DNA of 64,000 bases from an uncultured Bacillota bacterium (GCA_963804645.1 CAWDRG010000011.1:32001-96000), one strand, 5' to 3'. Positions 1 to 64,000 are shown, counted from the first letter of the stretch. Numbers and translations: made by a program. Notes: a model not told the origin generated them from the sequence alone.

Positions 1-1
1 G

Positions 2-127
2 CGCCTGAGGGGCCGGCGACACGGACGCGGTGGTGAGCACCGGCGGACGCGAGTCATGCAGCGGCGCCTGAGGGGCCGGCGGCACGTACGCGACGGTGGG
101 CGTCGGAGGACGCGAGTCACGCAGGGG
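2..127 (-). repeat. 63-bp in-frame tandem repeat, 2 copies visible, encoding PL(R/H)DSRPPxxTxAxVxPAPQA
   Basis: gcgcctgaggggccggcg occurs at 1 and 64; ggacgcgagtca at 45 and 108. Confidence 0.8.
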
Positions 128-958
128 CGGCGGTTGCACGGCGGCGGGCGGTACCGTCACCTGGGTCGTTGCCGGCGTTTGCGGCACCCGCGCCGGGCCG
201 GTCGCCGCCGCGCCGGGGATGGCGGACCCCACGACCAGGGTCACCGTCACCGTCCCCGGACTCACCGCGATCCGCTCGGGCACCGGGTGCGCGAGATCGA
301 AGACCACGCGCGTCACATACGGATGGAGCTGAAACTGGGCCGCCCGCATGCCGACCACCGGGCCGGACCCGATCGCCCGGTCCGGGTCGGTGAGGCGAAT
401 CACCGCGCTCGTGAGGTCGACGACGATGCGCTCCGGATCGTGGAACACGCGGTCCACCGCGCGCACGGGCCCGCTCGCGGCCACCGACACCACGACGGTC
501 CCGGCGTCTGTGTGCCAGGCAACATCGGTGATCTGCGTCGTCGCCTCGAGCGTGCCCGCGGCCGGGTCCTCTTTGACGAACGCACCGAGGCGCCGCAGCA
601 CGGACGCCACGGGTCCAACCAGCGTCCCGCCGCGCACGCTCGGGGGGACAGGCAGCGTCCACGACGCGGCGCCTGCGGTGGCGGTCGTCTGCCCCGCGAT
701 CAGGCGGACCGTGGTCCCGCCGGCACCGGTGACGATCATCGTGGCGGCTGCGGGATCCCACGCGGCCGTGGCGCCAAACGCCTGCACGACCGGCGCGATC
801 GCCGCGATCAGGACACCCTGCTCGAACTGCGCGGCCGCGGGGACGGGCACTTGGACGTCGTTCACGACGATGCGAACCGGCTGCGGCTGTGCGGAGCCCG
901 TCCCCAATCCTGCGGCAAGGGACAGAACGAGCGCGAGCGCGGCCGACAACAGCTTCAT
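2..958 (-). CDS. Secreted protein with copper amine oxidase-like N-terminal domain, AMIN domain and Pro-rich linker; runs off the window edge (possibly an amidase or secretin-type envelope protein)
   Basis: Not in the ORF track because there is no stop in the window. Manual translation from ATG 958 with GGAGG upstream: MKLLSAALALVLSLAAGLGTGSAQ signal peptide; VRIVVNDVQV...FGATAAWD (stalk-domain-like); DPERIVVDL...RAAQFQ...VTRVVFDL (AMIN). Confidence 0.75.
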   Translation of the reverse strand, partial: MKLLSAALALVLSLAAGLGTGSAQPQPVRIVVNDVQVPVPAAAQFEQGVLIAAIAPVVQAFGATAAWDPAAATMIVTGAGGTTVRLIAGQTTATAGAASWTLPVPPSVRGGTLVGPVASVLRRLGAFVKEDPAAGTLEATTQITDVAWHTDAGTVVVSVAASGPVRAVDRVFHDPERIVVDLTSAVIRLTDPDRAIGSGPVVGMRAAQFQLHPYVTRVVFDLAHPVPERIAVSPGTVTVTLVVGSAIPGAAATGPARVPQTPATTQVTVPPAAVQPPPLRDSRPPTPTVAYVPPAPQAPLHDSRPPVLTTASVSPAPQA

Positions 959-1008
959 CCAGTCCTCCGACGAAAAATGCGACCTCGTGTGAACGCCGCG
1001 GGGGCCGT

Positions 1009-1035
1009 ATTCGCGCCGCACGCGGAAAATCCTGC
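1009..1035 (-). promoter_or_regulatory. Sigma-H-like promoter GCAGGA-N17-GAAT
   Basis: Same elements and spacing as the Bacillus sigma-H consensus, about 50 nt upstream of ATG 958; the motif recurs across the window. Confidence 0.6.
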
Positions 1036-1077
1036 GTCGCCGGAGAGCGCGCCGGGGCACAGGACGTCGAACCGGCG

Positions 1078-2025
1078 TTACGAGACCTTGCGGGGGTCGA
1101 GCGCGTCCCGGAGTCCGTCGCCCACGTAGTTAATGGACAGCACCGCGAGGCAGATCATCAGCCCGGGGAACAACGCCATGTGGGGCGCGAGGTCGAGGTA
1201 GTTCTGCGCGTCGTACAGGAGGCGTCCCCACGACGGGATATCCGGCGGAAAGCCGAGTCCGAGAAACGACAGCGTCGCCTCCGCGATCATCGCGGTGCCG
1301 ACCGAGAGCGTCGCCGACACGATCACCGGGCTCAGCGTGTTTGGCAGGATGTGGCGGAAGATCTGCGAGACCGGGCCGACCCCGAGGCTGCGCGCCGCCT
1401 CCATGAACTCCCGCTCCTTCACCGCCAAGAATCCGGCCCGCACCAGCCGCGCGGTGGGCATCCAGTTGAGGCCGCCGAGCACGACGACGATCAGCCAAAA
1501 GATGCCGAGCTGCGGCCCGAACATCTTCGCCAGCCCGTCCCGGTACAAGTAGAGGACGAGCAGCAACAGCGGAAGGCTTGGCAGCGAGATGAACACGTCC
1601 GTGAGCCGCATCAGGACGTGATCCGTCGTCCGGCCGAAAAACCCCGCGATGGCGCCCACGAGCGTGCCCAGCGTCATCGAGACCAGCATCGCGGCGAAGC
1701 CCACCGCGATCGAGATGCGCCCGCCGTACAGGCAGCGGGCCAGCATGTCCTGGCCGAGGTCGTTCGTGCCAAACGGGTGCGCCCACGACGGGGTCAGCCG
1801 CGCGTTATGGAAGTCGATCGCGCCGATCGGCACATGGTAGATGATCGGGCCGATGATGGTCGCGGCGGTGAGAAACAGGAACATCGCGCCGCCGGCCATC
1901 GCGAGCCGGTGCTTCCGAAACCGCCGCCACGCGTCGCCCCACAGGGTGCGCGGCGGACGGCGGGACGCGCGCACCGCCGCCGGCAGCGCGGGCTGGCCGA
2001 CCGCGTCCGGGCGCACGCTAACCAT
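1078..2025 (-). CDS. Peptide ABC transporter permease (OppC/DppC family)
   Basis: WRRFRKHRLA N-terminus, HPFGTNDLGQD, EAA loop EFMEAARSLG, RHILPN, C-terminal GDGLRDALDP. Confidence 0.95.
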   Translation of the reverse strand: MVSVRPDAVGQPALPAAVRASRRPPRTLWGDAWRRFRKHRLAMAGGAMFLFLTAATIIGPIIYHVPIGAIDFHNARLTPSWAHPFGTNDLGQDMLARCLYGGRISIAVGFAAMLVSMTLGTLVGAIAGFFGRTTDHVLMRLTDVFISLPSLPLLLLVLYLYRDGLAKMFGPQLGIFWLIVVVLGGLNWMPTARLVRAGFLAVKEREFMEAARSLGVGPVSQIFRHILPNTLSPVIVSATLSVGTAMIAEATLSFLGLGFPPDIPSWGRLLYDAQNYLDLAPHMALFPGLMICLAVLSINYVGDGLRDALDPRKVS

Positions 2026-2963
2026 AGCGAATCCTCGGGTCGAGCAGCCCGTACAGCACGTCGGCGATGATGTTGAACACCACGACGAGGATCGCGTAGA
2101 CGAACGTGATGCACATTACGACCGGCGTGTCGCTGTTCTGGATCGCGGTGATCAACAGCGACCCGATCCCGGGAACGCGGAAGATCTGCTCCGTGATCAC
2201 CGCGCCCGTGAACACCGCGGGCAGCCCGAGCGCCAGCAGGGTCACCACGGGGATCAGCCCGTTCCGGAGCACGTGGCGCACGATCACCTTCCCGGAGCGC
2301 AGGCCCTTCGCGAGCGCGGTGCGCACGTAGTCCTGCTGCACGTTATCCAGCATCGACGACCGGACAAAGCGCATCAGCGTGGCGGACGTGAACAGGGCGA
2401 GCACCACCACGGGCATCACCGACTGCTTGAGGATCTGCACCGGATCGGTCACGGTCGTGTTGTAGATGAACGGCAGCCAGTGCAGCTTCACGCTGAACAC
2501 GATGATGAACAGGATCCCGGTGAAGAACGTTGGGAGCGAGAACCCGATGAACGCCAGCGTAGTGGCGACCTGATCGAAGATGGAGTACTGCTTCACGGCG
2601 GACAGGACGCCGATCGGGATCGCGAACAGCACCGCGATCACGTACGACGAGCCGACGACCGCCAGGTCCGTCGGCAGCCGCTGGCCGATCAGCTGGTCGG
2701 CCGGCACGTGACTCTGGAACGAATACCCCCAGTTACCCTCGACGAACGACGTCGCCCACTTGAACGTACCGCACGTAGACCGGATCGTCCAGGCCCAACT
2801 GGTGGCGGATGTTCATCCGCACTTCGGGCGGGATATCGGGGTTCGCGGCGAACCCCGCGAGCGGATCCCCGGGCGCGAGCGCGAGAATCGCGAACACCAC
2901 CATGCTGATCAGCACCAGCGTGGGGATCGCATGGAGCAGCCGCCGCCCGATGAAGTGCGTCAT
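2018..2963 (-). pseudogene. Peptide ABC permease (OppB/DppB family) split by a 1-nt insertion near 2763 (pseudogene or sequencing error)
   Basis: ORF 2733-2963 encodes the N-terminus (RRLLHAIPTL...PGDP...LGLDDP). Removing one base at TAC-GTTC-AAG-TGG restores KWATSFVEGNWGYSFQ into ORF 2018-2707 (DYVRTALAKGL, RHVLRN, YGLLDPRI). Confidence 0.85.
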
Positions 2964-2997
2964 CCCGACGCCACGCGCCCTCTCGTCGTGTCCGCCG

Positions 2998-4800
2998 CTA
3001 GCCCTTGCGCGTCCAGTCCGCGATGTTCCACGTCTCGTCGTCGAAGGCGGTCATGTTGCCCCCGGTGTCGAGCGTGTTCGCCCGCGCGGAGACGCTCTTC
3101 CGGTCGATCAGCGGGACGCTCGCGATCTGGTCGATCACGCGGTCGTTCATCTTGACCCACAGGTCGTGGCCCTTGGTCGGGTCGAGCTCGGACTGGACCT
3201 GATCGTACAGGTCGTTGTAGGTCTTATCCACCCAGCGGGTGCACGCGATCCCCGACCAGTCGTTGGACTTCTGCGGAATGTCCTGGGCCGTGTCGCCGGT
3301 GTAGAACCGCGCCATATAGCCGATCGGGAACGGCGAGCCGAACGTCGTGGTGAACATCTCGACGTCGGTATAGAAGTGCGCCCACGTGTCGTTGTTGCCG
3401 GGCCCGCTGCTGAAGAAGACGCCGGCGTCGACCGACTTGAGGGTCGTCGCGACGCCGACCTTGTCCCAGCCGGCCTTGACGATCTCCTGCTCCTTCTGCC
3501 GCAGGCTGTTGATGCTCGTCTGGAACACCACCGCGAGGCGCACCCCGCCCTTCTGCCGGACGCCGTCCGGGCCGCGCTGCCACCCCGCCTCGTCCAGGAT
3601 CTTGTTCGCCTGGTCGGGGTCGTAGACGATCTTCGTGTTCTTCGAGGCCAGCGTCGTGGGCGTCGTCAGCGTGTTCGCGGTGGCGACCCCCTCCTGCCCG
3701 TACAGCTGATCGGCCATCGTCTGCCGGTCGATCGCGAGCGCCAGCGCCTGCCGGACCTTCGCATCGGTGAGGAACGGATGCGGGGCCTTTACCGACGACC
3801 GCTCCCCGTCCACGGTCTTGTTTGGGTCGGTAAAGTTGAAGTAGATCTGCTCGACGCCGCCCCCAGCGCCGATCAGCAGCTGGCCCTTCCCGCCCTTGGC
3901 GATGTTCTGCAGCACCGGCCACTCGACCTGAAGGTTCCACGCGTAGTCGTACTCGCCGGTCTCAAACACGGCGCGCGCGGCGGAGGTCGCGTCCCCCCCG
4001 CCCTTCATCTGGACCTGATCGAACGCCGGCTTGTTGGGATCACGGTAGTACGGGTTGATCTTGTAGACCACGAGGTCGCCGGGCCGGAAGCTGTCCACGG
4101 TATACGGCCCCGTGCCGAACGAGAGCAGATTGAACGGCGCGCTGCGGGCGTTGCTGCCGATGTACGGGTCGAGCGCGTGCCGGGGCAGGATCATCCCGTT
4201 CTCGCCGACGAACGGCTGGTACCAGCCCGGGGTCGGCGCCTTGAACGTGATCTTCACGGTCAGCGGATCGAGCGGTTCCACCTTCGCGACGCTCACGTAG
4301 CTGCCGTACGTCGTGGCGCCGGTCAGCTTGTTCGCCACGAACTGATAGGTGAACACGACGTCGTCGGACGTAAACGCGCGCCCGTCCGCCCACTTGATGT
4401 TCGGCTTGAGCTTGTAGACCACGGATTTGCCGTCCGCTGCCACCTGGCCGTTGGCCCGGGACGGCACGTTCGCCGCGAGCACGGGGGTGAAGTTCCCGGC
4501 GGAATCCGCCGACATCAGCGCTTCGTTGACGATGTGCGCCGCGTGGTAGTCCTTGGTGCCCTGCGCGAGGTGCGGGTTCAGGATCGTGGGCGCCTGCCAA
4601 TAGAGCAGCTTGAGGGTGCCGCTCCCGCCGCGCTTGCCCGGCGCCGCGGCCCGCGCGACGCCCGGGGCGGCCGCGGACAGCACCGATCCAATGCCGGCCG
4701 CCGAGAGCCCGAGCACGGCCAACTTGCCGATCGCCTCACGACGGGTGATCCCGCCGGTCCGGAGGTCACGCACGATCCTGCGAAACGCGTCCCGCTTCAT
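2998..4800 (-). CDS. Peptide ABC substrate-binding protein (family 5), Tat signal, paralog 2
   Basis: TRREAI twin-arginine signal; KWADGRAFTSDDVVFTY, GTGPY, KVRQALALAIDR. Confidence 0.93.
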   Translation of the reverse strand: MKRDAFRRIVRDLRTGGITRREAIGKLAVLGLSAAGIGSVLSAAAPGVARAAAPGKRGGSGTLKLLYWQAPTILNPHLAQGTKDYHAAHIVNEALMSADSAGNFTPVLAANVPSRANGQVAADGKSVVYKLKPNIKWADGRAFTSDDVVFTYQFVANKLTGATTYGSYVSVAKVEPLDPLTVKITFKAPTPGWYQPFVGENGMILPRHALDPYIGSNARSAPFNLLSFGTGPYTVDSFRPGDLVVYKINPYYRDPNKPAFDQVQMKGGGDATSAARAVFETGEYDYAWNLQVEWPVLQNIAKGGKGQLLIGAGGGVEQIYFNFTDPNKTVDGERSSVKAPHPFLTDAKVRQALALAIDRQTMADQLYGQEGVATANTLTTPTTLASKNTKIVYDPDQANKILDEAGWQRGPDGVRQKGGVRLAVVFQTSINSLRQKEQEIVKAGWDKVGVATTLKSVDAGVFFSSGPGNNDTWAHFYTDVEMFTTTFGSPFPIGYMARFYTGDTAQDIPQKSNDWSGIACTRWVDKTYNDLYDQVQSELDPTKGHDLWVKMNDRVIDQIASVPLIDRKSVSARANTLDTGGNMTAFDDETWNIADWTRKG

Positions 4801-4843
4801 CGGTGTCCCCCTTCATAATCAGCCTACGGCATCTGCCTCCCTG

Positions 4844-4900
4844 CGCTCACACGCGAACCGCGGCGGCATCGTGCGGCACGCCGCGGTCCGCGTGTGAGCG
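4844..4900 (-). terminator. 22-bp stem-loop between the two binding-protein genes (terminator or mRNA-stabilising)
   Basis: Arms 4844-4865 and 4879-4900 are complementary except one position that is a G-U pair on the transcribed minus strand; begins right after stop 4902. Confidence 0.6.
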
Positions 4901-4901
4901 G

Positions 4902-6704
4902 TTACGACTTCCGCGTCCAGTCCGCGATGTTGCGGGTCTCCGAGTCAAACGGGGACATGTTCTGCCCCACATCCAGGCTGTTCACGTGGCCCGACACGAT
5001 CGTGCGGTCGATGATCGGCAGCGACACCGCCTGGTCGATGACCCGATCGTTCATCTTGATCCAGAGGTCGCGGTTCTTGTTGGGGTCCAGCTCGACGAGC
5101 GCCTGATCGTACCAGTCGTTGTACTGCTTGTCGATCCAGCGGCAGTTGTCGATCCCGGCCCAGTTGTTCACCTTCTGCGCCACCTGCTGGGACGGGTCCT
5201 TCGCGTACCACTGCGCCATGTACGACGCCGGGAACGGCGAGCCGAATGTGTCGGTGTACATCTGCACGTCGGTGTAAAAGTGGCCGACCGTGTCGTTGTT
5301 GCCCGGAGAGCTGCTGAAGAACACGCCCGCGTCGACCGACTTCAGGGTCGTCGAGACCCCGAGCTGGGCCCAGCCCTGCTTGATGATCTCCTGCTCCTTC
5401 TGCCGCAGGCTGTTCACGCTCGTCTGGAACAGCATCTGGAGCTTCACGCCGCCCTTCTGGCGAATGCCGTCCGGCCCGCGGGTATATCCGGCCTCGTCGA
5501 GGAGCTGATTGGCCATTGCGAGGTCGTACGCCATCTTCGTGTTCTTCGACGCGAGGCTGGTCGGCGTCGTCAGCACGTTCGCGGTCGCGTTGCCCTCCTG
5601 GCCATACAGCTGCTGGGCGATCGTCTGGCGGTCGAGCGCCAGCCCCAGCGCCTGCCGGACCTTGAGGTCCGTCAGGAACGGGTGCGGCGCCTTGAGCGAC
5701 GACCGCTCGCCGTCCACCGTCTTGTTCGGGTCGGTCTGGTTCGTGTAGATCTGCTCCACCCCGCCGCCCGCGCCGACCAGCAGCTGGCCCTTGCCCTCGG
5801 CCACCATCTGCTGCAGCACCGGCCACTCGACCTGCAGGTTCCACGCGTAGTCGTACTCCAGGGTCTCGAACACCGCGCGGGCCGCCGATGTGGGATCGCC
5901 GCCGCCCTTCAACTGCACCCCGCTGAACGCGGGCTTGTTGGGATCCCGGTAGTTGGGGTTGATCGTGTACACCACCTGGTCGCCCGGCCGGAAGCTGTCC
6001 ACCATGAACGGCCCGGTCCCGAACGACTTGAGGTTGAACGGCGCGTTCCGCGCGTTGCTGCCGATGTACGCGTCGAGGGCGTGGCGCGGCAAGATCATGC
6101 CCTGGGCGCCCACGAACGGCAGATACCAGGCCGGCGTTGCCGCCACGAACGTCACCTTGACCGTGAGCGGATCGAGCGGCTCGACCTTCGCGACGTTGAC
6201 GTAACTGCCGTAGGTGTTCGCCGCGGTCTGCTTGTTGTGCACGAACTGGAACGTGAACACGACATCGTCGGCGGTAAACGGCCGGCCGTCGGCCCACTTG
6301 ATGCCCGGCTTCAATTTATAAATGACCGTCTTGCCGTCCTTCCCGACCTGCCCGTTGGCCATGGACGGTACGTTGGCCGCAAGCACCGGCGTAAAGGTCC
6401 CGGCCCCGTCCAAGGTCATGAGCGGCTCGAGGACGACGCGCGAGGCGTGAAAGTCCTTCACACCGTCGGCGAGATGCGGGTTCAGGATGGTCGGCGCCTG
6501 CCAGTACAGCAGCTTCAGCGTCCCCTGCGAGCCGCGCGTCACCGCGCCGGCGGCCCGGGCCGCGCGCGGCGCGGCCGCCGAGAAGAACGCCGCGATCCCG
6601 GTCGCCGAGATGCCGAGCGCCGCGAGGCGCGTGATCGCCTGACGGCGGTTCAGCCGCCCCGTCCGAAGGTCTCGAAGCAATACCTCGAGTTGGTGATTGT
6701 TCAT
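4902..6704 (-). CDS. Peptide ABC substrate-binding protein (family 5), Tat signal, paralog 1
   Basis: NRRQAI signal; same length (600 aa) and long identical blocks shared with 2998-4800. Confidence 0.93.
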   Translation of the reverse strand: MNNHQLEVLLRDLRTGRLNRRQAITRLAALGISATGIAAFFSAAAPRAARAAGAVTRGSQGTLKLLYWQAPTILNPHLADGVKDFHASRVVLEPLMTLDGAGTFTPVLAANVPSMANGQVGKDGKTVIYKLKPGIKWADGRPFTADDVVFTFQFVHNKQTAANTYGSYVNVAKVEPLDPLTVKVTFVAATPAWYLPFVGAQGMILPRHALDAYIGSNARNAPFNLKSFGTGPFMVDSFRPGDQVVYTINPNYRDPNKPAFSGVQLKGGGDPTSAARAVFETLEYDYAWNLQVEWPVLQQMVAEGKGQLLVGAGGGVEQIYTNQTDPNKTVDGERSSLKAPHPFLTDLKVRQALGLALDRQTIAQQLYGQEGNATANVLTTPTSLASKNTKMAYDLAMANQLLDEAGYTRGPDGIRQKGGVKLQMLFQTSVNSLRQKEQEIIKQGWAQLGVSTTLKSVDAGVFFSSSPGNNDTVGHFYTDVQMYTDTFGSPFPASYMAQWYAKDPSQQVAQKVNNWAGIDNCRWIDKQYNDWYDQALVELDPNKNRDLWIKMNDRVIDQAVSLPIIDRTIVSGHVNSLDVGQNMSPFDSETRNIADWTRKS

Positions 6705-6814
6705 TAAGCGCCCCCTCCCCTACGTGTGATGTTCGGTCCGTGCGGGCCGCCGACTGCGGCCCGGGTGACGTCGGGGTCACCTCATGGGTTCTGTACGTGC
6801 GCAATTGGGTGGGG

Positions 6815-6841
6815 GTTCGCGGTGTTGCTACGAACTCCTCC
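6815..6841 (-). promoter_or_regulatory. Sigma-H-like promoter GGAGGA-N17-GAAC for the peptide ABC operon
   Basis: Motif oriented toward ATG 6704, about 110 nt upstream. Confidence 0.45.
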
Positions 6842-7046
6842 GCCCCCGGCGCGGTTCGGCGGCCCCACCGGCACCCCGTGCGCCGCCGGGGATCCCGCGA
6901 ACGAGGGCAATCCCGCCGCCCGCCCGCGCACGAACCACAGGATATTGGACCCCCACCCGGCGCCGAAGGTCTCGATCGCGTCCCCGGCCAACACACCGGT
7001 GAGCGTGGGCCGGCGGGCGTCGCGGCCCGACACGGGAGGGAGCCGG

Positions 7047-8030
7047 ATGCTGCTGGCGGGAGACATCGGAGGCACCAAGACGGCGCTCGGCGTCTTCTCG
7101 CCCGAGGCAGGCCCCCGCGCCCCGCTGGCCGAGGCGACGTTCCGCAGCGGCGACTACGAGAGCCTGGAGGCGATCGTGCAGGAGTTCCGCCGGCAGCTCG
7201 CCCATCCGATCGACCGGGCGAGCTTCGGCGTCGCGGGTCCGGTCGTCGGGGGCACGGCCAAGATCACGAACCTGCCGTGGACGATCGACGAGACGCACCT
7301 TCGGCAGCTGCTCGGCCTGCAGCGGGTGCGGGTCGTCAACGACCTCGTGGCGATCGCAAGCGCCGTGCCCGACCTGGACGCGTCCGACCTGCACACCCTC
7401 AACACCGGGCGCGCGGTTCCCGAGGGCGCGATCGCGGTCGTCGCGCCCGGCACCGGCCTCGGCGAAGCGTTTCTCACCGCGAACGGCGGACACTACCAGG
7501 CGCACCCCTCGGAGGGCGGCCACGGCGACTTCGCGCCGCGTGGCGCGACCCAGTGGGGCCTGCTCGAGTCGCTCGCGCGGGACGGGTCGCACGTCAGCTA
7601 CGAGCGGGTCTGCTCGGGCATCGGGATTCCGCGCCTGTACGCGCACCTCAAAGCGGCCGGGACCGCACCGGAGCCCGCGTGGCTGACCGGGCAGCTCGCC
7701 GCGGCGGCCGATCCCACCCCCGTGATCCTCCGGGCGGCGACCGAGCACGTGCCGCCGGCGGAGTTGGCGGTGGCCACGCTCGCGCTGTTCGTGTCGATCC
7801 TGGCGGCCGAGGCCGGGAACCTCGCCCTCAAGGTCCTGGCGACGGGCGGCGTCTACCTCGGGGGCGGCATTCCGCCGCGGATCCTGCCCGCGCTCGACGC
7901 GGGCGGGTTCATGGCGGCGTTCCGCGACAAAGGCCGGTTGTCGGCCCTGCTCGACGCGATCCCGGTGCACGTGATCACGCGTCCCGACGTCGCGCTCACA
8001 GGCGCGGCGCGCGTGGGGCTGGACCTGTAG
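7047..8030 (+). CDS. glk: Glucokinase (Glk group A)
   Basis: LAGDIGGTKT, GVAGPV, ITNLPW, VVND, APGTGLGEA, SEGGH, GGVYLGGGI; GGGAGGG RBS before ATG 7047. Confidence 0.95.
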   Translation: MLLAGDIGGTKTALGVFSPEAGPRAPLAEATFRSGDYESLEAIVQEFRRQLAHPIDRASFGVAGPVVGGTAKITNLPWTIDETHLRQLLGLQRVRVVNDLVAIASAVPDLDASDLHTLNTGRAVPEGAIAVVAPGTGLGEAFLTANGGHYQAHPSEGGHGDFAPRGATQWGLLESLARDGSHVSYERVCSGIGIPRLYAHLKAAGTAPEPAWLTGQLAAAADPTPVILRAATEHVPPAELAVATLALFVSILAAEAGNLALKVLATGGVYLGGGIPPRILPALDAGGFMAAFRDKGRLSALLDAIPVHVITRPDVALTGAARVGLDL

Positions 8031-8122
8031 CGCGGAGCCCCGAAGGCAAGCAGGGGCCGCCGCGCGCGAGGCCAAATCAGTGTGGTGCGACCTCGCGCCA
8101 CCAACCACCGGAGGTGAGTCCG

Positions 8123-9070
8123 ATTAACTACCGCCAGCTTGGACGTTCGGGACTTCGCGTGTCCGTCTACGGGCTTGGATGCAACTCGTTCGGCGGCCGC
8201 GCCGACGAAGCCACCTCGGCGGCCATCATTCATCACGCCCTCGACCACGGCGTCAACCTGCTCGACACCGCCAACACCTACACGGAAACGCGGTCCGAGT
8301 CGATCATCGGCCGGGCCCTCAAGGATCGGCGCGGGGACGCGCTCATCGCCACCAAGTGCGCGGGCAAGGTCGGCGACGGCCCCAACGACCGCGGCACGTC
8401 TCGGTGGCACATCATGCGCGAGGTCGAGCGCAGCCTCGGGCGGCTCCAGACGGATCACATCGACCTGTACCAGATGCACACCTTCGACCCGCACACGCCG
8501 ATGGACGAGACGCTGCGCGCCCTGGACGACCTCGTGAGCCAGGGCAAGGTCCGCTACATCGGATGTTCCAACTTCACCGCCTGGCAAGTGTGCAAGGCCC
8601 TCTGGACGAGCGACCGGCACCACTTCGTCCGCTACGACTCGGTCCAGCCGGCGTACTCCCCGGCCGACCGCCGGATCGAGCCGGAACTCGTCCCGCTGTG
8701 CCTCGACCAAGGGGTCGGGCTCGTCGTGTACTTCCCGCTCGCGGGCGGCGTCCTGACCGGCAAGTACAAGCCCGGCGCCGAGCCGCCGCAGGGCTCGCGG
8801 GCGCTGACCCAGCCGCAGTTTCGCGAGCGCATGAACGAACGCAATCTGGCGCTCTCGGTCGCGATGCAGCAGCTCGCGGCCGAGGCCGGCGTCACGGTCG
8901 CGCAGCTCACGCTCGCGTGGGTGATCGGCCGCCCCGGGATCACGACCGCGCTCGTCGGCGCGACGCGCGTGGCCCAGCAGGAGGAAAACCTCAAGGCGGT
9001 CGACGTGACGCTCGCACCGGACATGGCGACGCGCATCGACGAACTCACCCAGGAGTTTGTGACGTTCTAG
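8123..9070 (+). CDS. Aldo/keto reductase; start probably ATT 8123 (alternative GTG 8114)
   Basis: (I)NYRQLGRSGLRVS, LDTANTY, IATK, SLGRLQTDHIDLYQMH, GKVRYIGCSN, PLAGGVLTGKY. Confidence 0.92.
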   Translation: MNYRQLGRSGLRVSVYGLGCNSFGGRADEATSAAIIHHALDHGVNLLDTANTYTETRSESIIGRALKDRRGDALIATKCAGKVGDGPNDRGTSRWHIMREVERSLGRLQTDHIDLYQMHTFDPHTPMDETLRALDDLVSQGKVRYIGCSNFTAWQVCKALWTSDRHHFVRYDSVQPAYSPADRRIEPELVPLCLDQGVGLVVYFPLAGGVLTGKYKPGAEPPQGSRALTQPQFRERMNERNLALSVAMQQLAAEAGVTVAQLTLAWVIGRPGITTALVGATRVAQQEENLKAVDVTLAPDMATRIDELTQEFVTF

Positions 9071-9115
9071 AGGCGCGGCCGTCCGGCCGCGCCGGGGACT
9101 GAGGAGGCACCGCAG

Positions 9116-9766
9116 ATGGACACACCGCAGATGCACGGATTCCTGTTCTACCGCGTGCCGCCGGGGGAACGGACCCCCGCGGGAGCCGGGCGCGCCCGGG
9201 AGGCGCTCGAGGAAGCGTCGAGCGTCCCTGGAATCGCCGGTCTGTACACGTACAGCCTCGTCGGGTTCCGCGGAGACGCCGAGTTGGGTTGCTGGGTCGC
9301 CGCGTCCGATCCGGACGCGTTTCAGGCCTCCGCGGGCGCGCTCGCGCGCAGCGGGCTGGAGCTCACGTGGAGCTTGTGGGGATTCGTGCGCCCGTCGCAG
9401 TACACGGGGCGCGACGGCACGAACGTCACCGTCCCCGGATCGCGCCGCCGCTTTCTCATCGTGTACCCGTTCAGCAAGACCCATGAATGGTACCAGATGG
9501 CCCCGGAGATCCGCCGCACGATGATGATGGAGCACGCGCGCTTCGGGCACAGCTTTGAGGAGATCGAGCAGCTGCTGCTCTACTGCACCGGGCTGTCCGA
9601 CTGGGAGTTCGTCGTCGGCTACGAGACCGACGATCTGACCAAGTTCCAAGAGTTGGTCACCGGGATGCGGAGCACTGCGGGGCGGCCGTACACGCTGCGC
9701 GACACCCCGACGTTCACCGGCCGGCATGGGTCGGTCGACGAGACGCTGCGCCGCATCTTCGGGTGA
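9116..9766 (+). CDS. Chlorite dismutase/coproheme decarboxylase (Cld/ChdC) family protein
   Basis: YSLVGFRGDAEL, VYPFSKTHEWY, proximal His in MMEH, GLSDWEFVVGYETD, RDTPTFTG. Confidence 0.85.
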   Translation: MDTPQMHGFLFYRVPPGERTPAGAGRAREALEEASSVPGIAGLYTYSLVGFRGDAELGCWVAASDPDAFQASAGALARSGLELTWSLWGFVRPSQYTGRDGTNVTVPGSRRRFLIVYPFSKTHEWYQMAPEIRRTMMMEHARFGHSFEEIEQLLLYCTGLSDWEFVVGYETDDLTKFQELVTGMRSTAGRPYTLRDTPTFTGRHGSVDETLRRIFG

Positions 9767-9782
9767 GAGGGAGGAGAGCGCC

Positions 9783-10295
9783 GTGGAGTTCGCGCGCGTC
9801 TATGACGTCCAGCTGCAAGCCCGCGAGAAGCTGCTGACCTGGGTGCGCCCGCTGTCACAGGCGCAGTACACGCAGGCGTTTCCCTTCGGCATGCGGTCCG
9901 TCCGGGGCTCGCTCGTCGAGATCGCCCGGGCGGAGTTCTTCCTGTCACACCGGCTCCTGGAGGAGCCGCTGCCGCCCGCCGGCGAGTGGCCGTTCTCCGA
10001 AGCCAAGCAGCCGACCCTGGCGGACCTCGAGCCGGTGTGGGCCGCGCAGTCGGCCGAGATCCGCGCGGCCCTTGCCCGCACGACCGATTGGGACCGCGAG
10101 GTGACCGCGCGGCTCGTGCGGGAGAGCGGACCGGTCCGGCTGACGGCCACGAAGGGTGACATCGCCGTGCAGATCCTCCTGCACGACGTCCACCACCGCG
10201 CGCAGGCGATGGCGATGCTGCGCCAGTTGGGGGTGGAAGCCCAGAACCTCGACTACATTCGGTTTACGCAGCGCGCAGAGCCGGATCCGCGGTAG
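9783..10295 (+). CDS. DinB family protein
   Basis: GGAGGAG RBS, GTG start; FPFGMRSVRGSL; C-terminal LLHDVHHRAQAMAMLRQLG. Confidence 0.85.
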   Translation: MEFARVYDVQLQAREKLLTWVRPLSQAQYTQAFPFGMRSVRGSLVEIARAEFFLSHRLLEEPLPPAGEWPFSEAKQPTLADLEPVWAAQSAEIRAALARTTDWDREVTARLVRESGPVRLTATKGDIAVQILLHDVHHRAQAMAMLRQLGVEAQNLDYIRFTQRAEPDPR

Positions 10296-10315
10296 CCGGT
10301 CGGGACAGCGCCCGT

Positions 10316-13300
10316 CTACGACACCGTTTCGTCCGGCGCGGCCGCGGCGTCCTCCACCGCGGCGTACACCGGGAAGATCCCGCCGAGCCCGGACGTGTCG
10401 AGCAGGCGGCGCGCGGGCGACCCCGGGGACGCAACGAGCACGAGGCGGCACCGGCGCGTGCCGATGCGGCGCCCGACCTGCAGCAGGGCCTGCAGGCCGC
10501 GGCTGTCGAGATAGGACACGGAGGAGAGCGACAGCACGACGACTCCGGACGCCTGCACCACCGCATCCTCGAGCATCGCCGCAAACCGTGCCACGTTGAC
10601 CTGGTCGAGGTCCCCTTCGAGCGAGACGACGGGGACGGTCCCCACGAATCCGACCACCATCTCCGCCAGATCGTCGACCCGCCGGCGGGCGGTGGGCCGC
10701 TCCCGGGGCGTCTCGGCCGCTCGCAGCGTGGGCAGGGCCGCCGCGCGCTCCCGCAGCGGCGCGGCCGACGGGATCGCGATCGCCAGGCGGACCACGGTGC
10801 CCGTCTCGGTCGTGGTCATGTCCATGGCGTCCACCAGGCCGCGCATGAGGGTAATGCCCCGGCCTCCCCGCGTATCCGCGCGCTGCGGCCGCCACCGCCC
10901 CCGATCCTCGATCTCGACCCTGAGCATGTCTCCGTCGCGGCGCGCCCGGAGGTGCACCGTCCCAGGACGGACCCCGTAGGCGTGCTCGATCGTGTTGTTG
11001 ACAGCCTCCCCGGTCGCGATGATCATCGCCGACGCCCGCGAGGCCTCCACCCCGAGGTTCTCCATCAGCTGCTGCATCGCGTGGCGGATCGGACGCAGGC
11101 TCGACATCGCCGCGGGGAAGACCAGGTCCAGGCGTTCGAGCGGGACGGCGTCCAGCGCGACCACGACGATGGCGATGTCGTCCGACGCGCGCCGGTCGCC
11201 GACGACGCGCTCCAGGATCCGCGCCGCGGGGTCGGCCGACGGCGTCTCGAGTTCACGCTCGACGGCGGACAGGAGCGCGGCGTGTCCCGCGACGGCGTCG
11301 CGCGACACCTCGACCAGACCGTCGGTGTACAGCACGACGAGCGAGCCCCGCGCGAGGTCCACGGTCCACGACGGCGCGGGCTGCGCTTCCAAGAACCCGA
11401 GCGGCAGCCCGCCCGTGGCGAGCGCGTGCGCGCGTCCGTCCACGGCCACGATCGGCGCGGGATGCGCCGCGGTCGCGTAGGTGAAGGTGAGCGCGATCGG
11501 ATCCAGGACGCCGAACACCGCGGTCGTCATCGCCTCGTCCGCGTGACTCAGGCGAAGCACCTCGCTCGCGGCCGCCAGCACGCCCGCGGGCGCGCGGTGC
11601 TCGAGCGCCGCCGCGCGCATCGAGTGCCGCACCTGTCCCATGATCACCGCCGCGTCGACCCCGTGGCCCACGACGTCGCCGATCACGAGCGCGAGGCGGC
11701 CGTCCGGCAGCCGAAATGCGTCGTACCAATCCCCGCCGATCTCGGCGCCCGGGCTCGCGGGCACGTACGTCGCATGCACGTGCAGCCCGGGGACCTCCGG
11801 CAGCGTGACCGGCAGCAGCGCGTGCTGCAGGGTCTCCGCCACGCGGTGCTCGTGCGCGTACAGGCGGGCCCGCTCGAGCGCCTGCGCGCACAGGCGGGCG
11901 ATCGCGAGCAGCAGCGCCCGGTCTCGGTCCGAGAACTCAAGCGGCGTCGGAAACAGGAACAGCATCACGCCAAAGGGGGCGCCCGCCGTCTGCAGCGGCA
12001 GCACCGCGCGCGCGCCGACCGGACGCGGCAGCGGCAGGATGCCCGGGAACGATTTGGCCATGACGTCGAGCGACTCGAGAAACACCGCCGCCCCGTCGCG
12101 CAGGACGTCGCGGATCGGCGTCTCGCGATCCTCGACCGGGATGCGCTGCCAGCGCCGGCCGAGCGCCTCCCCGAGGCCGATGTCGCGGATCGCCTCGAGC
12201 GTCTTGCCGTCGGCGCTCAACAGCGAGACCAGGGCCGCGCTCGCCCCGATCGCCGGCAGCGCCTGGTCGATGACGACCGACGCCACGTCCGCCGGCGTGA
12301 TGGCTTTGGAGAGGCCGGCGGTGATCGCCTGGAGCCGCTCGACCGCCTGCCGCTGAATCTGCTCCGCCTGGTGCAGGCGCGCGTTGTCGACGGCGACCGC
12401 GGCGTGGCTCGCGAGCTCCTCGGCAAAGGCCAGATCGGACCGGGTGTACCGCCGTCCCGACGCGGTCGAAATGAACCCGAGCGCACCGAGCACCCGATTC
12501 CCGACCGTCAGCGGGACCACCATCATCGACCGGCATCCGAGCTCCCGCATCACGGCCCGCGTGCGGGGATCGCCGATGCTCCGGGCCAGCACCTCGTCGG
12601 TCGCGTCCTCGTACAGCACCGGCCGCCCGGTGCGGATCACCTCGGTCGCGAGCCGGCGCGCGCCGAGGTCGGACGGAAATCCTTCGCGCAGGGCCGATGC
12701 CAGCGGCTGCCGGTCGGGATCGTGGTGCACCACGGCCACGGGCCGGACCCGGCCGTCCTCGCCGACCAAATCGACGGTGCACAAATCGGTCACCCTGCGC
12801 ACGGCGAGCGCCGCGAGACCCTCGAGTGTGCGCTGGATGTCGAGCGAGGACCCGAGCACGTTAGCCGCCTCGACCAGGAACTGCTGGTGACGCTCGGTGC
12901 GCTTCCGGTCCGAGATGTCGCGGACGACCGCCGAGGCGCCGCTCACGGAACCCGACGCGTCGCCGAGGAGCGAGACCGTCACGGCCACGTCGATCGGCGT
13001 GCCGTCCTTTCTGATCGCGACGCTCTCGTAGCGCTGGATCGGGCCACCGCGCCGCAGCAACTCCAGCCGCTGCCGCATGTTGTCGGGACCGTCCGCGGGC
13101 GCGAGCATCGTGATCGGCTTCCCGATCGCCTCCGCGGCGGAGTACCCGTATAGCCGCTCGGCGCCCGCGTTCCACGTCAGGATGACCCCATCGAGCGACT
13201 GGCTTAGGATCGCGTCGTCCGCCGACTCGACGATCATCGCCAGGCGGCTCGACGCCCCCTGCGCGACGCGAAGCCGCGCCGCGCCTTCGACCGTCGCGAT

Positions 13301-13630
13301 CAGCACCAACCAGAACAGCGCGAGAATCGGCAGCGTCTCCGGAGACACGACCAGGGTGTACGCGGGCGGAATGATCAGGTACCATCCGGCGACCATCGCC
13401 ACCAATCCGGACACGACCCCCGGCAGGCTGCCGAAGTAGTACGCGACGATGCCCACTAACGGGATGTCGAGAAATAGAAAGCCGTCCTTCGGGAACGACA
13501 AATGCAGGCACCATGCCACGACGGTGGTGAGCAGCGCCGCGAGGACGGCCACGATGATGCCCAGGACCGTCTCGCCGCGGTTCATCGACAGCGGAAGTTG
13601 CATTTGAAGAGGCCGACCAAGATTCGCCAT
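10316..13630 (-). CDS. Membrane sensor(DUF4118-like)-PAS-GAF-GAF-PP2C(SpoIIE/RsbU)-anti-sigma kinase(RsbW)-STAS(RsbV) fusion protein
   Basis: N-terminal TM helices; PAS WNAGAERLYGY...RKDG; two GAFs; PP2C GGDWYD, GDVVGHG, LYTDGL, DD; HATPase EAVNNTIEHAY, DRG, GRGI; STAS GDLD...SYLDSRGL. Confidence 0.92.
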   Translation of the reverse strand: MANLGRPLQMQLPLSMNRGETVLGIIVAVLAALLTTVVAWCLHLSFPKDGFLFLDIPLVGIVAYYFGSLPGVVSGLVAMVAGWYLIIPPAYTLVVSPETLPILALFWLVLIATVEGAARLRVAQGASSRLAMIVESADDAILSQSLDGVILTWNAGAERLYGYSAAEAIGKPITMLAPADGPDNMRQRLELLRRGGPIQRYESVAIRKDGTPIDVAVTVSLLGDASGSVSGASAVVRDISDRKRTERHQQFLVEAANVLGSSLDIQRTLEGLAALAVRRVTDLCTVDLVGEDGRVRPVAVVHHDPDRQPLASALREGFPSDLGARRLATEVIRTGRPVLYEDATDEVLARSIGDPRTRAVMRELGCRSMMVVPLTVGNRVLGALGFISTASGRRYTRSDLAFAEELASHAAVAVDNARLHQAEQIQRQAVERLQAITAGLSKAITPADVASVVIDQALPAIGASAALVSLLSADGKTLEAIRDIGLGEALGRRWQRIPVEDRETPIRDVLRDGAAVFLESLDVMAKSFPGILPLPRPVGARAVLPLQTAGAPFGVMLFLFPTPLEFSDRDRALLLAIARLCAQALERARLYAHEHRVAETLQHALLPVTLPEVPGLHVHATYVPASPGAEIGGDWYDAFRLPDGRLALVIGDVVGHGVDAAVIMGQVRHSMRAAALEHRAPAGVLAAASEVLRLSHADEAMTTAVFGVLDPIALTFTYATAAHPAPIVAVDGRAHALATGGLPLGFLEAQPAPSWTVDLARGSLVVLYTDGLVEVSRDAVAGHAALLSAVERELETPSADPAARILERVVGDRRASDDIAIVVVALDAVPLERLDLVFPAAMSSLRPIRHAMQQLMENLGVEASRASAMIIATGEAVNNTIEHAYGVRPGTVHLRARRDGDMLRVEIEDRGRWRPQRADTRGGRGITLMRGLVDAMDMTTTETGTVVRLAIAIPSAAPLRERAAALPTLRAAETPRERPTARRRVDDLAEMVVGFVGTVPVVSLEGDLDQVNVARFAAMLEDAVVQASGVVVLSLSSVSYLDSRGLQALLQVGRRIGTRRCRLVLVASPGSPARRLLDTSGLGGIFPVYAAVEDAAAAPDETVS

Positions 13631-13703
13631 CCGAACTCCCCCCAGAGGGTGGCGCGCCGAGCCCGTGCCCGAGGGTCCGGGCGGCGGCTCGGCGTCGACT
13701 GTT

Positions 13704-13731
13704 GTTCGCCGCGGACCGCCCCGCACCCTGT
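13704..13731 (-). promoter_or_regulatory. Sigma-H-like promoter ACAGGG-N18-GAAC
   Basis: About 75 nt upstream of ATG 13630, correct orientation. Confidence 0.45.
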
Positions 13732-13785
13732 CCCGGCAGAGGCCCCGGCCGGACGGCCGGAGAAGTGGCCCGGGGAGCCGTACGC

Positions 13786-15911
13786 ATGCCTCGACCGTAT
13801 CGGATCGGCCTCGACATCGGCGGCACGTTTACCGACCTCGTGCTGGCCAACGACGCGACCGGCGAGATCCGCCTGCACAAGCTGCTGACGACCCCGCGCG
13901 ACCCGGCCGAGGGGGCGCTCCGCGGCCTCGAGGAATTGTGCCGGGCCGCCGACATCGCCCTCGGCGACGTCGCGGCCCTCGTACACGGCACCACGCTCGT
14001 GACAAACGCGATCATCGAGCGCACCGGCGCGCGCACCGCCCTCATGACGACCCGGGGATTCCGAGACATCCTCGAGATGGGCAAGGAGCAGCGCTACGAC
14101 ATCTACGACCTCTTCCTCCAGTACCCGGCCCCGCTCGTTCCCCGGCGGTGGCGGATCGAGGTCGACGAGCGCCTCGCCCGGGACGGCACGGTGCTCAGGC
14201 CGCTCGATCCGGACGAGGTGCGGGCGGCCGCCCGGACGCTGGTCTCGCAGGGGGTCGAGGCGATCGCCGTCGCGTTCCTCCACGCGTACGCCAACCCCGC
14301 GCACGAGCGCGCGGTCCGGGACCTCCTCGCGCGAGCGCACCCCACCCTCAGCGTGTCTATCTCGAGCGAGGTCGATCCGGAGATCCGCGAGTACGAGCGC
14401 ACCTGCACCACGGCCTGCAACGCGTACGTACAGCCGCTGGCCGACCGGTACCTCGCGCGCCTGGCTCGGGCGCTCGACGCCCGCGGCTTCCGCGGCCGGT
14501 TTACGCTGATGCAGTCCTCGGGCGGCACGATCGCGCCGGACGCCGCGCGCCGGTTTCCGATCCGCCTCTTGGAGTCCGGGCCGGCCGGCGGCGCGCTCGT
14601 CACCGCCTTCTTCGGCGCGCAGCTCGCCCGGCGGGATCTCGTCGCGTTCGACATGGGGGGCACGACCGCGAAGCTGTGCCTGATTCGCGACGGCCGCCCG
14701 GAGATCGCGCCGAGCATCGAGGCGGCGCGCGTCCACCGGTTCAAGCGCGGGTCCGGGCTGCCGGTCACCGTGCCGGTCGTGGACATGATGGAGATCGGCG
14801 CCGGCGGCGGGTCGGTCGCGCGCGTCGACACGCTCGGGCTCCTGAAGGTGGGCCCCCACAGCGCGGGCGCCTCTCCGGGGCCGGCCAGCTACGGGCTCGG
14901 CGGGGACGACGCGACCGTCACCGATGCCTGCGTCGTCCTCGGCTACTTCGATCCCGGCTCCTTTCTCGGCGGGACGATGCGGCTCGACCGGGACGCCGCG
15001 GCGCGCGCGCTCGGACGCCTCGGCGCCCAGGTCGGGCTCGATCCGATCGCCGCCGCCTGGGGCGTGTACCAGATCGTGAGCGAGAACATGGCCGCCGCGG
15101 CGCGCGTGTATCTGATCGAACGCGGGCAGGATCCCCGGCGGTTCGCGATGGTCGCGTTCGGAGGCGCGGGTCCGGCGCACGCGCCCCGGGTCGCCCGGAT
15201 CCTCGGCGTCGAGGAGGTGATCGTCCCGCGGGCCTCAGGGGTCGCCTCGGCGCTCGGCTTCCTCGTCTCCCCCACGAGCTTCGATCTCGTCCACTCCCAC
15301 CCGGGCGTCCTCGATGCGCTCGAGTGGACGCAGGTCACGGCGCTGTACGAGGCGATGGAGGCGCAGGGCCGCGCGCTGCTCCGCGACGCCGGCGTCCGGC
15401 CCGAGGAAGTCACCTGCCGGCGCCGCGCCGACGCGCGCCTCGCCGGGCAGTTCCACGACATCGAGATCCCGGTCCCCGACGGCCGCCTCGCCGAGACCCA
15501 CGCGCCGGTGCTCGCGGCCGCGTTCGAGGCCGAATACCGGCGGCTGTACGGCACCTTCCTCCCCGGGCGCCAGGTGCAAGTGCTCAACTGGCGCGTCCTC
15601 GTGACCGGCCCGCCGCCGGCCCTCGCGCTCGCGCGTACCGGCGCGTCCCGGGAACCGACGGCGCGGCCGCGCTGCGGGGGCGACGCGCCGCCTACTTCCC
15701 CGAGACCGAGGGATTCGTGGAGGTTCCGGTCTACGACCGCGACCGCCTGGTCCCAGGCGCGCGCGTCCGGGGACCTGCGATCGTCGAGGAGCGCGAGGCC
15801 ACAACCGTCGTCGGGCCCGGCGACGCGCTGACGGTCGATCCCCTCTCCAACCTGATCGTCCGGGTGGCCCCGCCCGCGGCCCGCGCGCCGACCTCGCGCG
15901 ACGCGCGATGA
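13786..15911 (+). CDS. Hydantoinase/oxoprolinase subunit A (ATP-binding); frameshift near 15650
   Basis: GLDIGGTFTD, HGTTLVTNA, EYER, ESGPAGG, DMGGTT, GAGGGS, FGGAG. The conserved C-terminus (RAAYF...PVYDR...GPAIVEE..ATTVV) is in another frame ending at 15911, overlapping the next start. Confidence 0.88.
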
Positions 15912-17617
15912 CGCCTCCGTTTGATCCGGTGTCGCTCGAGATCATGTGGAGCCGGCTCGTCCACATCGCCGAAGAATGCTGGATCACGATTTACCGCACC
16001 GCGTTCAGTACGATCATCGGCGAAGCGCAGGATTTCGGGTGCGAACTGTTCGACGCGGACGCCCAGTCGATCGCCCACTCCACGCGCTCGATGCCGGTGT
16101 TCAACCTGACGCTGCCGCTCGCGGTCCGGCAGATGCTGCGGGCGTATCCGAAAGAGACGCTCGCCCCCGGCGATGTCTTGATCACCAACGACCCGTGGAT
16201 CTGCGCCGGGCATCTGCCCGACCTCGCCATCGTCACGCCGGTGTTCCGCCGGGACGCGCTCGTCGGCCTGGTGGGGTCGATCGCCCACGCGTCGGACATC
16301 GGCGGGACCCGGGACTCGTCCCTCGCGCGCGAGGTGTACGACGAGGGGCTGCAGATTCCACCGCTCCGCCTCTACCGGGCCGGCGTGCTCAACGAGGACC
16401 TCGCAGCGATGATCGGCCGCAACGTCCGGCGCCCCGAGATGGTGCTCGGCGACATTCAGGCGCAGGTCACGAGCAACCACGTGGGCGCGACGCGCCTCGT
16501 CGCGTTCATGGACGAGTACCGCCTCGACTCCCTCGCGGTGCTGGCGCACGAGGTGCAGGATCGGGCGGAGCGCGCCATGCGGGACGCGATCCGCGCGGTG
16601 CCGGAGGGGACGTACCGGAGCGAGGTCGGGTTCGACGGGATGGGCGAGCCGCTGCGGCTGCCCTGCGCGGTCACGGTCCGCGGAGACGAGATCACGGTCG
16701 ACTGGACCGGCGCGCCGCCGCAGCTGCCGCGCGGCGGCGTCAACTGCACGTACCACTACACGGCCGCGCACACCACGTACGCGCTGAAATCGATCCTGAC
16801 GCCCGAGATCCGGTCCAACGCCGGCTGCTACCGGCCGTTTCGCGTCATCGCGCCGGAGGGATCCATCCTCAACTGCCGGTACCCGGCCGCCGTAAACAGC
16901 CGCACGCATACGGGCTGGCACCTGGGTCCCGCGGTGTTCCTGGCGCTCGCCGGCGTCCTCCCGGACCGGGTGCAGGCGTTCACGGGTCTCCCGATCGGCA
17001 TGGGCGCGTACGGCGTCGACGGCACCGGGCGGGTCTTCAACGACCACCTGTTCCAGGGCGGCGGCCAGGGCGCAAGCGCCCACGGCGACGGCAAGTCTGC
17101 GCTCCTCTATCCGACCTCCGCCGCGAACGTCTCGGTCGAGATGTTCGAGAGCCGCACGCCGCTCCTGGTGGAATGCAAGGAGCTGATCCCCGACAGCGGC
17201 GGCCCGGGACGCGCCCGCGGCGGACTGGGCCAGCGGGTGCGGATCCGGCTGCTCGCGGCCGGCCCGACGCCGGCCCTCGTCGACTGCTGGCCGCTCGGCC
17301 AGCTCGTGCCGACGCCCGGGCTGCACGGCGGGCATCCGGGAGCCTTGGCGCGCGCCCGCCTCGCCGGCTCCCACGGCGGGGCGCACGGAGAGGCCGCCGA
17401 TCGATCGGGCGTGGTGGAACTGCGCGCGCCGGAGGAGCGCGCGACGATCGAGATCGCGGGGGGCAGCGGCTACGGACCTCCCGCCGAGCGGCCGCTGGAG
17501 CGCGTGCAGCGCGACCTCGACGAGGGGTACATCACGCCCACGGGCGCCGCGGCGTACGGGGTCATCGTGGAACGGGACGGACGGGCGCGGCGGCCGGCCG
17601 CCGGATCATCGGAGTGA
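15908..17617 (+). CDS. Hydantoinase B/oxoprolinase subunit
   Basis: DPVSLEI, RTAFS, TNDPW...HLPD, HASDIGG, EGLQIPP, DSGGPG, GGSGYG. Confidence 0.93.
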   Translation: MTPPFDPVSLEIMWSRLVHIAEECWITIYRTAFSTIIGEAQDFGCELFDADAQSIAHSTRSMPVFNLTLPLAVRQMLRAYPKETLAPGDVLITNDPWICAGHLPDLAIVTPVFRRDALVGLVGSIAHASDIGGTRDSSLAREVYDEGLQIPPLRLYRAGVLNEDLAAMIGRNVRRPEMVLGDIQAQVTSNHVGATRLVAFMDEYRLDSLAVLAHEVQDRAERAMRDAIRAVPEGTYRSEVGFDGMGEPLRLPCAVTVRGDEITVDWTGAPPQLPRGGVNCTYHYTAAHTTYALKSILTPEIRSNAGCYRPFRVIAPEGSILNCRYPAAVNSRTHTGWHLGPAVFLALAGVLPDRVQAFTGLPIGMGAYGVDGTGRVFNDHLFQGGGQGASAHGDGKSALLYPTSAANVSVEMFESRTPLLVECKELIPDSGGPGRARGGLGQRVRIRLLAAGPTPALVDCWPLGQLVPTPGLHGGHPGALARARLAGSHGGAHGEAADRSGVVELRAPEERATIEIAGGSGYGPPAERPLERVQRDLDEGYITPTGAAAYGVIVERDGRARRPAAGSSE

Positions 17618-17668
17618 CGCGCGATCGACGCGGGACGCGCGGCGCCCAACAGGCCTGCGCCGCGCCGG

Positions 17669-18805
17669 CTAGGCGAGAGAGCCGCGCTGTTCCACCTTGA
17701 GATCGTCGGGCGCGATCCTCCGCTTGCCTCGCCCGGAGTTTTCCGCACCCACGGCCGCCGCCTCCACCTTGCGCTGGTCGGGGCGCACCTCCCGCTTCTG
17801 TCCTCGGGGGCGCCGCGGCGCGCCGGCCCAGTTGTCCCAGATGCTCTCCACCGTGTTCTTCAGCAGGGTCAGGTTCTCCGGCGTCGCCGTCCGGCACCGT
17901 AGGGCGATCTCGTCGACGAGGATTTCCATGCGCTCGATGGCATCGGCGAACTCCCGCACGGCGTCGGGCAGGTCGGCGCCCGTTCGCGAAAGATCACCGC
18001 TGCCCAACTTCTCGTCCCACAGCGTCCGGACGGCGCGCATTGTGTCGTCAAACTCCGCGGTGGCCTCACAGTCCGGCACGCTCACCACGGCCGCGCCGTC
18101 GAGCCGCACGATGTTCAGGGAGTCCCGCAGGCGGTCGGCGCTCTTCGGCAGCCCCCCGGCCGTTTCGATGTCCTCCAGAATACCCGCCAGCATCTTGGAC
18201 ACTACGCTCGACGCGATGAAACCCGAGATGTACACGTGGAGCTTTTGCTGCACGTCTCTCAGATCCCGCAGACGCGACGCCTCGACGGAGACCAGCCGGT
18301 CGGCGCCGTCGCCGGCGGCAGACGCTTCCCGGTCGACGTTCGTCACCGCCGACGTGTCGGCGGCCGGACGCACGTCGCGGGAATCATTTCTCACGAACAC
18401 CGGGTCCGGGCCCGCGACGTCATGACGGGCGAGGTCTTGATGGAAGGTATTGGTCGCGACCTCCGGCGCGGGCTGGTCGACGACCGGCCCGCCCGCCCTC
18501 GGGCCGTCTTGCGGCCGGCCAGACCGCAGGATGCCGGTGATGGTCAACCCGGCGATAACGACGCAGGCGACGATGAACTCGGGTTCGGTCAAGTGGCCGG
18601 TGATCGCTGCGAGGATGACCAAGAGGGTCACGATCGCGATGATAAACAGCAACACTTGGTTGTCGATGCGCTGGATCGCGGCCTTGAGGGCATCCGTCAG
18701 CCCGGACAGAGGCGAGCCCCCGGCATCGGACCCGGACGGCGAGCCATTGGAATCTCCGCGCGGTCGACTCACGGCATGCGCGCTCCCCGCCCGTGCGTCG
18801 TCCAC
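17669..18805 (-). CDS. Hypothetical protein with two TM helices and a helical C-terminal domain
   Basis: 378-aa ORF with protein-like composition; hydrophobic VLLFIIAIVTLLVILAAI and FIVACVVIAGLTITGIL; start uncertain. Confidence 0.65.
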   Translation of the reverse strand: MDDARAGSAHAVSRPRGDSNGSPSGSDAGGSPLSGLTDALKAAIQRIDNQVLLFIIAIVTLLVILAAITGHLTEPEFIVACVVIAGLTITGILRSGRPQDGPRAGGPVVDQPAPEVATNTFHQDLARHDVAGPDPVFVRNDSRDVRPAADTSAVTNVDREASAAGDGADRLVSVEASRLRDLRDVQQKLHVYISGFIASSVVSKMLAGILEDIETAGGLPKSADRLRDSLNIVRLDGAAVVSVPDCEATAEFDDTMRAVRTLWDEKLGSGDLSRTGADLPDAVREFADAIERMEILVDEIALRCRTATPENLTLLKNTVESIWDNWAGAPRRPRGQKREVRPDQRKVEAAAVGAENSGRGKRRIAPDDLKVEQRGSLA

Positions 18806-18874
18806 CCCATGGACGACTCTCGGGCCGCGCGACGACGTGCCGTCCCCCCGGCCGCCGCCGACGCGCCTCGCGCT

Positions 18875-18883
18875 ATTCTAACA
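18875..18883 (-). promoter_or_regulatory. Extended -10 element TGtTAGAAT for the orphan gene
   Basis: AT-rich patch in a GC-rich spacer, about 70 nt upstream of 18805. Confidence 0.45.
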
Positions 18884-18914
18884 TACGCCTCGCGTGGCGA
18901 GCGATCCGCGGGCG

Positions 18915-20924
18915 TCAGCGCTCCGCGACCGTGTACCGCTCCAGCCACTCCGCGGCCCTCCGGAACAGGTCGATCCGGTGGCTCGGCCGACCGCTGCCGC
19001 GAAACGCGTGGCTCTGCCCCGGATACCGGACAAACTCGGTCGGCACCCGCCCGATGGCGAGCAGCCCGATGTACCACTCCTCGCCCTGTCCAATCGGGCA
19101 CCGATCGTCGGCCTCGCCGTGCACCACAAGCGTCGGGGTCGTCACATGCTCGATGGAGTGGATCGGCGACAGCCGCCGGAAGAGCTCCCGGTGGCCGACC
19201 AGATCCCCCCCGACCTCGCGCGGCGTGAACCACGGCCCGATGTCGGACGTCCCGTGGAACGACTCCGCGTTCACGACGGGTGCGCCGACGACCGCCGCCT
19301 TGAAGCGGTCCGTGTGCGAAGTCGTCCACGCGGTCATGAACCCGCCGTAGGAGTACCCGCTGACCGCGAGGCGCGCGGGATCCGCGATGCCGTCCGCCAC
19401 GAGCGCGTCGACCGCGGCGAGCTGCTCCGGCAGATCGTGCTCGCCCCACCGACCGCGAATCCCGTCCTGAAAGGCCTTGCCGTACGAGCCCGATCCGGTC
19501 GGGTTCAGCGCGAGCACCGCCCATCCGCGGCACGCGAGCAGGAACATGTGGAGCGCCCCCCCGGGAAATGCGTTCCCGTGGTAGCTGTGGGGCCCCCCGT
19601 GGATCTCCACGAGGAGCGGCGCCGGACGCCGCCGGTCGGTCGGGGCGACGACCCACCCGTCGAGCGTCCCACCGTGCGGGCCGTCGAACAGCCGATGCTC
19701 CACGTGGGGCAACGCGACCGCCGAGAGCCAGGCGTCGTTGAGCCGCGTGAGGCGCCGCTCGTGGGTGCCGTCGCGATCGCACGCGTAGACGTCCGCCGGC
19801 GTCGACCAGTCGGTCGCGGAGAACGCGATCCGGTGCGCGCCGGCGGACAGCGCCTGGACCTGCCGCGCGCCCCCGACCACGGCCGCCACGGCCCCATCTG
19901 CCACCGCCACGCGCGCGACGTGCACACACCCGGCGTCGGCGATCGGCACGACGAGGGTGCGGCCGTCCGGCGACCACGCCGGGGGCGAGGTCGCCTCCGG
20001 CTGGCGCGCGAGCGCGACGGCCCGATCGTACCCCGCGGTCAGCGGGCGCGCGGGCCCGTCATCGACCGGCACCAGCCACACGCGCACCATCGCGTCCCCG
20101 AGCGCGGCGTCCTGCGTGTCGAGCGCGTAGAACGCGATCGTCCCGCCCTCCGGGGACCACGACGGGGCCACCGCGCGCCCGGCGTCCTCCGAAAGACGCC
20201 GCGCGTGGCGGCCGTCCGCGTCCATCACCCACACGTCGTACGCGCGAAGATCCATCGGACCGGTGCGCCCGCGCACATACGCGATCCGGCGGCCATCCGG
20301 CGACCACGCGGGAGCCGCGTGATCCGCCTCGCCGGCCGTGAGCGCGGTGACGGCGCCCGAGTCGAGCGCCGCGACGAAGAGCTGGGACACCGCGTCGAAC
20401 GTGTAGCCCGATCCGTCGGCCTTGTACGCCCCGCGGGTCACGACGCGGGGACGCTTCGTCCACATCCCCTGCGCCGCGCGGTCGTCGGGCGGCTGATCCT
20501 TGGACACCCGCGCGCAGAACGCCACGCGCGCCCCGTCGGGCGACCACGCGGCGGGCCCGGCGCCGCCGGCCAGCGAGGTCAGCCGATGGGGCTCGCCGCC
20601 GCCGACCGGCAGGAGGTAGAGCTGCCCGGGCTTGCCGTCCCGGTCGGAGAGGAACGCGAGCCACCGCCCGTCCGGCGACCAGCGCGGCGCCCAGTCGCGG
20701 CCCGCGCCGCGCGTGAGGCGCGCCGGCTCGCCGCCGCCCGCGGGCACGACGTAGATCGCCGACCGATACTCATCGTGCTCGAGGTCCACGTCGACGCGCG
20801 TGTAGGCGACGAGGCGGCCGTCCGGGGACAGCGCCACATCCGGCACCGCCACAATCGACGCTGCGTCCTCCGCGCGCATCGCGCGGCCCGCGGCGTGCGG
20901 CGCGGCTCCTGCGTGTCCAGTCAT
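18915..20924 (-). CDS. S9 family (acylaminoacyl/dipeptidyl) serine peptidase
   Basis: WSPDG propeller repeats, IHGGPH, GYSYGG nucleophile, DDRCP, YPGQSH; GAGGAG RBS before ATG 20924. Confidence 0.93.
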   Translation of the reverse strand: MTGHAGAAPHAAGRAMRAEDAASIVAVPDVALSPDGRLVAYTRVDVDLEHDEYRSAIYVVPAGGGEPARLTRGAGRDWAPRWSPDGRWLAFLSDRDGKPGQLYLLPVGGGEPHRLTSLAGGAGPAAWSPDGARVAFCARVSKDQPPDDRAAQGMWTKRPRVVTRGAYKADGSGYTFDAVSQLFVAALDSGAVTALTAGEADHAAPAWSPDGRRIAYVRGRTGPMDLRAYDVWVMDADGRHARRLSEDAGRAVAPSWSPEGGTIAFYALDTQDAALGDAMVRVWLVPVDDGPARPLTAGYDRAVALARQPEATSPPAWSPDGRTLVVPIADAGCVHVARVAVADGAVAAVVGGARQVQALSAGAHRIAFSATDWSTPADVYACDRDGTHERRLTRLNDAWLSAVALPHVEHRLFDGPHGGTLDGWVVAPTDRRRPAPLLVEIHGGPHSYHGNAFPGGALHMFLLACRGWAVLALNPTGSGSYGKAFQDGIRGRWGEHDLPEQLAAVDALVADGIADPARLAVSGYSYGGFMTAWTTSHTDRFKAAVVGAPVVNAESFHGTSDIGPWFTPREVGGDLVGHRELFRRLSPIHSIEHVTTPTLVVHGEADDRCPIGQGEEWYIGLLAIGRVPTEFVRYPGQSHAFRGSGRPSHRIDLFRRAAEWLERYTVAER

Positions 20925-20962
20925 CGGGCATCTCCTCTCAGGTGCCGGCCGTTCCCGACCGG

Positions 20963-22360
20963 TTAGTGACGGGCGCGAGTCTTGAGAAACGCGATCAGCT
21001 GGTCGAGTTGGTCCGTCGTGATGTTGCCGGCGAACGCCGGCATGTTCGTGCCGCCGTTCAGGATGCGCCACGTCATCTCGGCCGGCGACAGCCGGTCCGC
21101 GACGTAGGTCAGGTCCGGGCCGCGCTGGCCGCCCAGGCCGGCGATCGTGTGGCACGCCTCGCATCCCTTGTCGTGAAAGAGCGCGGCGCCCGCGACGACC
21201 GGGCCGCCGGAGGCGGCGACCACCGCCGCCGGCAGCGGCGGCGCGTCGAAATTCGGAGACCACGGCGACTCGGCGCCGGCGACCCACAGGGTGGCGATCA
21301 TCATGCAGACGACGAGCACGCTGCCCACCGCCCACGGCCGCCGGGACGGGCTGCGCTCACCCCGGTTCGAGACGAACGGGATCAAGAGCAGCACGACCCC
21401 GGCCACCAGCGGGCTGATGATCATGAACGCGTTCTCGAGCGCCGGCGGAATGAGCGCGAGCGCGCCGAAGTACCAGAGCAGATACCAGTCCGGCCGCGGG
21501 TCGGCGCTCAGCACGGTCGGGTCGGGCGGCTTGTCCAGCGCGGGCGCCCCGAACACCAGCGCGGCGAGCACGACCGCGGTCACCATGCACACTCCGAACA
21601 CGATGTCGCGCCACGCGGCATCAGGCCAGAACGGCTCGCCCTCCCGCTCCAGCATCGCCTGATACCACGCGCGGTACGTCTTCGGGTCCACGGGACGGCC
21701 CGCCTGCGGCGGCTCCGAGATGCCGTGGTGGAGTACCAGCCACAGGTGGATCGCGATGAACACAAAAATGATCGCGGGAATGAAAAACACGTGGAACGCG
21801 AAGAACCGGCTGAGCGTCTGGCCGCCCCAGGTGTCGCCGGCCAGGACGAAGTGGGCGACCGCGCCGCCGATCGCCGGGATCCGCCCCACCTGCTCGGCGA
21901 CGACCGCGACGGTCCACACCGCCGTCTGGTCCCACCGCAGCAGCTGGCCTGTGAACGCGATCACGATCGTCACCATGAACAGCACGACGCCGGTGAGCCA
22001 GTTCGCCTCGCGGGGATACTTGTAGGCGCCCATCAGAAACGTCCGGGCCATGTGCAGCCCGATCAGCAGCACCATCGCGGACGCGGCCCAATAGTGGATG
22101 CCGCGCAGCACCCGCCCGAACGGCGCCTGGGTCGAGATGAACTGCAGCGTTTGATACGCGTCGTTGGTCGAGGGAATGTACGCGAGCGCCAGCGCGATGC
22201 CGGTGACCACCTGCACGAGAAACGCGAACAGCGTCGCGCTGCCGAACACGTAGTACCAGCGGGAGTTCGGCGGCACGGGATGGCGCAGCACCGGCCCCAT
22301 CGCCTTGGACAGACCGGTCCGGTCGTCGAACGCCTCCCACGCGCGCCTCAGGATCCGCAT
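20963..22360 (-). CDS. qcrB: Unsplit cytochrome b fused to a C-terminal monoheme cytochrome c
   Basis: Heme b His pairs in RGIHYW...LHMAR and FHVF...IHLW; Qo motif RPDWY; C-terminal CEACH...GPDLT...MPAF. Confidence 0.92.
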   Translation of the reverse strand: MRILRRAWEAFDDRTGLSKAMGPVLRHPVPPNSRWYYVFGSATLFAFLVQVVTGIALALAYIPSTNDAYQTLQFISTQAPFGRVLRGIHYWAASAMVLLIGLHMARTFLMGAYKYPREANWLTGVVLFMVTIVIAFTGQLLRWDQTAVWTVAVVAEQVGRIPAIGGAVAHFVLAGDTWGGQTLSRFFAFHVFFIPAIIFVFIAIHLWLVLHHGISEPPQAGRPVDPKTYRAWYQAMLEREGEPFWPDAAWRDIVFGVCMVTAVVLAALVFGAPALDKPPDPTVLSADPRPDWYLLWYFGALALIPPALENAFMIISPLVAGVVLLLIPFVSNRGERSPSRRPWAVGSVLVVCMMIATLWVAGAESPWSPNFDAPPLPAAVVAASGGPVVAGAALFHDKGCEACHTIAGLGGQRGPDLTYVADRLSPAEMTWRILNGGTNMPAFAGNITTDQLDQLIAFLKTRARH

Positions 22361-22372
22361 CGTCGGCCGCCG

Positions 22373-22900
22373 TCAGTCGGTCGTGATGGGCAGCGGGCTC
22401 GTGAGGATCTCGACCTGCCCCTCCCGCACGCGCACCGGGTAGCGCGGCAGCGGGCGCGGCGGCGGGCCCGCCGCGACGGTCCCGTCGCCGTAGTAGACGC
22501 CGCCGTGGCAGGGACACATGAACAGGTTCGCGTCCGGCAGCCAGCGGACGGGGCACCCGAGGTGCGTGCAGTTCACCGAATACGCGATGAACGCGTCCTC
22601 ACCGTCGCGGCGGAGCCAGGCCGCGGTCCGGGCGACGACACCGGCCCACGGCAGCGGCGACGAGTCAGCGAAGGCCACCTCGGTCGTCGTGCCGACCCGG
22701 AACGCCGTCGCGGGGCCGACAGGACGCCACACCGGCTCCGTGGTCTCGAACAGCGGGGCGACGAGAAACCCCACGAACGGAATCCCGACGATCGCCGCAC
22801 CCCACAGGCTGAGCGCGACGCTCACGCGGGTGAGGAACTCGCGCCGGCGCACGCCCCCCGGGCCCTCGTCGCGCGCGGCCCCGCCGCAGGGGTCAGTCAT
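22373..22900 (-). CDS. qcrA: Rieske iron-sulfur subunit of quinol:cytochrome c reductase
   Basis: RRREFL Tat anchor; CTHLGC and CPCHGG; GPPPRPL. Confidence 0.95.
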   Translation of the reverse strand: MTDPCGGAARDEGPGGVRRREFLTRVSVALSLWGAAIVGIPFVGFLVAPLFETTEPVWRPVGPATAFRVGTTTEVAFADSSPLPWAGVVARTAAWLRRDGEDAFIAYSVNCTHLGCPVRWLPDANLFMCPCHGGVYYGDGTVAAGPPPRPLPRYPVRVREGQVEILTSPLPITTD

Positions 22901-23141
22901 GCGGCGTCCCCTCGCGCCGGATTTCGTTGATCCAGCCGACCGCGGAGAACGCGAGTAGGCCGAGGCCGATGACGAGGACCAGGTACGACGTCACGATCGC
23001 CCAGAAGACCAGCACCGTCCCAAACGCCGCGGCCACCGGCCACAGCGTGCGCCGCGGGAGATCCGCGGGCAGCGGGAGGTTCCACCCCTCCTGGCCGCCG
23101 GGCGCCGCCTCGCGCGCCGGGCCGCCGTGCTCAGATTCCAT
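22893..23141 (-). CDS. Small 2-TM protein, resembling cytochrome oxidase subunit IV/CtaF
   Basis: LPRRTLWP followed by two TM helices and GWINE; overlaps both neighbours in the respiratory operon. Confidence 0.6.
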   Translation of the reverse strand: MESEHGGPAREAAPGGQEGWNLPLPADLPRRTLWPVAAAFGTVLVFWAIVTSYLVLVIGLGLLAFSAVGWINEIRREGTPHD

Positions 23142-23991
23142 GGAGATCTCCTCCGAGTACGCCGTCGCGGATGCCGCGCGCGGGCGTGCGGTCCGCGCCG
23201 GCCTGGGTGCGCTCGCCGGCGCGCCACCACCAGCCGAGCGTCGCCAGGATCGCGGTCAGATACACGAGGCCGCCGGGCACCCACATCAGCAGGCCGCCGA
23301 GCTGCTGGTCCGCCTCCGGCGACAGCCCCCACGTGGTGCGGAGCATCGGCAGAATGCCGATCGGATCGGCGGGATGCAGATACGCCGGATAGAGCCCGGG
23401 CGGCGTCACGGTCAGGACGATCCCGAGCCCGCTCGAGACCAGCGCGGCGGCGAGCAGATACACGACCGCGCCGAGCGGCGGCATGCGGGACTCGCCGAGC
23501 GGCGCGCAGACGGGCCACCAGAAGATCACGCTCGCCGCGAGAAAGGTCAGATGCTGGACCACGTGCACACGCTCGTCGGCGAGCGCGACGTTGTAGAGGC
23601 TCGGCCAGTGCCAGAGCACGACGATCCCCATCCCGACGGTCCACGCCACCAGCGGATGGCGCAGCACCCGCTCGACGCGCCGGAGTCCGGGGTGGCCGAG
23701 GAGCAGGCGGACCCACGAGGCGGGCAGGCCGAGGATCAAGAGCGGCGGGACGACCAGGACGAGCAGCATGTGCTGCAGCATGTGCGCACTGAACAAGTAG
23801 CGGTCGCCGAGGACGTCCAGCGGCGAGAGGAGCGCCAGGGCGAGGACGACCATCCCCGACAGAAACCAGCCCCCGCGCCCGCGCACGCGTCCGCCGGTCA
23901 GCCCGAGATACCCGCCGACGGCGAGCGCGCAGCCGATGGCCACCGACGGCTGCCACGACCATGCCGCGGCCAGGGCCGCCCACCCGGTCAT
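23131..23991 (-). CDS. ctaG: Cytochrome c oxidase assembly factor (caa3 CtaG)
   Basis: LFSAHMLQH, WHWPSLY, HVVQH, DQQLGGLLMWVPG; ATGA overlap with the upstream gene. Confidence 0.9.
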   Translation of the reverse strand: MTGWAALAAAWSWQPSVAIGCALAVGGYLGLTGGRVRGRGGWFLSGMVVLALALLSPLDVLGDRYLFSAHMLQHMLLVLVVPPLLILGLPASWVRLLLGHPGLRRVERVLRHPLVAWTVGMGIVVLWHWPSLYNVALADERVHVVQHLTFLAASVIFWWPVCAPLGESRMPPLGAVVYLLAAALVSSGLGIVLTVTPPGLYPAYLHPADPIGILPMLRTTWGLSPEADQQLGGLLMWVPGGLVYLTAILATLGWWWRAGERTQAGADRTPARGIRDGVLGGDLHGI

Positions 23992-26228
23992 TTGACGATC
24001 GCCCACACGTAGATCATGGTGTAGAGCACGATCCAGACCGCGTCGACGAAGTGCCAGTACAGCGCGACGCACTCGACGCCCACCGAGGTGCGGCCGCGGA
24101 ACTGGCCGGCGAGCGCCAGCACCAGCAGCGCCGCGAGCAGGACCAGACCGAGAAACACGTGCAGCCCGTGGAACCCCGTGAGGGTGAAGAACGTGGCGCC
24201 GAATAGATCGCGCGACACGGTGACGTTCGACTGGATCAGGCCCCACCACTCCTGCCCCTGGCCGAACAGGAACAGCCCGCCGAGGACGATCGTCGCGGCG
24301 AGCCACCCGATGAACGACCCGCGCCGGCCGCGCGTCTGCTCGCGCATCCCCCACCACAACGTCACGCTGCTGGCGATCAGGAACGCCGTGTTGAGGCCGG
24401 CCCGGTCCGGGTGCAGCACCTGCGCGGCCGTGGGGCCCGGGGACGGGTTCACATGGTAGTAAATGTACGAAATGATCAAGATCAGGAAGAACATCGCCTC
24501 GGACGCGATGAAGATCATCATCCCGAGCTGGGCCGCCGGCATCGGGAACGGCCGGGTCCGCTGCGCGAGCTCGCGCCACCACGGCGGCCGGTGCGACTCG
24601 GCCGGATGGGCGAGATCCCACAGCGGCCGGCGGCCCCAGATCGGCGGCACGCGGTCGAAGTTGTGCTCCGGCGGCGGCGACGCCGTCGCCCACTCCAGGC
24701 TCCACGCGTCCCAGGGGTTGTCGCCGGCCGGGGCGCCGTGGCGCAGGCTGCGCACGACGTCCACGATCCAGACCAGGACCGACAGCGCCAGCACGTACGA
24801 GCCGATCGTCGAGATCAGGTTGAAGAGGCCCCAGTACGGCAGATCGGGATAGGTGAACACCCGCCGCGGCATGCCCATGAGCCCGAGAACGTGCTGGATC
24901 ATGAACGTCAGGTTGAACCCGGCGAACATGAGCCAGAACACCCACTTGCCCCACCGCTCGTCCAGCATCCGGCCGGTCATCTTCGGGAACCAGTAGTAGA
25001 ACCCGGCGAACAGGGCGAACGCCGTGCCCCCGAACAGTACGTAGTGCATGTGCGCGACGACGTAGTACGTGTCGGTGACCTGCCAGTCGATGGGCACCGC
25101 GGTGAAGCTGACCCCGGTGATGCCGCCGATCGTGAACATCGCGAGAAACGCGAGGCAGAACATCATCGCGGTGGTAAAGCGGATGCGGCCGCCCCACAGC
25201 GTCGCGCACCAGTTGAGGATCTTGATCCCGGTCGGAATCGCGATCAACATGCTCGTCAGCGCGAAGAACGCGTCCCACTCGAATCCGAGCCCGGTCGCGA
25301 ACATGTGGTGCGCCCACACCGCGAGGCTGAGAAACGCGATCGCCGCGGTGGATGCCGCGACGAACTCATAGCCGTAGATCGCCTTCCCGGCGAACACCGG
25401 GATGACCTCGGAGATAATCCCGAACGCCGGCAGCACCATGATGTAGACTTCCGGATGCCCGAACGACCAGAAGTAGTGCTGCCACAGCACCGCGGAACCG
25501 CCGCCGGCCGGCGCGAACACGTGCGCATTCAGCAGCCGGTCGATCAGCAGCGTGACCAGGGACGCGTTCAGGACCGGCAGCGCCAGCAGCACGAGCACCG
25601 AGTTGACGAGCACCATCCAGGTGAACAGCGGCAGCCGCGTGAGCGCCAGCCCCGGGGCCCGGAGCGCCAGGATCGTGACCATCAGATTGATCGACGCCGT
25701 GATCGTGCCGATGCCGGTCGCGAGGAGCCCGAGCGCCCAGTAGTCTTCCCCGGTCGTCATGCTGAACGGCCGCTCGCTGAGCGGCGCGTAGCTGAACCAT
25801 CCCGCGTCCGGAGCGCCGCCGGCCAGATAGCTGTAGTACAGCAAGAGGCCGCCGAAGACGAGGAACCAGAAGCTCATCGCGTTCATCCGCGGGAACGCGA
25901 TGTCCCGGGCGCCGACCTGCAGCGGGACGAGATACGTCGCGAGCCCGATCAGCATCGGCATCACGACGAGGAAGATCATGGTGGTCCCGTGCATCGTGAA
26001 CACTTCGTTGTACGCCTGCGGGCTGAGGAACGTGTTCTCGGGACGGATCAGCTGCGTACGCATCAAGAGCGCCTGCACGCCGCCCAAGAGAAAGAACACC
26101 ATCGTGGCCATCAGGTACATGAGGCCGATCTGCTTATGGTCGAGCGAGGCGATCCAGGCGTACCACCCCGTGTCGTCGTGCGCCGCCGCGGGCGCCGCGA
26201 GATCACCCGGCAGAGACAGGTCGCTCAT
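23988..26228 (-). CDS. ctaD: A1-type cytochrome c oxidase subunit I fused to subunit III
   Basis: DHKQIG, TMHG, DIAFPRMN, GHPEVY, WAHHMF, PTGIK, VAHMHY; then subunit III IFIASEAMFF, TGFHGLHV, YWHFVDAVW. Confidence 0.95.
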   Translation of the reverse strand: MSDLSLPGDLAAPAAAHDDTGWYAWIASLDHKQIGLMYLMATMVFFLLGGVQALLMRTQLIRPENTFLSPQAYNEVFTMHGTTMIFLVVMPMLIGLATYLVPLQVGARDIAFPRMNAMSFWFLVFGGLLLYYSYLAGGAPDAGWFSYAPLSERPFSMTTGEDYWALGLLATGIGTITASINLMVTILALRAPGLALTRLPLFTWMVLVNSVLVLLALPVLNASLVTLLIDRLLNAHVFAPAGGGSAVLWQHYFWSFGHPEVYIMVLPAFGIISEVIPVFAGKAIYGYEFVAASTAAIAFLSLAVWAHHMFATGLGFEWDAFFALTSMLIAIPTGIKILNWCATLWGGRIRFTTAMMFCLAFLAMFTIGGITGVSFTAVPIDWQVTDTYYVVAHMHYVLFGGTAFALFAGFYYWFPKMTGRMLDERWGKWVFWLMFAGFNLTFMIQHVLGLMGMPRRVFTYPDLPYWGLFNLISTIGSYVLALSVLVWIVDVVRSLRHGAPAGDNPWDAWSLEWATASPPPEHNFDRVPPIWGRRPLWDLAHPAESHRPPWWRELAQRTRPFPMPAAQLGMMIFIASEAMFFLILIISYIYYHVNPSPGPTAAQVLHPDRAGLNTAFLIASSVTLWWGMREQTRGRRGSFIGWLAATIVLGGLFLFGQGQEWWGLIQSNVTVSRDLFGATFFTLTGFHGLHVFLGLVLLAALLVLALAGQFRGRTSVGVECVALYWHFVDAVWIVLYTMIYVWAIVK

Positions 26229-27139
26229 TGACGCGTCTCCAAGTAGGCGACCAACGAGCGGACCTGGTCGGGCGTGAGGTGAAAGTTCGGCATCAGCACC
26301 CCGGGCTTCAGCGCGTTCGGGTCCGCGAGCCAGCGCGCCAGCGTCTCCGGGGTGTTCGCGGTGCGGCCGGCGGCCAGCGTCTGACGCGCGGCGAAGTGCG
26401 TCAGATCCGGGCCTACCGCGACCCCGGTGCCGTGGCAGCTGTCGCAGGTCATCGACGCGTACAGGTGCATCCCGGCCACCGCGTCGGGCGACGCGGGCGC
26501 CGGGGCCGGCTGCCGCTGGGCGGCCGTCCACGCCGCGAAGGCGTCGGGCGTCTGGGCGACGACCAGGATCCGCATCCAGGCGTGCTCGAGGCCGCAGAAC
26601 TGCGCGCAGGTCCCGATGTACTCGCCGGGCGCGTCGGCCTGGAGCCAGATCTCGTTCGGGTGGCCCGGGATGGTCTGGATCTTCGGCGCCAGCTGCGGCA
26701 CCCAGAACGTATGGATCACGTCCACCGAGTCGACCCGGACCAAGAGCGGGCGGCCGGTGGGGATGTGCACCTCATTGGCGGCGACGACGCCGTCCTGGGG
26801 GTACCGGATCTCCCACCACCACTGGTGGCCGATGACGACGAGATCGGGCTGGCGGGCGCCGGCGGACGGATCGACGGCACGCATCACACGCAGGGTCGGC
26901 ACGAGGATCACCAGCAGGATGAGCGCGGCCGCGCCGGTCCAGACGTACTCCCACTTGGGCGCGGCTTCGACCTGGGGCACGTCCGGCTGGCCGGGGCGCG
27001 CGCGGAACCGGATCGCCGCCACCACCACCAGGCCGGCCACGACGACGAATACGGCCAGGCCGAGCCACAGCACAAACTCGAACAAACCGCGCGTCGCATA
27101 GGCTGCGGGAGATGCAGGGTTGAAGGGGGAGCTGATCAT
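26225..27139 (-). CDS. ctaC: Cytochrome c oxidase subunit II (CuA) with C-terminal cytochrome c (caa3 type)
   Basis: GHQWWWE, DVIHTFW, CAQFCGLEHAWM, CDSCH, GPDLTH, MP. Confidence 0.95.
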   Translation of the reverse strand: MISSPFNPASPAAYATRGLFEFVLWLGLAVFVVVAGLVVVAAIRFRARPGQPDVPQVEAAPKWEYVWTGAAALILLVILVPTLRVMRAVDPSAGARQPDLVVIGHQWWWEIRYPQDGVVAANEVHIPTGRPLLVRVDSVDVIHTFWVPQLAPKIQTIPGHPNEIWLQADAPGEYIGTCAQFCGLEHAWMRILVVAQTPDAFAAWTAAQRQPAPAPASPDAVAGMHLYASMTCDSCHGTGVAVGPDLTHFAARQTLAAGRTANTPETLARWLADPNALKPGVLMPNFHLTPDQVRSLVAYLETRQ

Positions 27140-27316
27140 CGGGTGCCGCCTGCCCCTTGCACGCTGGCGTGTACCTTCCGCGACGTCCGCGAATCACGCG
27201 ACTGCTTACACGCGCCGCCGCACCCTTCCTTCTTCCCGCCCGCTGTGCGCGGAGATCGCCGTCATTCGTGCGGAGTCCGCACGTGCCCCGTGGGACCGCG
27301 CGGTGGGAGAAGCGAA

Positions 27317-27347
27317 CACGGGACCGGCCGCCGCGGCCGGTCCCGTG
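27317..27347 (-). terminator. Intrinsic terminator of htrA
   Basis: Perfect 14-bp inverted repeat cacgggaccggccg/cggccggtcccgtg followed on the minus strand by TTCGCTTCT. Confidence 0.7.
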
Positions 27348-27381
27348 CCACATCGTGCCCGACGAGAAGCGGCGCCCGCCG

Positions 27382-28503
27382 CTACTGTCCCGCCGGGGTC
27401 TGCTCGAGCGTCACCGTCACGTACTGCGTGTGGCCCTGGCGCAGCACCATCAGCAGGATCTTGGACCCCACCTTGGCGCCGTGCACCGTCGTCACGAGCG
27501 TGGCGGGATCGGGGGTCGGATGTCCCGCGGCCTGCACGATCACATCGCCGCGCTGGAGGCCGGCCGCGGCCGCGGGGCTGTTGGGTGCCACGTCGGCAAC
27601 CAGCGCGCCCTTGGTGTCGACCGCCAGGCCGAGCTGCGACGCGATATCCGGCGTCAGCGGCTGCAAGTACACGCCCAGGTACGGCCGGGTCACGTGACCG
27701 GTCGCGATCAGCTGGGCCATGATGCCCTTCGCGGTATTGATCGGAATCGAGAACCCGATGCCCTGCGCGTCCTCGAACTTGGCGCTGTTGACGCCGATCA
27801 CCTGGCCCCGCGTGTCGATGAGAGGCCCGCCGCTGTTCCCCGGGTTGATCGGGGCGTCGGTCTGGATGAACGTTTCCTCCGGACCATTCGGCAGCGTCCG
27901 GCCCATGGCGCTGATCACGCCCGCGGTGACGGTGAAATTGAGGCCGTAGGGATTGCCGATCGCGATCGCCCAGTCGCCGGGTTGGAGCGACGACGAGTCA
28001 CCCAGCGGCGCGACGGGCAGTCCGGTGGCCTGAATCCGCACGACCGCCAGGTCGGTCGCCGTGTCGGCGCCCACCACGGTCCCGTTGAACGTCCGGCCGT
28101 CGAGCAGGGTCACGGTCAGCTTCTGGGCGCCCTGGACGACGTGCGCGTTCGTCAAGATGTAGCCCTCGGGACTGACGATCACGCCGGAGCCGATCGCCTT
28201 CTCCTGCTGCGGGCCGGACGGCATGCCCGGGACCCCGCCGAAGAACGGGTTCATCGGCATGGTGTCGTTCGAGGACTGCACGGTCTGCACCGTGCTGATG
28301 TTCACGACCGCAGGCCGCACCATCGCGACCGCGGCGACAAACGGGCTCCGCACACCAGTGTCGGGCAGCGGTTGGACGGGTACCGCCGCGGCCTCCACCG
28401 CGTGCGGCGCGACGTGCTGCGACAAGGCCGCTCCCGCGCCGCCGCCGACCGCGGCGACGAGCGCGACCACGACCAGCAATTCAGCGTAGCGCATTCTTAC
28501 CAT
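27382..28503 (-). CDS. htrA: HtrA/DegP family serine protease with one PDZ domain
   Basis: Signal peptide, GSGVI, TNAHVV, DLAVV, IQTDAPINPGNSGGPL, PDZ SPAAAAGLQRGD; GGAGG RBS. Confidence 0.95.
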   Translation of the reverse strand: MVRMRYAELLVVVALVAAVGGGAGAALSQHVAPHAVEAAAVPVQPLPDTGVRSPFVAAVAMVRPAVVNISTVQTVQSSNDTMPMNPFFGGVPGMPSGPQQEKAIGSGVIVSPEGYILTNAHVVQGAQKLTVTLLDGRTFNGTVVGADTATDLAVVRIQATGLPVAPLGDSSSLQPGDWAIAIGNPYGLNFTVTAGVISAMGRTLPNGPEETFIQTDAPINPGNSGGPLIDTRGQVIGVNSAKFEDAQGIGFSIPINTAKGIMAQLIATGHVTRPYLGVYLQPLTPDIASQLGLAVDTKGALVADVAPNSPAAAAGLQRGDVIVQAAGHPTPDPATLVTTVHGAKVGSKILLMVLRQGHTQYVTVTLEQTPAGQ

Positions 28504-28621
28504 TCGTTCGTGCCTCCCAGCCCCCAGGATTCCGAAGCGCCGCGTCGGGGTGCCGTGTGCTCAAGTGGATCTCGCGCTTCGGGACGTTTCGCACGCTTCC
28601 GTGTTGTAGTCTCCACACAAG

Positions 28622-28664
28622 AACGAGCCCGATCTCGCGCAGGTTCCGTCGGAATCGAAAAAAA
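28622..28664 (-). promoter_or_regulatory. ECF sigma promoter GGAAC-N17-CGTT with upstream T-tract (UP-like)
   Basis: Minus strand GGAACctgcgcgagatcgggctCGTT about 120 nt upstream of htrA; T7 tract at 28658-28664. Confidence 0.65.
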
Positions 28665-28893
28665 TTCTGGGTACGGAGCCGGGATCGCGGACCGAGCGGG
28701 AGGCGGTGCCATGCTGCGGCGCCCCTCTCCCCCGGCGGCGCTCGGGTCGGCCTGCGCGATGGGATGGGGCGACCGCGTCCCGCCGCGGCACTCCGCGACC
28801 CTCGCGGCGGTCCGGCCTCCAGACCCGGTGGGCATACATTCCTGCGGGGGGACGAGCGCTCGCAGGCATGGGGCGGCGGCCAGGGTGACGGGG

Positions 28894-29775
28894 ATGGAGC
28901 GGCTCGGGCTGGGGATCGGCTTTGGCTTGGTGACCGGAGGCGTGCTCGCCCTCTCGGCGATCGCATTTACCCTCCAGTACTCGGTCAGCCGGATCCCCAA
29001 CCTCGCCTTCGGCGAGCTGTTGACCTACGGAGCCTACACGGGCTACCTGGCGAGCCGGTGGACCCACAACCTCGCCGCCGCGGCGGCGGCGGCGGCGCTG
29101 ACCGGGAGCGTGATCGGCTGGGCGATCAACGCGGGCATGATCGAGCCGTTCCTGCGGGCGCGCGTACGGACGTCCGCGATCTTCATCGGGACGCTCGCGG
29201 TCTCGCTCGTGCTCCAAAACATCATCCTGCTGGCCTTCGGCGGGGCGAGCATCGCGTACCCGCTGCCGCCGGAGGATTCGCAGCGCGTCGGGCCGTTCAT
29301 CTGGACGCCCCGGGATGAGCAGAGTCTGGCCGCCGCCCTCGTCGTCATGCTCCTGCTCTACATCCTGCTGCGGCACACGAAGTTCGGCAAGGCCCTGCGC
29401 GCGATCGCGGACAACCGCGACCTCGCCCGGGTCTCCGGCATCCAGGCGCACCGCATCATTGAACTCACGTGGGGGCTTGGGGGCCTCGTCGCCGGATTCG
29501 CGGGCTTCGTCCTGGCCGTCACCCTCGGCACGCTGACGCCGACCTTCGGCTTTACGTTTCTCCTCGTGACGATGGCGGCCGCGGTCGCGGGAGGTCTCGG
29601 TCGGCCCCAGGGTGCCCTGGTGGCGGCGCTCCTGATCGGGATCGCGATGGAGGTCAGCGCGCTGTATGTCGACGCGTCCTATAAGCTCCTGATCGCCTTC
29701 GGACTCCTCGTTCTCGTCCTGTTGGTCCGCCCGGCGGGCCTCGTCGCCGGCGAGGGAGGGAGCGCCGCCGCGTGA
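28894..29775 (+). CDS. Branched-chain amino acid-type ABC permease (LivH family)
   Basis: PNLAFGE, TKFGKALRAIADNRDLARVSGI, GGLG. Confidence 0.9.
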   Translation: MERLGLGIGFGLVTGGVLALSAIAFTLQYSVSRIPNLAFGELLTYGAYTGYLASRWTHNLAAAAAAAALTGSVIGWAINAGMIEPFLRARVRTSAIFIGTLAVSLVLQNIILLAFGGASIAYPLPPEDSQRVGPFIWTPRDEQSLAAALVVMLLLYILLRHTKFGKALRAIADNRDLARVSGIQAHRIIELTWGLGGLVAGFAGFVLAVTLGTLTPTFGFTFLLVTMAAAVAGGLGRPQGALVAALLIGIAMEVSALYVDASYKLLIAFGLLVLVLLVRPAGLVAGEGGSAAA

Positions 29776-31505
29776 CGGCTTATCTCACCGCCCTCGCCAC
29801 CGAGGGGTGCATCTTCTCGATCATGGCGCTCGGGCTCAACGTCATCTGGGGCTGGGCGGGCGATCTTGACCTGGCGTTCTATGGATACGTCGCGGTCGGT
29901 GCCTACATGGCGATGGTGACCAGCATCGGCCGGCTCCCCGCCCCGGCGCAGTATGTGCTCGGATGGCACCTGCCGTTTCCCCTCGCCGCCCTGATCGCGA
30001 CCGCCAGTGCCGCCCTCCTCGCGCTCGGCGTGGGGGCCGTCGCGCTGCGGCGGCTGCGCGCCGTCTATTTCGCGATCGTGACGCTCAGCGCCGTCTTGAT
30101 GCTGCAGACCGTCATCAGTGACTACACACCGCTGTTCAACGGATTCGACGGGCTGTACGGCATGCCGCAGCCGTTCAACGACACGCTCCATCTCGCCCCC
30201 CAGGCGTACTCGGTCTTCTTCGTCGGCTTCGCGCTGCTGTGTCTGGCGGTCGTCTACGTGCTGCTCGACCGTCTCTCCCGGAGCCCGTTCGGCCGCGCGC
30301 TGCGCGCGGTGCGGGAGCGGGAGCGCGCCGCCGCCGCCTTCGGCCGGAGCGTGTACGCGCTCAAGCTTACCGCGTACGTGCTCGGAGCAGCCCTCGGCGG
30401 ATTCGGAGGCGCGCTGCTGGCCGCGTCCCAGGGGGCATTCAATCCGACCGCATGGCCGCCGACCGAGACGCTCGACCTGTACGTCGCCATCTTCGTCGGC
30501 GGCATGGGCAACATCCGCGGGGTCATCCTCGGGGTGTTCCTCGTGCTCGTCCTGTTTCAGGAGAGCACCCGCTTCGTCCCGGCGCTGTGGGGCAACCCCA
30601 ACGTCTCGGTGGCGGTGCGCGAGATTCTTCTGGGCGTCATGATCCTCGTCACCATGCGGTATCGGATCCAGGGGCTGTGGCCCGACGGCGCGAAGCGGGT
30701 CCGGCGGCCGGCGCGACCGGCGGCCGGCACCGGGCCGGTGCTGCTCGAGGTGCGCGGGCTCTCGAAGCGCTTCGGCGGCGCCGAGGTCGTGCGGGACTGC
30801 TCGTTCGAGGTGCGGGAGGGCACGGTCGTCGGCCTGATCGGGCCGAACGGCGCCGGCAAGAGCACCGCCGTCGAACTCATCACGGGCTTCGCGCGGCCCG
30901 ACGCGGGCGTGGTGCGATTTGCCGGCCGCGAGATCCAAGGCTGGGCCCCCGACCGCATCGCGCGTCTCGGCCTGATCCGGACCTTCCAGCTCCCCCACGA
31001 GTGGCCGGGGCTCACCGTCCTGGAGAACATGATCCTCGCCGCGCCGGCCAAGGGGCGGGACGCGATTTGGCGGCCGTTCTTCGCGGCCGGCGCGCTGCGC
31101 CGCGCCGAGGCCGCCGACCGGGAGCGTGCCGCGGATCTCCTGGACACGTTCGGGCTGCTGGAACATCAGGATGAGCTCGCGGGCACGCTGAGCGGCGGGG
31201 AGAAGCGTCTTTTGGAGTTCGCCCGCATCGCGATGGCCCAGCCCCGGCTGATGATCCTCGATGAGCCAATGGGCGGCGTGAACCCCGTCCTCGGCGCCCG
31301 CATCGCGGACGCGATCGCGCGCCTCGTGGCGCTGGGCGTCACGGTCGTCATCGTCGAGCACGACCTCGCCTTCGTCGAGCGGGTGTGCGACGTCGTGATC
31401 GTCATGGCGCTCGGCGCGGCGATCGCGACCGGGCCGCTGCCCGCACTGCGCGCCGACCGCGCGGTCATCGACGCGTACCTCGGCGAGGCCGCCGTCCATG
31501 CCTAA
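29772..31505 (+). CDS. Fused LivM-type permease and LivG-type ATPase
   Basis: SPFGRALRAVRERE permease part; GPNGAGKS, RTFQ, LSGGE, LDEP, VEHD, DAYLG. Confidence 0.92.
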   Translation: MTAYLTALATEGCIFSIMALGLNVIWGWAGDLDLAFYGYVAVGAYMAMVTSIGRLPAPAQYVLGWHLPFPLAALIATASAALLALGVGAVALRRLRAVYFAIVTLSAVLMLQTVISDYTPLFNGFDGLYGMPQPFNDTLHLAPQAYSVFFVGFALLCLAVVYVLLDRLSRSPFGRALRAVRERERAAAAFGRSVYALKLTAYVLGAALGGFGGALLAASQGAFNPTAWPPTETLDLYVAIFVGGMGNIRGVILGVFLVLVLFQESTRFVPALWGNPNVSVAVREILLGVMILVTMRYRIQGLWPDGAKRVRRPARPAAGTGPVLLEVRGLSKRFGGAEVVRDCSFEVREGTVVGLIGPNGAGKSTAVELITGFARPDAGVVRFAGREIQGWAPDRIARLGLIRTFQLPHEWPGLTVLENMILAAPAKGRDAIWRPFFAAGALRRAEAADRERAADLLDTFGLLEHQDELAGTLSGGEKRLLEFARIAMAQPRLMILDEPMGGVNPVLGARIADAIARLVALGVTVVIVEHDLAFVERVCDVVIVMALGAAIATGPLPALRADRAVIDAYLGEAAVHA

Positions 31506-32217
31506 CGCGCCCGCCCTCGCGGTCCACGGGCTGACCGCGGGCTACTTCGGCCCGCCGATCATCCAGGATGTCGAGGTCCACGCCGAGCGGGCCAGGATTA
31601 CGGCGGTCGTCGGCCCAAACGGAGCGGGCAAGTCCACGCTGCTGCGCGCCGTGGCGGGCATCATCCGACCCGACCGCGGCCGGGTGTTCCTCGACGGCGC
31701 CGACGTAACCGGCGCCGCGCCGGAAGCGCTGGTACGGATCGGCATCGTCTACGTGCCTCAGGTCGCCAATATCTTCCCCGGACTGACCGTCCTCGAAAAT
31801 CTCGAGATGGGCGGCTACGTGCGCGCCCGCGGGGTCCGCCGCCGGATCGGCGAGGTCTGCGGGCTCTTCCCCGCGCTCGGAGCGGCGCTGCGGCGGCCGG
31901 CCGGCACGCTGAGCGGCGGAGAGCGCAGCATGCTGGCGATCGCGCGGGGGCTCATGGTCGAGCCGTCGGTATTGCTGCTCGACGAGCCGAGCACCGGCCT
32001 CGCGCCGATGCTCCAGGCGGCGCTGTGGACGCACATCGAGGCGGTGCGGGACACGGGCGTCGCGGTCGTCGTCGTCGGGCAGAACACGCGCGGCACGCTC
32101 GCGCACGCGGACTGGGCCTATGTCATGGCGCTCGGACGAAATCGGCTGCAGGGGACGGGCGCAGACCTGCTCCGCAACGACGCCGTGGTCGACCTCTACG
32201 TCGGGCACCTCTCATGA
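31498..32217 (+). CDS. ABC ATPase (LivF family)
   Basis: GPNGAGKSTL, LTVLENLEMG, LSGGE, LLLDEPS. Confidence 0.92.
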   Translation: MPNAPALAVHGLTAGYFGPPIIQDVEVHAERARITAVVGPNGAGKSTLLRAVAGIIRPDRGRVFLDGADVTGAAPEALVRIGIVYVPQVANIFPGLTVLENLEMGGYVRARGVRRRIGEVCGLFPALGAALRRPAGTLSGGERSMLAIARGLMVEPSVLLLDEPSTGLAPMLQAALWTHIEAVRDTGVAVVVVGQNTRGTLAHADWAYVMALGRNRLQGTGADLLRNDAVVDLYVGHLS

Positions 32218-32278
32218 CGCGGGACGCGCGGAGCGGCGCGCCCGCCGGGCCGCGCGCGACGACGGAGACGGAGCACAG

Positions 32279-33508
32279 ATGATGAGACGCACACGCACCG
32301 TCCTCGGCGCCGGCGTCATCGCCGCGGTCTTGGCCCTGACCCCGGGCGCGTCGGCGTTGACCGGACCGCCGATCCCCTTTGGGATGCTCGGACCGTTTAC
32401 GGGGTTTGAGGCGGACCTCGGCGCCGCGATCGTGCAGGGCTCCAACGCGGCGCAGCTGGCCGTGAACGAGGGGGGCGGCGTCCTCGGCCGCGAACTGGCT
32501 CTCGTTCCGTCGGACACCGAGGGCGACGTGCAGGACGCGGAGGGCGCGATCAACTTCCTGATCGGCCCCAGTCACGTCGTCGTGATCATCGGCCCCGAGA
32601 CGATGGAGTACTACACGGTGCGGCCGATCTTCACCCGCGCCCAGATCCCGGATCTGATGCAGGGCGGCGATGTGGCGCTGGATCATGAAACCGACCCGTA
32701 CTTCTGGCGGGACAGCCCGTCGGACTCCGCGCTCACCGTCGCCATGGCGCTGTACGCGCACCGCCAGGGGTATACGCGGGCCGGGCTCCTCATGGTGTCG
32801 GAACGGTCGGCACAGACGATGAAAGTGCCGCTCGCCAGCACGTTTGCCAAGCTCGGCGGCCAGATCGTCGCGGACGTGACCGTCCAGCCGGGACAGACCT
32901 CGTACCGCTCCGAAGTGCTGCGGCTGATCGACGCCAAGCCGCAGGTGATCTTCACCGAGACCGACGCGGTGACCGCGGCGGTCGTGTTCGCGAACTTCAG
33001 GCAGCTCGACAACCTCGCGATCCCGTTCATCGGCACGGACCTCACCGCGGGAGACGACTTCTTGAAGGCGATCACCTACCCGGTGGCGCACGACCACCTG
33101 ACATCCGTCTACGGCATCTCGACGTCGGGCCGGGGGACGTTCGAGCAGTACTACGGGCGGCTGTATCCCAGCCGGGAGCCGCTCGCGAACGCCAACTACG
33201 CGTACGACGCGGTCGTGAGCGCGGCGCTCGCGGTCGACCAGGCGGGCTCCACGGACGGGCCGAAGATCAACGCCGCGATGACGATGGTCACGAACCCGCC
33301 GGGCACCGAGTGCAGCGAATACGCCACGTGCCTTCGGCTGCTGCGGGCCGGCACCAAGATCAAGTACGCGGGCGCCAGCGGCAGCCTGGTCTACAATCAA
33401 TACCACAACGTGTTCGGACGGTTCGGGGCCCTGCGCGTGGACGCGCAGGGCCGGCTCCAGTGGGTCACCGTGATGAGCGAGGAAGATCTGGCGGCCGCGG
33501 CGCCGTAG
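32279..33508 (+). CDS. ABC substrate-binding protein (Leu/Ile/Val-binding family)
   Basis: Signal peptide, LGPFTG, VNEGGGVLGREL, YAYDAV, IKYAGASG. Confidence 0.88.
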   Translation: MMRRTRTVLGAGVIAAVLALTPGASALTGPPIPFGMLGPFTGFEADLGAAIVQGSNAAQLAVNEGGGVLGRELALVPSDTEGDVQDAEGAINFLIGPSHVVVIIGPETMEYYTVRPIFTRAQIPDLMQGGDVALDHETDPYFWRDSPSDSALTVAMALYAHRQGYTRAGLLMVSERSAQTMKVPLASTFAKLGGQIVADVTVQPGQTSYRSEVLRLIDAKPQVIFTETDAVTAAVVFANFRQLDNLAIPFIGTDLTAGDDFLKAITYPVAHDHLTSVYGISTSGRGTFEQYYGRLYPSREPLANANYAYDAVVSAALAVDQAGSTDGPKINAAMTMVTNPPGTECSEYATCLRLLRAGTKIKYAGASGSLVYNQYHNVFGRFGALRVDAQGRLQWVTVMSEEDLAAAAP

Positions 33509-33637
33509 CGGCCGGACCGTCCGCGCGCGCAGACGGGAGCGTCTGCGCTCAGCGGCGAACCTGGGAAGATCGGCGGCACGCCGCCGCGTCCGGCCCGCGG
33601 CGCCCTGCCGCGGGTAGATCGGTCCCGGGGGAGTGGG

Positions 33638-35761
33638 GTGGCACACGCAGGCCGTGGCTCCGCGCGCGTCGCCGTGGACATCGGCGGCACGTTTACCGAC
33701 ATCGTGTGCGTGGCGCCGGACGGACGCGTGCACACGCGGAAGGTACCCTCGACCACCCGCAACTACGCCGACGCGATGCTTGGCGGCCTCGGCGATCTGC
33801 TGCGGGACGCGGGGTGCCCGGGCGACGAGATCGGCGACGTCGTGCACGGCACGACCGTCGCGTCGAACGCGATCCTCGAGCTCAAGGGCGCCCGCACCGG
33901 GTTGATCACCACGGCGGGGTTTCGCGACACCCTGGAAATCCGCCGGCTGCGGATGCCGCGGCTGTACGACCTCGGGTGGCAGAAGCCTCCGCCGCTCGTC
34001 GAGCGCCGCCTCCGCGTCGAGGTCCGCGAGCGCATCACCGGCCGGGGCGACGTCGCCGCGCCGCTCGACCGGGACGACGCGGCGCGCGCGGTGCGGCGGC
34101 TCGTGGCGGACGGGGTGGAGGCGCTCGCCGTCTGCCTGATCAACAGCTACGCGAATCCCGCCCACGAGCGCGCGGTCCGGGCCGTGGTCGAGCGCGTGGC
34201 CCCCCACCTCACGCTGTGCCTCAGCAGCGACGTGCTGCCCGAAGTCAAGGAATACGAACGCACCTCGACGACGGTCATCAACGCCTACCTCCTGCCGGTC
34301 GTCACGCGCTACCTGGAGTCGCTGATCGAGGGGCTGACCGCGATCGGCGTCCGGTCGCCGCTGCGCATCATGCAGTCGAACGGCGGTACGATGGACGCGC
34401 GCCGCGCCGCGCGCCTGCCGATCCACATCGTCGAGTCCGGACCGGCCGCGGGCGTCATCGGCGCCCAGGCCCTCGCGCGGCGGATGGCGCTGCCGGACGT
34501 GATCACCCTGGACATGGGAGGCACGACGGCCAAAGCGGCCATCGTGGAGCGCGGCGAGCTGCAGCGCGCGGCCGAGTACGAGGTGGGCGGCGGCATCATG
34601 CAGGGATCGCGGCTGCCCCGCGGGGGCGGCTACCTGCTCCGCGTGCCGTCGCTGGACCTCGCGGAGGTCGGCGCGGGCGGCGGGTCGCTGATCCGCGTCG
34701 ACAGCGGCGGGTCGATGCGGGTGGGGCCCGAGAGCGCGGGGGCCGTCCCCGGCCCGGTCTGCTACGACCTCGGCGGGATCGAACCGACGGTCACCGACGC
34801 GAACGTCCTCCTCGGCTACCTCAACCCGGACGCCCTCGTCGACGGCGCCGTGCCGCTGAACGCCGCGCGGGCCCGCGAGGCGCTCGAGCGGTGCGTCGCC
34901 CGTCCACTCTCGCTCGACGCGACCGCCGCGGCGTACGGCGCCTACCAGCTCGCCTCCGCGAGCATGATCCGCGCGATCAAGGCGGTATCGAGCGAGCGGG
35001 GGCGCGATCCGCGGGGCTTCGCGCTGTGCGCGTTCGGCGGGAACGGCCCCGTCTTCGCCGTCGCGATCGCGCGGGCGCTCGGCATCGCGCGCGTGGTCGT
35101 GCCCCCCCACCCCGGTCTCTTCTCGGCGTTCGGCCTGCTGTACGCGGACGTCGAATGTCACCTGGCCCGCACCTACCGGCGCCCGGTCGACCGGGTCGAT
35201 CCCCTCGAGCTGCGCGAGGCCTGGCGGTCCCTGGAAGAGACCGCGGTCCGCGAGCTCGCGGCGGACGGGTGGGCCCCGCGCGACATCGGCACGGCGCGCT
35301 CGGCGGATCTCCGGTACCGCGGCCAGTCCTTCGAGCTCACGGTGCCGGTGCCTTCGGGCGAGACCGGCGGGGCCGCGATCGGCTCCGTGGTCGACGCGTT
35401 CCACGCCCAGCATGAGCGGACCTACGGCCACCGCGGCGATGCCGGGGACCCGGTGGAGATCGTGATGCTGCGGGTGCACGCGCGCGTGCGGACGGACCGG
35501 CCGGGCGTCCCCGGCGGCGCACCCTCCGCAACCGCGGAGGACGGTCCGGCGCGGACCCGCCGCGCGTACTTCGGCCGCGACTCCGGCTGGTGCCTCACCC
35601 CGGTCGTGCGCCGCGGCGCGCTCACCGAACGCCGTCCGGGACCGCTGGTCGTCGAAGAGTACGACGCCACGTGCGTCGTGCCGCCGGGGGCGTCGGCGGC
35701 CCTCGATCAGTTCGGCAACATCGCGGTCGACGCGGGCGAGGGCGGCGCGCGTGTCGGCTGA
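33638..35761 (+). CDS. Hydantoinase/oxoprolinase subunit A
   Basis: VDIGGTFTD, HGTTVASNA, EYERTSTT, ESGPAAG, DMGGTT, GPESAGA, GPLVVEEYDAT. Confidence 0.93.
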   Translation: MAHAGRGSARVAVDIGGTFTDIVCVAPDGRVHTRKVPSTTRNYADAMLGGLGDLLRDAGCPGDEIGDVVHGTTVASNAILELKGARTGLITTAGFRDTLEIRRLRMPRLYDLGWQKPPPLVERRLRVEVRERITGRGDVAAPLDRDDAARAVRRLVADGVEALAVCLINSYANPAHERAVRAVVERVAPHLTLCLSSDVLPEVKEYERTSTTVINAYLLPVVTRYLESLIEGLTAIGVRSPLRIMQSNGGTMDARRAARLPIHIVESGPAAGVIGAQALARRMALPDVITLDMGGTTAKAAIVERGELQRAAEYEVGGGIMQGSRLPRGGGYLLRVPSLDLAEVGAGGGSLIRVDSGGSMRVGPESAGAVPGPVCYDLGGIEPTVTDANVLLGYLNPDALVDGAVPLNAARAREALERCVARPLSLDATAAAYGAYQLASASMIRAIKAVSSERGRDPRGFALCAFGGNGPVFAVAIARALGIARVVVPPHPGLFSAFGLLYADVECHLARTYRRPVDRVDPLELREAWRSLEETAVRELAADGWAPRDIGTARSADLRYRGQSFELTVPVPSGETGGAAIGSVVDAFHAQHERTYGHRGDAGDPVEIVMLRVHARVRTDRPGVPGGAPSATAEDGPARTRRAYFGRDSGWCLTPVVRRGALTERRPGPLVVEEYDATCVVPPGASAALDQFGNIAVDAGEGGARVG

Positions 35762-37514
35762 CCTCCGCGATCCGATCGGGCTCGAGCTCTTCCGGCACGC
35801 GCTCTCCGCGATCGCCGACGAGATGGCGCTCACGATCTACCGGACCGCCTACTCCGGCGTCCTCAAGGACGTGATGGACTACTCCACCGCCCTGTGCGAC
35901 GACGCGGGGCACGTCGTGGCGCAGGGCCTGGCGCTGCCGAGCCATCTCGGCTCGATCCCCGAGGCGGCGGCGTCCGTGCTGCGGCACTTTGGCGCCGAGA
36001 TGCGCCCCGGCGACGTCTACTGCCTCAACGACCCGTTCGACGGCGGCATGCATCTGCCCGACGTGTTCGTCCTGCAGCCGATCTTCGCCGGCGGGGAGCG
36101 CCTGGCAATCGCCGCAACGGTGTGCCACCACACCGACGTCGGGGGACGGGTCCCGGGCTCCAACGCCTCGGATTCCACGGAGGTGTACGCGGAGGGGCTC
36201 CGCATCCCGCCGATCAAGATGTACGACGCCGGCGCGCCGAACGAGACGCTGTTCGCGCTGATCGAGCGGAACGTGCGGCTGCCGGGGCACGTCCGCGGCG
36301 ACCTGCGCGCGCAGCTGGCCGCCTGCCGCATCGCGGACGATGCGGTCGCGGAGCTCGTCGCGCGCGACACCCGTGAGGGAGTCCGGCGCCGGCTGCGCGA
36401 GCTCATCGACCACGCGGCGCGGATGACGCGGGCGGCGATCGGCGCCCTCCCCGACGGGACGTACGCGTTCGAGGATTGGATCGACGACGACGGCATCGAT
36501 CTCGGACGGCCGATCCCGCTCCGCGTGGCGGTGCGCAAGCAGGGCGACCGGCTCGTCGTCGATTGGACCGGGACCGCGCCCCAGGTCCGGGGCGCGATCA
36601 ACAACACCCTCTCGTTCACGAAGGCGGCCACCTACACGTGCCTGAAGGCCGCGCTGCCGGCCGACATCCCCGCGAACGAGGGATTCTTCCGGAGCATCGA
36701 GGTGATCGCCCCGCCCGGGACGATCGCGAACGCGGTCCTGCCCGCCGCGACCGCGGCCCGGGGGCTGACGGGGTTTCGGATGGTCGACTGCCTGTTCGGC
36801 GCGCTCGCCAGGATGCTGCCGGACACGATCCCGGCGGCGTCCGAGGGCGGGAACACCGGCATCACAATCGGCGGCTACCTGCCGGACCGGACGCCGTTCG
36901 TCTACGTCGACTTTCTGTGCTCCGCGTGGGGCGGCCGGCCGTGGGCCGACGGCCTGGACGGCAACGCGCACCTGTTCGCGAACATGGCGCTGCAGTCCGC
37001 GGAAGCCTGCGAGCTGGAGCAGCCGTTCGAAATCCTTGCCTGCGAGTTCATTCAGGACGTGATGGGCCCCGGCCGGTACCGCGGGGGCGCGAGCATCCGG
37101 CGCGACTATCGCCTCCTCGCGGAGGAGGCGGTGCTGCAGGTCCGCGCCGACCGGCAGGTGTTCCGGCCCTACGGCCTGTACGGCGGGCAGCCGGGCCGGC
37201 CGTCGAGAAACATCCTGAACCCCGACACGGAACCCCGAGATCTTCCGGCCAAGTTTACGATGACGCTCAAGCGCGGCGATGTGTTCAGGCACGAGCAGCC
37301 GGGTCCCGGGGGATGGGGCGACCCGCTCGAGCGCGATCCGGCCTGCGTCCTGCGCGACGTCGAGAATGAGTTCGTCAGCGCGGGGGCCGCGAGGGAGGCC
37401 TACGGGGTCGTCCTCGACGACGCCGGGGCGGTGGACCGCGCCGAGACCGCCCGACTGCGCGCCGAACTGCGCAAGGCCCGGAACTGGCCCGCGGTCCCAT
37501 TTGTGACACGCTGA
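35751..37514 (+). CDS. Hydantoinase B/oxoprolinase subunit
   Basis: RTAYS, NDPFDGGMHLPD, HHTDVGG, EGLRIPP, GPGRYRGG, GGWGDPLERDP. Confidence 0.93.
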   Translation: MSADLRDPIGLELFRHALSAIADEMALTIYRTAYSGVLKDVMDYSTALCDDAGHVVAQGLALPSHLGSIPEAAASVLRHFGAEMRPGDVYCLNDPFDGGMHLPDVFVLQPIFAGGERLAIAATVCHHTDVGGRVPGSNASDSTEVYAEGLRIPPIKMYDAGAPNETLFALIERNVRLPGHVRGDLRAQLAACRIADDAVAELVARDTREGVRRRLRELIDHAARMTRAAIGALPDGTYAFEDWIDDDGIDLGRPIPLRVAVRKQGDRLVVDWTGTAPQVRGAINNTLSFTKAATYTCLKAALPADIPANEGFFRSIEVIAPPGTIANAVLPAATAARGLTGFRMVDCLFGALARMLPDTIPAASEGGNTGITIGGYLPDRTPFVYVDFLCSAWGGRPWADGLDGNAHLFANMALQSAEACELEQPFEILACEFIQDVMGPGRYRGGASIRRDYRLLAEEAVLQVRADRQVFRPYGLYGGQPGRPSRNILNPDTEPRDLPAKFTMTLKRGDVFRHEQPGPGGWGDPLERDPACVLRDVENEFVSAGAAREAYGVVLDDAGAVDRAETARLRAELRKARNWPAVPFVTR

Positions 37515-37540
37515 GGCACACGACCCGCCGGGAGGCACAG

Positions 37541-39262
37541 ATGGTTGACGTGCGCGTCCACCTCGATCTCAAGGTCCCGATGCGGGACGGCATCCTGCTC
37601 TCCGCGGATCTCTACCGGCCGCCGACCGGCGAGCGGTTCCCGGCCCTGCTCTGCCGCACGATCTACGACAACCAGCGCCCGAGGGACGTCGAGTGGGCGT
37701 TCGCGTTCGCGCAGCACGGATACGCGGTCCTCATCCAGGACTGCCGGGGCCGCTACGACTCGGACGGCGTCTGGGACCCGTACGTGTGCGAAGCGGCCGA
37801 TGGCTACGACACTCAGCAGTGGACGGGCGCGCAGCCCTGGTGCGACGGGCGGATCGGGACCTTCGGCGTCTCGTACGTGGGGTTTACGCAGATTCTCCCC
37901 GCGCCGCTGCGCAGCCCGTACGTCAAGGCACTGGTCCCAATCGCCAACCAGGAGGACAACTTCGGCCACATCTACTGCGACGGGGTGCTGCAGCTTCAGA
38001 ACGCGATGAACTTCGCGTGGATCGGGAGCCGCGCGGTGCAGACCTACTACGCGGCCGCCTTCGGCGTGGCGATGTCGGCGGCGGGCGCCGCGCCGGGCGC
38101 GGGCCCCCGGCTGGTCGATCCGGAGGCGCTGTACCGGCGGCTACCGCTCATCTCCGCACTCGACGACATCGCCGACCGGCCGGCGTACCGGCGGTTCCTC
38201 AGCCACCCGACGTTCGACGACTACTGGAAGTCCTACAGCATGAAAGGCCGGTACAAGGACGTGGACACCCCCGCCCTGTTTCTCACCGGCTGGTATGATA
38301 ACCTCGTCCACGAACAGTTCAAGTGCTTCGCCGGATGGACCCGCGACGCGCGCTCGCCGGCGACCCGCGCGCGCACGAAACTCATCGTCGGACCCTGGCA
38401 GCACTCGGCGCTCGGCAGCGCCGACCGGTTCGGGGACATCGAGTTCGGCCCGGCCGCCGCGCTCGACCTCGTGGACCTCCACCTACGGTGGTACGACTGC
38501 CGGCTGCGGGACGCTCCGAACGGCATCGACGACGACCCGGCCGTCCGCATCTTCGTCATGGGCGCGAACGTCTGGCGGAACGAGCGCGAGTGGCCGCTCA
38601 TGCGCGCGGTCTCAACACCGTACTTCCTGCACAGTGGAGGACGGGCAAACTCGCTCGCCGGCGACGGCCGGCTCGATCGGACACCCCCGGAGGCCGAGAC
38701 GCCCGACGCCTTCACCTACGATCCCGACCATCCGGTCCCGACGCTCGGCGGCCAGAGCATGATGCGCGGCAACACTGGCCCGAGGGATCGGCGCGCACTG
38801 GAGGAGCGTGACGACGTGCTCGTGTACTCGACCGAGCCGCTGCCGGGCGACGTGGAAGTGACGGGCCCCGTCGGCCTCGTCCTTTACGCGGCCTCGACCG
38901 CGGTGGACACGGACTTCACGGCGACGCTGGTCGACGTCCATCCTGACGGCCGGGCGATCAACATCTGCGAGGGCATCGTCCGCGCGCGGTTCCGGGAGTC
39001 GACCGAGCGGGAGACGCTCATCGAGCCGGGCCGGACCTACGCCTACCGACTGTCACTGTGGGAGACCAGCAACGTCTTCCTGCGCGGGCACCGCATCCGC
39101 GTCGAGATCTCGAGCAGCAACTTCCCGCGCTTCAACCGGAATCTGAACACCGGCGAGGCGCTGGCGAGCGGATCGCGGTGGCAGACCGCCCGGCAGACCG
39201 TCCTGCACACCGCGGAGGCGCCGTCCCACCTCCTGCTACCGGTGATCTCCTCCCCGGGCTAG
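37541..39262 (+). CDS. CocE/NonD family serine hydrolase
   Basis: VPMRDGILLSADLY, QDCRGRYDSDG, GVSY, GWYD, GPWQH, SSSNFPRF. Confidence 0.93.
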   Translation: MVDVRVHLDLKVPMRDGILLSADLYRPPTGERFPALLCRTIYDNQRPRDVEWAFAFAQHGYAVLIQDCRGRYDSDGVWDPYVCEAADGYDTQQWTGAQPWCDGRIGTFGVSYVGFTQILPAPLRSPYVKALVPIANQEDNFGHIYCDGVLQLQNAMNFAWIGSRAVQTYYAAAFGVAMSAAGAAPGAGPRLVDPEALYRRLPLISALDDIADRPAYRRFLSHPTFDDYWKSYSMKGRYKDVDTPALFLTGWYDNLVHEQFKCFAGWTRDARSPATRARTKLIVGPWQHSALGSADRFGDIEFGPAAALDLVDLHLRWYDCRLRDAPNGIDDDPAVRIFVMGANVWRNEREWPLMRAVSTPYFLHSGGRANSLAGDGRLDRTPPEAETPDAFTYDPDHPVPTLGGQSMMRGNTGPRDRRALEERDDVLVYSTEPLPGDVEVTGPVGLVLYAASTAVDTDFTATLVDVHPDGRAINICEGIVRARFRESTERETLIEPGRTYAYRLSLWETSNVFLRGHRIRVEISSSNFPRFNRNLNTGEALASGSRWQTARQTVLHTAEAPSHLLLPVISSPG

Positions 39263-39296
39263 CGGCCGGGCAGTCCTCGCAGCGGACGCAGCGCGG

Positions 39297-40544
39297 TCAG
39301 CGGACGGCGTCGGGACCGAGCAGCAGCACCGGGTGCTCGAGCAGGCGCTTCGTCTCGACAAGAAACGCGGCGGCGCCCACGCCGTCCGTGACCCGGTGGT
39401 CGACGGACACCGTCAGCGTCATGATCGGGCGCGCGACGACCGCGCCGTCGCGCACGACGGCACGATCCTGGATCCGCCCGACCGCGAGGATGCCGGCCTG
39501 CGGCGCGTTGATGATCGCCGAAAAGTTCGTGATCTCGTACATCCCCAGGTTGCTGACCGAGAACGTCGCGCCCGAAAACTCCTCCTGCCGGAGGCGGCGC
39601 TGGCGCGCGCCGTCCGCCAGGCGGTGCGCCTCCCTGCTGAGGGCGAGGAGCGGCAGCCGGTCGGCATCGCGCAGCACCGGGACCACCAACCCGTCGGGCA
39701 GCGCGACCATCACGCCGAGGTGGATCCGCCGGAAGCGCCGGAGCGTCGTCGGGGACACGAGGGTGGCGTTGAGGTCAGGCCGCGCGCGCAGCGCGAGCGC
39801 CACGGCCTTGAGAATGAGGTCGTTGATCGACAGCCCGGCGGCCTCATCGCCGTATGATTCTTTGAGCTGCGTGCGCAGGTCAACCGCGCGGCGCATCTCG
39901 ACGTCGGTGCTCGCGTAAAAATGGGGAGTCGACTGCATGCTCTGCGCGACGCTCCGGGCGATCGCCTGGCGCATCCGCGACAACTCGGTATCCTCGTACT
40001 CGGGACCGCCGGCATCGGGCGCCGCACTCACGGCAGGCTGAGCGGCGGCCGCCGGCGCCGGCTGGGCGGCCGCTTCCACGTCCCGCTCAATAATCCGGCC
40101 TCCCGGCCCCGTGCCGGTCACCCGGGATAGATCCACGCCCCGCTCCGCCGCAAGCCGCCGGGCGATCGGCGAGACCTTCAGCTGCCCGTCCGACGGCGCG
40201 GAGACCGGGGCCGCGCTGGCCTGTGCGGCAGGCGCGGGCGGTACCGCCTTCGCCGCTCCCGTGGGGGCGGGCGTCGCCGCGGCGGCGGCCGCAGGGGCGC
40301 TGGGCGCGCCGCCGCCGTTGATGTGCGCGATCACGCCGCCCACCGGCGCCGGCTGGCCCGCCGGCACGACGATGTCGGTGAGCGTCCCCGCAGTCTCCGC
40401 CTCGATCTCGACGTTCACCTTGTCCGTCTCGATCTCCGCGATCACCTCGCCGCGCGCGATGCGGTCGCCGACGCGCTTGCGCCACGAGAGGATCTTCCCC
40501 TCGGTCATCGCATCGCTCATCTTCGGCATGATCACGTCAGCCAT
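39297..40544 (-). CDS. pdhC: Dihydrolipoamide acyltransferase E2
   Basis: Lipoyl IETDKV, E3-binding SPIARRLA...GTGPGGRI, catalytic DHRVTDG. Confidence 0.93.
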   Translation of the reverse strand: MADVIMPKMSDAMTEGKILSWRKRVGDRIARGEVIAEIETDKVNVEIEAETAGTLTDIVVPAGQPAPVGGVIAHINGGGAPSAPAAAAAATPAPTGAAKAVPPAPAAQASAAPVSAPSDGQLKVSPIARRLAAERGVDLSRVTGTGPGGRIIERDVEAAAQPAPAAAAQPAVSAAPDAGGPEYEDTELSRMRQAIARSVAQSMQSTPHFYASTDVEMRRAVDLRTQLKESYGDEAAGLSINDLILKAVALALRARPDLNATLVSPTTLRRFRRIHLGVMVALPDGLVVPVLRDADRLPLLALSREAHRLADGARQRRLRQEEFSGATFSVSNLGMYEITNFSAIINAPQAGILAVGRIQDRAVVRDGAVVARPIMTLTVSVDHRVTDGVGAAAFLVETKRLLEHPVLLLGPDAVR

Positions 40545-40562
40545 CGCACACCTCGCCCCGCC

Positions 40563-41537
40563 CTACCCGACGGTCCGGCGGATCGCCTGCGCGATCTTCA
40601 CCTCGTTCGGCTGGGCCAGCCGCTCGAGATTGCGCGCATAGGGCATGGGCACGTCCTCGCCCGAGACGCGCACGACCGGAGCGTCCAGGCTGTCAAAACA
40701 CCGCTCGTAGATCTGCGTCACGATCTCCGCCGCGACCCCGAACAGCGCCTGCTGCTCCTCGATCACGACCGCGCGGTGGGTCCGGCGCACGCTCTCGGCG
40801 ACCGAGTCCATGTCGAGCGGGCGCAGGGAGCGCAGGTCGATCACCTCGCACTCGATCCCGTCGGAGGCGAGCTGCGCGGCCGCGGCCAGGGTCGCCGCGC
40901 GCATCCGCCCGTGCACCACGACCGTGATGTCGCGGCCCTCGCGCGCCTGGGCGGCGCTCCCGAACGGCACCAGGTAATCGCCGTCCGGGACCTCGCCGCG
41001 CGTGCCGTAGAGGGACGCGTTTTCCAGGAACATCACCGGATCGCTCCCGCGGATCGCCGAACGCAGCAGCCCGCGCGCGTCGGCGGGCGTGGCGGGGGCC
41101 ACCACGACGAGGCCCGGGAAGTGGCCGTACAGCGCCTCGAGCGCCTGCGAGTGCTGCGCGGACAGCTGCACGCCGGTTCCGTTCGGGCCGCGAATCACCA
41201 TCGGCACGCTGACCTGTCCGCCGGAGAAGTAGCGCACCTTCGCCGCGTTTTGGATGATCTGGTCCGCGCCCACGAGCGAGAAGTTCCAGGTCATGACCTC
41301 GATCACGGGATGCAGGCCGAGCATCGCCATGCCGATCCCCGTGCCGATGAAGCCGAGCTCCGCGATCGGCGTGTCCACGACGCGCTTCGAGCCGTAGCGC
41401 GCGAGCAGGCCTTCGGTCACGAGAAAGGTGCCGCCGTACACCCCGATGTCCTCCCCCATCAAGAGGACGTGGGGATCCCGGTCCATCTCCTCGATGAGGG
41501 TCGTCTTGAGCGCATCACGATAGGTTAGCTCTGGCAC
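40563..41537 (-). CDS. pdhB: Pyruvate dehydrogenase E1 beta subunit
   Basis: GEDIGVYGG, DTPIAE, AQHSQ, DLRSLRPLD, MPYA; GTG start with AGGAGG. Confidence 0.93.
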   Translation of the reverse strand: MPELTYRDALKTTLIEEMDRDPHVLLMGEDIGVYGGTFLVTEGLLARYGSKRVVDTPIAELGFIGTGIGMAMLGLHPVIEVMTWNFSLVGADQIIQNAAKVRYFSGGQVSVPMVIRGPNGTGVQLSAQHSQALEALYGHFPGLVVVAPATPADARGLLRSAIRGSDPVMFLENASLYGTRGEVPDGDYLVPFGSAAQAREGRDITVVVHGRMRAATLAAAAQLASDGIECEVIDLRSLRPLDMDSVAESVRRTHRAVVIEEQQALFGVAAEIVTQIYERCFDSLDAPVVRVSGEDVPMPYARNLERLAQPNEVKIAQAIRRTVG

Positions 41538-41574
41538 GTGGGTCCTCCTGACCTTGCCCGCGGCGCGGGGGCCG

Positions 41575-42600
41575 TCATGCCCGGTGCGCGTCCACGGGAA
41601 GCCCGGCGTAGATGTCCGTGAACAGCTCCTCGGCCGACGGCTCCGGGCTCGCGTCGGCAAAGGCCACGGCCTCTTCCACCCGCCGGTCGGCCCCCGCCTC
41701 GATCTCCTCGACCTTGGCGTCGTCGAGCACGCCCTCGGCCCGAAGGCGCTTCTCCACGGTCACGATCGGATCGCGCCGCCGCCACTCCTCGATCTCATGC
41801 TTCTCGCGATACGGCTGGCGGACATCGGCGGCGCCGTGCGCCGCGTAGCGGTAGGTCAGCGCCTCCACCGCGTGCGGCCGGCCGGTGCGGCGCACCTCGT
41901 CGATCACGCGGCGGGCGACCTCGTACACCGCCACGGGGTCCATGCCGTCGACCTGTTCGTTCGGGATCGCGTAGCTGTCGAAGCGGGACGCGAGCCGCGT
42001 CTCGGCCGAGGACCGCGGCACCGACGTCCCCATGCCGTAGAGGTTGTTCTCGACGATGAACACCACCGGACAGAGACCGTCCCGGCCCCACAGCCCGGCC
42101 ATGTTCGCGCCCTCGTGAAACGCCCCGGTGTTCATCGCGCCGTCCCCCAGGAAGCACAAACACACGCGGTCGCCGGGATCGTAGCGGAGCGCATACGCCG
42201 CGCCCACGGCGAGCGGGACGTGGCCGCCGACCACCCCGTAGCCGCCGTAGAACCCGTGGGCGACGTCGAAGATGTGCATCGAGCCGCCCTTGCCCTTGCA
42301 GACCCCGGTCGCCTTTCCATAAAGTTCGGCCATGACGGCCCCGGGGTCCGTCCCCCGGAGAATGGGATACACGTGATCCCGGTACGTCCCGAACAGGATG
42401 TCGTCGGCGCGCAGCGGGGCGATGAACCCGATCGCCACGGCCTCCTGGCCGCTGTACAGATGCAGGTATCCGCCGACCTTGCCGCGCCTGAAGCTGCGTT
42501 CCGCCTGTTCCTCGAACCGCCGAACGAATACCATCTTGCGATACCAATCGAGCAGCGTTTCGGTATCCACGGCGCGACTTTGGGTCTTCTTCATCGACAT
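41575..42600 (-). CDS. pdhA: Pyruvate dehydrogenase E1 alpha subunit
   Basis: GGYLHLYSGQEA, YRDH, KGKGGSMH, ThDP motif GDGA...ENN, TYRY..H. Confidence 0.93.
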   Translation of the reverse strand: MSMKKTQSRAVDTETLLDWYRKMVFVRRFEEQAERSFRRGKVGGYLHLYSGQEAVAIGFIAPLRADDILFGTYRDHVYPILRGTDPGAVMAELYGKATGVCKGKGGSMHIFDVAHGFYGGYGVVGGHVPLAVGAAYALRYDPGDRVCLCFLGDGAMNTGAFHEGANMAGLWGRDGLCPVVFIVENNLYGMGTSVPRSSAETRLASRFDSYAIPNEQVDGMDPVAVYEVARRVIDEVRRTGRPHAVEALTYRYAAHGAADVRQPYREKHEIEEWRRRDPIVTVEKRLRAEGVLDDAKVEEIEAGADRRVEEAVAFADASPEPSAEELFTDIYAGLPVDAHRA

Positions 42601-42650
42601 CGACACCCCACCCGCACCATCGTCGGTCCATCCACGTACAACCTCATACC

Positions 42651-42678
42651 CTTCGGAGGTATTCCTCCGACGCCCTGC
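42651..42678 (-). promoter_or_regulatory. Sigma-H-like promoter GCAGGG-N18-GAAG of pdhABC, with palindrome TCGGAGG-N4-CCTCCGA in the spacer
   Basis: About 50 nt upstream of ATG 42600; inverted repeat at 42653-42670. Confidence 0.5.
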
Positions 42679-42701
42679 CGCCCCCTCTCGGACCTGCGAA
42701 A

Positions 42702-42728
42702 CCAGGACCCCGCCCCGCGTGGGCGAAG
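42702..42728 (+). promoter_or_regulatory. Divergent sigma-H-like promoter CCAGGA-N17-GAAG
   Basis: Back-to-back with the pdh promoter and pointing to HAD-zwf, but about 360 nt from the first start. Confidence 0.35.
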
Positions 42729-43086
42729 GAGAACACCGGGTTCGGCCCCATGGGGGGAGGTCGGCGCTCGGCAGCGCACGCCCTGAGACAGGCGAGGTGC
42801 GGGACCGGCGCCGAAGCGGCGTGCATGGACACGGCGGCGCCGTCCGCACGAACGGCGCAGGCGCCGAGAGCACACCCGTCGCACCCAATCGCGAGCCAAC
42901 CGACTCGCTCGGAGCACACGGCGTCGACGCGGCGCGCCGTTCGCCAGCCTCCGCGCCGGCCGACTCCACCAATACGCGACTCACCGGGGTGGTCAGGATG
43001 CACACGACGACGCGCGACCCGCGGCGGTCCCACGCGACACCCGACCGGACCGCGGCGGGAACCGCGCCGCACATGGAGCCCGGCCG

Positions 43087-43700
43087 ATGACCGAGCGCAT
43101 CACCACCCTGTTTTGCGACATCGGCGGGATCGTGCTGACGAACGGGTGGGACCGCGGGGGACGGCGGCGCGCCGCCGAGCAGTTTCATCTCGACCAGGCG
43201 GTCATAGACGAGCGGCACCACTTCCTGTTCGATACGTACGAAGAGGGCAAGACCACCCTCGACGACTACCTCCAGCACGTCATCTTCTACGAACCGCGCA
43301 CCTTCTCGCTGGCGGCGTTCAAGGCGTTCATGTTCGAGCAGTCCCAGCCGCTCCCGGGGATGCTGGAGTTTCTCCGGAAGCTCAAGGCCCGGCATCATCT
43401 CAAGGTCTTCGCGCTCAGCAACGAAGGGCGGGAACTCACGCTGCACCGCGTGCGCACCTTCCACCTGGGCACCCTGATGGACGCGTTTGTCTGCTCGTGC
43501 TTCGTCCACGTGCGCAAGCCGGACCCGGAGATCTATCGGATCGCGCTCGATCTCGCGCAGGTGCCGCCCGAAACGGTCGTCTATCTCGAGGACCGCCCCA
43601 TGTTCGCGCAGATCGGAAGCGAGCAGGGCCTGCACGCGATCCTGCACACCGACTTCGACAGTACGCGGGCGACGCTGGCCGCGCTCGGACTGACGCTGCC

Positions 43701-43704
<4 letters not shown>
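43087..43704 (+). CDS. HAD family phosphatase
   Basis: FCDIGGIV, LSNEG, RKPDPEIY, YLEDR. Confidence 0.9.
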
Positions 43705-45262
<1,558 letters not shown>

Positions 45263-45266
<4 letters not shown>

Positions 45267-46591
45267 GCGCGCAGGCGGCCGCGGCATCGCAGCGCCCCTG
45301 GTGGTCGTACGTGGAGCCGTGGGCCGGCGCCTACGCGCTCTTGGGGTTCACCGTATCCGGGGGCCTGCCCATGATGCTCCCGCTCGCCGTCGACCGCAGC
45401 GGCAGCGCAGCCGAGGTGGGACTCGTGATGGCATCCCTCAGCCTCGGCACCGTCATGTCACCCGTATGCGGCGCGCTTGCCGACCGGTACCGGATCCACC
45501 GCATCCTGCTCACCGCCGGGATCCTCTTGACCGGCATCGCGGTCGCCCTGCTCGCATGGACCACCGGCGCCGCCCCGAGAGCCGGGCTGGCGTTTGCCGC
45601 AGGCTGCGGGTCGGCCGCCGCCTCGACCGTCGCGTATCTGTTCGTGGTCGAAGCCCATCCACGGGGCGAATGGCCGCACCGCTTCGGCGCGCTCCAACTC
45701 ATCTATGTCGCGGCCCAGGTGCTCGGGCTCATCTTCGCCGGCTTGATCAGCCGGATCGACCTCCGTGCCGGGTTCATCGCGGACGGCGGGGTGGCGATGG
45801 CGGCGGCGCTCGTGGCCTGGCTGAGCACGAGGCGCCGCCGGTACGCCACGGGGGTCGGATTCGCGAGACCCGTTCCGGGCACGCCCAACCCGCCGATCGC
45901 CCAGCATCCCCCGGTCATGCGCGTCGAACACGCCCTGGGCGTGCACCGAGGGTGGCACCTCCCGAACGGGGCGATCCTTCGCCGCGTAGCGGCCTCGCCG
46001 TTTGCGATCTTTCTCGGGGTGTGGGTCCTCGCGTTCACGGGCAGCTCGACGTTCTTCGCGCTGTACCCGGTGTTCATGGCGCGCGTCTTCCACATCGGCC
46101 CGAGCCGCTCGTCCCTCGCGTACGCCGCGGCGGTCGGGTTGTCGCTGACGCTCTTCTCACCGGCCGCCCGGTGGGCGAATGACCTCGGCGCGGGACGGCT
46201 CGTCCGCGTGGGCATCCAGATCCGTCTCCTCGCGCTGCTCGTGATCGCAGGACTGAGCGTCCTCGGCGGGGCGACGGGCGCACTGGGAGCGGTGGTCGCA
46301 TTTGCGGCGCTCGTGCTCGCCTGGGCACTGCTGGGCGTCAGCGGCCCCCCGCTGGCGGCGCGACGCAGCCCCGTCGGTGAGGGCGAAGGCATGGGATTGT
46401 ACAACGCGGCGGGTGCGGCGGGCGGCGTGCTTGGCGGGCTCCTCTCGGGGTGGGCGGCGCAGACCTGGGGGTATGTGGCGATCCCGCTCGCCGGCGCCGC
46501 GTGCCTCGGCGCCGCGCTACTGCTGACCACCGCCGACCCGACCTGGGGACGCAAGCTCACTCCCCCGGCGGTCCCCGCCCCGAACGGATAG
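45263..46591 (+). CDS. MFS transporter
   Basis: About 12 hydrophobic segments in two halves; motif A-like GALADRYRIHR. Confidence 0.85.
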
Positions 46592-46601
46592 ACCGCGCGA
46601 G

Positions 46602-49061
46602 ATGCCGGACGACGGAGGGCCCACCGTGCTGCACACCGAGGAATACGCGCCGGGGTGGCCCGGCATCCCGGCGCGGTGGACGTCGAGCGCCAAATCCGGC
46701 GTCGGCACCGCGATGACCTACTCCAGCCGCGTGTGGTTCACGCTCAGCCACGGCATCCTGAACGAAGTGTACTGGCCCCGCGAGGACCAGGCGTGCATCC
46801 GGGACATGGGCCTTGTCGTAACCGACGGCCGGGAGTACTTCTCGCAGGAGAAGCGCCACGCGGAGCCCCGGGTCCAGTACCTCGCGCCTGGGGTGCCGGC
46901 GTTCCGGCTCATCAACACGAGCTTCGACCAGCGGTACCGGATCGAGAAAGAAATCGTGAGCGACCCGGCCCGTGACGTGGTCCTCCATCAGACGCTCTTT
47001 GTCCCGCTCCAGGGCGCACTGTCCGACTACCGACTGTACGTACTGCTCGCCCCGCATCTCGGAAATCAGGGCGCCGGCAACACCGCCTGGGCCGGCGAGT
47101 ACAAGGGCAGCCCGATGCTGTTCGCATCGCGCAATGGGCTCGCGCTCGCGCTCGCCTGCTCGGTCCCGTGGCGCGCCCGGTCGGCGGGGTTCGTCGGCGC
47201 CTCGGACGGCTGGCAGGACCTGCTCCAGCACAAACGGCTCACCCGAGCGTACCGGCGCGCCGAGAACGGCAACACGGCGCTCGTCGGGGAGATCGACCTC
47301 GCGGCCGGCGGCGGGGCGTTCCTGCTGGCGCTCGGATTCGGCGACACACCCGAGGAAGCGGCGCTGCACGCGAACGCGAGCCTGTTCGACGGCTTTGCCG
47401 TCGCGCGGGATCGGTATGTGAGCGAGTGGGACGCGTGGCAGCGTACGCTCACACAGATCCGCGACAGCGACGGCCCGCGCGCACCGGCCGCGCCCGGCGA
47501 GACCCGGACGCAGGACGTCTATCGGGTGAGCACGGCCGTCATCCACACCCACCGCTCCAAGGTGGTGCCGGGCGGCGTGCTTGCAAGCCTGTCGATTCCC
47601 TGGGGATTCGCGAGAGGCGACGGAGATCTCGGCGGCTACCATCTCGTCTGGCCGCGCGACCTTGCCGAAGCCGCCGGGGGAGGCCTCGCTATCGGCGCCG
47701 TGGCCGGATTCCACAGCCTTCTCCGCTATCTGTACGTGACGCAGGAGCCCGACGGGCACTGGCCCCAGAACATGTGGCTGGACGGCCGCGCGTACTGGAG
47801 CGGCGTGCAGCTGGACGAGACCGCGTTCCCGATCTTGCTCGTGGATCTGGCGCTCCGCACCGGCGCGCTCCACCACGACGACCTCGCCCGTCTGTGGCCG
47901 ATGGTCCGAAAAGCGGCGGCGTTTGTCGTGCAAAACGGCCCGGTGACCCAGCAGGACCGCTGGGAAGAGGACGGCGGGTACTCCCCGTTCACGCTCGCCG
48001 TCGAGATCTCGGCACTGCTCGTGGCGGCCGACCTCGCCGAGTCCAGCGGCGACCCCGCGGTGGCCCCCTACCTGCGAGAGACGGCGGACATCTGGAACGC
48101 CAACATCGAGCGGTGGACGTACGCCCAGGACACGGACCTTTCCCGCCGCCTCGGGCTTCACGGCTACTATGTGCGGATCGCCCCGCCGGAGGTCGCGGAG
48201 GCCGCGTCCCCGCTCGAAGGATTCGTGCCGATCAAGAACCGCCCGCCCGGCAGCAGCGCACTGCCGGCGTCCGAGCTGATCAGCCCGGACGCGCTGGCGC
48301 TCGTGCGATTCGGCCTGCGCGCGCCGGACGATCCTCGCATCCTCGACACGGTGCGGGCGATCGACGCGCTGCTGCGGGTCGAAACGCCGTTCGGACCCGC
48401 GTGGCACCGGTACAACGGCGACGGCTACGGGGAGCACGAGGACGGGGCGCCGTTTGACGGCACCGGCGTCGGCCGCGCGTGGCCGCTGTTGACCGGAGAA
48501 CGCGCCCACTACGAGCTGGCCGCGGGCAATCGCGACGTCGCCGAGAGCCTCCTGCGCACGATGGAGGCGTTTGCCAACGAGAGCGGCCTCTTGCCCGAAC
48601 AGATCTGGGACGCCCCGGACATTCCGGACCGCGAGCTGTTCTTCGGCCGGCCGTCGGGATCGGCGATGCCGCTCGTCTGGGCGCACGCCGAGTATCTGAA
48701 GCTGCGCCGCTCGCTCCAGGACGGCCGGGTGTTCGATGCGCCGCCGCAGGCACAGGCACGGTACGTGGGCCGCCCCGCGCCGGCCCCCGCGGTGACCGTC
48801 TGGCGGTTCAACCAGAAGTGCCGGTCCGCCGCCCTCGGCACCACGCTGCGCATCGAGACGCTCGCGGCCGCGACGGTGCACTGGACCCACGACGCGTGGC
48901 GGACCGTGACGGACACGCCGACCCGGGACACCGGGCTCAGCGTCTACGTGGCCGACCTGCCGAGCGCCGCGTTCGATCCCGGGGTCGAGATCCGGTTCAC
49001 GTTCCTCTGGACGGAGGCCGTGCGGTGGGAAGGCGTCGACTTCACCGTGACGATCGCCTAA
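46602..49061 (+). CDS. GH15 glucoamylase/glucodextranase with N-terminal beta domain
   Basis: WTSSAKSGVG, ASLSIPWG, GGYHLVWPRD, QLDE, DRWEE, RYNGDGYGE, WPLLTGERA, LLPEQ, SAMPLVWAHAEY. Confidence 0.93.
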   Translation: MPDDGGPTVLHTEEYAPGWPGIPARWTSSAKSGVGTAMTYSSRVWFTLSHGILNEVYWPREDQACIRDMGLVVTDGREYFSQEKRHAEPRVQYLAPGVPAFRLINTSFDQRYRIEKEIVSDPARDVVLHQTLFVPLQGALSDYRLYVLLAPHLGNQGAGNTAWAGEYKGSPMLFASRNGLALALACSVPWRARSAGFVGASDGWQDLLQHKRLTRAYRRAENGNTALVGEIDLAAGGGAFLLALGFGDTPEEAALHANASLFDGFAVARDRYVSEWDAWQRTLTQIRDSDGPRAPAAPGETRTQDVYRVSTAVIHTHRSKVVPGGVLASLSIPWGFARGDGDLGGYHLVWPRDLAEAAGGGLAIGAVAGFHSLLRYLYVTQEPDGHWPQNMWLDGRAYWSGVQLDETAFPILLVDLALRTGALHHDDLARLWPMVRKAAAFVVQNGPVTQQDRWEEDGGYSPFTLAVEISALLVAADLAESSGDPAVAPYLRETADIWNANIERWTYAQDTDLSRRLGLHGYYVRIAPPEVAEAASPLEGFVPIKNRPPGSSALPASELISPDALALVRFGLRAPDDPRILDTVRAIDALLRVETPFGPAWHRYNGDGYGEHEDGAPFDGTGVGRAWPLLTGERAHYELAAGNRDVAESLLRTMEAFANESGLLPEQIWDAPDIPDRELFFGRPSGSAMPLVWAHAEYLKLRRSLQDGRVFDAPPQAQARYVGRPAPAPAVTVWRFNQKCRSAALGTTLRIETLAAATVHWTHDAWRTVTDTPTRDTGLSVYVADLPSAAFDPGVEIRFTFLWTEAVRWEGVDFTVTIA

Positions 49062-49087
49062 GAGCGGACCGAGGAGGAGATGCGCAG

Positions 49088-49870
49088 ATGGACATCACCT
49101 TGAAGGGCAAGCGGGCCATCGTCACCGGGGCGAACTCGGGCATCGGCGAGGCGATCGCGATGGAGTTTGGCGCCGCGGGCGCGCGGGTCGCGGTGAACTA
49201 CGTGGTCCACCCGGAGACGGCCGACCAGGTCGTCCGGCGGATCAAACAGGCGGGCGGCGACGCCCTCGCCGTCAAGGCCGACGTGTCGGACGCGGCGTCC
49301 GTCGCGGCGATGTTTGCGACGCTCGACGGCGCGTGGGGCGGCGTCGACGTGCTGGTGAACAACGCCGGGATCGACGGCCCGCGGGCAGCCGCGTGGGAGG
49401 CCGACCCGGCCGCGTGGCGCCGGGTGCTCGAAATCAACCTGATCGGCGCGTACATCTGCGCACGCGAGGCCCTGCGGCGGATGATTCCCGCCCGCGCGGG
49501 CGTGATCGTCAACCTCACGTCCGTGCACGAGCGGATCCCATGGACCGGGTACAGCGCGTACACGGCGAGCAAGGCCGGACTCAGCATGCTGACGCAAACG
49601 CTCGCTCTCGAGGCGGCGCCGTCCGGCGTCCGCGTGGTCGCGATCGCCCCGGGCGCGATCCAGACGCCGATCAGCCAGGACGTCTGGAGCAACCCGGAGA
49701 CGCTCGCGGATCTGCTGAGCAAAATCCCGATGGGACGGATGGGCCGGCCCCAGGAGATCGCGCAGATGGCGGTCGTCCTCGCCTCGGACGTCGCCGGCTA
49801 CATCACTGGGACGACGGTGTTCGTCGACGGCGGAATGATCAATTATGCGGCGTTCATGCACGGCGGCTAA
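49088..49870 (+). CDS. Glucose 1-dehydrogenase-like SDR
   Basis: TGANSGIG, NNAG, SVHERIPW, YTASK, PGAIQTPI, G.TVFVDGGM; GAGGAGG RBS. Confidence 0.88.
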   Translation: MDITLKGKRAIVTGANSGIGEAIAMEFGAAGARVAVNYVVHPETADQVVRRIKQAGGDALAVKADVSDAASVAAMFATLDGAWGGVDVLVNNAGIDGPRAAAWEADPAAWRRVLEINLIGAYICAREALRRMIPARAGVIVNLTSVHERIPWTGYSAYTASKAGLSMLTQTLALEAAPSGVRVVAIAPGAIQTPISQDVWSNPETLADLLSKIPMGRMGRPQEIAQMAVVLASDVAGYITGTTVFVDGGMINYAAFMHGG

Positions 49871-49887
49871 CGCCGCGGCGGGTTCGG

Positions 49888-50328
49888 TTAGCGGATATCG
49901 TGCTCCGTCACGAGACTCTCATACGGTTCGGTCATCAGTTGCGACGAGATCATAAAATCGGCGGACGCGCGGTTGCACGCCACGGGGATGTTCCAGACCA
50001 CGGCGATGCGGAGCAGCGCCTTCACGTCCGAGTCGTGCGGGTGCGACCCGAGCGGGTCCCAGAAAAAGACGAGCGCGTCGATCGTCCCCTCTGCGATTCG
50101 CGCACCGATCTGCTGATCGCCGCCGAGCGGTCCGCTCCGCAGCCGCGTCAGCTCGAGGCCCAACTCCTCCTCGAGCAGCTTCCCCGTCGACTCGGTCGCG
50201 TACAGCGCGTGGCGGGCGAGCAGCCCTCGATTGAACCGCGCCCATGCGAGCAACTCGTCCTTCCGATCGTCGTGCGCGATCAACGCGATGCGCTTTTTCA
50301 CGCCCATCGGGCGAGTGATATACGCCAT
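49888..50328 (-). CDS. mgsA: Methylglyoxal synthase
   Basis: IALIAHD, SGPLGGDQQIGA, FFWDP, PHDSDVKALLR, ACNRASADF; AGGAG RBS. Confidence 0.96.
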   Translation of the reverse strand: MAYITRPMGVKKRIALIAHDDRKDELLAWARFNRGLLARHALYATESTGKLLEEELGLELTRLRSGPLGGDQQIGARIAEGTIDALVFFWDPLGSHPHDSDVKALLRIAVVWNIPVACNRASADFMISSQLMTEPYESLVTEHDIR

Positions 50329-50421
50329 GTCCAACTCCTGTCCGTCCGTCGTGACACCCTGAAGACCGTGTGGCAGCGCCGTCCGCGGCCGCGCTGCGTC
50401 CCCGAGGCCCCGCGGTGGGAT

Positions 50422-50458
50422 ACAAAACAAAGCGCCAACCGTGTGCGCACGGTTGGCG
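50422..50458 (-). terminator. Intrinsic terminator within the mgsA upstream region
   Basis: Perfect 11-bp stem cgccaaccgtg/cacggttggcg, 4-nt loop, then CTTTGTTTTGT on the minus strand. Confidence 0.7.
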
Positions 50459-50499
50459 GCGCGGCCCACTCGCTCCCCGTCGTGTCTAGTGTCGTCTAC
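50422..50499 (-). ncRNA. Candidate sRNA or attenuated leader of about 78 nt
   Basis: Bounded by a consensus sigma70 promoter and an intrinsic terminator; no family recognised. Confidence 0.4.
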
Positions 50500-50505
50500 A
50501 CCGAC

Positions 50506-50534
50506 ATTATACCATTCACCATCTTGGGGAGCAA
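50506..50534 (-). promoter_or_regulatory. Sigma70 promoter TTGCTC-N17-TATAAT with extended TG
   Basis: Perfect -10 at 50506-50511, TG at 50513-50514, -35 at 50529-50534. Confidence 0.7.
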
Positions 50535-50599
50535 CGACACGGCCGCGGTGCGCGCCGCGGTCCGGCGCGTCTCGATCGCGCTTGGCGCCCGAACGGCCA

Positions 50600-50608
50600 T
50601 GCTATACT
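50600..50608 (+). promoter_or_regulatory. Extended -10 TGcTATACT for the RidA gene
   Basis: 40 nt upstream of ATG 50648. Confidence 0.5.
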
Positions 50609-50647
50609 TGGCACGCACGTCACCTCGACCCGATCCGAAAGGGGGCC

Positions 50648-51040
50648 ATGCAGCGCATGGAACGGCAGAGCATCTCTCCACCGGGGCGACCCCGGCCGAC
50701 CAATCCGTACTCGTGGGGCACGCGCGTCGGCAACTTGGTGTTCACGTCCGGACACACCGGCGGCGACGCGTCCGGCAAGGTGCCGGACGACATCGGCGCG
50801 CAGACTCGCAACTGCATCGAGGGGTGCAAAGCCGTCCTCGAGGCCGCGGGCTCGGGCCTGCAGCACGTCCTCAAGGTGACGATCTTCCTGACCGACATCA
50901 AGGAGTTTGCCGCCATGAACGAGGTGTACCGCGCCTCGTTCCCCGCCGGCGACCTGCCCGCGCGCAGCACCGTCGAGGTCTCCGCCCTCGCACGTCCGGA
51001 CCTTCGCGTCGAGATTGAAATGACCGGGTGCATCCCCTAG
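50648..51040 (+). CDS. RidA/YjgF/UK114 family protein
   Basis: PYS, LVFTSG, VLKVTIFL, FAAMNEVY, PARSTV, RVEIE. Confidence 0.92.
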   Translation: MQRMERQSISPPGRPRPTNPYSWGTRVGNLVFTSGHTGGDASGKVPDDIGAQTRNCIEGCKAVLEAAGSGLQHVLKVTIFLTDIKEFAAMNEVYRASFPAGDLPARSTVEVSALARPDLRVEIEMTGCIP

Positions 51041-51064
51041 CGGCCGCTCGGAGCGCACGCGAGC

Positions 51065-51103
51065 CGCAGGAGGGGCGCCGTCCACACGGGCGCCCCTCCT
51101 GCG
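51065..51103. terminator. 15-bp perfect hairpin between convergent genes
   Basis: cgcaggaggggcgcc / ggcgcccctcctgcg with a 9-nt loop. Confidence 0.65.
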
Positions 51104-51121
51104 CGTCTCGCCGGATCGGGG

Positions 51122-52255
51122 CTACAACTCTGCGAGAAACCGGGTGAACCAGGCGAGGCGGGGCGCGATCGCGGACACGAGAATGTGCTCGGTGTCGGCG
51201 TGGGCGCCGTCGCCGACGGCGCCGAGGCCGTCAAGCGTGGGGATCCCCAGCGCCGCGGTGAAGTTGCCGTCGCTGCCCCCGCCGGTGCCCGTGGCCGCGA
51301 GCGCGATCCCCTCCTCGGCCGCGAGGCGCTTCGCGAGGTCGTAGAGCCGCCGCGACGCCGGCGTCTCCTCCATCGGCGGACGATTGAGCCCGCCCTCGAT
51401 CCGCACCGACGTGCCGGGCACAAACGTCGGCCGGGTCCGGATGCGCTCATCGGCCCGGCGGGCCTCGTCCATCGTGCGCACCCGCAGGTCGATCTCCGCC
51501 TCCGCCGACGCCGCGATCACGTTTTGGCGGGTGCCGCCGCGAATGACGCCGACGTTCACGGTCGTCCCCTTGGCGAGGTCGTTGACGCGGTCGAGGTCGA
51601 CGACTTGATGCGCCAACTCCAGCACGGCGCTGCGGCCTTTCTCCGGGTCGGCGCCGGCGTGCGCCGCGACGCCCCGCACCGCAAGCCGGTACATCCCGAC
51701 ACCCTTCCGCCAGACCTTGACGGCCCCCTCGGTCCCGAGCGCCGGCTCGAGCACGAGCGTGCACTCCGCCTGCGCGGCCAGCTGCTCGAGGATCGGGCGC
51801 GACGTCGGGCTGCCGACCTCCTCCTCCGTGTTCACGAAGAAGACGAACGTCTTGTCGCCGACGGCGCCGCTCTCGACGAGCGCGCGCAGCGCCCAGAGCG
51901 CCTGCACGTCTCCGTATTTCATGTCGAAGCAGCCCGGTCCGGTCAACCGGTCGCCGTCGATCCGGCACGGCATGCGTTCGAGCGTCCCGACCGGCCAGAC
52001 CGTATCGACGTGGCCGAGCAGGAGCACGCGCCGCGGACCGCGCCCCACGCGCGCCTCGAAGTGATCACCCCAGCGCGTCTGCGGATGCCAGATGATCTCG
52101 GCCCCCGCGGTCCGCGCCAACCGGTCCGCCAAGTGTTTGCCGACGCGGTCCACCGCGGCCTTGTCCGTCGTCGGCGACTCGAGCCCGACGAGCGTCTGCA
52201 CCTCCGCGAGCACCTCGTGCAGGTGGGCGTCGGCGAATGCGCGGTAGCGGGTCAC
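51122..52255 (-). CDS. M20 metallopeptidase (glutamate carboxypeptidase G2-like)
   Basis: GHVDTV, GPGCFDMK, EEVGS, LEP, AHAG, GGSDGNF, DGLG, GAH. Confidence 0.92.
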   Translation of the reverse strand: MTRYRAFADAHLHEVLAEVQTLVGLESPTTDKAAVDRVGKHLADRLARTAGAEIIWHPQTRWGDHFEARVGRGPRRVLLLGHVDTVWPVGTLERMPCRIDGDRLTGPGCFDMKYGDVQALWALRALVESGAVGDKTFVFFVNTEEEVGSPTSRPILEQLAAQAECTLVLEPALGTEGAVKVWRKGVGMYRLAVRGVAAHAGADPEKGRSAVLELAHQVVDLDRVNDLAKGTTVNVGVIRGGTRQNVIAASAEAEIDLRVRTMDEARRADERIRTRPTFVPGTSVRIEGGLNRPPMEETPASRRLYDLAKRLAAEEGIALAATGTGGGSDGNFTAALGIPTLDGLGAVGDGAHADTEHILVSAIAPRLAWFTRFLAEL

Positions 52256-53313
52256 GCGGGCACCTCCGCCGGGTAGGCGGTCCGGTTGAGGCCGCGCAGG
52301 TCGTCGACGTTGCGCGGGGACATGTGGCGCCGGCCCGCCTCCAGGTCGTGGATCAGCTCGATCAGCCGCTCGTTCAGCGGCAGGCGGAGGCCGTGCCCGC
52401 GTCCGATCTCGACGACCGGGCCGAGCTGCATGTCCACCTCGGTGCGGCGGTGCCGCACCGCGAGATCGCGCCAGATGCCGCTCTTCTGCTTCAGCGACGC
52501 GCGGTTGAGCGCGACGAGCTGCGCCACGCTGCGCCGGATGCCGGCCCAATCGCGGGGGGTGGCGAAGCGCATCGCGGTGGGGTCGTACCCGTCGAAGCCC
52601 TCGCATCGCACGCCCTCGGCCTCGGCGACCTGCACGACCTCCGCGGCCAGATTGGCCATCAGGGCGACGTTGTCCGGGGCTCCGAGGACGTCGGCCATCG
52701 TCGCGTCCACGGTCGCGGTCGCGAACAGCTGGGAGGCGTAGCCGAGCTTGCCCCACAGGTACCCCCAGATGTTGTCGGTCAGCGTCGTGTTCGGCAGGAA
52801 CGCGCTGCGCAGCGCGTCGCCGAGCGCCTGCAGCCGCGGGGTGATCCGCCCGTCGAGCTCGCCGAGGTAGAGCGCCCCCGCCCCGCTGTACTCCACGCGG
52901 CCGGGCGCCTGATAGTCGGCGCCGAAGTTCACGAACGCGCCGATCGTCCGCGCGGCCCCGATCCGCGCGGCGATCACCCGCTCGTTGAGGCCGTTCTGCA
53001 TCGAGACGACGTAGCTCGCGGGCCCGAGCAGCGGCACCACCGGCTCGAGCGCGTCGGCGGTGTGCAGCGCCTTGACGGCCAGCAGCACCGCCTCGGGGGC
53101 GCGGCCGGCCAGCGCGCCCGCGAGCGCGTTGGGCGTCACCGCGGGCACCCGGACGCGGACCTCGAGCCGCCCCTCGATCACGAGCCCGTCCCGGGTCATC
53201 GCCGCGACGTGTTCGGGGACGCTGTCCACAAACAAGACCTCGTGCCCGGCACGCGCCAGGTGCGCGCCCATCGTCCCGCCGATCGCCCCCGCTCCGACGA
53301 TCACGAATCGCAT
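52252..53313 (-). CDS. Ketopantoate reductase (PanE/ApbA) family oxidoreductase
   Basis: GAGAIGG, LAVKA, SMQNGL, WGKL, SGIWRDL...RRTE. Confidence 0.88.
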   Translation of the reverse strand: MRFVIVGAGAIGGTMGAHLARAGHEVLFVDSVPEHVAAMTRDGLVIEGRLEVRVRVPAVTPNALAGALAGRAPEAVLLAVKALHTADALEPVVPLLGPASYVVSMQNGLNERVIAARIGAARTIGAFVNFGADYQAPGRVEYSGAGALYLGELDGRITPRLQALGDALRSAFLPNTTLTDNIWGYLWGKLGYASQLFATATVDATMADVLGAPDNVALMANLAAEVVQVAEAEGVRCEGFDGYDPTAMRFATPRDWAGIRRSVAQLVALNRASLKQKSGIWRDLAVRHRRTEVDMQLGPVVEIGRGHGLRLPLNERLIELIHDLEAGRRHMSPRNVDDLRGLNRTAYPAEVPA

Positions 53314-53322
53314 CGACGCCAC

Positions 53323-54957
53323 CTACCAGCCAATCGCGTAGCCGTTGCGCCGCGGATCGGCGGCACCGCCGATCCACCCGGTCGCGCGGTCCGAGAGGAT
53401 GCCCTGCACGCCGCCCACACGCATCGACCATGCCCCGAGCGGCTCGACGGTGTACCCGCGCGCCGCCATGGCCGCGCGCGTGACCTCCGGGAGCCGCGAC
53501 TCCATGCGAATCGCCGTGGCCGGCAGTTGATCGCCGACATCGTCGACCCACCGGAAGCGCGGCGCCGCGATCGCGTCCTGCAGGTTCAGGCCGAAATCGA
53601 TGAGGTTGACGAGCACCTGCACTGTCGTGATGAGAATGCCGTACGATCCCGGGGTCCCGACCGTGCCCCAGAACTGCCCGTCGCGGAAGAGGTGCACCGG
53701 GGCGATGGGCCACTCGTGCATCTTGCCGGGTCCGATCAGGTTCGCATGCCCCGGCGTCACGGAGAACCAGTGCGCCGCGTTGTTGAGGCAGACGCCGGTG
53801 CCGGGCACGACGACCCCGCTCCCGAACCCGCTGCCGAGGCTGTTCGTGATGTTGACTGCGAGTCCGCTCGCGTCCACGGCGGCGAAATGCGTCGTCGACG
53901 CGCTCGTGCCGCCGGATCCGCCGACGGCCACGTGCCCGCCCGCGCGCGACGTACCGAGCCGCTCGGCGACCTGGCGCCTGAGCTCCGCGATGTGCTCCGC
54001 CGACAGCACGCGGGCCGTCGTGTCGGGCACGTGGTCCGGGTCGCCCACGTACCGGTCGGTGTCCATGCGGGCGGCCCGTCCGGCTTCGGCCACGAGGCCC
54101 ACGTGCTCGGGGCCGAGGTGCTCCATCCGGCCGACCTCAAACCCGTCGAGGATGCGCAGCGTCTCGAGCACCTGCACCCCGCCGGTGGGAATCGGCGACG
54201 CGTACACCGTGACGCCGCGGTACGGCGCCTCGAGCGGGCGCGTCCATTTCAGCGTCCCGGGATACGCGCGGAGATCGGCCTCGGTGATGAGGCCCCCGCC
54301 TTCGCGCATCGTCTCGGCGATCTTGCGCCCGAGCGGCCCATCGTACAGATAGCCGGCTCCCTGCGCGCCGATCGCGCGAAACGTCGCGGCGAGATCGGGC
54401 TGCCGCAGCAGCGAGCCGACCTCGGGGACCTTCCCGTCGTGCAGGTACACCCGCGCCGCCTCTGGGTTGAGGCGCGGCACGAGCTCTTCCCACTCGGTCC
54501 GGTCGAACGGCGTGAACGGGATGCCCTGCTCGGCGTACTCAATCGCCGGCTCCAACACCTGCGCGAACGGCATCGTTCCGTGGTCGGCGAGCACGCGCGC
54601 CCAGCCGGCAAGGTTGCCGGGCACCGCGGGAGACAGGCACCCGCCGTCGGGCGGCGTCGCGCCGAACCGGTCGGGCGTGGCGGCGGCCGGCGCGCGGCCG
54701 AGGAACACGAGCGCGCGGGGCGTCTGGCCCGGCAGCGTCAGCATGAGGCTCCCGCATCCCGCGAGGCCCGACATGTACGGCTCGGCCACGCTGATCGCCG
54801 CGGCCGCGGCGACCACCGCATCGACCGCGTTCCCGCCCTGGGCGAACATGCGCACCCCGGCCAGCGACGCGAGCGGATTGGCCGTCGCCACCATGCCCCG
54901 GCGGCCGTACGCGATCGGGCGAAGACCAAACCGGGTCGCAAACGTCTCATGCGGCAT
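53323..54957 (-). CDS. ggt: Gamma-glutamyltransferase family (Ntn hydrolase)
   Basis: GGNAVDA, EPYMSGL, VPG, QPDLAAT, STTHF nucleophile, FGSG, GTPG, APRF, ADPRR; GGAGGTG RBS. Confidence 0.92.
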   Translation of the reverse strand: MPHETFATRFGLRPIAYGRRGMVATANPLASLAGVRMFAQGGNAVDAVVAAAAAISVAEPYMSGLAGCGSLMLTLPGQTPRALVFLGRAPAAATPDRFGATPPDGGCLSPAVPGNLAGWARVLADHGTMPFAQVLEPAIEYAEQGIPFTPFDRTEWEELVPRLNPEAARVYLHDGKVPEVGSLLRQPDLAATFRAIGAQGAGYLYDGPLGRKIAETMREGGGLITEADLRAYPGTLKWTRPLEAPYRGVTVYASPIPTGGVQVLETLRILDGFEVGRMEHLGPEHVGLVAEAGRAARMDTDRYVGDPDHVPDTTARVLSAEHIAELRRQVAERLGTSRAGGHVAVGGSGGTSASTTHFAAVDASGLAVNITNSLGSGFGSGVVVPGTGVCLNNAAHWFSVTPGHANLIGPGKMHEWPIAPVHLFRDGQFWGTVGTPGSYGILITTVQVLVNLIDFGLNLQDAIAAPRFRWVDDVGDQLPATAIRMESRLPEVTRAAMAARGYTVEPLGAWSMRVGGVQGILSDRATGWIGGAADPRRNGYAIGW

Positions 54958-55080
54958 GACGACACCTCCTCGGGGCTGGGACAGCGGAACGGCAACGACA
55001 CCAGATCGGCTCCTTTGGTTTTGGACCCGCACGCGTGATCTCCTGCCGTGATCGGAGAGCGCGCGAGGCATGTGAGATGT

Positions 55081-55113
55081 GAAGAGGGACGGCCGCAGAC
55101 GCCGTCCCTCTTC
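55081..55113 (-). terminator. Terminator hairpin downstream of the cold-shock gene
   Basis: 13-bp perfect stem gaagagggacggc/gccgtccctcttc. Confidence 0.65.
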
Positions 55114-55137
55114 GTGTGCAACCCAACGATGGCGATG

Positions 55138-55344
55138 CTAACGCATGACGCGGACGTTCGCGGCCTGCGGACCCTTCCGTCCCTCGGACTCCTCGTACTC
55201 GACCTTGTCGCCCTCGTTCAGCGACTTGTAGCCCTCACCTTCGATCGCGCTGAAGTGCACGAACAGATCCTTCCCGCCGCTCTCCGGCGTGATAAATCCG
55301 TATCCCTTCTCCGAACTGAACCACTTCACCGTGCCGACGCCCAT
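55138..55344 (-). CDS. Cold-shock protein (CspA family)
   Basis: GTVKWF, RNP1 KGYGFI, RNP2 [14 protein letters not shown]. Confidence 0.96.
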
Positions 55345-55405
55345 CCCCGATCCCACCTTTGTCCCGTGCTATCAACCGACTTTGCAGCCCGCTGATGCGA
55401 GCAAT

Positions 55406-55434
55406 AATATGCCACAATCGCCCCGTGAAATCAA
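55406..55434 (-). promoter_or_regulatory. Sigma70 promoter TTGATT-N17-CATATT (with TG) for the csp gene
   Basis: 17-nt spacing, about 60 nt upstream of the start. Confidence 0.5.
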
Positions 55435-55446
55435 TGGGGCCGAATC

Positions 55447-56414
55447 TCGCGATCGATCGAAACGGCGCCTGCAGCGGCGCTTCTACGGCCGCACTAAGCC
55501 GGGGACCCTGCTCAAGCACCACATCGCCATCAAGACCGAGCATTCGGGAGGTTGAGTACGCGCGGCTTCACCGAGATCGACTTGGTCTTCCACTCGGGCA
55601 ATGCCGCCGACGGCGACTTGCCGATCCAGTTCGCTCAATCTCACGGATATCCACACCGGCTGGGTCGAAACGCGGGCCGTCATGGGCAAGGGACAAACGG
55701 CCGTCCGCGCGGCCTTGGAGGAGTTGCGGCAGGCCCTGCCGTTTCCCCTGCGCGGCATCGACTCTGACAATGGCTCCGAGTTTATCAACAATCATCTCGT
55801 GCGCTACTGTGCCGATCGAAGATTCAATTCACCCGCGGCCGCCCCTACAAAAAGGACGACAATGCCCACATTGAACAAAAGAACTACACGCATGTCCGCA
55901 AGCTGATGGGCTGGGAGCGCTACGATTCGCCGCACGCCCGCGCCCGCATGAATGACCTGTATCAGCACGAAGTGCGGCTCATGATGAATCTCTATCAACC
56001 GTCCGTGAAGCTGCTCCGCAAGGAGCGCATCGGGTCCCGGCTCACGCGGCGCTATGATGCCCCCAAGACCCCGCTCGATCGCCTGGCGGCTACGCCGGGC
56101 GTCGACGCGGCCACCATCCGCGCGCTCCACCAGCTCCGTGCCCAACTCGACCCGTTCGCGTTGGCCGCCGCGATCGATCAGAAACTCAGCGTCATTCACC
56201 AGGCTGCCAATCATCGCCTCAGTCCCCGCGATGCCACCATGCCGCCCCCGGCCGTCACACCGTCCGTTCGCGCCACCCATGCTCCTCACCGCTGGGACCA
56301 CAACTGGTTCTTCCCGAAGGCGGTCGCCCAACGTCGCGGCAGCCGCACTCTGGTAAGAACTTAAATGGCGCGATGATACCTTCCCGGGTAAGATTACGCG
56401 TTAATGGCTTGACG
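55447..56414 (+). mobile_element. Decayed IS: 5'-truncated DDE (rve/integrase-core, ISNCY-like) transposase with several frameshifts
   Basis: Pieces in different frames join as TKPGTLLK / GFTEIDLVFH / LNLTDIHTGW...IDSDNGSEFIN / FTRGRPYKKDDNAHIEQKN...RYD...PKTPLDRL; repeated ggtaaga...aatggc at the 3' end. Confidence 0.85.
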
Positions 56415-56614
56415 GGGGGCCGCATCCGGTCACCGACGATTGTGCGGCTGCCGTCCGGAGCCGCGGAGGATGATCGCGAACCTTCGGCACCCTGCGCCCG
56501 CGGCGGACGAGTCTGTCTTCGCATGATGGAGGCGCAACGCCCCACCCCGTAGCGCCATAATCGCGGGATGCGGCACGTCCATCCCCGCACGTCAACTAGC
56601 GAGGGTGTTCGAAC

Positions 56615-58165
56615 CTACTTGTTTACGTGCGATTTAATAGCCGCCTGGATCTTGGCCTTCACGGCGTCGAGGTTGAACGACGCCGGGTCTTGCATCGGCG
56701 GGTAGCTGAGGGCCGTCGCCGCCAACTTGCCGACGACTTGCTGCACGTACACGAACCGCCAGAACTCATGCCCCATGAAGTCCATGAAGTAGGACGGTGA
56801 GGACGTACCGCAGGAGCGCTCGAACGGATCAAGGCGCAGGTTGCAGAGGATCGGGAAATTGGCCTTGTTCTTCGGACCGAACCACCCCTCCGGCTGATCG
56901 ATGAACGTATATTTGACATCATCGACGCGAATGGCGCCGAGTTCCGCCTCGTCGAAGTAGAAGAACTCATGACGGGCCGACGGGCCCTTTCCCGTGAGCA
57001 TCGGCAGTTGATTGTACCCGTCGAGGTGGACCTTGTAGGTCTTGCTGCCGAGCTGCTTGCCTCCGAGCAGCTCTTGCGCGATATTGGCATCGCCGGCCGC
57101 GGCGACGAGCGTAGGAAACCAGTCCAGCGACGCCATGAGGCCGTTCTCCACCTTGCCCGCGGGGATCTTGCCCGGCCACTTGACGATACAGGGCGCGCGG
57201 AACCCGCCCTCGGTGCTCATGCCCTTCTCGCCCTTGAACGGTGTCTGCCCGCCGTCCGGCCAGCTGATGACTTCGGCACCGTTGTCCGTCGTCACGACCA
57301 CGATCGTATTATCCTCGAGCCCCTGGTCCTTGAGATGTTGCAGGACCGCGCCGATGATGTCATCGAACTGCGCCATCCCCGCCTCGTACGTGTACCAGCT
57401 GTTTTGCGGCGTCTGCATCTTGCGGTATTTCTCCGAGAGGTACGTGTACACGTGCATGCGCGTCGTGTTCAACCACGTGAAGAACGGCTTCCCGTCCTTT
57501 TTGGCGCGGTCGATGAAGTTGATCGCGTTCGCCAGGATCTCGTCGTCGACGGTCTCCATGTTGAGCTTGATGCCGGGGGTCGGGTGCGGCGGCAGCGGGC
57601 CGCAGTCCTCGATCTTCTGCTTGCCCACCTTGCCCCACCGGGGATCCACCGTCGGATCGTCAGTGTCGGTGGCCCAGCAGTGCAACACGTTGCGCGGGCC
57701 CACGGTCTTGACCAGCTCCGGCGGATACGAGTGCCAGAACGGGTCCTCCATCGCATCCAGATGGTACAGGTAGCCGTAGAATTCATCGAAGCCGTGGAGC
57801 GTCGGCAGATACTCGTTGCGGTCGCCCAGGTGATTCTTGCCAAACTGGCCGGTCGCGTAGCCCATCGCCCGTAGCGCGGTGGCGATCGTCGGGGCCTGGG
57901 CCGGCATCCCGACCGTCGCCCCAGCCTGCCCCACCGTCGTCAGTCCGGTCCGGAGCGGAATTTCTCCCGTGATAAAGGCCGCCCGTCCGGCGGTACAGCT
58001 GGCCTCCGCATAGTAGTCGGTAAGGAGCGTGCCTTCAGACGCGAGCTTGTCGATATGCGGAGTCCGGCTCGCCATGATGCCGCGATGATAGGCCCCGATG
58101 TTGAACCAGCCGATGTCGTCGCCAAAGATCACCAGAATGTTCGGTTGCTTTGCAGCTGTCGCCAT
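56615..58165 (-). CDS. Cys-type arylsulfatase, no signal peptide
   Basis: PNILVIFGDDIG, SCTAGRAAFITG, GKNHLG, HGFDEF, TDNG, RAP, LDG, DPFE. Confidence 0.94.
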   Translation of the reverse strand: MATAAKQPNILVIFGDDIGWFNIGAYHRGIMASRTPHIDKLASEGTLLTDYYAEASCTAGRAAFITGEIPLRTGLTTVGQAGATVGMPAQAPTIATALRAMGYATGQFGKNHLGDRNEYLPTLHGFDEFYGYLYHLDAMEDPFWHSYPPELVKTVGPRNVLHCWATDTDDPTVDPRWGKVGKQKIEDCGPLPPHPTPGIKLNMETVDDEILANAINFIDRAKKDGKPFFTWLNTTRMHVYTYLSEKYRKMQTPQNSWYTYEAGMAQFDDIIGAVLQHLKDQGLEDNTIVVVTTDNGAEVISWPDGGQTPFKGEKGMSTEGGFRAPCIVKWPGKIPAGKVENGLMASLDWFPTLVAAAGDANIAQELLGGKQLGSKTYKVHLDGYNQLPMLTGKGPSARHEFFYFDEAELGAIRVDDVKYTFIDQPEGWFGPKNKANFPILCNLRLDPFERSCGTSSPSYFMDFMGHEFWRFVYVQQVVGKLAATALSYPPMQDPASFNLDAVKAKIQAAIKSHVNK

Positions 58166-58192
58166 GTGATTCCCCCTTCTTAGAGCCTCAGC

Positions 58193-58816
58193 CTAGTGAA
58201 GCTGGTACTTCGTCAGGACGAGCGCCTTGTTCCGGACGCTGGCCGGCCACGCGGCTTCGGGACCGAACTGGATCTTCACGATGGTCTTGGCCGACGGCGC
58301 GTACCAGGCAAACCCCGTGCCGACCTGATGCTGCACCGGCGGGTTCCCGGCCGGCAGCGTCAGGACCGAGCAGAGCAACTCCACCGCGGAGAACATCCCG
58401 GCCGGCACCGTCACCGACCGCACGGGACCGACCCGCCACACGAAGTGGAACTTGGTACCCCGGTCCGTCCAGCGCTTGTTGGCGGTCAGCGGCCAATCCA
58501 GGAACAGGAAGTTGCCGACCTGCTGGCGCTGGAACATGGCGCCCCACTCCATGTTGGGCCGCACGCCGGCGCCCATGCCGGCGATCGTGTAGGACCCATC
58601 GGTCGCCGCGCTCTGTACGGTCATGGCCACGACGCCGCCCGTGGGGCCCGTCCAGGCCCACGTATCGCCGTGATACCACGTCGGTGGATTCAATGGGAGC
58701 TTCGCCATCGTCATCGGCATCGACTGGGCTGCGTTGAGTTGCAGCGGGAGCAGTCCCACCACGAGCGCAACGGCGATGAGCATCACGACGTTCGACATCC
58801 GACGCATACCGGTCAC
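58193..58816 (-). CDS. Secreted hypothetical beta-sheet protein (VTVPAG.F / WYAP motifs)
   Basis: Signal peptide VVMLIAVALVVGLLPLQLNA; GDTWAW, DWPL, SVTVPAGMF, WYAP..KTIVK; start uncertain. Confidence 0.7.
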   Translation of the reverse strand: MTGMRRMSNVVMLIAVALVVGLLPLQLNAAQSMPMTMAKLPLNPPTWYHGDTWAWTGPTGGVVAMTVQSAATDGSYTIAGMGAGVRPNMEWGAMFQRQQVGNFLFLDWPLTANKRWTDRGTKFHFVWRVGPVRSVTVPAGMFSAVELLCSVLTLPAGNPPVQHQVGTGFAWYAPSAKTIVKIQFGPEAAWPASVRNKALVLTKYQLH

Positions 58817-59145
58817 TATCGATCACCATCCCTCTCCAGAATGTGAGGGTACACGTGCCGTGCCAACCCGCTGATGACTGCTTGATCCACCTCCCTCCAA
58901 AAATGAATCTATCACCCCAACGGGTGTTCGTGGTATGCTTGCCGACCGCTCCTAGCTGTCCCCATTTTCATACTGTGTGGCGCCGCACGCGCGACATGGG
59001 GGACTCCCTTCGGTCGAGGACTCCCCCACGAAACGCCGTCGCTGGCCCGGTCACGTCGATGCGGCACCCAACGCGGCTCGATCGGGGTTCGGTGATGCCG
59101 GCCCGACGGTGTGACGATGTCGGGCGCGGCGGACGCGCGCACGCG

Positions 59146-60471
59146 TCACTGCTGAATCAGCGGCCGCCCGTGACACTGCTTGAACTTCTTGCCGCTCCCG
59201 CAGGGACAGCGGTCGTTGCGCCCGGCCTTGGCGCAGGCCCGCTGCAGGGCGGCGTCCTCCTGGGCCAGGACGCCCATCACGTCCGCGGCCGGCCGGTTCG
59301 CGCGCAGGAGCGACGCGATGATGCGCACGGGATGGTCGATGTGCGTGAAGAAGGCCTTATACCCGGCACAGAGATAGCTCAGGCCCGGCTCACCGTCGGG
59401 CGTCGTGATGAAGCGGCTCTTCGGACAGTCCCCGTGGCACGCAAACCGCACCGGGCACTCCACGCAGTACCGCGGCAGCGTCGTCAGCTTGTTCCGTCCG
59501 AACTGGAGCTGCTTGTCGGACGCGACGAGCTCGAGCATATGGGTGTCTTGGATATTGCCGAGAAGGTAGTCCGGCTCGACGAAGTGGTCGCACGAGTACA
59601 GATCGCCGTTGTGCTCGATCGCCAGCGCCGTGCCGCAGGTGGGCGAGAACACGCACATCGTCGACCCGAGCCCCATCCAGCTCCGCACCGCGCCCTCAAA
59701 CGTCTGCACAAACACCCGGCCGACGTCGTGCCGGACCCACTCGTCGAAGATCGTGATGAGAAACGTGCCGAGCTGCTGGGCGCCGACCGACCGTTCCGTG
59801 ACCGTCGTCCCCTGCTGCAGGAGCGTCCGGCCGTCGCTGTTGATCCGCTCGACCACCGGGATGAACTGCATCCAGTCGGTGCCCGCCTCGTCCCGCAAGA
59901 ACCGGTACACGTCGAGCGGCGCGCTGCCATTGCAGCTGTTCACGGTCGTCAGGATGTTGTACTCGACTTTGTGCTTCTGGAGGAGGCGCAGCCCGCGCAT
60001 CACCCGATCAAACGTGGGATGCCCGCCTTTATCCACGCGGTAGCGATCGTGCAGATGCCGCGGCCCGTCGATGCTGATGCCGACCAGAAAGTGCTCGTCG
60101 CGCAAAAACTCGCACCACGCGTCGTCCAGGAGCGTGCCGTTCGTCTGGATCGTGTTCTCGAACGTCATCCCGGGCCTGGCGTACTTGCGCTCGTACTCGA
60201 TCGCCCGTTGGAAGAACTCGAGCCCCATCAGCGTGGGCTCCCCGCCCTGCCAGGCCACCGTCACTTCCGAGCTTCGGTGCGATTCGATCAGTTGGCGGAT
60301 GTACGTCTCGAGGAGCTCGTCCCCCATGCGAAAGGCGCTCCCGGGGTAGAGCGCCTCCTTGGCGAGGAAGAAGCAGTATTCGCACCCGAGGTTGCAGATC
60401 GCTCCCCGGGGCTTGGCCATGACGTGAAACCGGGGCGGGGCGTGCCGCAGCGTCTGCGCGGTCTGACTCAT
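59146..60471 (-). CDS. Anaerobic sulfatase maturase (radical SAM/SPASM) with C-terminal SEC-C motif
   Basis: CNLGCEYC, WQGGEPTL, QTNG, SIDGP, GDLYSCDH, CVEC...CHGDCPK, YLCAGY; GRNDRCPCGSGKKFKQCHG. Confidence 0.95.
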   Translation of the reverse strand: MSQTAQTLRHAPPRFHVMAKPRGAICNLGCEYCFFLAKEALYPGSAFRMGDELLETYIRQLIESHRSSEVTVAWQGGEPTLMGLEFFQRAIEYERKYARPGMTFENTIQTNGTLLDDAWCEFLRDEHFLVGISIDGPRHLHDRYRVDKGGHPTFDRVMRGLRLLQKHKVEYNILTTVNSCNGSAPLDVYRFLRDEAGTDWMQFIPVVERINSDGRTLLQQGTTVTERSVGAQQLGTFLITIFDEWVRHDVGRVFVQTFEGAVRSWMGLGSTMCVFSPTCGTALAIEHNGDLYSCDHFVEPDYLLGNIQDTHMLELVASDKQLQFGRNKLTTLPRYCVECPVRFACHGDCPKSRFITTPDGEPGLSYLCAGYKAFFTHIDHPVRIIASLLRANRPAADVMGVLAQEDAALQRACAKAGRNDRCPCGSGKKFKQCHGRPLIQQ

Positions 60472-60524
60472 CTCGATCCCTCCCCTTCCCGGTCACGCGG
60501 CCGCCGGACGGCGGCGCAGCCGTC

Positions 60525-61460
60525 TCAGCGCGATGCGGTCGCCAAGGCACGCTCGAGCCGCTGAATCGCCGGCACGGCACACACGACGCGTGGCGCGTCC
60601 GAGGTCGCCGCGCAGATCGCCGCCGTGAGCACGTTGGCCGTCCCGATGATCGCGCGCGCGTCGGCGGACCCCGGATCGGCGAGTTGCCCAATGATCGTGG
60701 ACTGAGACTGTCCCTGCAGCAGTCCGGGGCTATACCCGGTGCCCGAAAGCACGTACCGGTTGGCGATGTCGATAAACGGAATGCCGCCGGCGCGCGCCAT
60801 GTACGGCGGCGCGTCATACTGCTGGTAGAGCTGCGTGTCCGCGGCGCTGAGGGCGTCAAGCGGCGGATAGACCCCGTTCACCCGGACATTGCCGCTCTTC
60901 TCCACCCCGGTAAAGTCCACGTAGGTGCCCAGGTACGTCGATCCGTGAAATGTCAGCGTCGGCGTGCTCGGGAACTCGATGTCCGCCGCGGACTGCGAGT
61001 ACCGCAGGCTCTCGAAGCGGCCGAACCGGCTGAGCGCGACCACGAGCGCCCACCGCTGGGCCGCACAGAACGGACAGAAGTCGCCGCCGACGTACAGCAC
61101 ACGCGGCAGCCCCCGCTCGCCGCGGAGCGTCGGTCCCGCGACCGGCACCGGCACCGCGGTGGTCGTGCCCGCGCCGATCGCGGCGGACACGGACATCGGG
61201 ACGGCTTGCACGGCGTGCAGCAAGGCGGGCGGCACCAGCGCGGAGTCGGCGGAGGACGCCCTGGAAGGCGTGAGCACGGCCGCCGCGAGCGCGGCGCTCA
61301 CGACGAGCGCGCCCGCACTGAGAAGGAACGCACGATACGAACGCTCGCGGCGGGCGGGCCGGTGAACTCCGCCGGAGTAGCCGTGCACGCGCACGTCGGC
61401 TCGCCCAGCCGTGCCTCGATGGGACGAACCATGACCGGAGCCCTCATCGCATCTGGACAT
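60525..61460 (-). CDS. DUF929-like membrane-anchored thioredoxin-fold protein
   Basis: TM segment; YVGGDFCPFCAAQRWALVVALSRFG, TPTLTF, GIPFIDIAN, ANVLTAAIC; start uncertain. Confidence 0.8.
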   Translation of the reverse strand: MSRCDEGSGHGSSHRGTAGRADVRVHGYSGGVHRPARRERSYRAFLLSAGALVVSAALAAAVLTPSRASSADSALVPPALLHAVQAVPMSVSAAIGAGTTTAVPVPVAGPTLRGERGLPRVLYVGGDFCPFCAAQRWALVVALSRFGRFESLRYSQSAADIEFPSTPTLTFHGSTYLGTYVDFTGVEKSGNVRVNGVYPPLDALSAADTQLYQQYDAPPYMARAGGIPFIDIANRYVLSGTGYSPGLLQGQSQSTIIGQLADPGSADARAIIGTANVLTAAICAATSDAPRVVCAVPAIQRLERALATASR

Positions 61461-61682
61461 ACCTCACCCCCGCACCGCAGCTCACGGCGTACCATCCAGC
61501 CGTGTCATGCCGCAACCTCGGCGCCGCAACACGCACACCGGAGCTACCGCACCTGACACATCTCTTCAACAAACAGGATATCGCGCACCGAGGGGGCGCT
61601 TATATACAGCATTAACCTGATCTTGGCTGGGCCGTAGTACGGCACCGCCGCGAGATCCACAAGGGATGGTGCGCGACGCGGT

Positions 61683-63002
61683 CTAGCGGGGCAGGCTGGC
61701 TTGCGGAGGTATCTCGAACACGAGCAGGGCATCGCCGACCGGCCGCTCGTGGCCGTCGGAAGGCGAGTTCACCACCGTCGGCGCCGAGCGCCGCGGAAAC
61801 CGCACCACCATCGTCACCGACCCGCCGCTGTCGAAGGCCATGGCCTGATCGGCCCCGAGCCACTGCAGGTACGAGGCAAGTTCCGGCTGCGTCAGCCCCA
61901 CGCTCCCCCGCTGGCGCCCATCGACCCCGACGAGAAGCATCGTGTGACCGTCGCGCAGGATCCCGACACCGAGCACGGGACGCCGGATGTAGCGTTCATG
62001 CGGGGCGGGCGACCGCGGATCGTCGACCAGGCGCCCGTGCTCCACCAGCAGCGGACCCCCGCCGATCGCCAGGTGCGCCGACCTCCAGTCCGGGGTCGTC
62101 GCCAGATTGAGCAGGGCGTCGGCCCCGGCGATCACGTGGTCGCGGAGCCAGTCGGACGCCCGGCCGCGGCCGACCAGCAGCAGTTCACCCTTGGGAAACG
62201 GCGCGTAGTAGGCTTGACCCGGCCAGACCTGCTTCACGCGGTACGGCACGCCCGCGGGGGGCGACGGCTCGGTCGTCAACGAGAATCCGGAGTCGGCGGA
62301 CGCCGGCTGTGCCTGGTCGCTCGGAGCCAGCTCGACGACGGTCTGGCGCACCCCCGGGTCGGGAGGCGGGGCCCCGTAGCCGCGCACGTTCGAGAGCGCG
62401 GTAATGCCCTCCCGGACGAGCCCGGTGTTGAAGCCCGCGATCCAGTACGACGTGTGGGCGTCGGGCAGCACCAGCGATCCGTCCCAATCGTAGCGCACGA
62501 TCGCCGCGCTCCCGTCCTTCCCCACGGTCAGCGCGGCGCGGCTCGACGGACTCCGCAGCAGCTCGCCGTTCCGCACGACGATGTTCAGCGGCATGCCGGA
62601 GTCGCCGATATCGAAAAAGTCGCCGTTCACCCCGGCCACCGCCTGGGTACGCCCGACCATCGACGAGACCGTCTCGTCGCGACTGATCAGCTGCTCGTGG
62701 GCCAAGCCGAGCCCCAACCGTACGGTCGGGACGTTGAGATCGACGCGGAGCCGGTAGAGTCGGAGCGGACCGGACGACGTGAGCAGACGATACCGGCTGA
62801 GGGTCACGCCAGGGGCGATCGCCGTGGACATCCCGAACGATGCGCTGGCGGTACGCCACCACGGCGACGATGCGGCAGAGCTGGGCACGGCGAGAAGGCC
62901 AGCGAGGAGCCCGGCGCACAACAGGCCGACCAAGTAGCGAGCGCGATCACTGTGTCGATTCACGCGGCGATGATTAGTCCCGGCTCGTCTGCGACGTGGC
63001 AT
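61683..63002 (-). CDS. Secreted phosphodiester glycosidase (NAGPA-like) family protein
   Basis: Signal peptide; VAGVNGDFF, IGGGPLLV, VDGRQ..SVG, FDSGGS, NSPSDGHERPV. True start may be GTG 62963. Confidence 0.85.
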   Translation of the reverse strand: MPRRRRAGTNHRRVNRHSDRARYLVGLLCAGLLAGLLAVPSSAASSPWWRTASASFGMSTAIAPGVTLSRYRLLTSSGPLRLYRLRVDLNVPTVRLGLGLAHEQLISRDETVSSMVGRTQAVAGVNGDFFDIGDSGMPLNIVVRNGELLRSPSSRAALTVGKDGSAAIVRYDWDGSLVLPDAHTSYWIAGFNTGLVREGITALSNVRGYGAPPPDPGVRQTVVELAPSDQAQPASADSGFSLTTEPSPPAGVPYRVKQVWPGQAYYAPFPKGELLLVGRGRASDWLRDHVIAGADALLNLATTPDWRSAHLAIGGGPLLVEHGRLVDDPRSPAPHERYIRRPVLGVGILRDGHTMLLVGVDGRQRGSVGLTQPELASYLQWLGADQAMAFDSGGSVTMVVRFPRRSAPTVVNSPSDGHERPVGDALLVFEIPPQASLPR

Positions 63003-63006
63003 GTCT

Positions 63007-63033
63007 GTTCGAGGCTCGACCGACGGCTCCTGC
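63007..63033 (-). promoter_or_regulatory. Sigma-H-like promoter GCAGGA-N17-GAAC
   Basis: Immediately upstream of the phosphodiester glycosidase gene. Confidence 0.55.
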
Positions 63034-63153
63034 TGCATCCCCTGGAAAGTGGCCGTCTGTGTGCGCCTGGGCCCCTCACTGGAGAAGACGGCGCAGCGCC
63101 GCGTCTGTCTCACCGCCGGTGCGCGCCCCGCCGCATCGGGCGCCGACGCCTCG

Positions 63154-63181
63154 ACAGGGGACGGGCTCCGGACGCGCGAAG
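63154..63181 (+). promoter_or_regulatory. Sigma-H-like promoter ACAGGG-N18-GAAG
   Basis: 38 nt upstream of ATG 63219. Confidence 0.5.
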
Positions 63182-63218
63182 ACCCGAGAGCGACCGCACA
63201 AAGGGAGGGACACGACGC

Positions 63219-64000
63219 ATGCAGACACCAACGACGGCGACACGCACCACCCTGGATGCCCTGATGGAGGAGTACGTCGCCTGCCACCCGCGCTCGCGTG
63301 CCCTGTTCGAACGGGCGTGCCAGGCGCTGCCGGGTGGCGATACCCGCACGACCGTCTATTTTCGCCCCTTCCCGCCCTACATCGAGCGGGGCGACGGGTG
63401 CCGGATGTACGACGTGGACGGCCACGTGCTGCTCGATCTCCTCGCCAACTACACCTCGATGATCTGGGGCTACGCCCATCCCGAGATCGTGGAGGCCATC
63501 CGGCGTCAAGCCGCGCTGGGCAGCTCGTTCGCGGCGCCCACGGAGGATCAAGTGCGGCTCGCCGAGCTCCTGCGGGAACGGCTCCCCTCGCTTGCCAAGG
63601 TCCGCTTCACCAACTCCGGGACCGAGGCCGCCATGAACGCGATGCGGGCGGCGCGCGCCTTCACCGGACGCAGCAAAATCGTGAAGATCGAGGGCGGGTA
63701 CCACGGCAGTTCGGACGCCGCGGAGATCAGCGTGCGCCCGGATCCGGCCTCCGCGGGCCCGGCGGCGCGGCCCCACGCGGTCCCCGCGCGGGGCGTGCCG
63801 GCATCCGTCGCGCGCGAGGTCATTCCCGCGCCGTTCAACGACGCCGGAGCCGTCGAGGCGATCCTGCGGGCGCACCCCGGCGAGATCGCCGCCCTGATCG
63901 TGGAGCCGGTCATGGGAGCGGGCGGCGTGATCCCGCCGCGAGACGGCTTCCTCACGGCGCTGCGGCGGCTCACCGAGGCGATGGACATCGTCCTGATATT
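63219..64000 (+). CDS. Class III PLP aminotransferase (glutamate-1-semialdehyde aminomutase-like), 3'-truncated by the window
   Basis: Manual translation: LPGGDTR, RGDGCRMYDVDG, VRFTNSGTEA, RAFTGR, EGGYHGS, PFND, LIVEP; GGGAGG RBS. Confidence 0.9.
   Translation, partial: MQTPTTATRTTLDALMEEYVACHPRSRALFERACQALPGGDTRTTVYFRPFPPYIERGDGCRMYDVDGHVLLDLLANYTSMIWGYAHPEIVEAIRRQAALGSSFAAPTEDQVRLAELLRERLPSLAKVRFTNSGTEAAMNAMRAARAFTGRSKIVKIEGGYHGSSDAAEISVRPDPASAGPAARPHAVPARGVPASVAREVIPAPFNDAGAVEAILRAHPGEIAALIVEPVMGAGGVIPPRDGFLTALRRLTEAMDIVLI

Follow-up and report, generated by a model that had tools for sequence, protein, structure and literature searches.

A recurring bipartite motif resembling sigma-H promoters ahead of unrelated operons in an uncultured high-GC Bacillota bacterium

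Why does the same short two-part sequence stand ahead of operons for metabolism, peptide uptake, signalling and secreted proteins in a single stretch of GC-rich DNA, and what would read it? An initial annotation of the 64,000-nt stretch analysed here, hereafter the window, proposed that copies of AGG(A/G) and GAA boxes separated by 17 or 18 nt are promoters of a sigma-H-like factor. The 11 strings that it listed were all found at their coordinates and on their strands (11/11). The motif was formalised as the regular expression AGGR-N17/18-GAAB and searched on both strands of the window, bearing in mind that this pattern was defined by eye, post hoc, and fixes only about seven bases.

Over the whole window, AGGR-N17/18-GAAB showed no excess over shuffled sequence (13 matches in total on both strands; six with N17 vs. 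a shuffled mean of 5.68, and seven with N18 vs. 5.85). Nine of the 13 matches were located in non-coding DNA, which makes up 10.0% of the window and has a GC content (69%) similar to that of the coding DNA. When the 27 intergenic segments (5751 nt) were shuffled 3000 times with their dinucleotides preserved, the count averaged 1.0 and never exceeded 5, so that no shuffle reached the nine observed (0/3000); for the form in which GAA is preceded by C, seven copies were observed vs. 0.42 expected, and again no intergenic shuffle out of 3000 reached the observed number. One of the nine non-coding matches, at 55822-55846 (-), which the initial annotation had not cited, is a probable chance match, lying antisense within a frameshifted transposase remnant.

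The distance between the boxes was analysed by varying the spacer from 5 to 40 nt in the intergenic DNA, revealing five matches at 17 nt and four at 18 nt, whereas the 34 other lengths gave 0-3 apiece. The peak persisted when the pattern was changed to CAGGR-Nk-NAAN (five and five at 17/18 vs. 0-2 elsewhere) or to CAGG-Nk-CGAA (three and three vs. 0-1). A blind scan of trinucleotide dyads ranked AGG-N19-GAA at about the 18th position (7 vs. 1.5, p ~9e-4), which is not significant across the approximately 65,000 tests performed. A crude EM motif search overfitted.

Of the 27 upstream regions that measure 40 nt or more, seven hold an oriented copy of the motif. Counted from the final base of GAAN, the start codon is 50, 110, 73, 66, 358, 43 and 37 nt away at the seven sites, so the earlier statement that most copies lie 40-110 nt from the start holds for six of them (37-110 nt), whereas one is 358 nt away. 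A Shine-Dalgarno-like stretch was recognised by eye ahead of the start codon at those same six sites. Two divergent regions (42.6-42.7 kb and 63.0-63.2 kb) hold a pair of copies, and there each member of the pair faces, and is closer to, its own gene; by a hand-worked count, six of eight distinct sites have a start within 150 nt as oriented, vs. two of eight if flipped. The observation behind the initial annotation is confirmed: the motif is real, non-random, oriented toward the first genes and near them.

Among the seven sites, the -35 core is AGGA in four and AGGG in three, with C directly before AGG in five and an AT-rich tail at the 1009 site alone (AGGATTTT). The -10 box is CGAA in six and GGAA in one, and its final base is T in two, C in three and G in two.

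The site closest to the B. subtilis sigma-H consensus, GCAGGA-N17-GAAT at 1009..1035 (-), which reads AGGATTTT ... GCGAATA, is 50 nt before the ATG (958) of a secreted protein with Cu_amine_oxidN1/AMIN domains (2-958, -; Pfam). The next, GGAGGA-N17-GAAC at 6815..6841 (-), contains an inverted repeat (GTTCG-N11-CGAAC) and lies 110 nt before ATG 6704, the start of the peptide-type solute-binding protein (Pfam) that heads an Opp-like ABC operon (1078-6704, -). A signalling protein with PAS-GAF-PP2C(SpoIIE)-HATPase_c_2-STAS domains (10316-13630; Pfam) is preceded by ACAGGG-N18-GAAC at 13704..13731 (-), at 73 nt if translation begins at ATG 13630 or 100 nt if at ATG 13603. In the divergent region near the end of the window, a secreted NAGPA-domain protein (Pfam) that starts at GTG 62963 has GCAGGA-N17-GAAC at 63007..63033 (-), 43 nt upstream; the N-terminus of this protein resembles a signal peptide in a by-eye reading of the translation. 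On the opposite strand, ACAGGG-N18-GAAG at 63154..63181 (+) is 37 nt upstream of ATG 63219, where a class-III aminotransferase (Pfam) starts.

The four weaker copies of the initial annotation fared unequally. The copy GAAGGAA-N-CGTGTAAG at 27205..27232 (-), 65 nt before the COX2 ATG (27139) of the caa3 oxidase/bc operon, retains both boxes in the related locus L001, but its -10 is TAAG instead of GAAN; the proposed link to respiration comes from this one weak copy with its non-consensus -10 box. At 8050..8077 (+), 81 nt before the GTG (8159) of an aldo/keto reductase, GCAGGG-N18-AAAT has a good -35 box and a -10 that reads CAAAT instead of CGAAT. The copy GCAGGA-N18-AAAA at 55019..55046 (-), 61 nt before the gamma-glutamyltranspeptidase ATG (54957), shares the spacer 9-mer CGCGTGCGG with the 1009 site at an identical offset, and has no counterpart ahead of the orthologue in L005. 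Finally, the copy at 13738..13765 (+) adjoins a start codon and is unconvincing as a promoter.

Related loci were compared at the divergent region between a PDH-type operon and a HAD-G6PD-MFS-glucoamylase operon, where the E1-alpha proteins of the relatives are 73-93% identical to that of the window. On the PDH side, the conserved element is AGAGGGG-N-GGAATACCT, which the initial annotation had not cited, at about 42661..42688 (-) and 66 nt before the E1-alpha ATG (42594). Both of its boxes are invariant in L001, L003, L004 and L005, and the alignment of these four loci with the window keeps A.AGGGG and CGG.GGAATA.CT unchanged. The copy cited instead, GCAGGG-N18-GAAG at 42651..42678 (-), overlaps this element with a 10-nt shift and is not conserved in L001 despite 93% identity (AGGG becomes CGGCC, and GAAG becomes GAAA), so that the PDH claim passes from the cited copy to the overlapping one; the cited copy is perhaps a chance match, perhaps an additional start specific to the lineage.

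On the other side, the HAD ATG (43087) follows CCAGGACC-N-CGAAGGA at 42702..42728 (+) by 358 nt, vs. 336 nt in L001 and a much shorter 47-49 nt in L003 and L004. CAGGACC is invariant and GAAG is found in every copy (L001, L003, L004 and L005), with spacers that vary in sequence and, by 1 nt, also in length. In L003 and L005, G6PD is accompanied by 6PGD. At these two putative promoters both boxes are thus conserved around variable spacers wherever orthologous regions are comparable. No motif was found before the PDH operon of L006, with 73% E1-alpha identity. Beyond the orthologous PDH and HAD sites, the related loci add little independent excess: non-orthologous matches at 17/18 numbered five vs. 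about 3.7 expected from the other spacings (hand-summed), and additional oriented upstream copies were detected once in L001, twice in L006 and not in L003-L005.

The balance of the evidence tips toward bipartite promoters read by an alternative sigma factor, most likely one of the sigma-H (Spo0H/SigX) family. The class would comprise a -35 box (G/A)CAGG(A/G), a spacer of 17-18 nt counted from AGGR and a -10 box CGAA(T/C/G), that is, sigma-H-family boxes adapted to the GC-rich DNA of this uncultured high-GC Bacillota host. With this sigma bound, RNA polymerase would begin its transcripts a few nt beyond the GAAN box, producing 5' leaders of about 30-100 nt. The units driven would include, for metabolism, the 2-oxoacid (PDH-type) dehydrogenase operon, the HAD-G6PD-MFS-glucoamylase operon and the class-III aminotransferase and, for uptake, envelope and signalling, the Opp-like peptide uptake operon, two secreted or envelope proteins and the large PP2C/anti-sigma-kinase-like signalling protein. 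As no sigma-factor gene of any kind was found among the 49 window proteins (Pfam) or among 29 proteins picked from five related loci, we infer the identity of the sigma factor from the motif alone; that the boxes act as promoter elements, and when the sigma would be active, we infer as well.

The strongest competitor is an alternative sigma outside the sigma-H family, either an ECF factor or the cognate sigma of the PP2C/RsbW-like kinase/STAS protein (10316-13630), which we regard as possible but doubtful. The promoter-type evidence of placement, spacing and conservation would fit such a factor equally well. The HATPase_c_2 and STAS domains of the 10316-13630 protein are typical of anti-sigma/anti-anti-sigma modules, its gene carries the motif (13704), and partner-switching regulators usually belong to the regulon of their own sigma. 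Regarding ECF factors, the consensus of actinobacterial SigR/SigH is GGAAT-N18-GTT (GGAAT or GGAAC as -35, with GTT about 18 nt downstream), and the PDH site of the window, also in a high-GC host, matches it literally; moreover, the 6815 site reads GAAC-N17-CGT. However, the GTT is missing at that position in all four relatives (L001, L003, L004 and L005), where the upstream AGGGG is retained, meaning that the conserved partner box is upstream and not downstream; the other six sites lack the ECF pattern, and GAAC-N16/17-CGT is present at just one of the three GAAC sites. A promoter of the actinobacterial SigR/SigH type, fitting the PDH site alone in the window, was consequently rejected. The sigma-B motif AGGTTT-N17-GGGTAT, as quoted in an excerpt of PMC6849360, does not match either, and among the consensuses checked none from outside the sigma-H family joins AGGA and CGAA at this spacing.

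Instead of a sigma factor, a DNA-binding regulator that globally activates or represses carbon- and nitrogen-scavenging genes could contact the boxes, an explanation that we consider unlikely. It would account for the inverted repeat inside the 6815 site, for the spacer 9-mer common to the 1009 and 55019 sites, and for the conserved PDH block CGGnGGAATAyCT, which exceeds the length of a -10 box, so a regulator site may overlap the promoter there. Nevertheless, neither box is a palindrome or a repeat of the other, both are strand-specific relative to the downstream gene (the six of eight vs. two of eight above), the spacer is free in sequence but fixed at 17-18 nt in length, and the geometry is that of a known sigma motif.

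Reading of the element by the housekeeping sigma-A, as a GC-adapted form of its promoter, appears quite improbable, even if the motif precedes core metabolic genes (the PDH-type operon and G6PD) whose upstream regions show no evident sigma-70-type box, and even if it outnumbers the clear sigma-70 matches. The last point agrees with the initial annotation, as TTGNNN-N17-TANNNT gave only two non-coding matches in the whole window, both away from motif-bearing upstream regions. Scans with the sigma-70 consensus detected three sites in 1-20000 vs. 0.8 expected and three in 40001-60000 vs. 1.3 expected, and in these two intervals no motif-bearing upstream region had a match; hexamers of the type TTGACA-N16-18-TATAAT were accordingly discarded as the basis of the motif sites there. 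By contrast, a canonical sigma-A-type promoter outside the motif class, TTGCTC-N17-TATAAT at 50506..50534 (-), precedes an MGS-like gene and keeps its -10 box in L001, and two further sigma-A-like sites were recognised by eye, TGTTAGAAT before 17669-18655 and TTGATT-N17-CATATT before cspA. AGGR/CGAAB has no letters in common with TTGACA/TATAAT and, given a canonical sigma-A promoter in the same window, the motif would represent a second promoter class.

Chance matches to a very degenerate pattern chosen by eye are highly improbable: the whole-window count equals expectation, about seven bases are fixed, the corrected dyad scan is non-significant and the 55822 'intergenic' match is probably spurious, but no intergenic shuffle reached the observed count, the spacing peak at 17/18 is sharp and, at two of the putative promoters, four other genomes keep both boxes around varying spacers. 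A dispersed intergenic repeat (REP/MITE-like) was rejected, as none of the repeats listed (the 20 largest direct families and the 25 longest inverted pairs) covers the motif sites, and the spacers of these sites are unrelated in sequence.

Returning to an alternative sigma, it probably switches on part of the metabolism and nutrient uptake of the host, with its signal before about one-quarter of the operons in the window. In B. subtilis, sigma-H controls a set of this nutrient-scavenging and carbon-metabolism type at the exit from exponential growth. Against the sigma-H assignment, it can be observed that a PDH-type dehydrogenase and G6PD are core metabolism and not classic sigma-H targets. 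A much wider proposal, in which deep-branching high-GC Bacillota would use a GC-adapted (CAGGR/CGAAB) sigma-H-family factor as a major growth-relevant sigma, directly driving central carbon metabolism and about one-quarter of the transcription units with a reach comparable to sigma-A, is speculative and, in our opinion, rather unlikely. The 'unusually broad' regulon of the initial annotation extrapolates from a single 64-kb window in which 7 of 27 upstream regions carry the motif. Nor is the host, an organism sampled only through metagenome assemblies, an exotic high-GC bacterium: the nearest relatives are metagenome-assembled genomes labelled Firmicutes/Bacillota, a phylum in which sigma-H-like factors are described as widespread in the available part of PMC3364868, and a sigma-H-type regulon is therefore less unexpected than first thought. 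Given this phylum label and the literature, the host is likely to encode a sigma-H-family factor.

If the sigma-H reading is true, a clade of uncultured high-GC Firmicutes in which sigma-70 scans find almost nothing would gain a promoter model that can be put to use. The reading would also predict the co-regulation of peptide uptake, glucan use, the oxidative pentose-phosphate branch, the PDH-type complex and secreted proteins, and would illustrate the extent to which a sigma-H-type motif may diverge in GC-rich DNA with its AGG/GAA cores and spacing retained.

Compared with known systems, the likeness to the Bacillus sigma-H consensus noted in the initial annotation stands for the core letters and the spacing. 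In the excerpt of PMC6849360, the B. subtilis motif is given as AGGAATT (-35)-N14-CGAAT (-10), equivalent to AGGA-N18-GAAT; the AGGA core recurs here in four of the seven sites and the CGAA core in six, and its distance of 18 nt falls within the 17/18 found here. Both hosts belong to Bacillota, and the putative targets in the window are rich in transport, envelope and metabolic genes. The Bacillus sigma-H regulon is likewise rich in these classes. The differences are that AGGG is also accepted here (3/7), that the AT-rich -35 tail of the quoted B. subtilis motif is found in 1/7 sites and its final -10 T in 2/7, the rest being C or G, that C precedes AGG in 5/7, and that the putative targets include a PDH-type operon and G6PD. 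For C. difficile SigH, a transition-phase sigma-H, the title of Saujet et al. 2011 (cited in PMC8237595) names sporulation, metabolism and virulence factors, which offers a precedent for metabolic genes under sigma-H, although that organism is low-GC and this window contains no sporulation genes. The available part of PMC3364868 assigns SigX and ComX to the sigma-H family, and the streptococcal CIN-box recognised by SigX is quoted in an excerpt of PMC6224593 as a single 8-mer, TACGAATA. Whereas that regulon is one of competence, no competence genes are among the targets here, and a -35 box is conserved in addition to the -10; the CGAAT(A) core of the quoted CIN-box is nonetheless recognisable in the GCGAATA of the 1009 site and the GGAATA of the PDH site.

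The bipartite motif AGGR-N17/18-GAAB, in which AGGR occupies the place of a -35 box and GAAB that of a -10 box, most likely represents, as judged from the DNA sequence, promoters of an alternative sigma from the sigma-H family whose boxes are relaxed toward G and C. All 11 strings cited by the initial annotation were found in the window, and a regex search of its whole length gave 13 matches on both strands. This was no excess for the window as a whole (6 vs. 5.68 and 7 vs. 5.85 in shuffles). Nine of the 13 fell in non-coding DNA, which makes up 10.0% of the window with a base composition equal to that of coding DNA; by our own arithmetic, the binomial probability of at least 9/13 at p = 0.10 is about 5e-7. 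The match at 55822-55846 (-) lies antisense within a frameshifted rve-type transposase remnant and was therefore counted as chance. Among the 20 largest direct repeat families and the 25 longest inverted pairs of the window, no family of dispersed repeats covers the motif sites.

The distance between the boxes was varied from 5 to 40, an internal control that retains all local composition. Intergenic matches numbered five at N17 and four at N18, compared to 0-3 for any one of the 34 remaining spacings. The peak was robust to box definition, since it was also obtained with CAGGR-Nk-NAAN (5 + 5 at 17/18 vs. 0-2 elsewhere) and CAGG-Nk-CGAA (3 + 3 vs. 0-1), both in intergenic DNA. Coding-DNA matches across spacings showed codon periodicity only, and the outgroup loci (L002, L007-L010, L012 and L013), a weak control with poor gene models (coding fraction 0.57-0.83), gave no clean 17/18 peak.

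Upstream regions no shorter than 40 nt numbered 27, and 7 of them had a gene-directed copy. Measured from the end of the GAAN box after re-examining start codons, the start lay 50 nt from 1009(-) for a Cu_amine_oxidN1/AMIN protein, 110 nt from 6815(-) for the first Opp-like binding protein, 73 nt from 13704(-) for a PP2C signalling protein, 66 nt from 42661(-) for PDH E1-alpha, 43 nt from 63007(-) for an NAGPA protein, 37 nt from 63156(+) for an aminotransferase and 358 nt from 42704(+) for HAD. In the two divergent regions with two copies, each copy was oriented to, and closer to, its own gene, and by hand count 6/8 sites lay within 150 nt of a start as observed vs. 2/8 if flipped. The observation made in the initial annotation was confirmed; its reading, sigma-H (Spo0H)-like promoters heading many unrelated operons, is supported in part only.

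Two of the sites carry further sequence features. The 6815-6839 site before the Opp-like operon holds an inverted repeat, GTTCG-N11-CGAAC, and reads GGGG-N16-CGAAC on the plus strand toward glucokinase; both directions may be controlled from this region, which would then be shared or bidirectional. The 1009 site has the identical spacer 9-mer CGCGTGCGG in common with the weak copy at 55019 (1014-1022 and 55028-55036, minus strand), in each case at an offset of 5 nt past AGGA; this is a coincidence or an additional element within the spacer.

The window has a GC content of about 70%, and 49 genes were called by a codon-usage model, for which the window itself served as training set, and annotated with Pfam. 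They include an Opp-like peptide ABC operon; glucokinase, aldo/keto reductase, a chlorite-dismutase-like protein and DinB; a 1095-aa PAS-GAF-PP2C(SpoIIE)-HATPase_c_2-STAS protein; two hydantoinase A/B pairs; a bc-complex/caa3 oxidase operon; HtrA and a Liv-type ABC operon; a PDH-type E1-alpha/E1-beta/E2 operon; an HAD-G6PD-MFS-GH15-SDR operon; MGS, RidA, M20, ApbA, GGT and CspA; a sulfatase with a radical-SAM/SPASM partner; and DUF929, an NAGPA-domain protein and a class-III aminotransferase. Relatives were found by searching genome contigs with PDH E1-alpha as query: the closest was L001, from an 'uncultured Firmicutes bacterium' MAG (93% identity), followed by L003, L004 and L006 from 'Bacillota bacterium' MAGs (73-76%) and by L005 (76%), with extensive synteny between the window and L001, L003 and L005. 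Because L001, L003, L004 and L006 carry Firmicutes/Bacillota labels, the host was assigned to the Bacillota as an uncultured, high-GC member; ESM Atlas matches of PDH E1-beta came from mixed phyla and were uninformative for taxonomy.

Several features of the window were recorded in passing. At 1-126, a 63-nt unit occurs twice in tandem (84% identical) in the 3' portion of the gene for the Cu_amine_oxidN1/AMIN protein, giving a 21-residue protein repeat. A frameshift near 2710-2740 divides the OppB-like permease at 2018-2963 (-) into an N-terminal piece (2733-2963, BPD_transp_1_N) and a remainder (2018-2707, BPD_transp_1); either the gene is a pseudogene or the break is an assembly error. The gene at 10316-13630 (-), with the motif in its own upstream region, fuses DUF4118, PAS, GAF, PP2C (SpoIIE type), an RsbW/SpoIIAB-like kinase (HATPase_c_2) and STAS in one 1095-aa chain, a predicted whole partner-switching module in a single polypeptide. 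The first hydantoinase pair lies at 13765-17617; the second, with an S15 X-Pro dipeptidyl-peptidase, forms a block at 33674-39262 (+) that L001 lacks, its Liv binding-protein gene being the immediate neighbour of PDH E2; this is an insertion or deletion between close relatives. The transposase remnant (about 55560-56330, plus strand), whose ORF pieces had no Pfam match and in which GIDSDNGSEF was read off the translation, adjoins a segment of lower GC (56000-60000, 64.5% vs. about 70%) that carries the sulfatase, a radical-SAM/SPASM maturase-like gene and two proteins without family, and that may be an acquired island.

The cross-genome comparison of boxes covers, among the seven sites, the two of the divergent region between the PDH and HAD-G6PD operons. 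On the HAD side, CAGGACC was unchanged in all five aligned sequences (window, L001 and L003-L005) and GAAG occurred in every copy, with the two boxes spaced by 17 (window, L001) or 18 (L003-L005) and no sequence relation between the spacers. On the PDH side, the densest invariant runs in the same alignment were A.AGGGG and CGG.GGAATA.CT, 18 nt apart. Kept boxes around a free spacer of fixed length are the mark of a bipartite promoter. The PDH copy originally proposed, 42651-42678, was not conserved, L001 having CGGCC for AGGG and GAAA for GAAG; the conserved copy is 42661-42686, 10 nt upstream. The motif was absent before PDH in the more distant, non-syntenic L006.

The HAD site and start are separated by a non-coding leader of about 350 nt in the window (42729-43086, plus strand, 358 nt) and L001 (9513-9848, minus strand, 336 nt), and the boxes lie only 47-49 nt from the start in L003 and L004; an Rfam search of 42560-43100 at E<=1 gave no match. 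In the operon behind the HAD-side site, the more distant relatives have 6-phosphogluconate dehydrogenase between HAD and G6PD, as identified by Pfam in L003 (7730-9780, minus strand) and L005 (8217-9632, minus strand) and as predicted from the same 471-aa gene position in L004 (1697-3747, minus strand); the corresponding operon of the window and L001 is HAD-G6PD-MFS-GH15.

Elsewhere, L001 keeps GAAGGAA...CGTGTAAG at the weak COX2 copy (27205), with an off-consensus -10 box, and the weak GGT copy (55019) had no counterpart before the L005 orthologue. Oriented copies were found in 3/11 upstream regions of L001, 2/11 of L003, 2/5 of L004, 2/8 of L005 and 2/10 of L006, a density similar to the 7/27 of the window; one in L001, two in L006 and none in L003-L005 were additional to orthologous sites. 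These copies are too few to amount to an independent enrichment.

Three other box assignments were tried and rejected. An ECF reading, GGAAT-N18-GTT, fits the PDH site of the window, and GTT is missing in 4/4 relatives; another, GAAC-N16/17-CGT, fits only one of three GAAC sites; and for sigma-B (AGGTTT-N17-GGGTAT), the only GGGTAT after a PDH site is that of the window, and its distance does not fit.

The motif might also be read by an alternative sigma factor outside the sigma-H family. No sigma factor gene was found among the 49 window proteins, or among 29 proteins picked from five related loci; by the synteny given in PMC3364868, a sigma-H-family gene would be expected in the vicinity of cysS...rpmG-secE-nusG. 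Alternatively, a DNA-binding regulator could contact the boxes. At PDH, a regulator site that overlaps the motif may account for the wider conservation around GGAATA. Recognition by sigma-A itself is less likely, as canonical sigma-A-type promoters coexist in the window, which argues that the AGGR/CGAAB class is a second promoter type and not the housekeeping form of the host. These are TTGCTC-N17-TATAAT before the MGS gene, with the -10 box kept in L001, and, by our own reading of upstream sequence, TGTTAGAAT before 17669-18655 and TTGATT-N17-CATATT before cspA. Sigma-70 consensus matches were scarce, without clear enrichment (3 vs. 0.8 and 3 vs. 1.3 expected, 40 of 64 kb scanned), and a sigma-70-type regex gave two non-coding matches in the whole window.

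Upstream of the MGS-like gene (50425-50534, minus strand), a strong intrinsic terminator (stem 50458-50433 plus T-run), also conserved in L001, lies about 50 nt past TTGCTC-N17-TATAAT; the arrangement suggests a small RNA or a short leader/attenuator. The sole Rfam match in 50300-50760 at E<=1 scored 16.7 bits, chance level, and no family reached its gathering score in the whole window.

Chance matches are the weakest explanation: the motif was defined after the fact and, in a blind trinucleotide dyad scan of intergenic DNA, AGG...GAA ranked about 18th, not significant after multiple-test correction, but when the 27 intergenic segments (5751 nt) were shuffled 3000 times with dinucleotides preserved, no shuffle reached the nine matches observed (mean 1.0, maximum 5). 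With C required before GAA, seven were observed vs. 0.42 expected, again reached by 0/3000 shuffles. A ZOOPS EM search written for this analysis and applied to the 27 upstream regions was overfitted (gamma about 0.95; best seeds 1009, 55019, 8050 and 63007), and no statistic was drawn from it.

Under the sigma-H-type reading, putative targets would include peptide uptake and a glucan/pentose-phosphate operon, along with a 2-oxoacid dehydrogenase, secreted proteins, an aminotransferase and a signalling protein, a predicted set that resembles a nutrient-limitation regulon. The sigma-H regulon of B. subtilis is of this type. The 2011 paper by Saujet and colleagues on SigH of C. difficile mentions metabolism in its title. 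For sigma-H of B. subtilis, PMC6849360 states the motif AGGAATT(-35)-N14-CGAAT(-10), which can be rewritten as AGGA-N18-GAAT with C preceding GAAT; the window sites have AGGA in 4/7 and AGGG in 3/7, a spacer of 17 or 18 and CGAA in 6/7. SigX, a sigma-H-family factor, recognises TACGAATA according to PMC6224593. This consensus match, together with the coexisting sigma-A-type promoters, is the reason for favouring an alternative, sigma-H-type factor. Promoters of the sigma-H type are well established in Bacillota. The novelty lies in the predicted GC-adapted form and in candidate targets that extend to central metabolism, both in a lineage that is uncultured.
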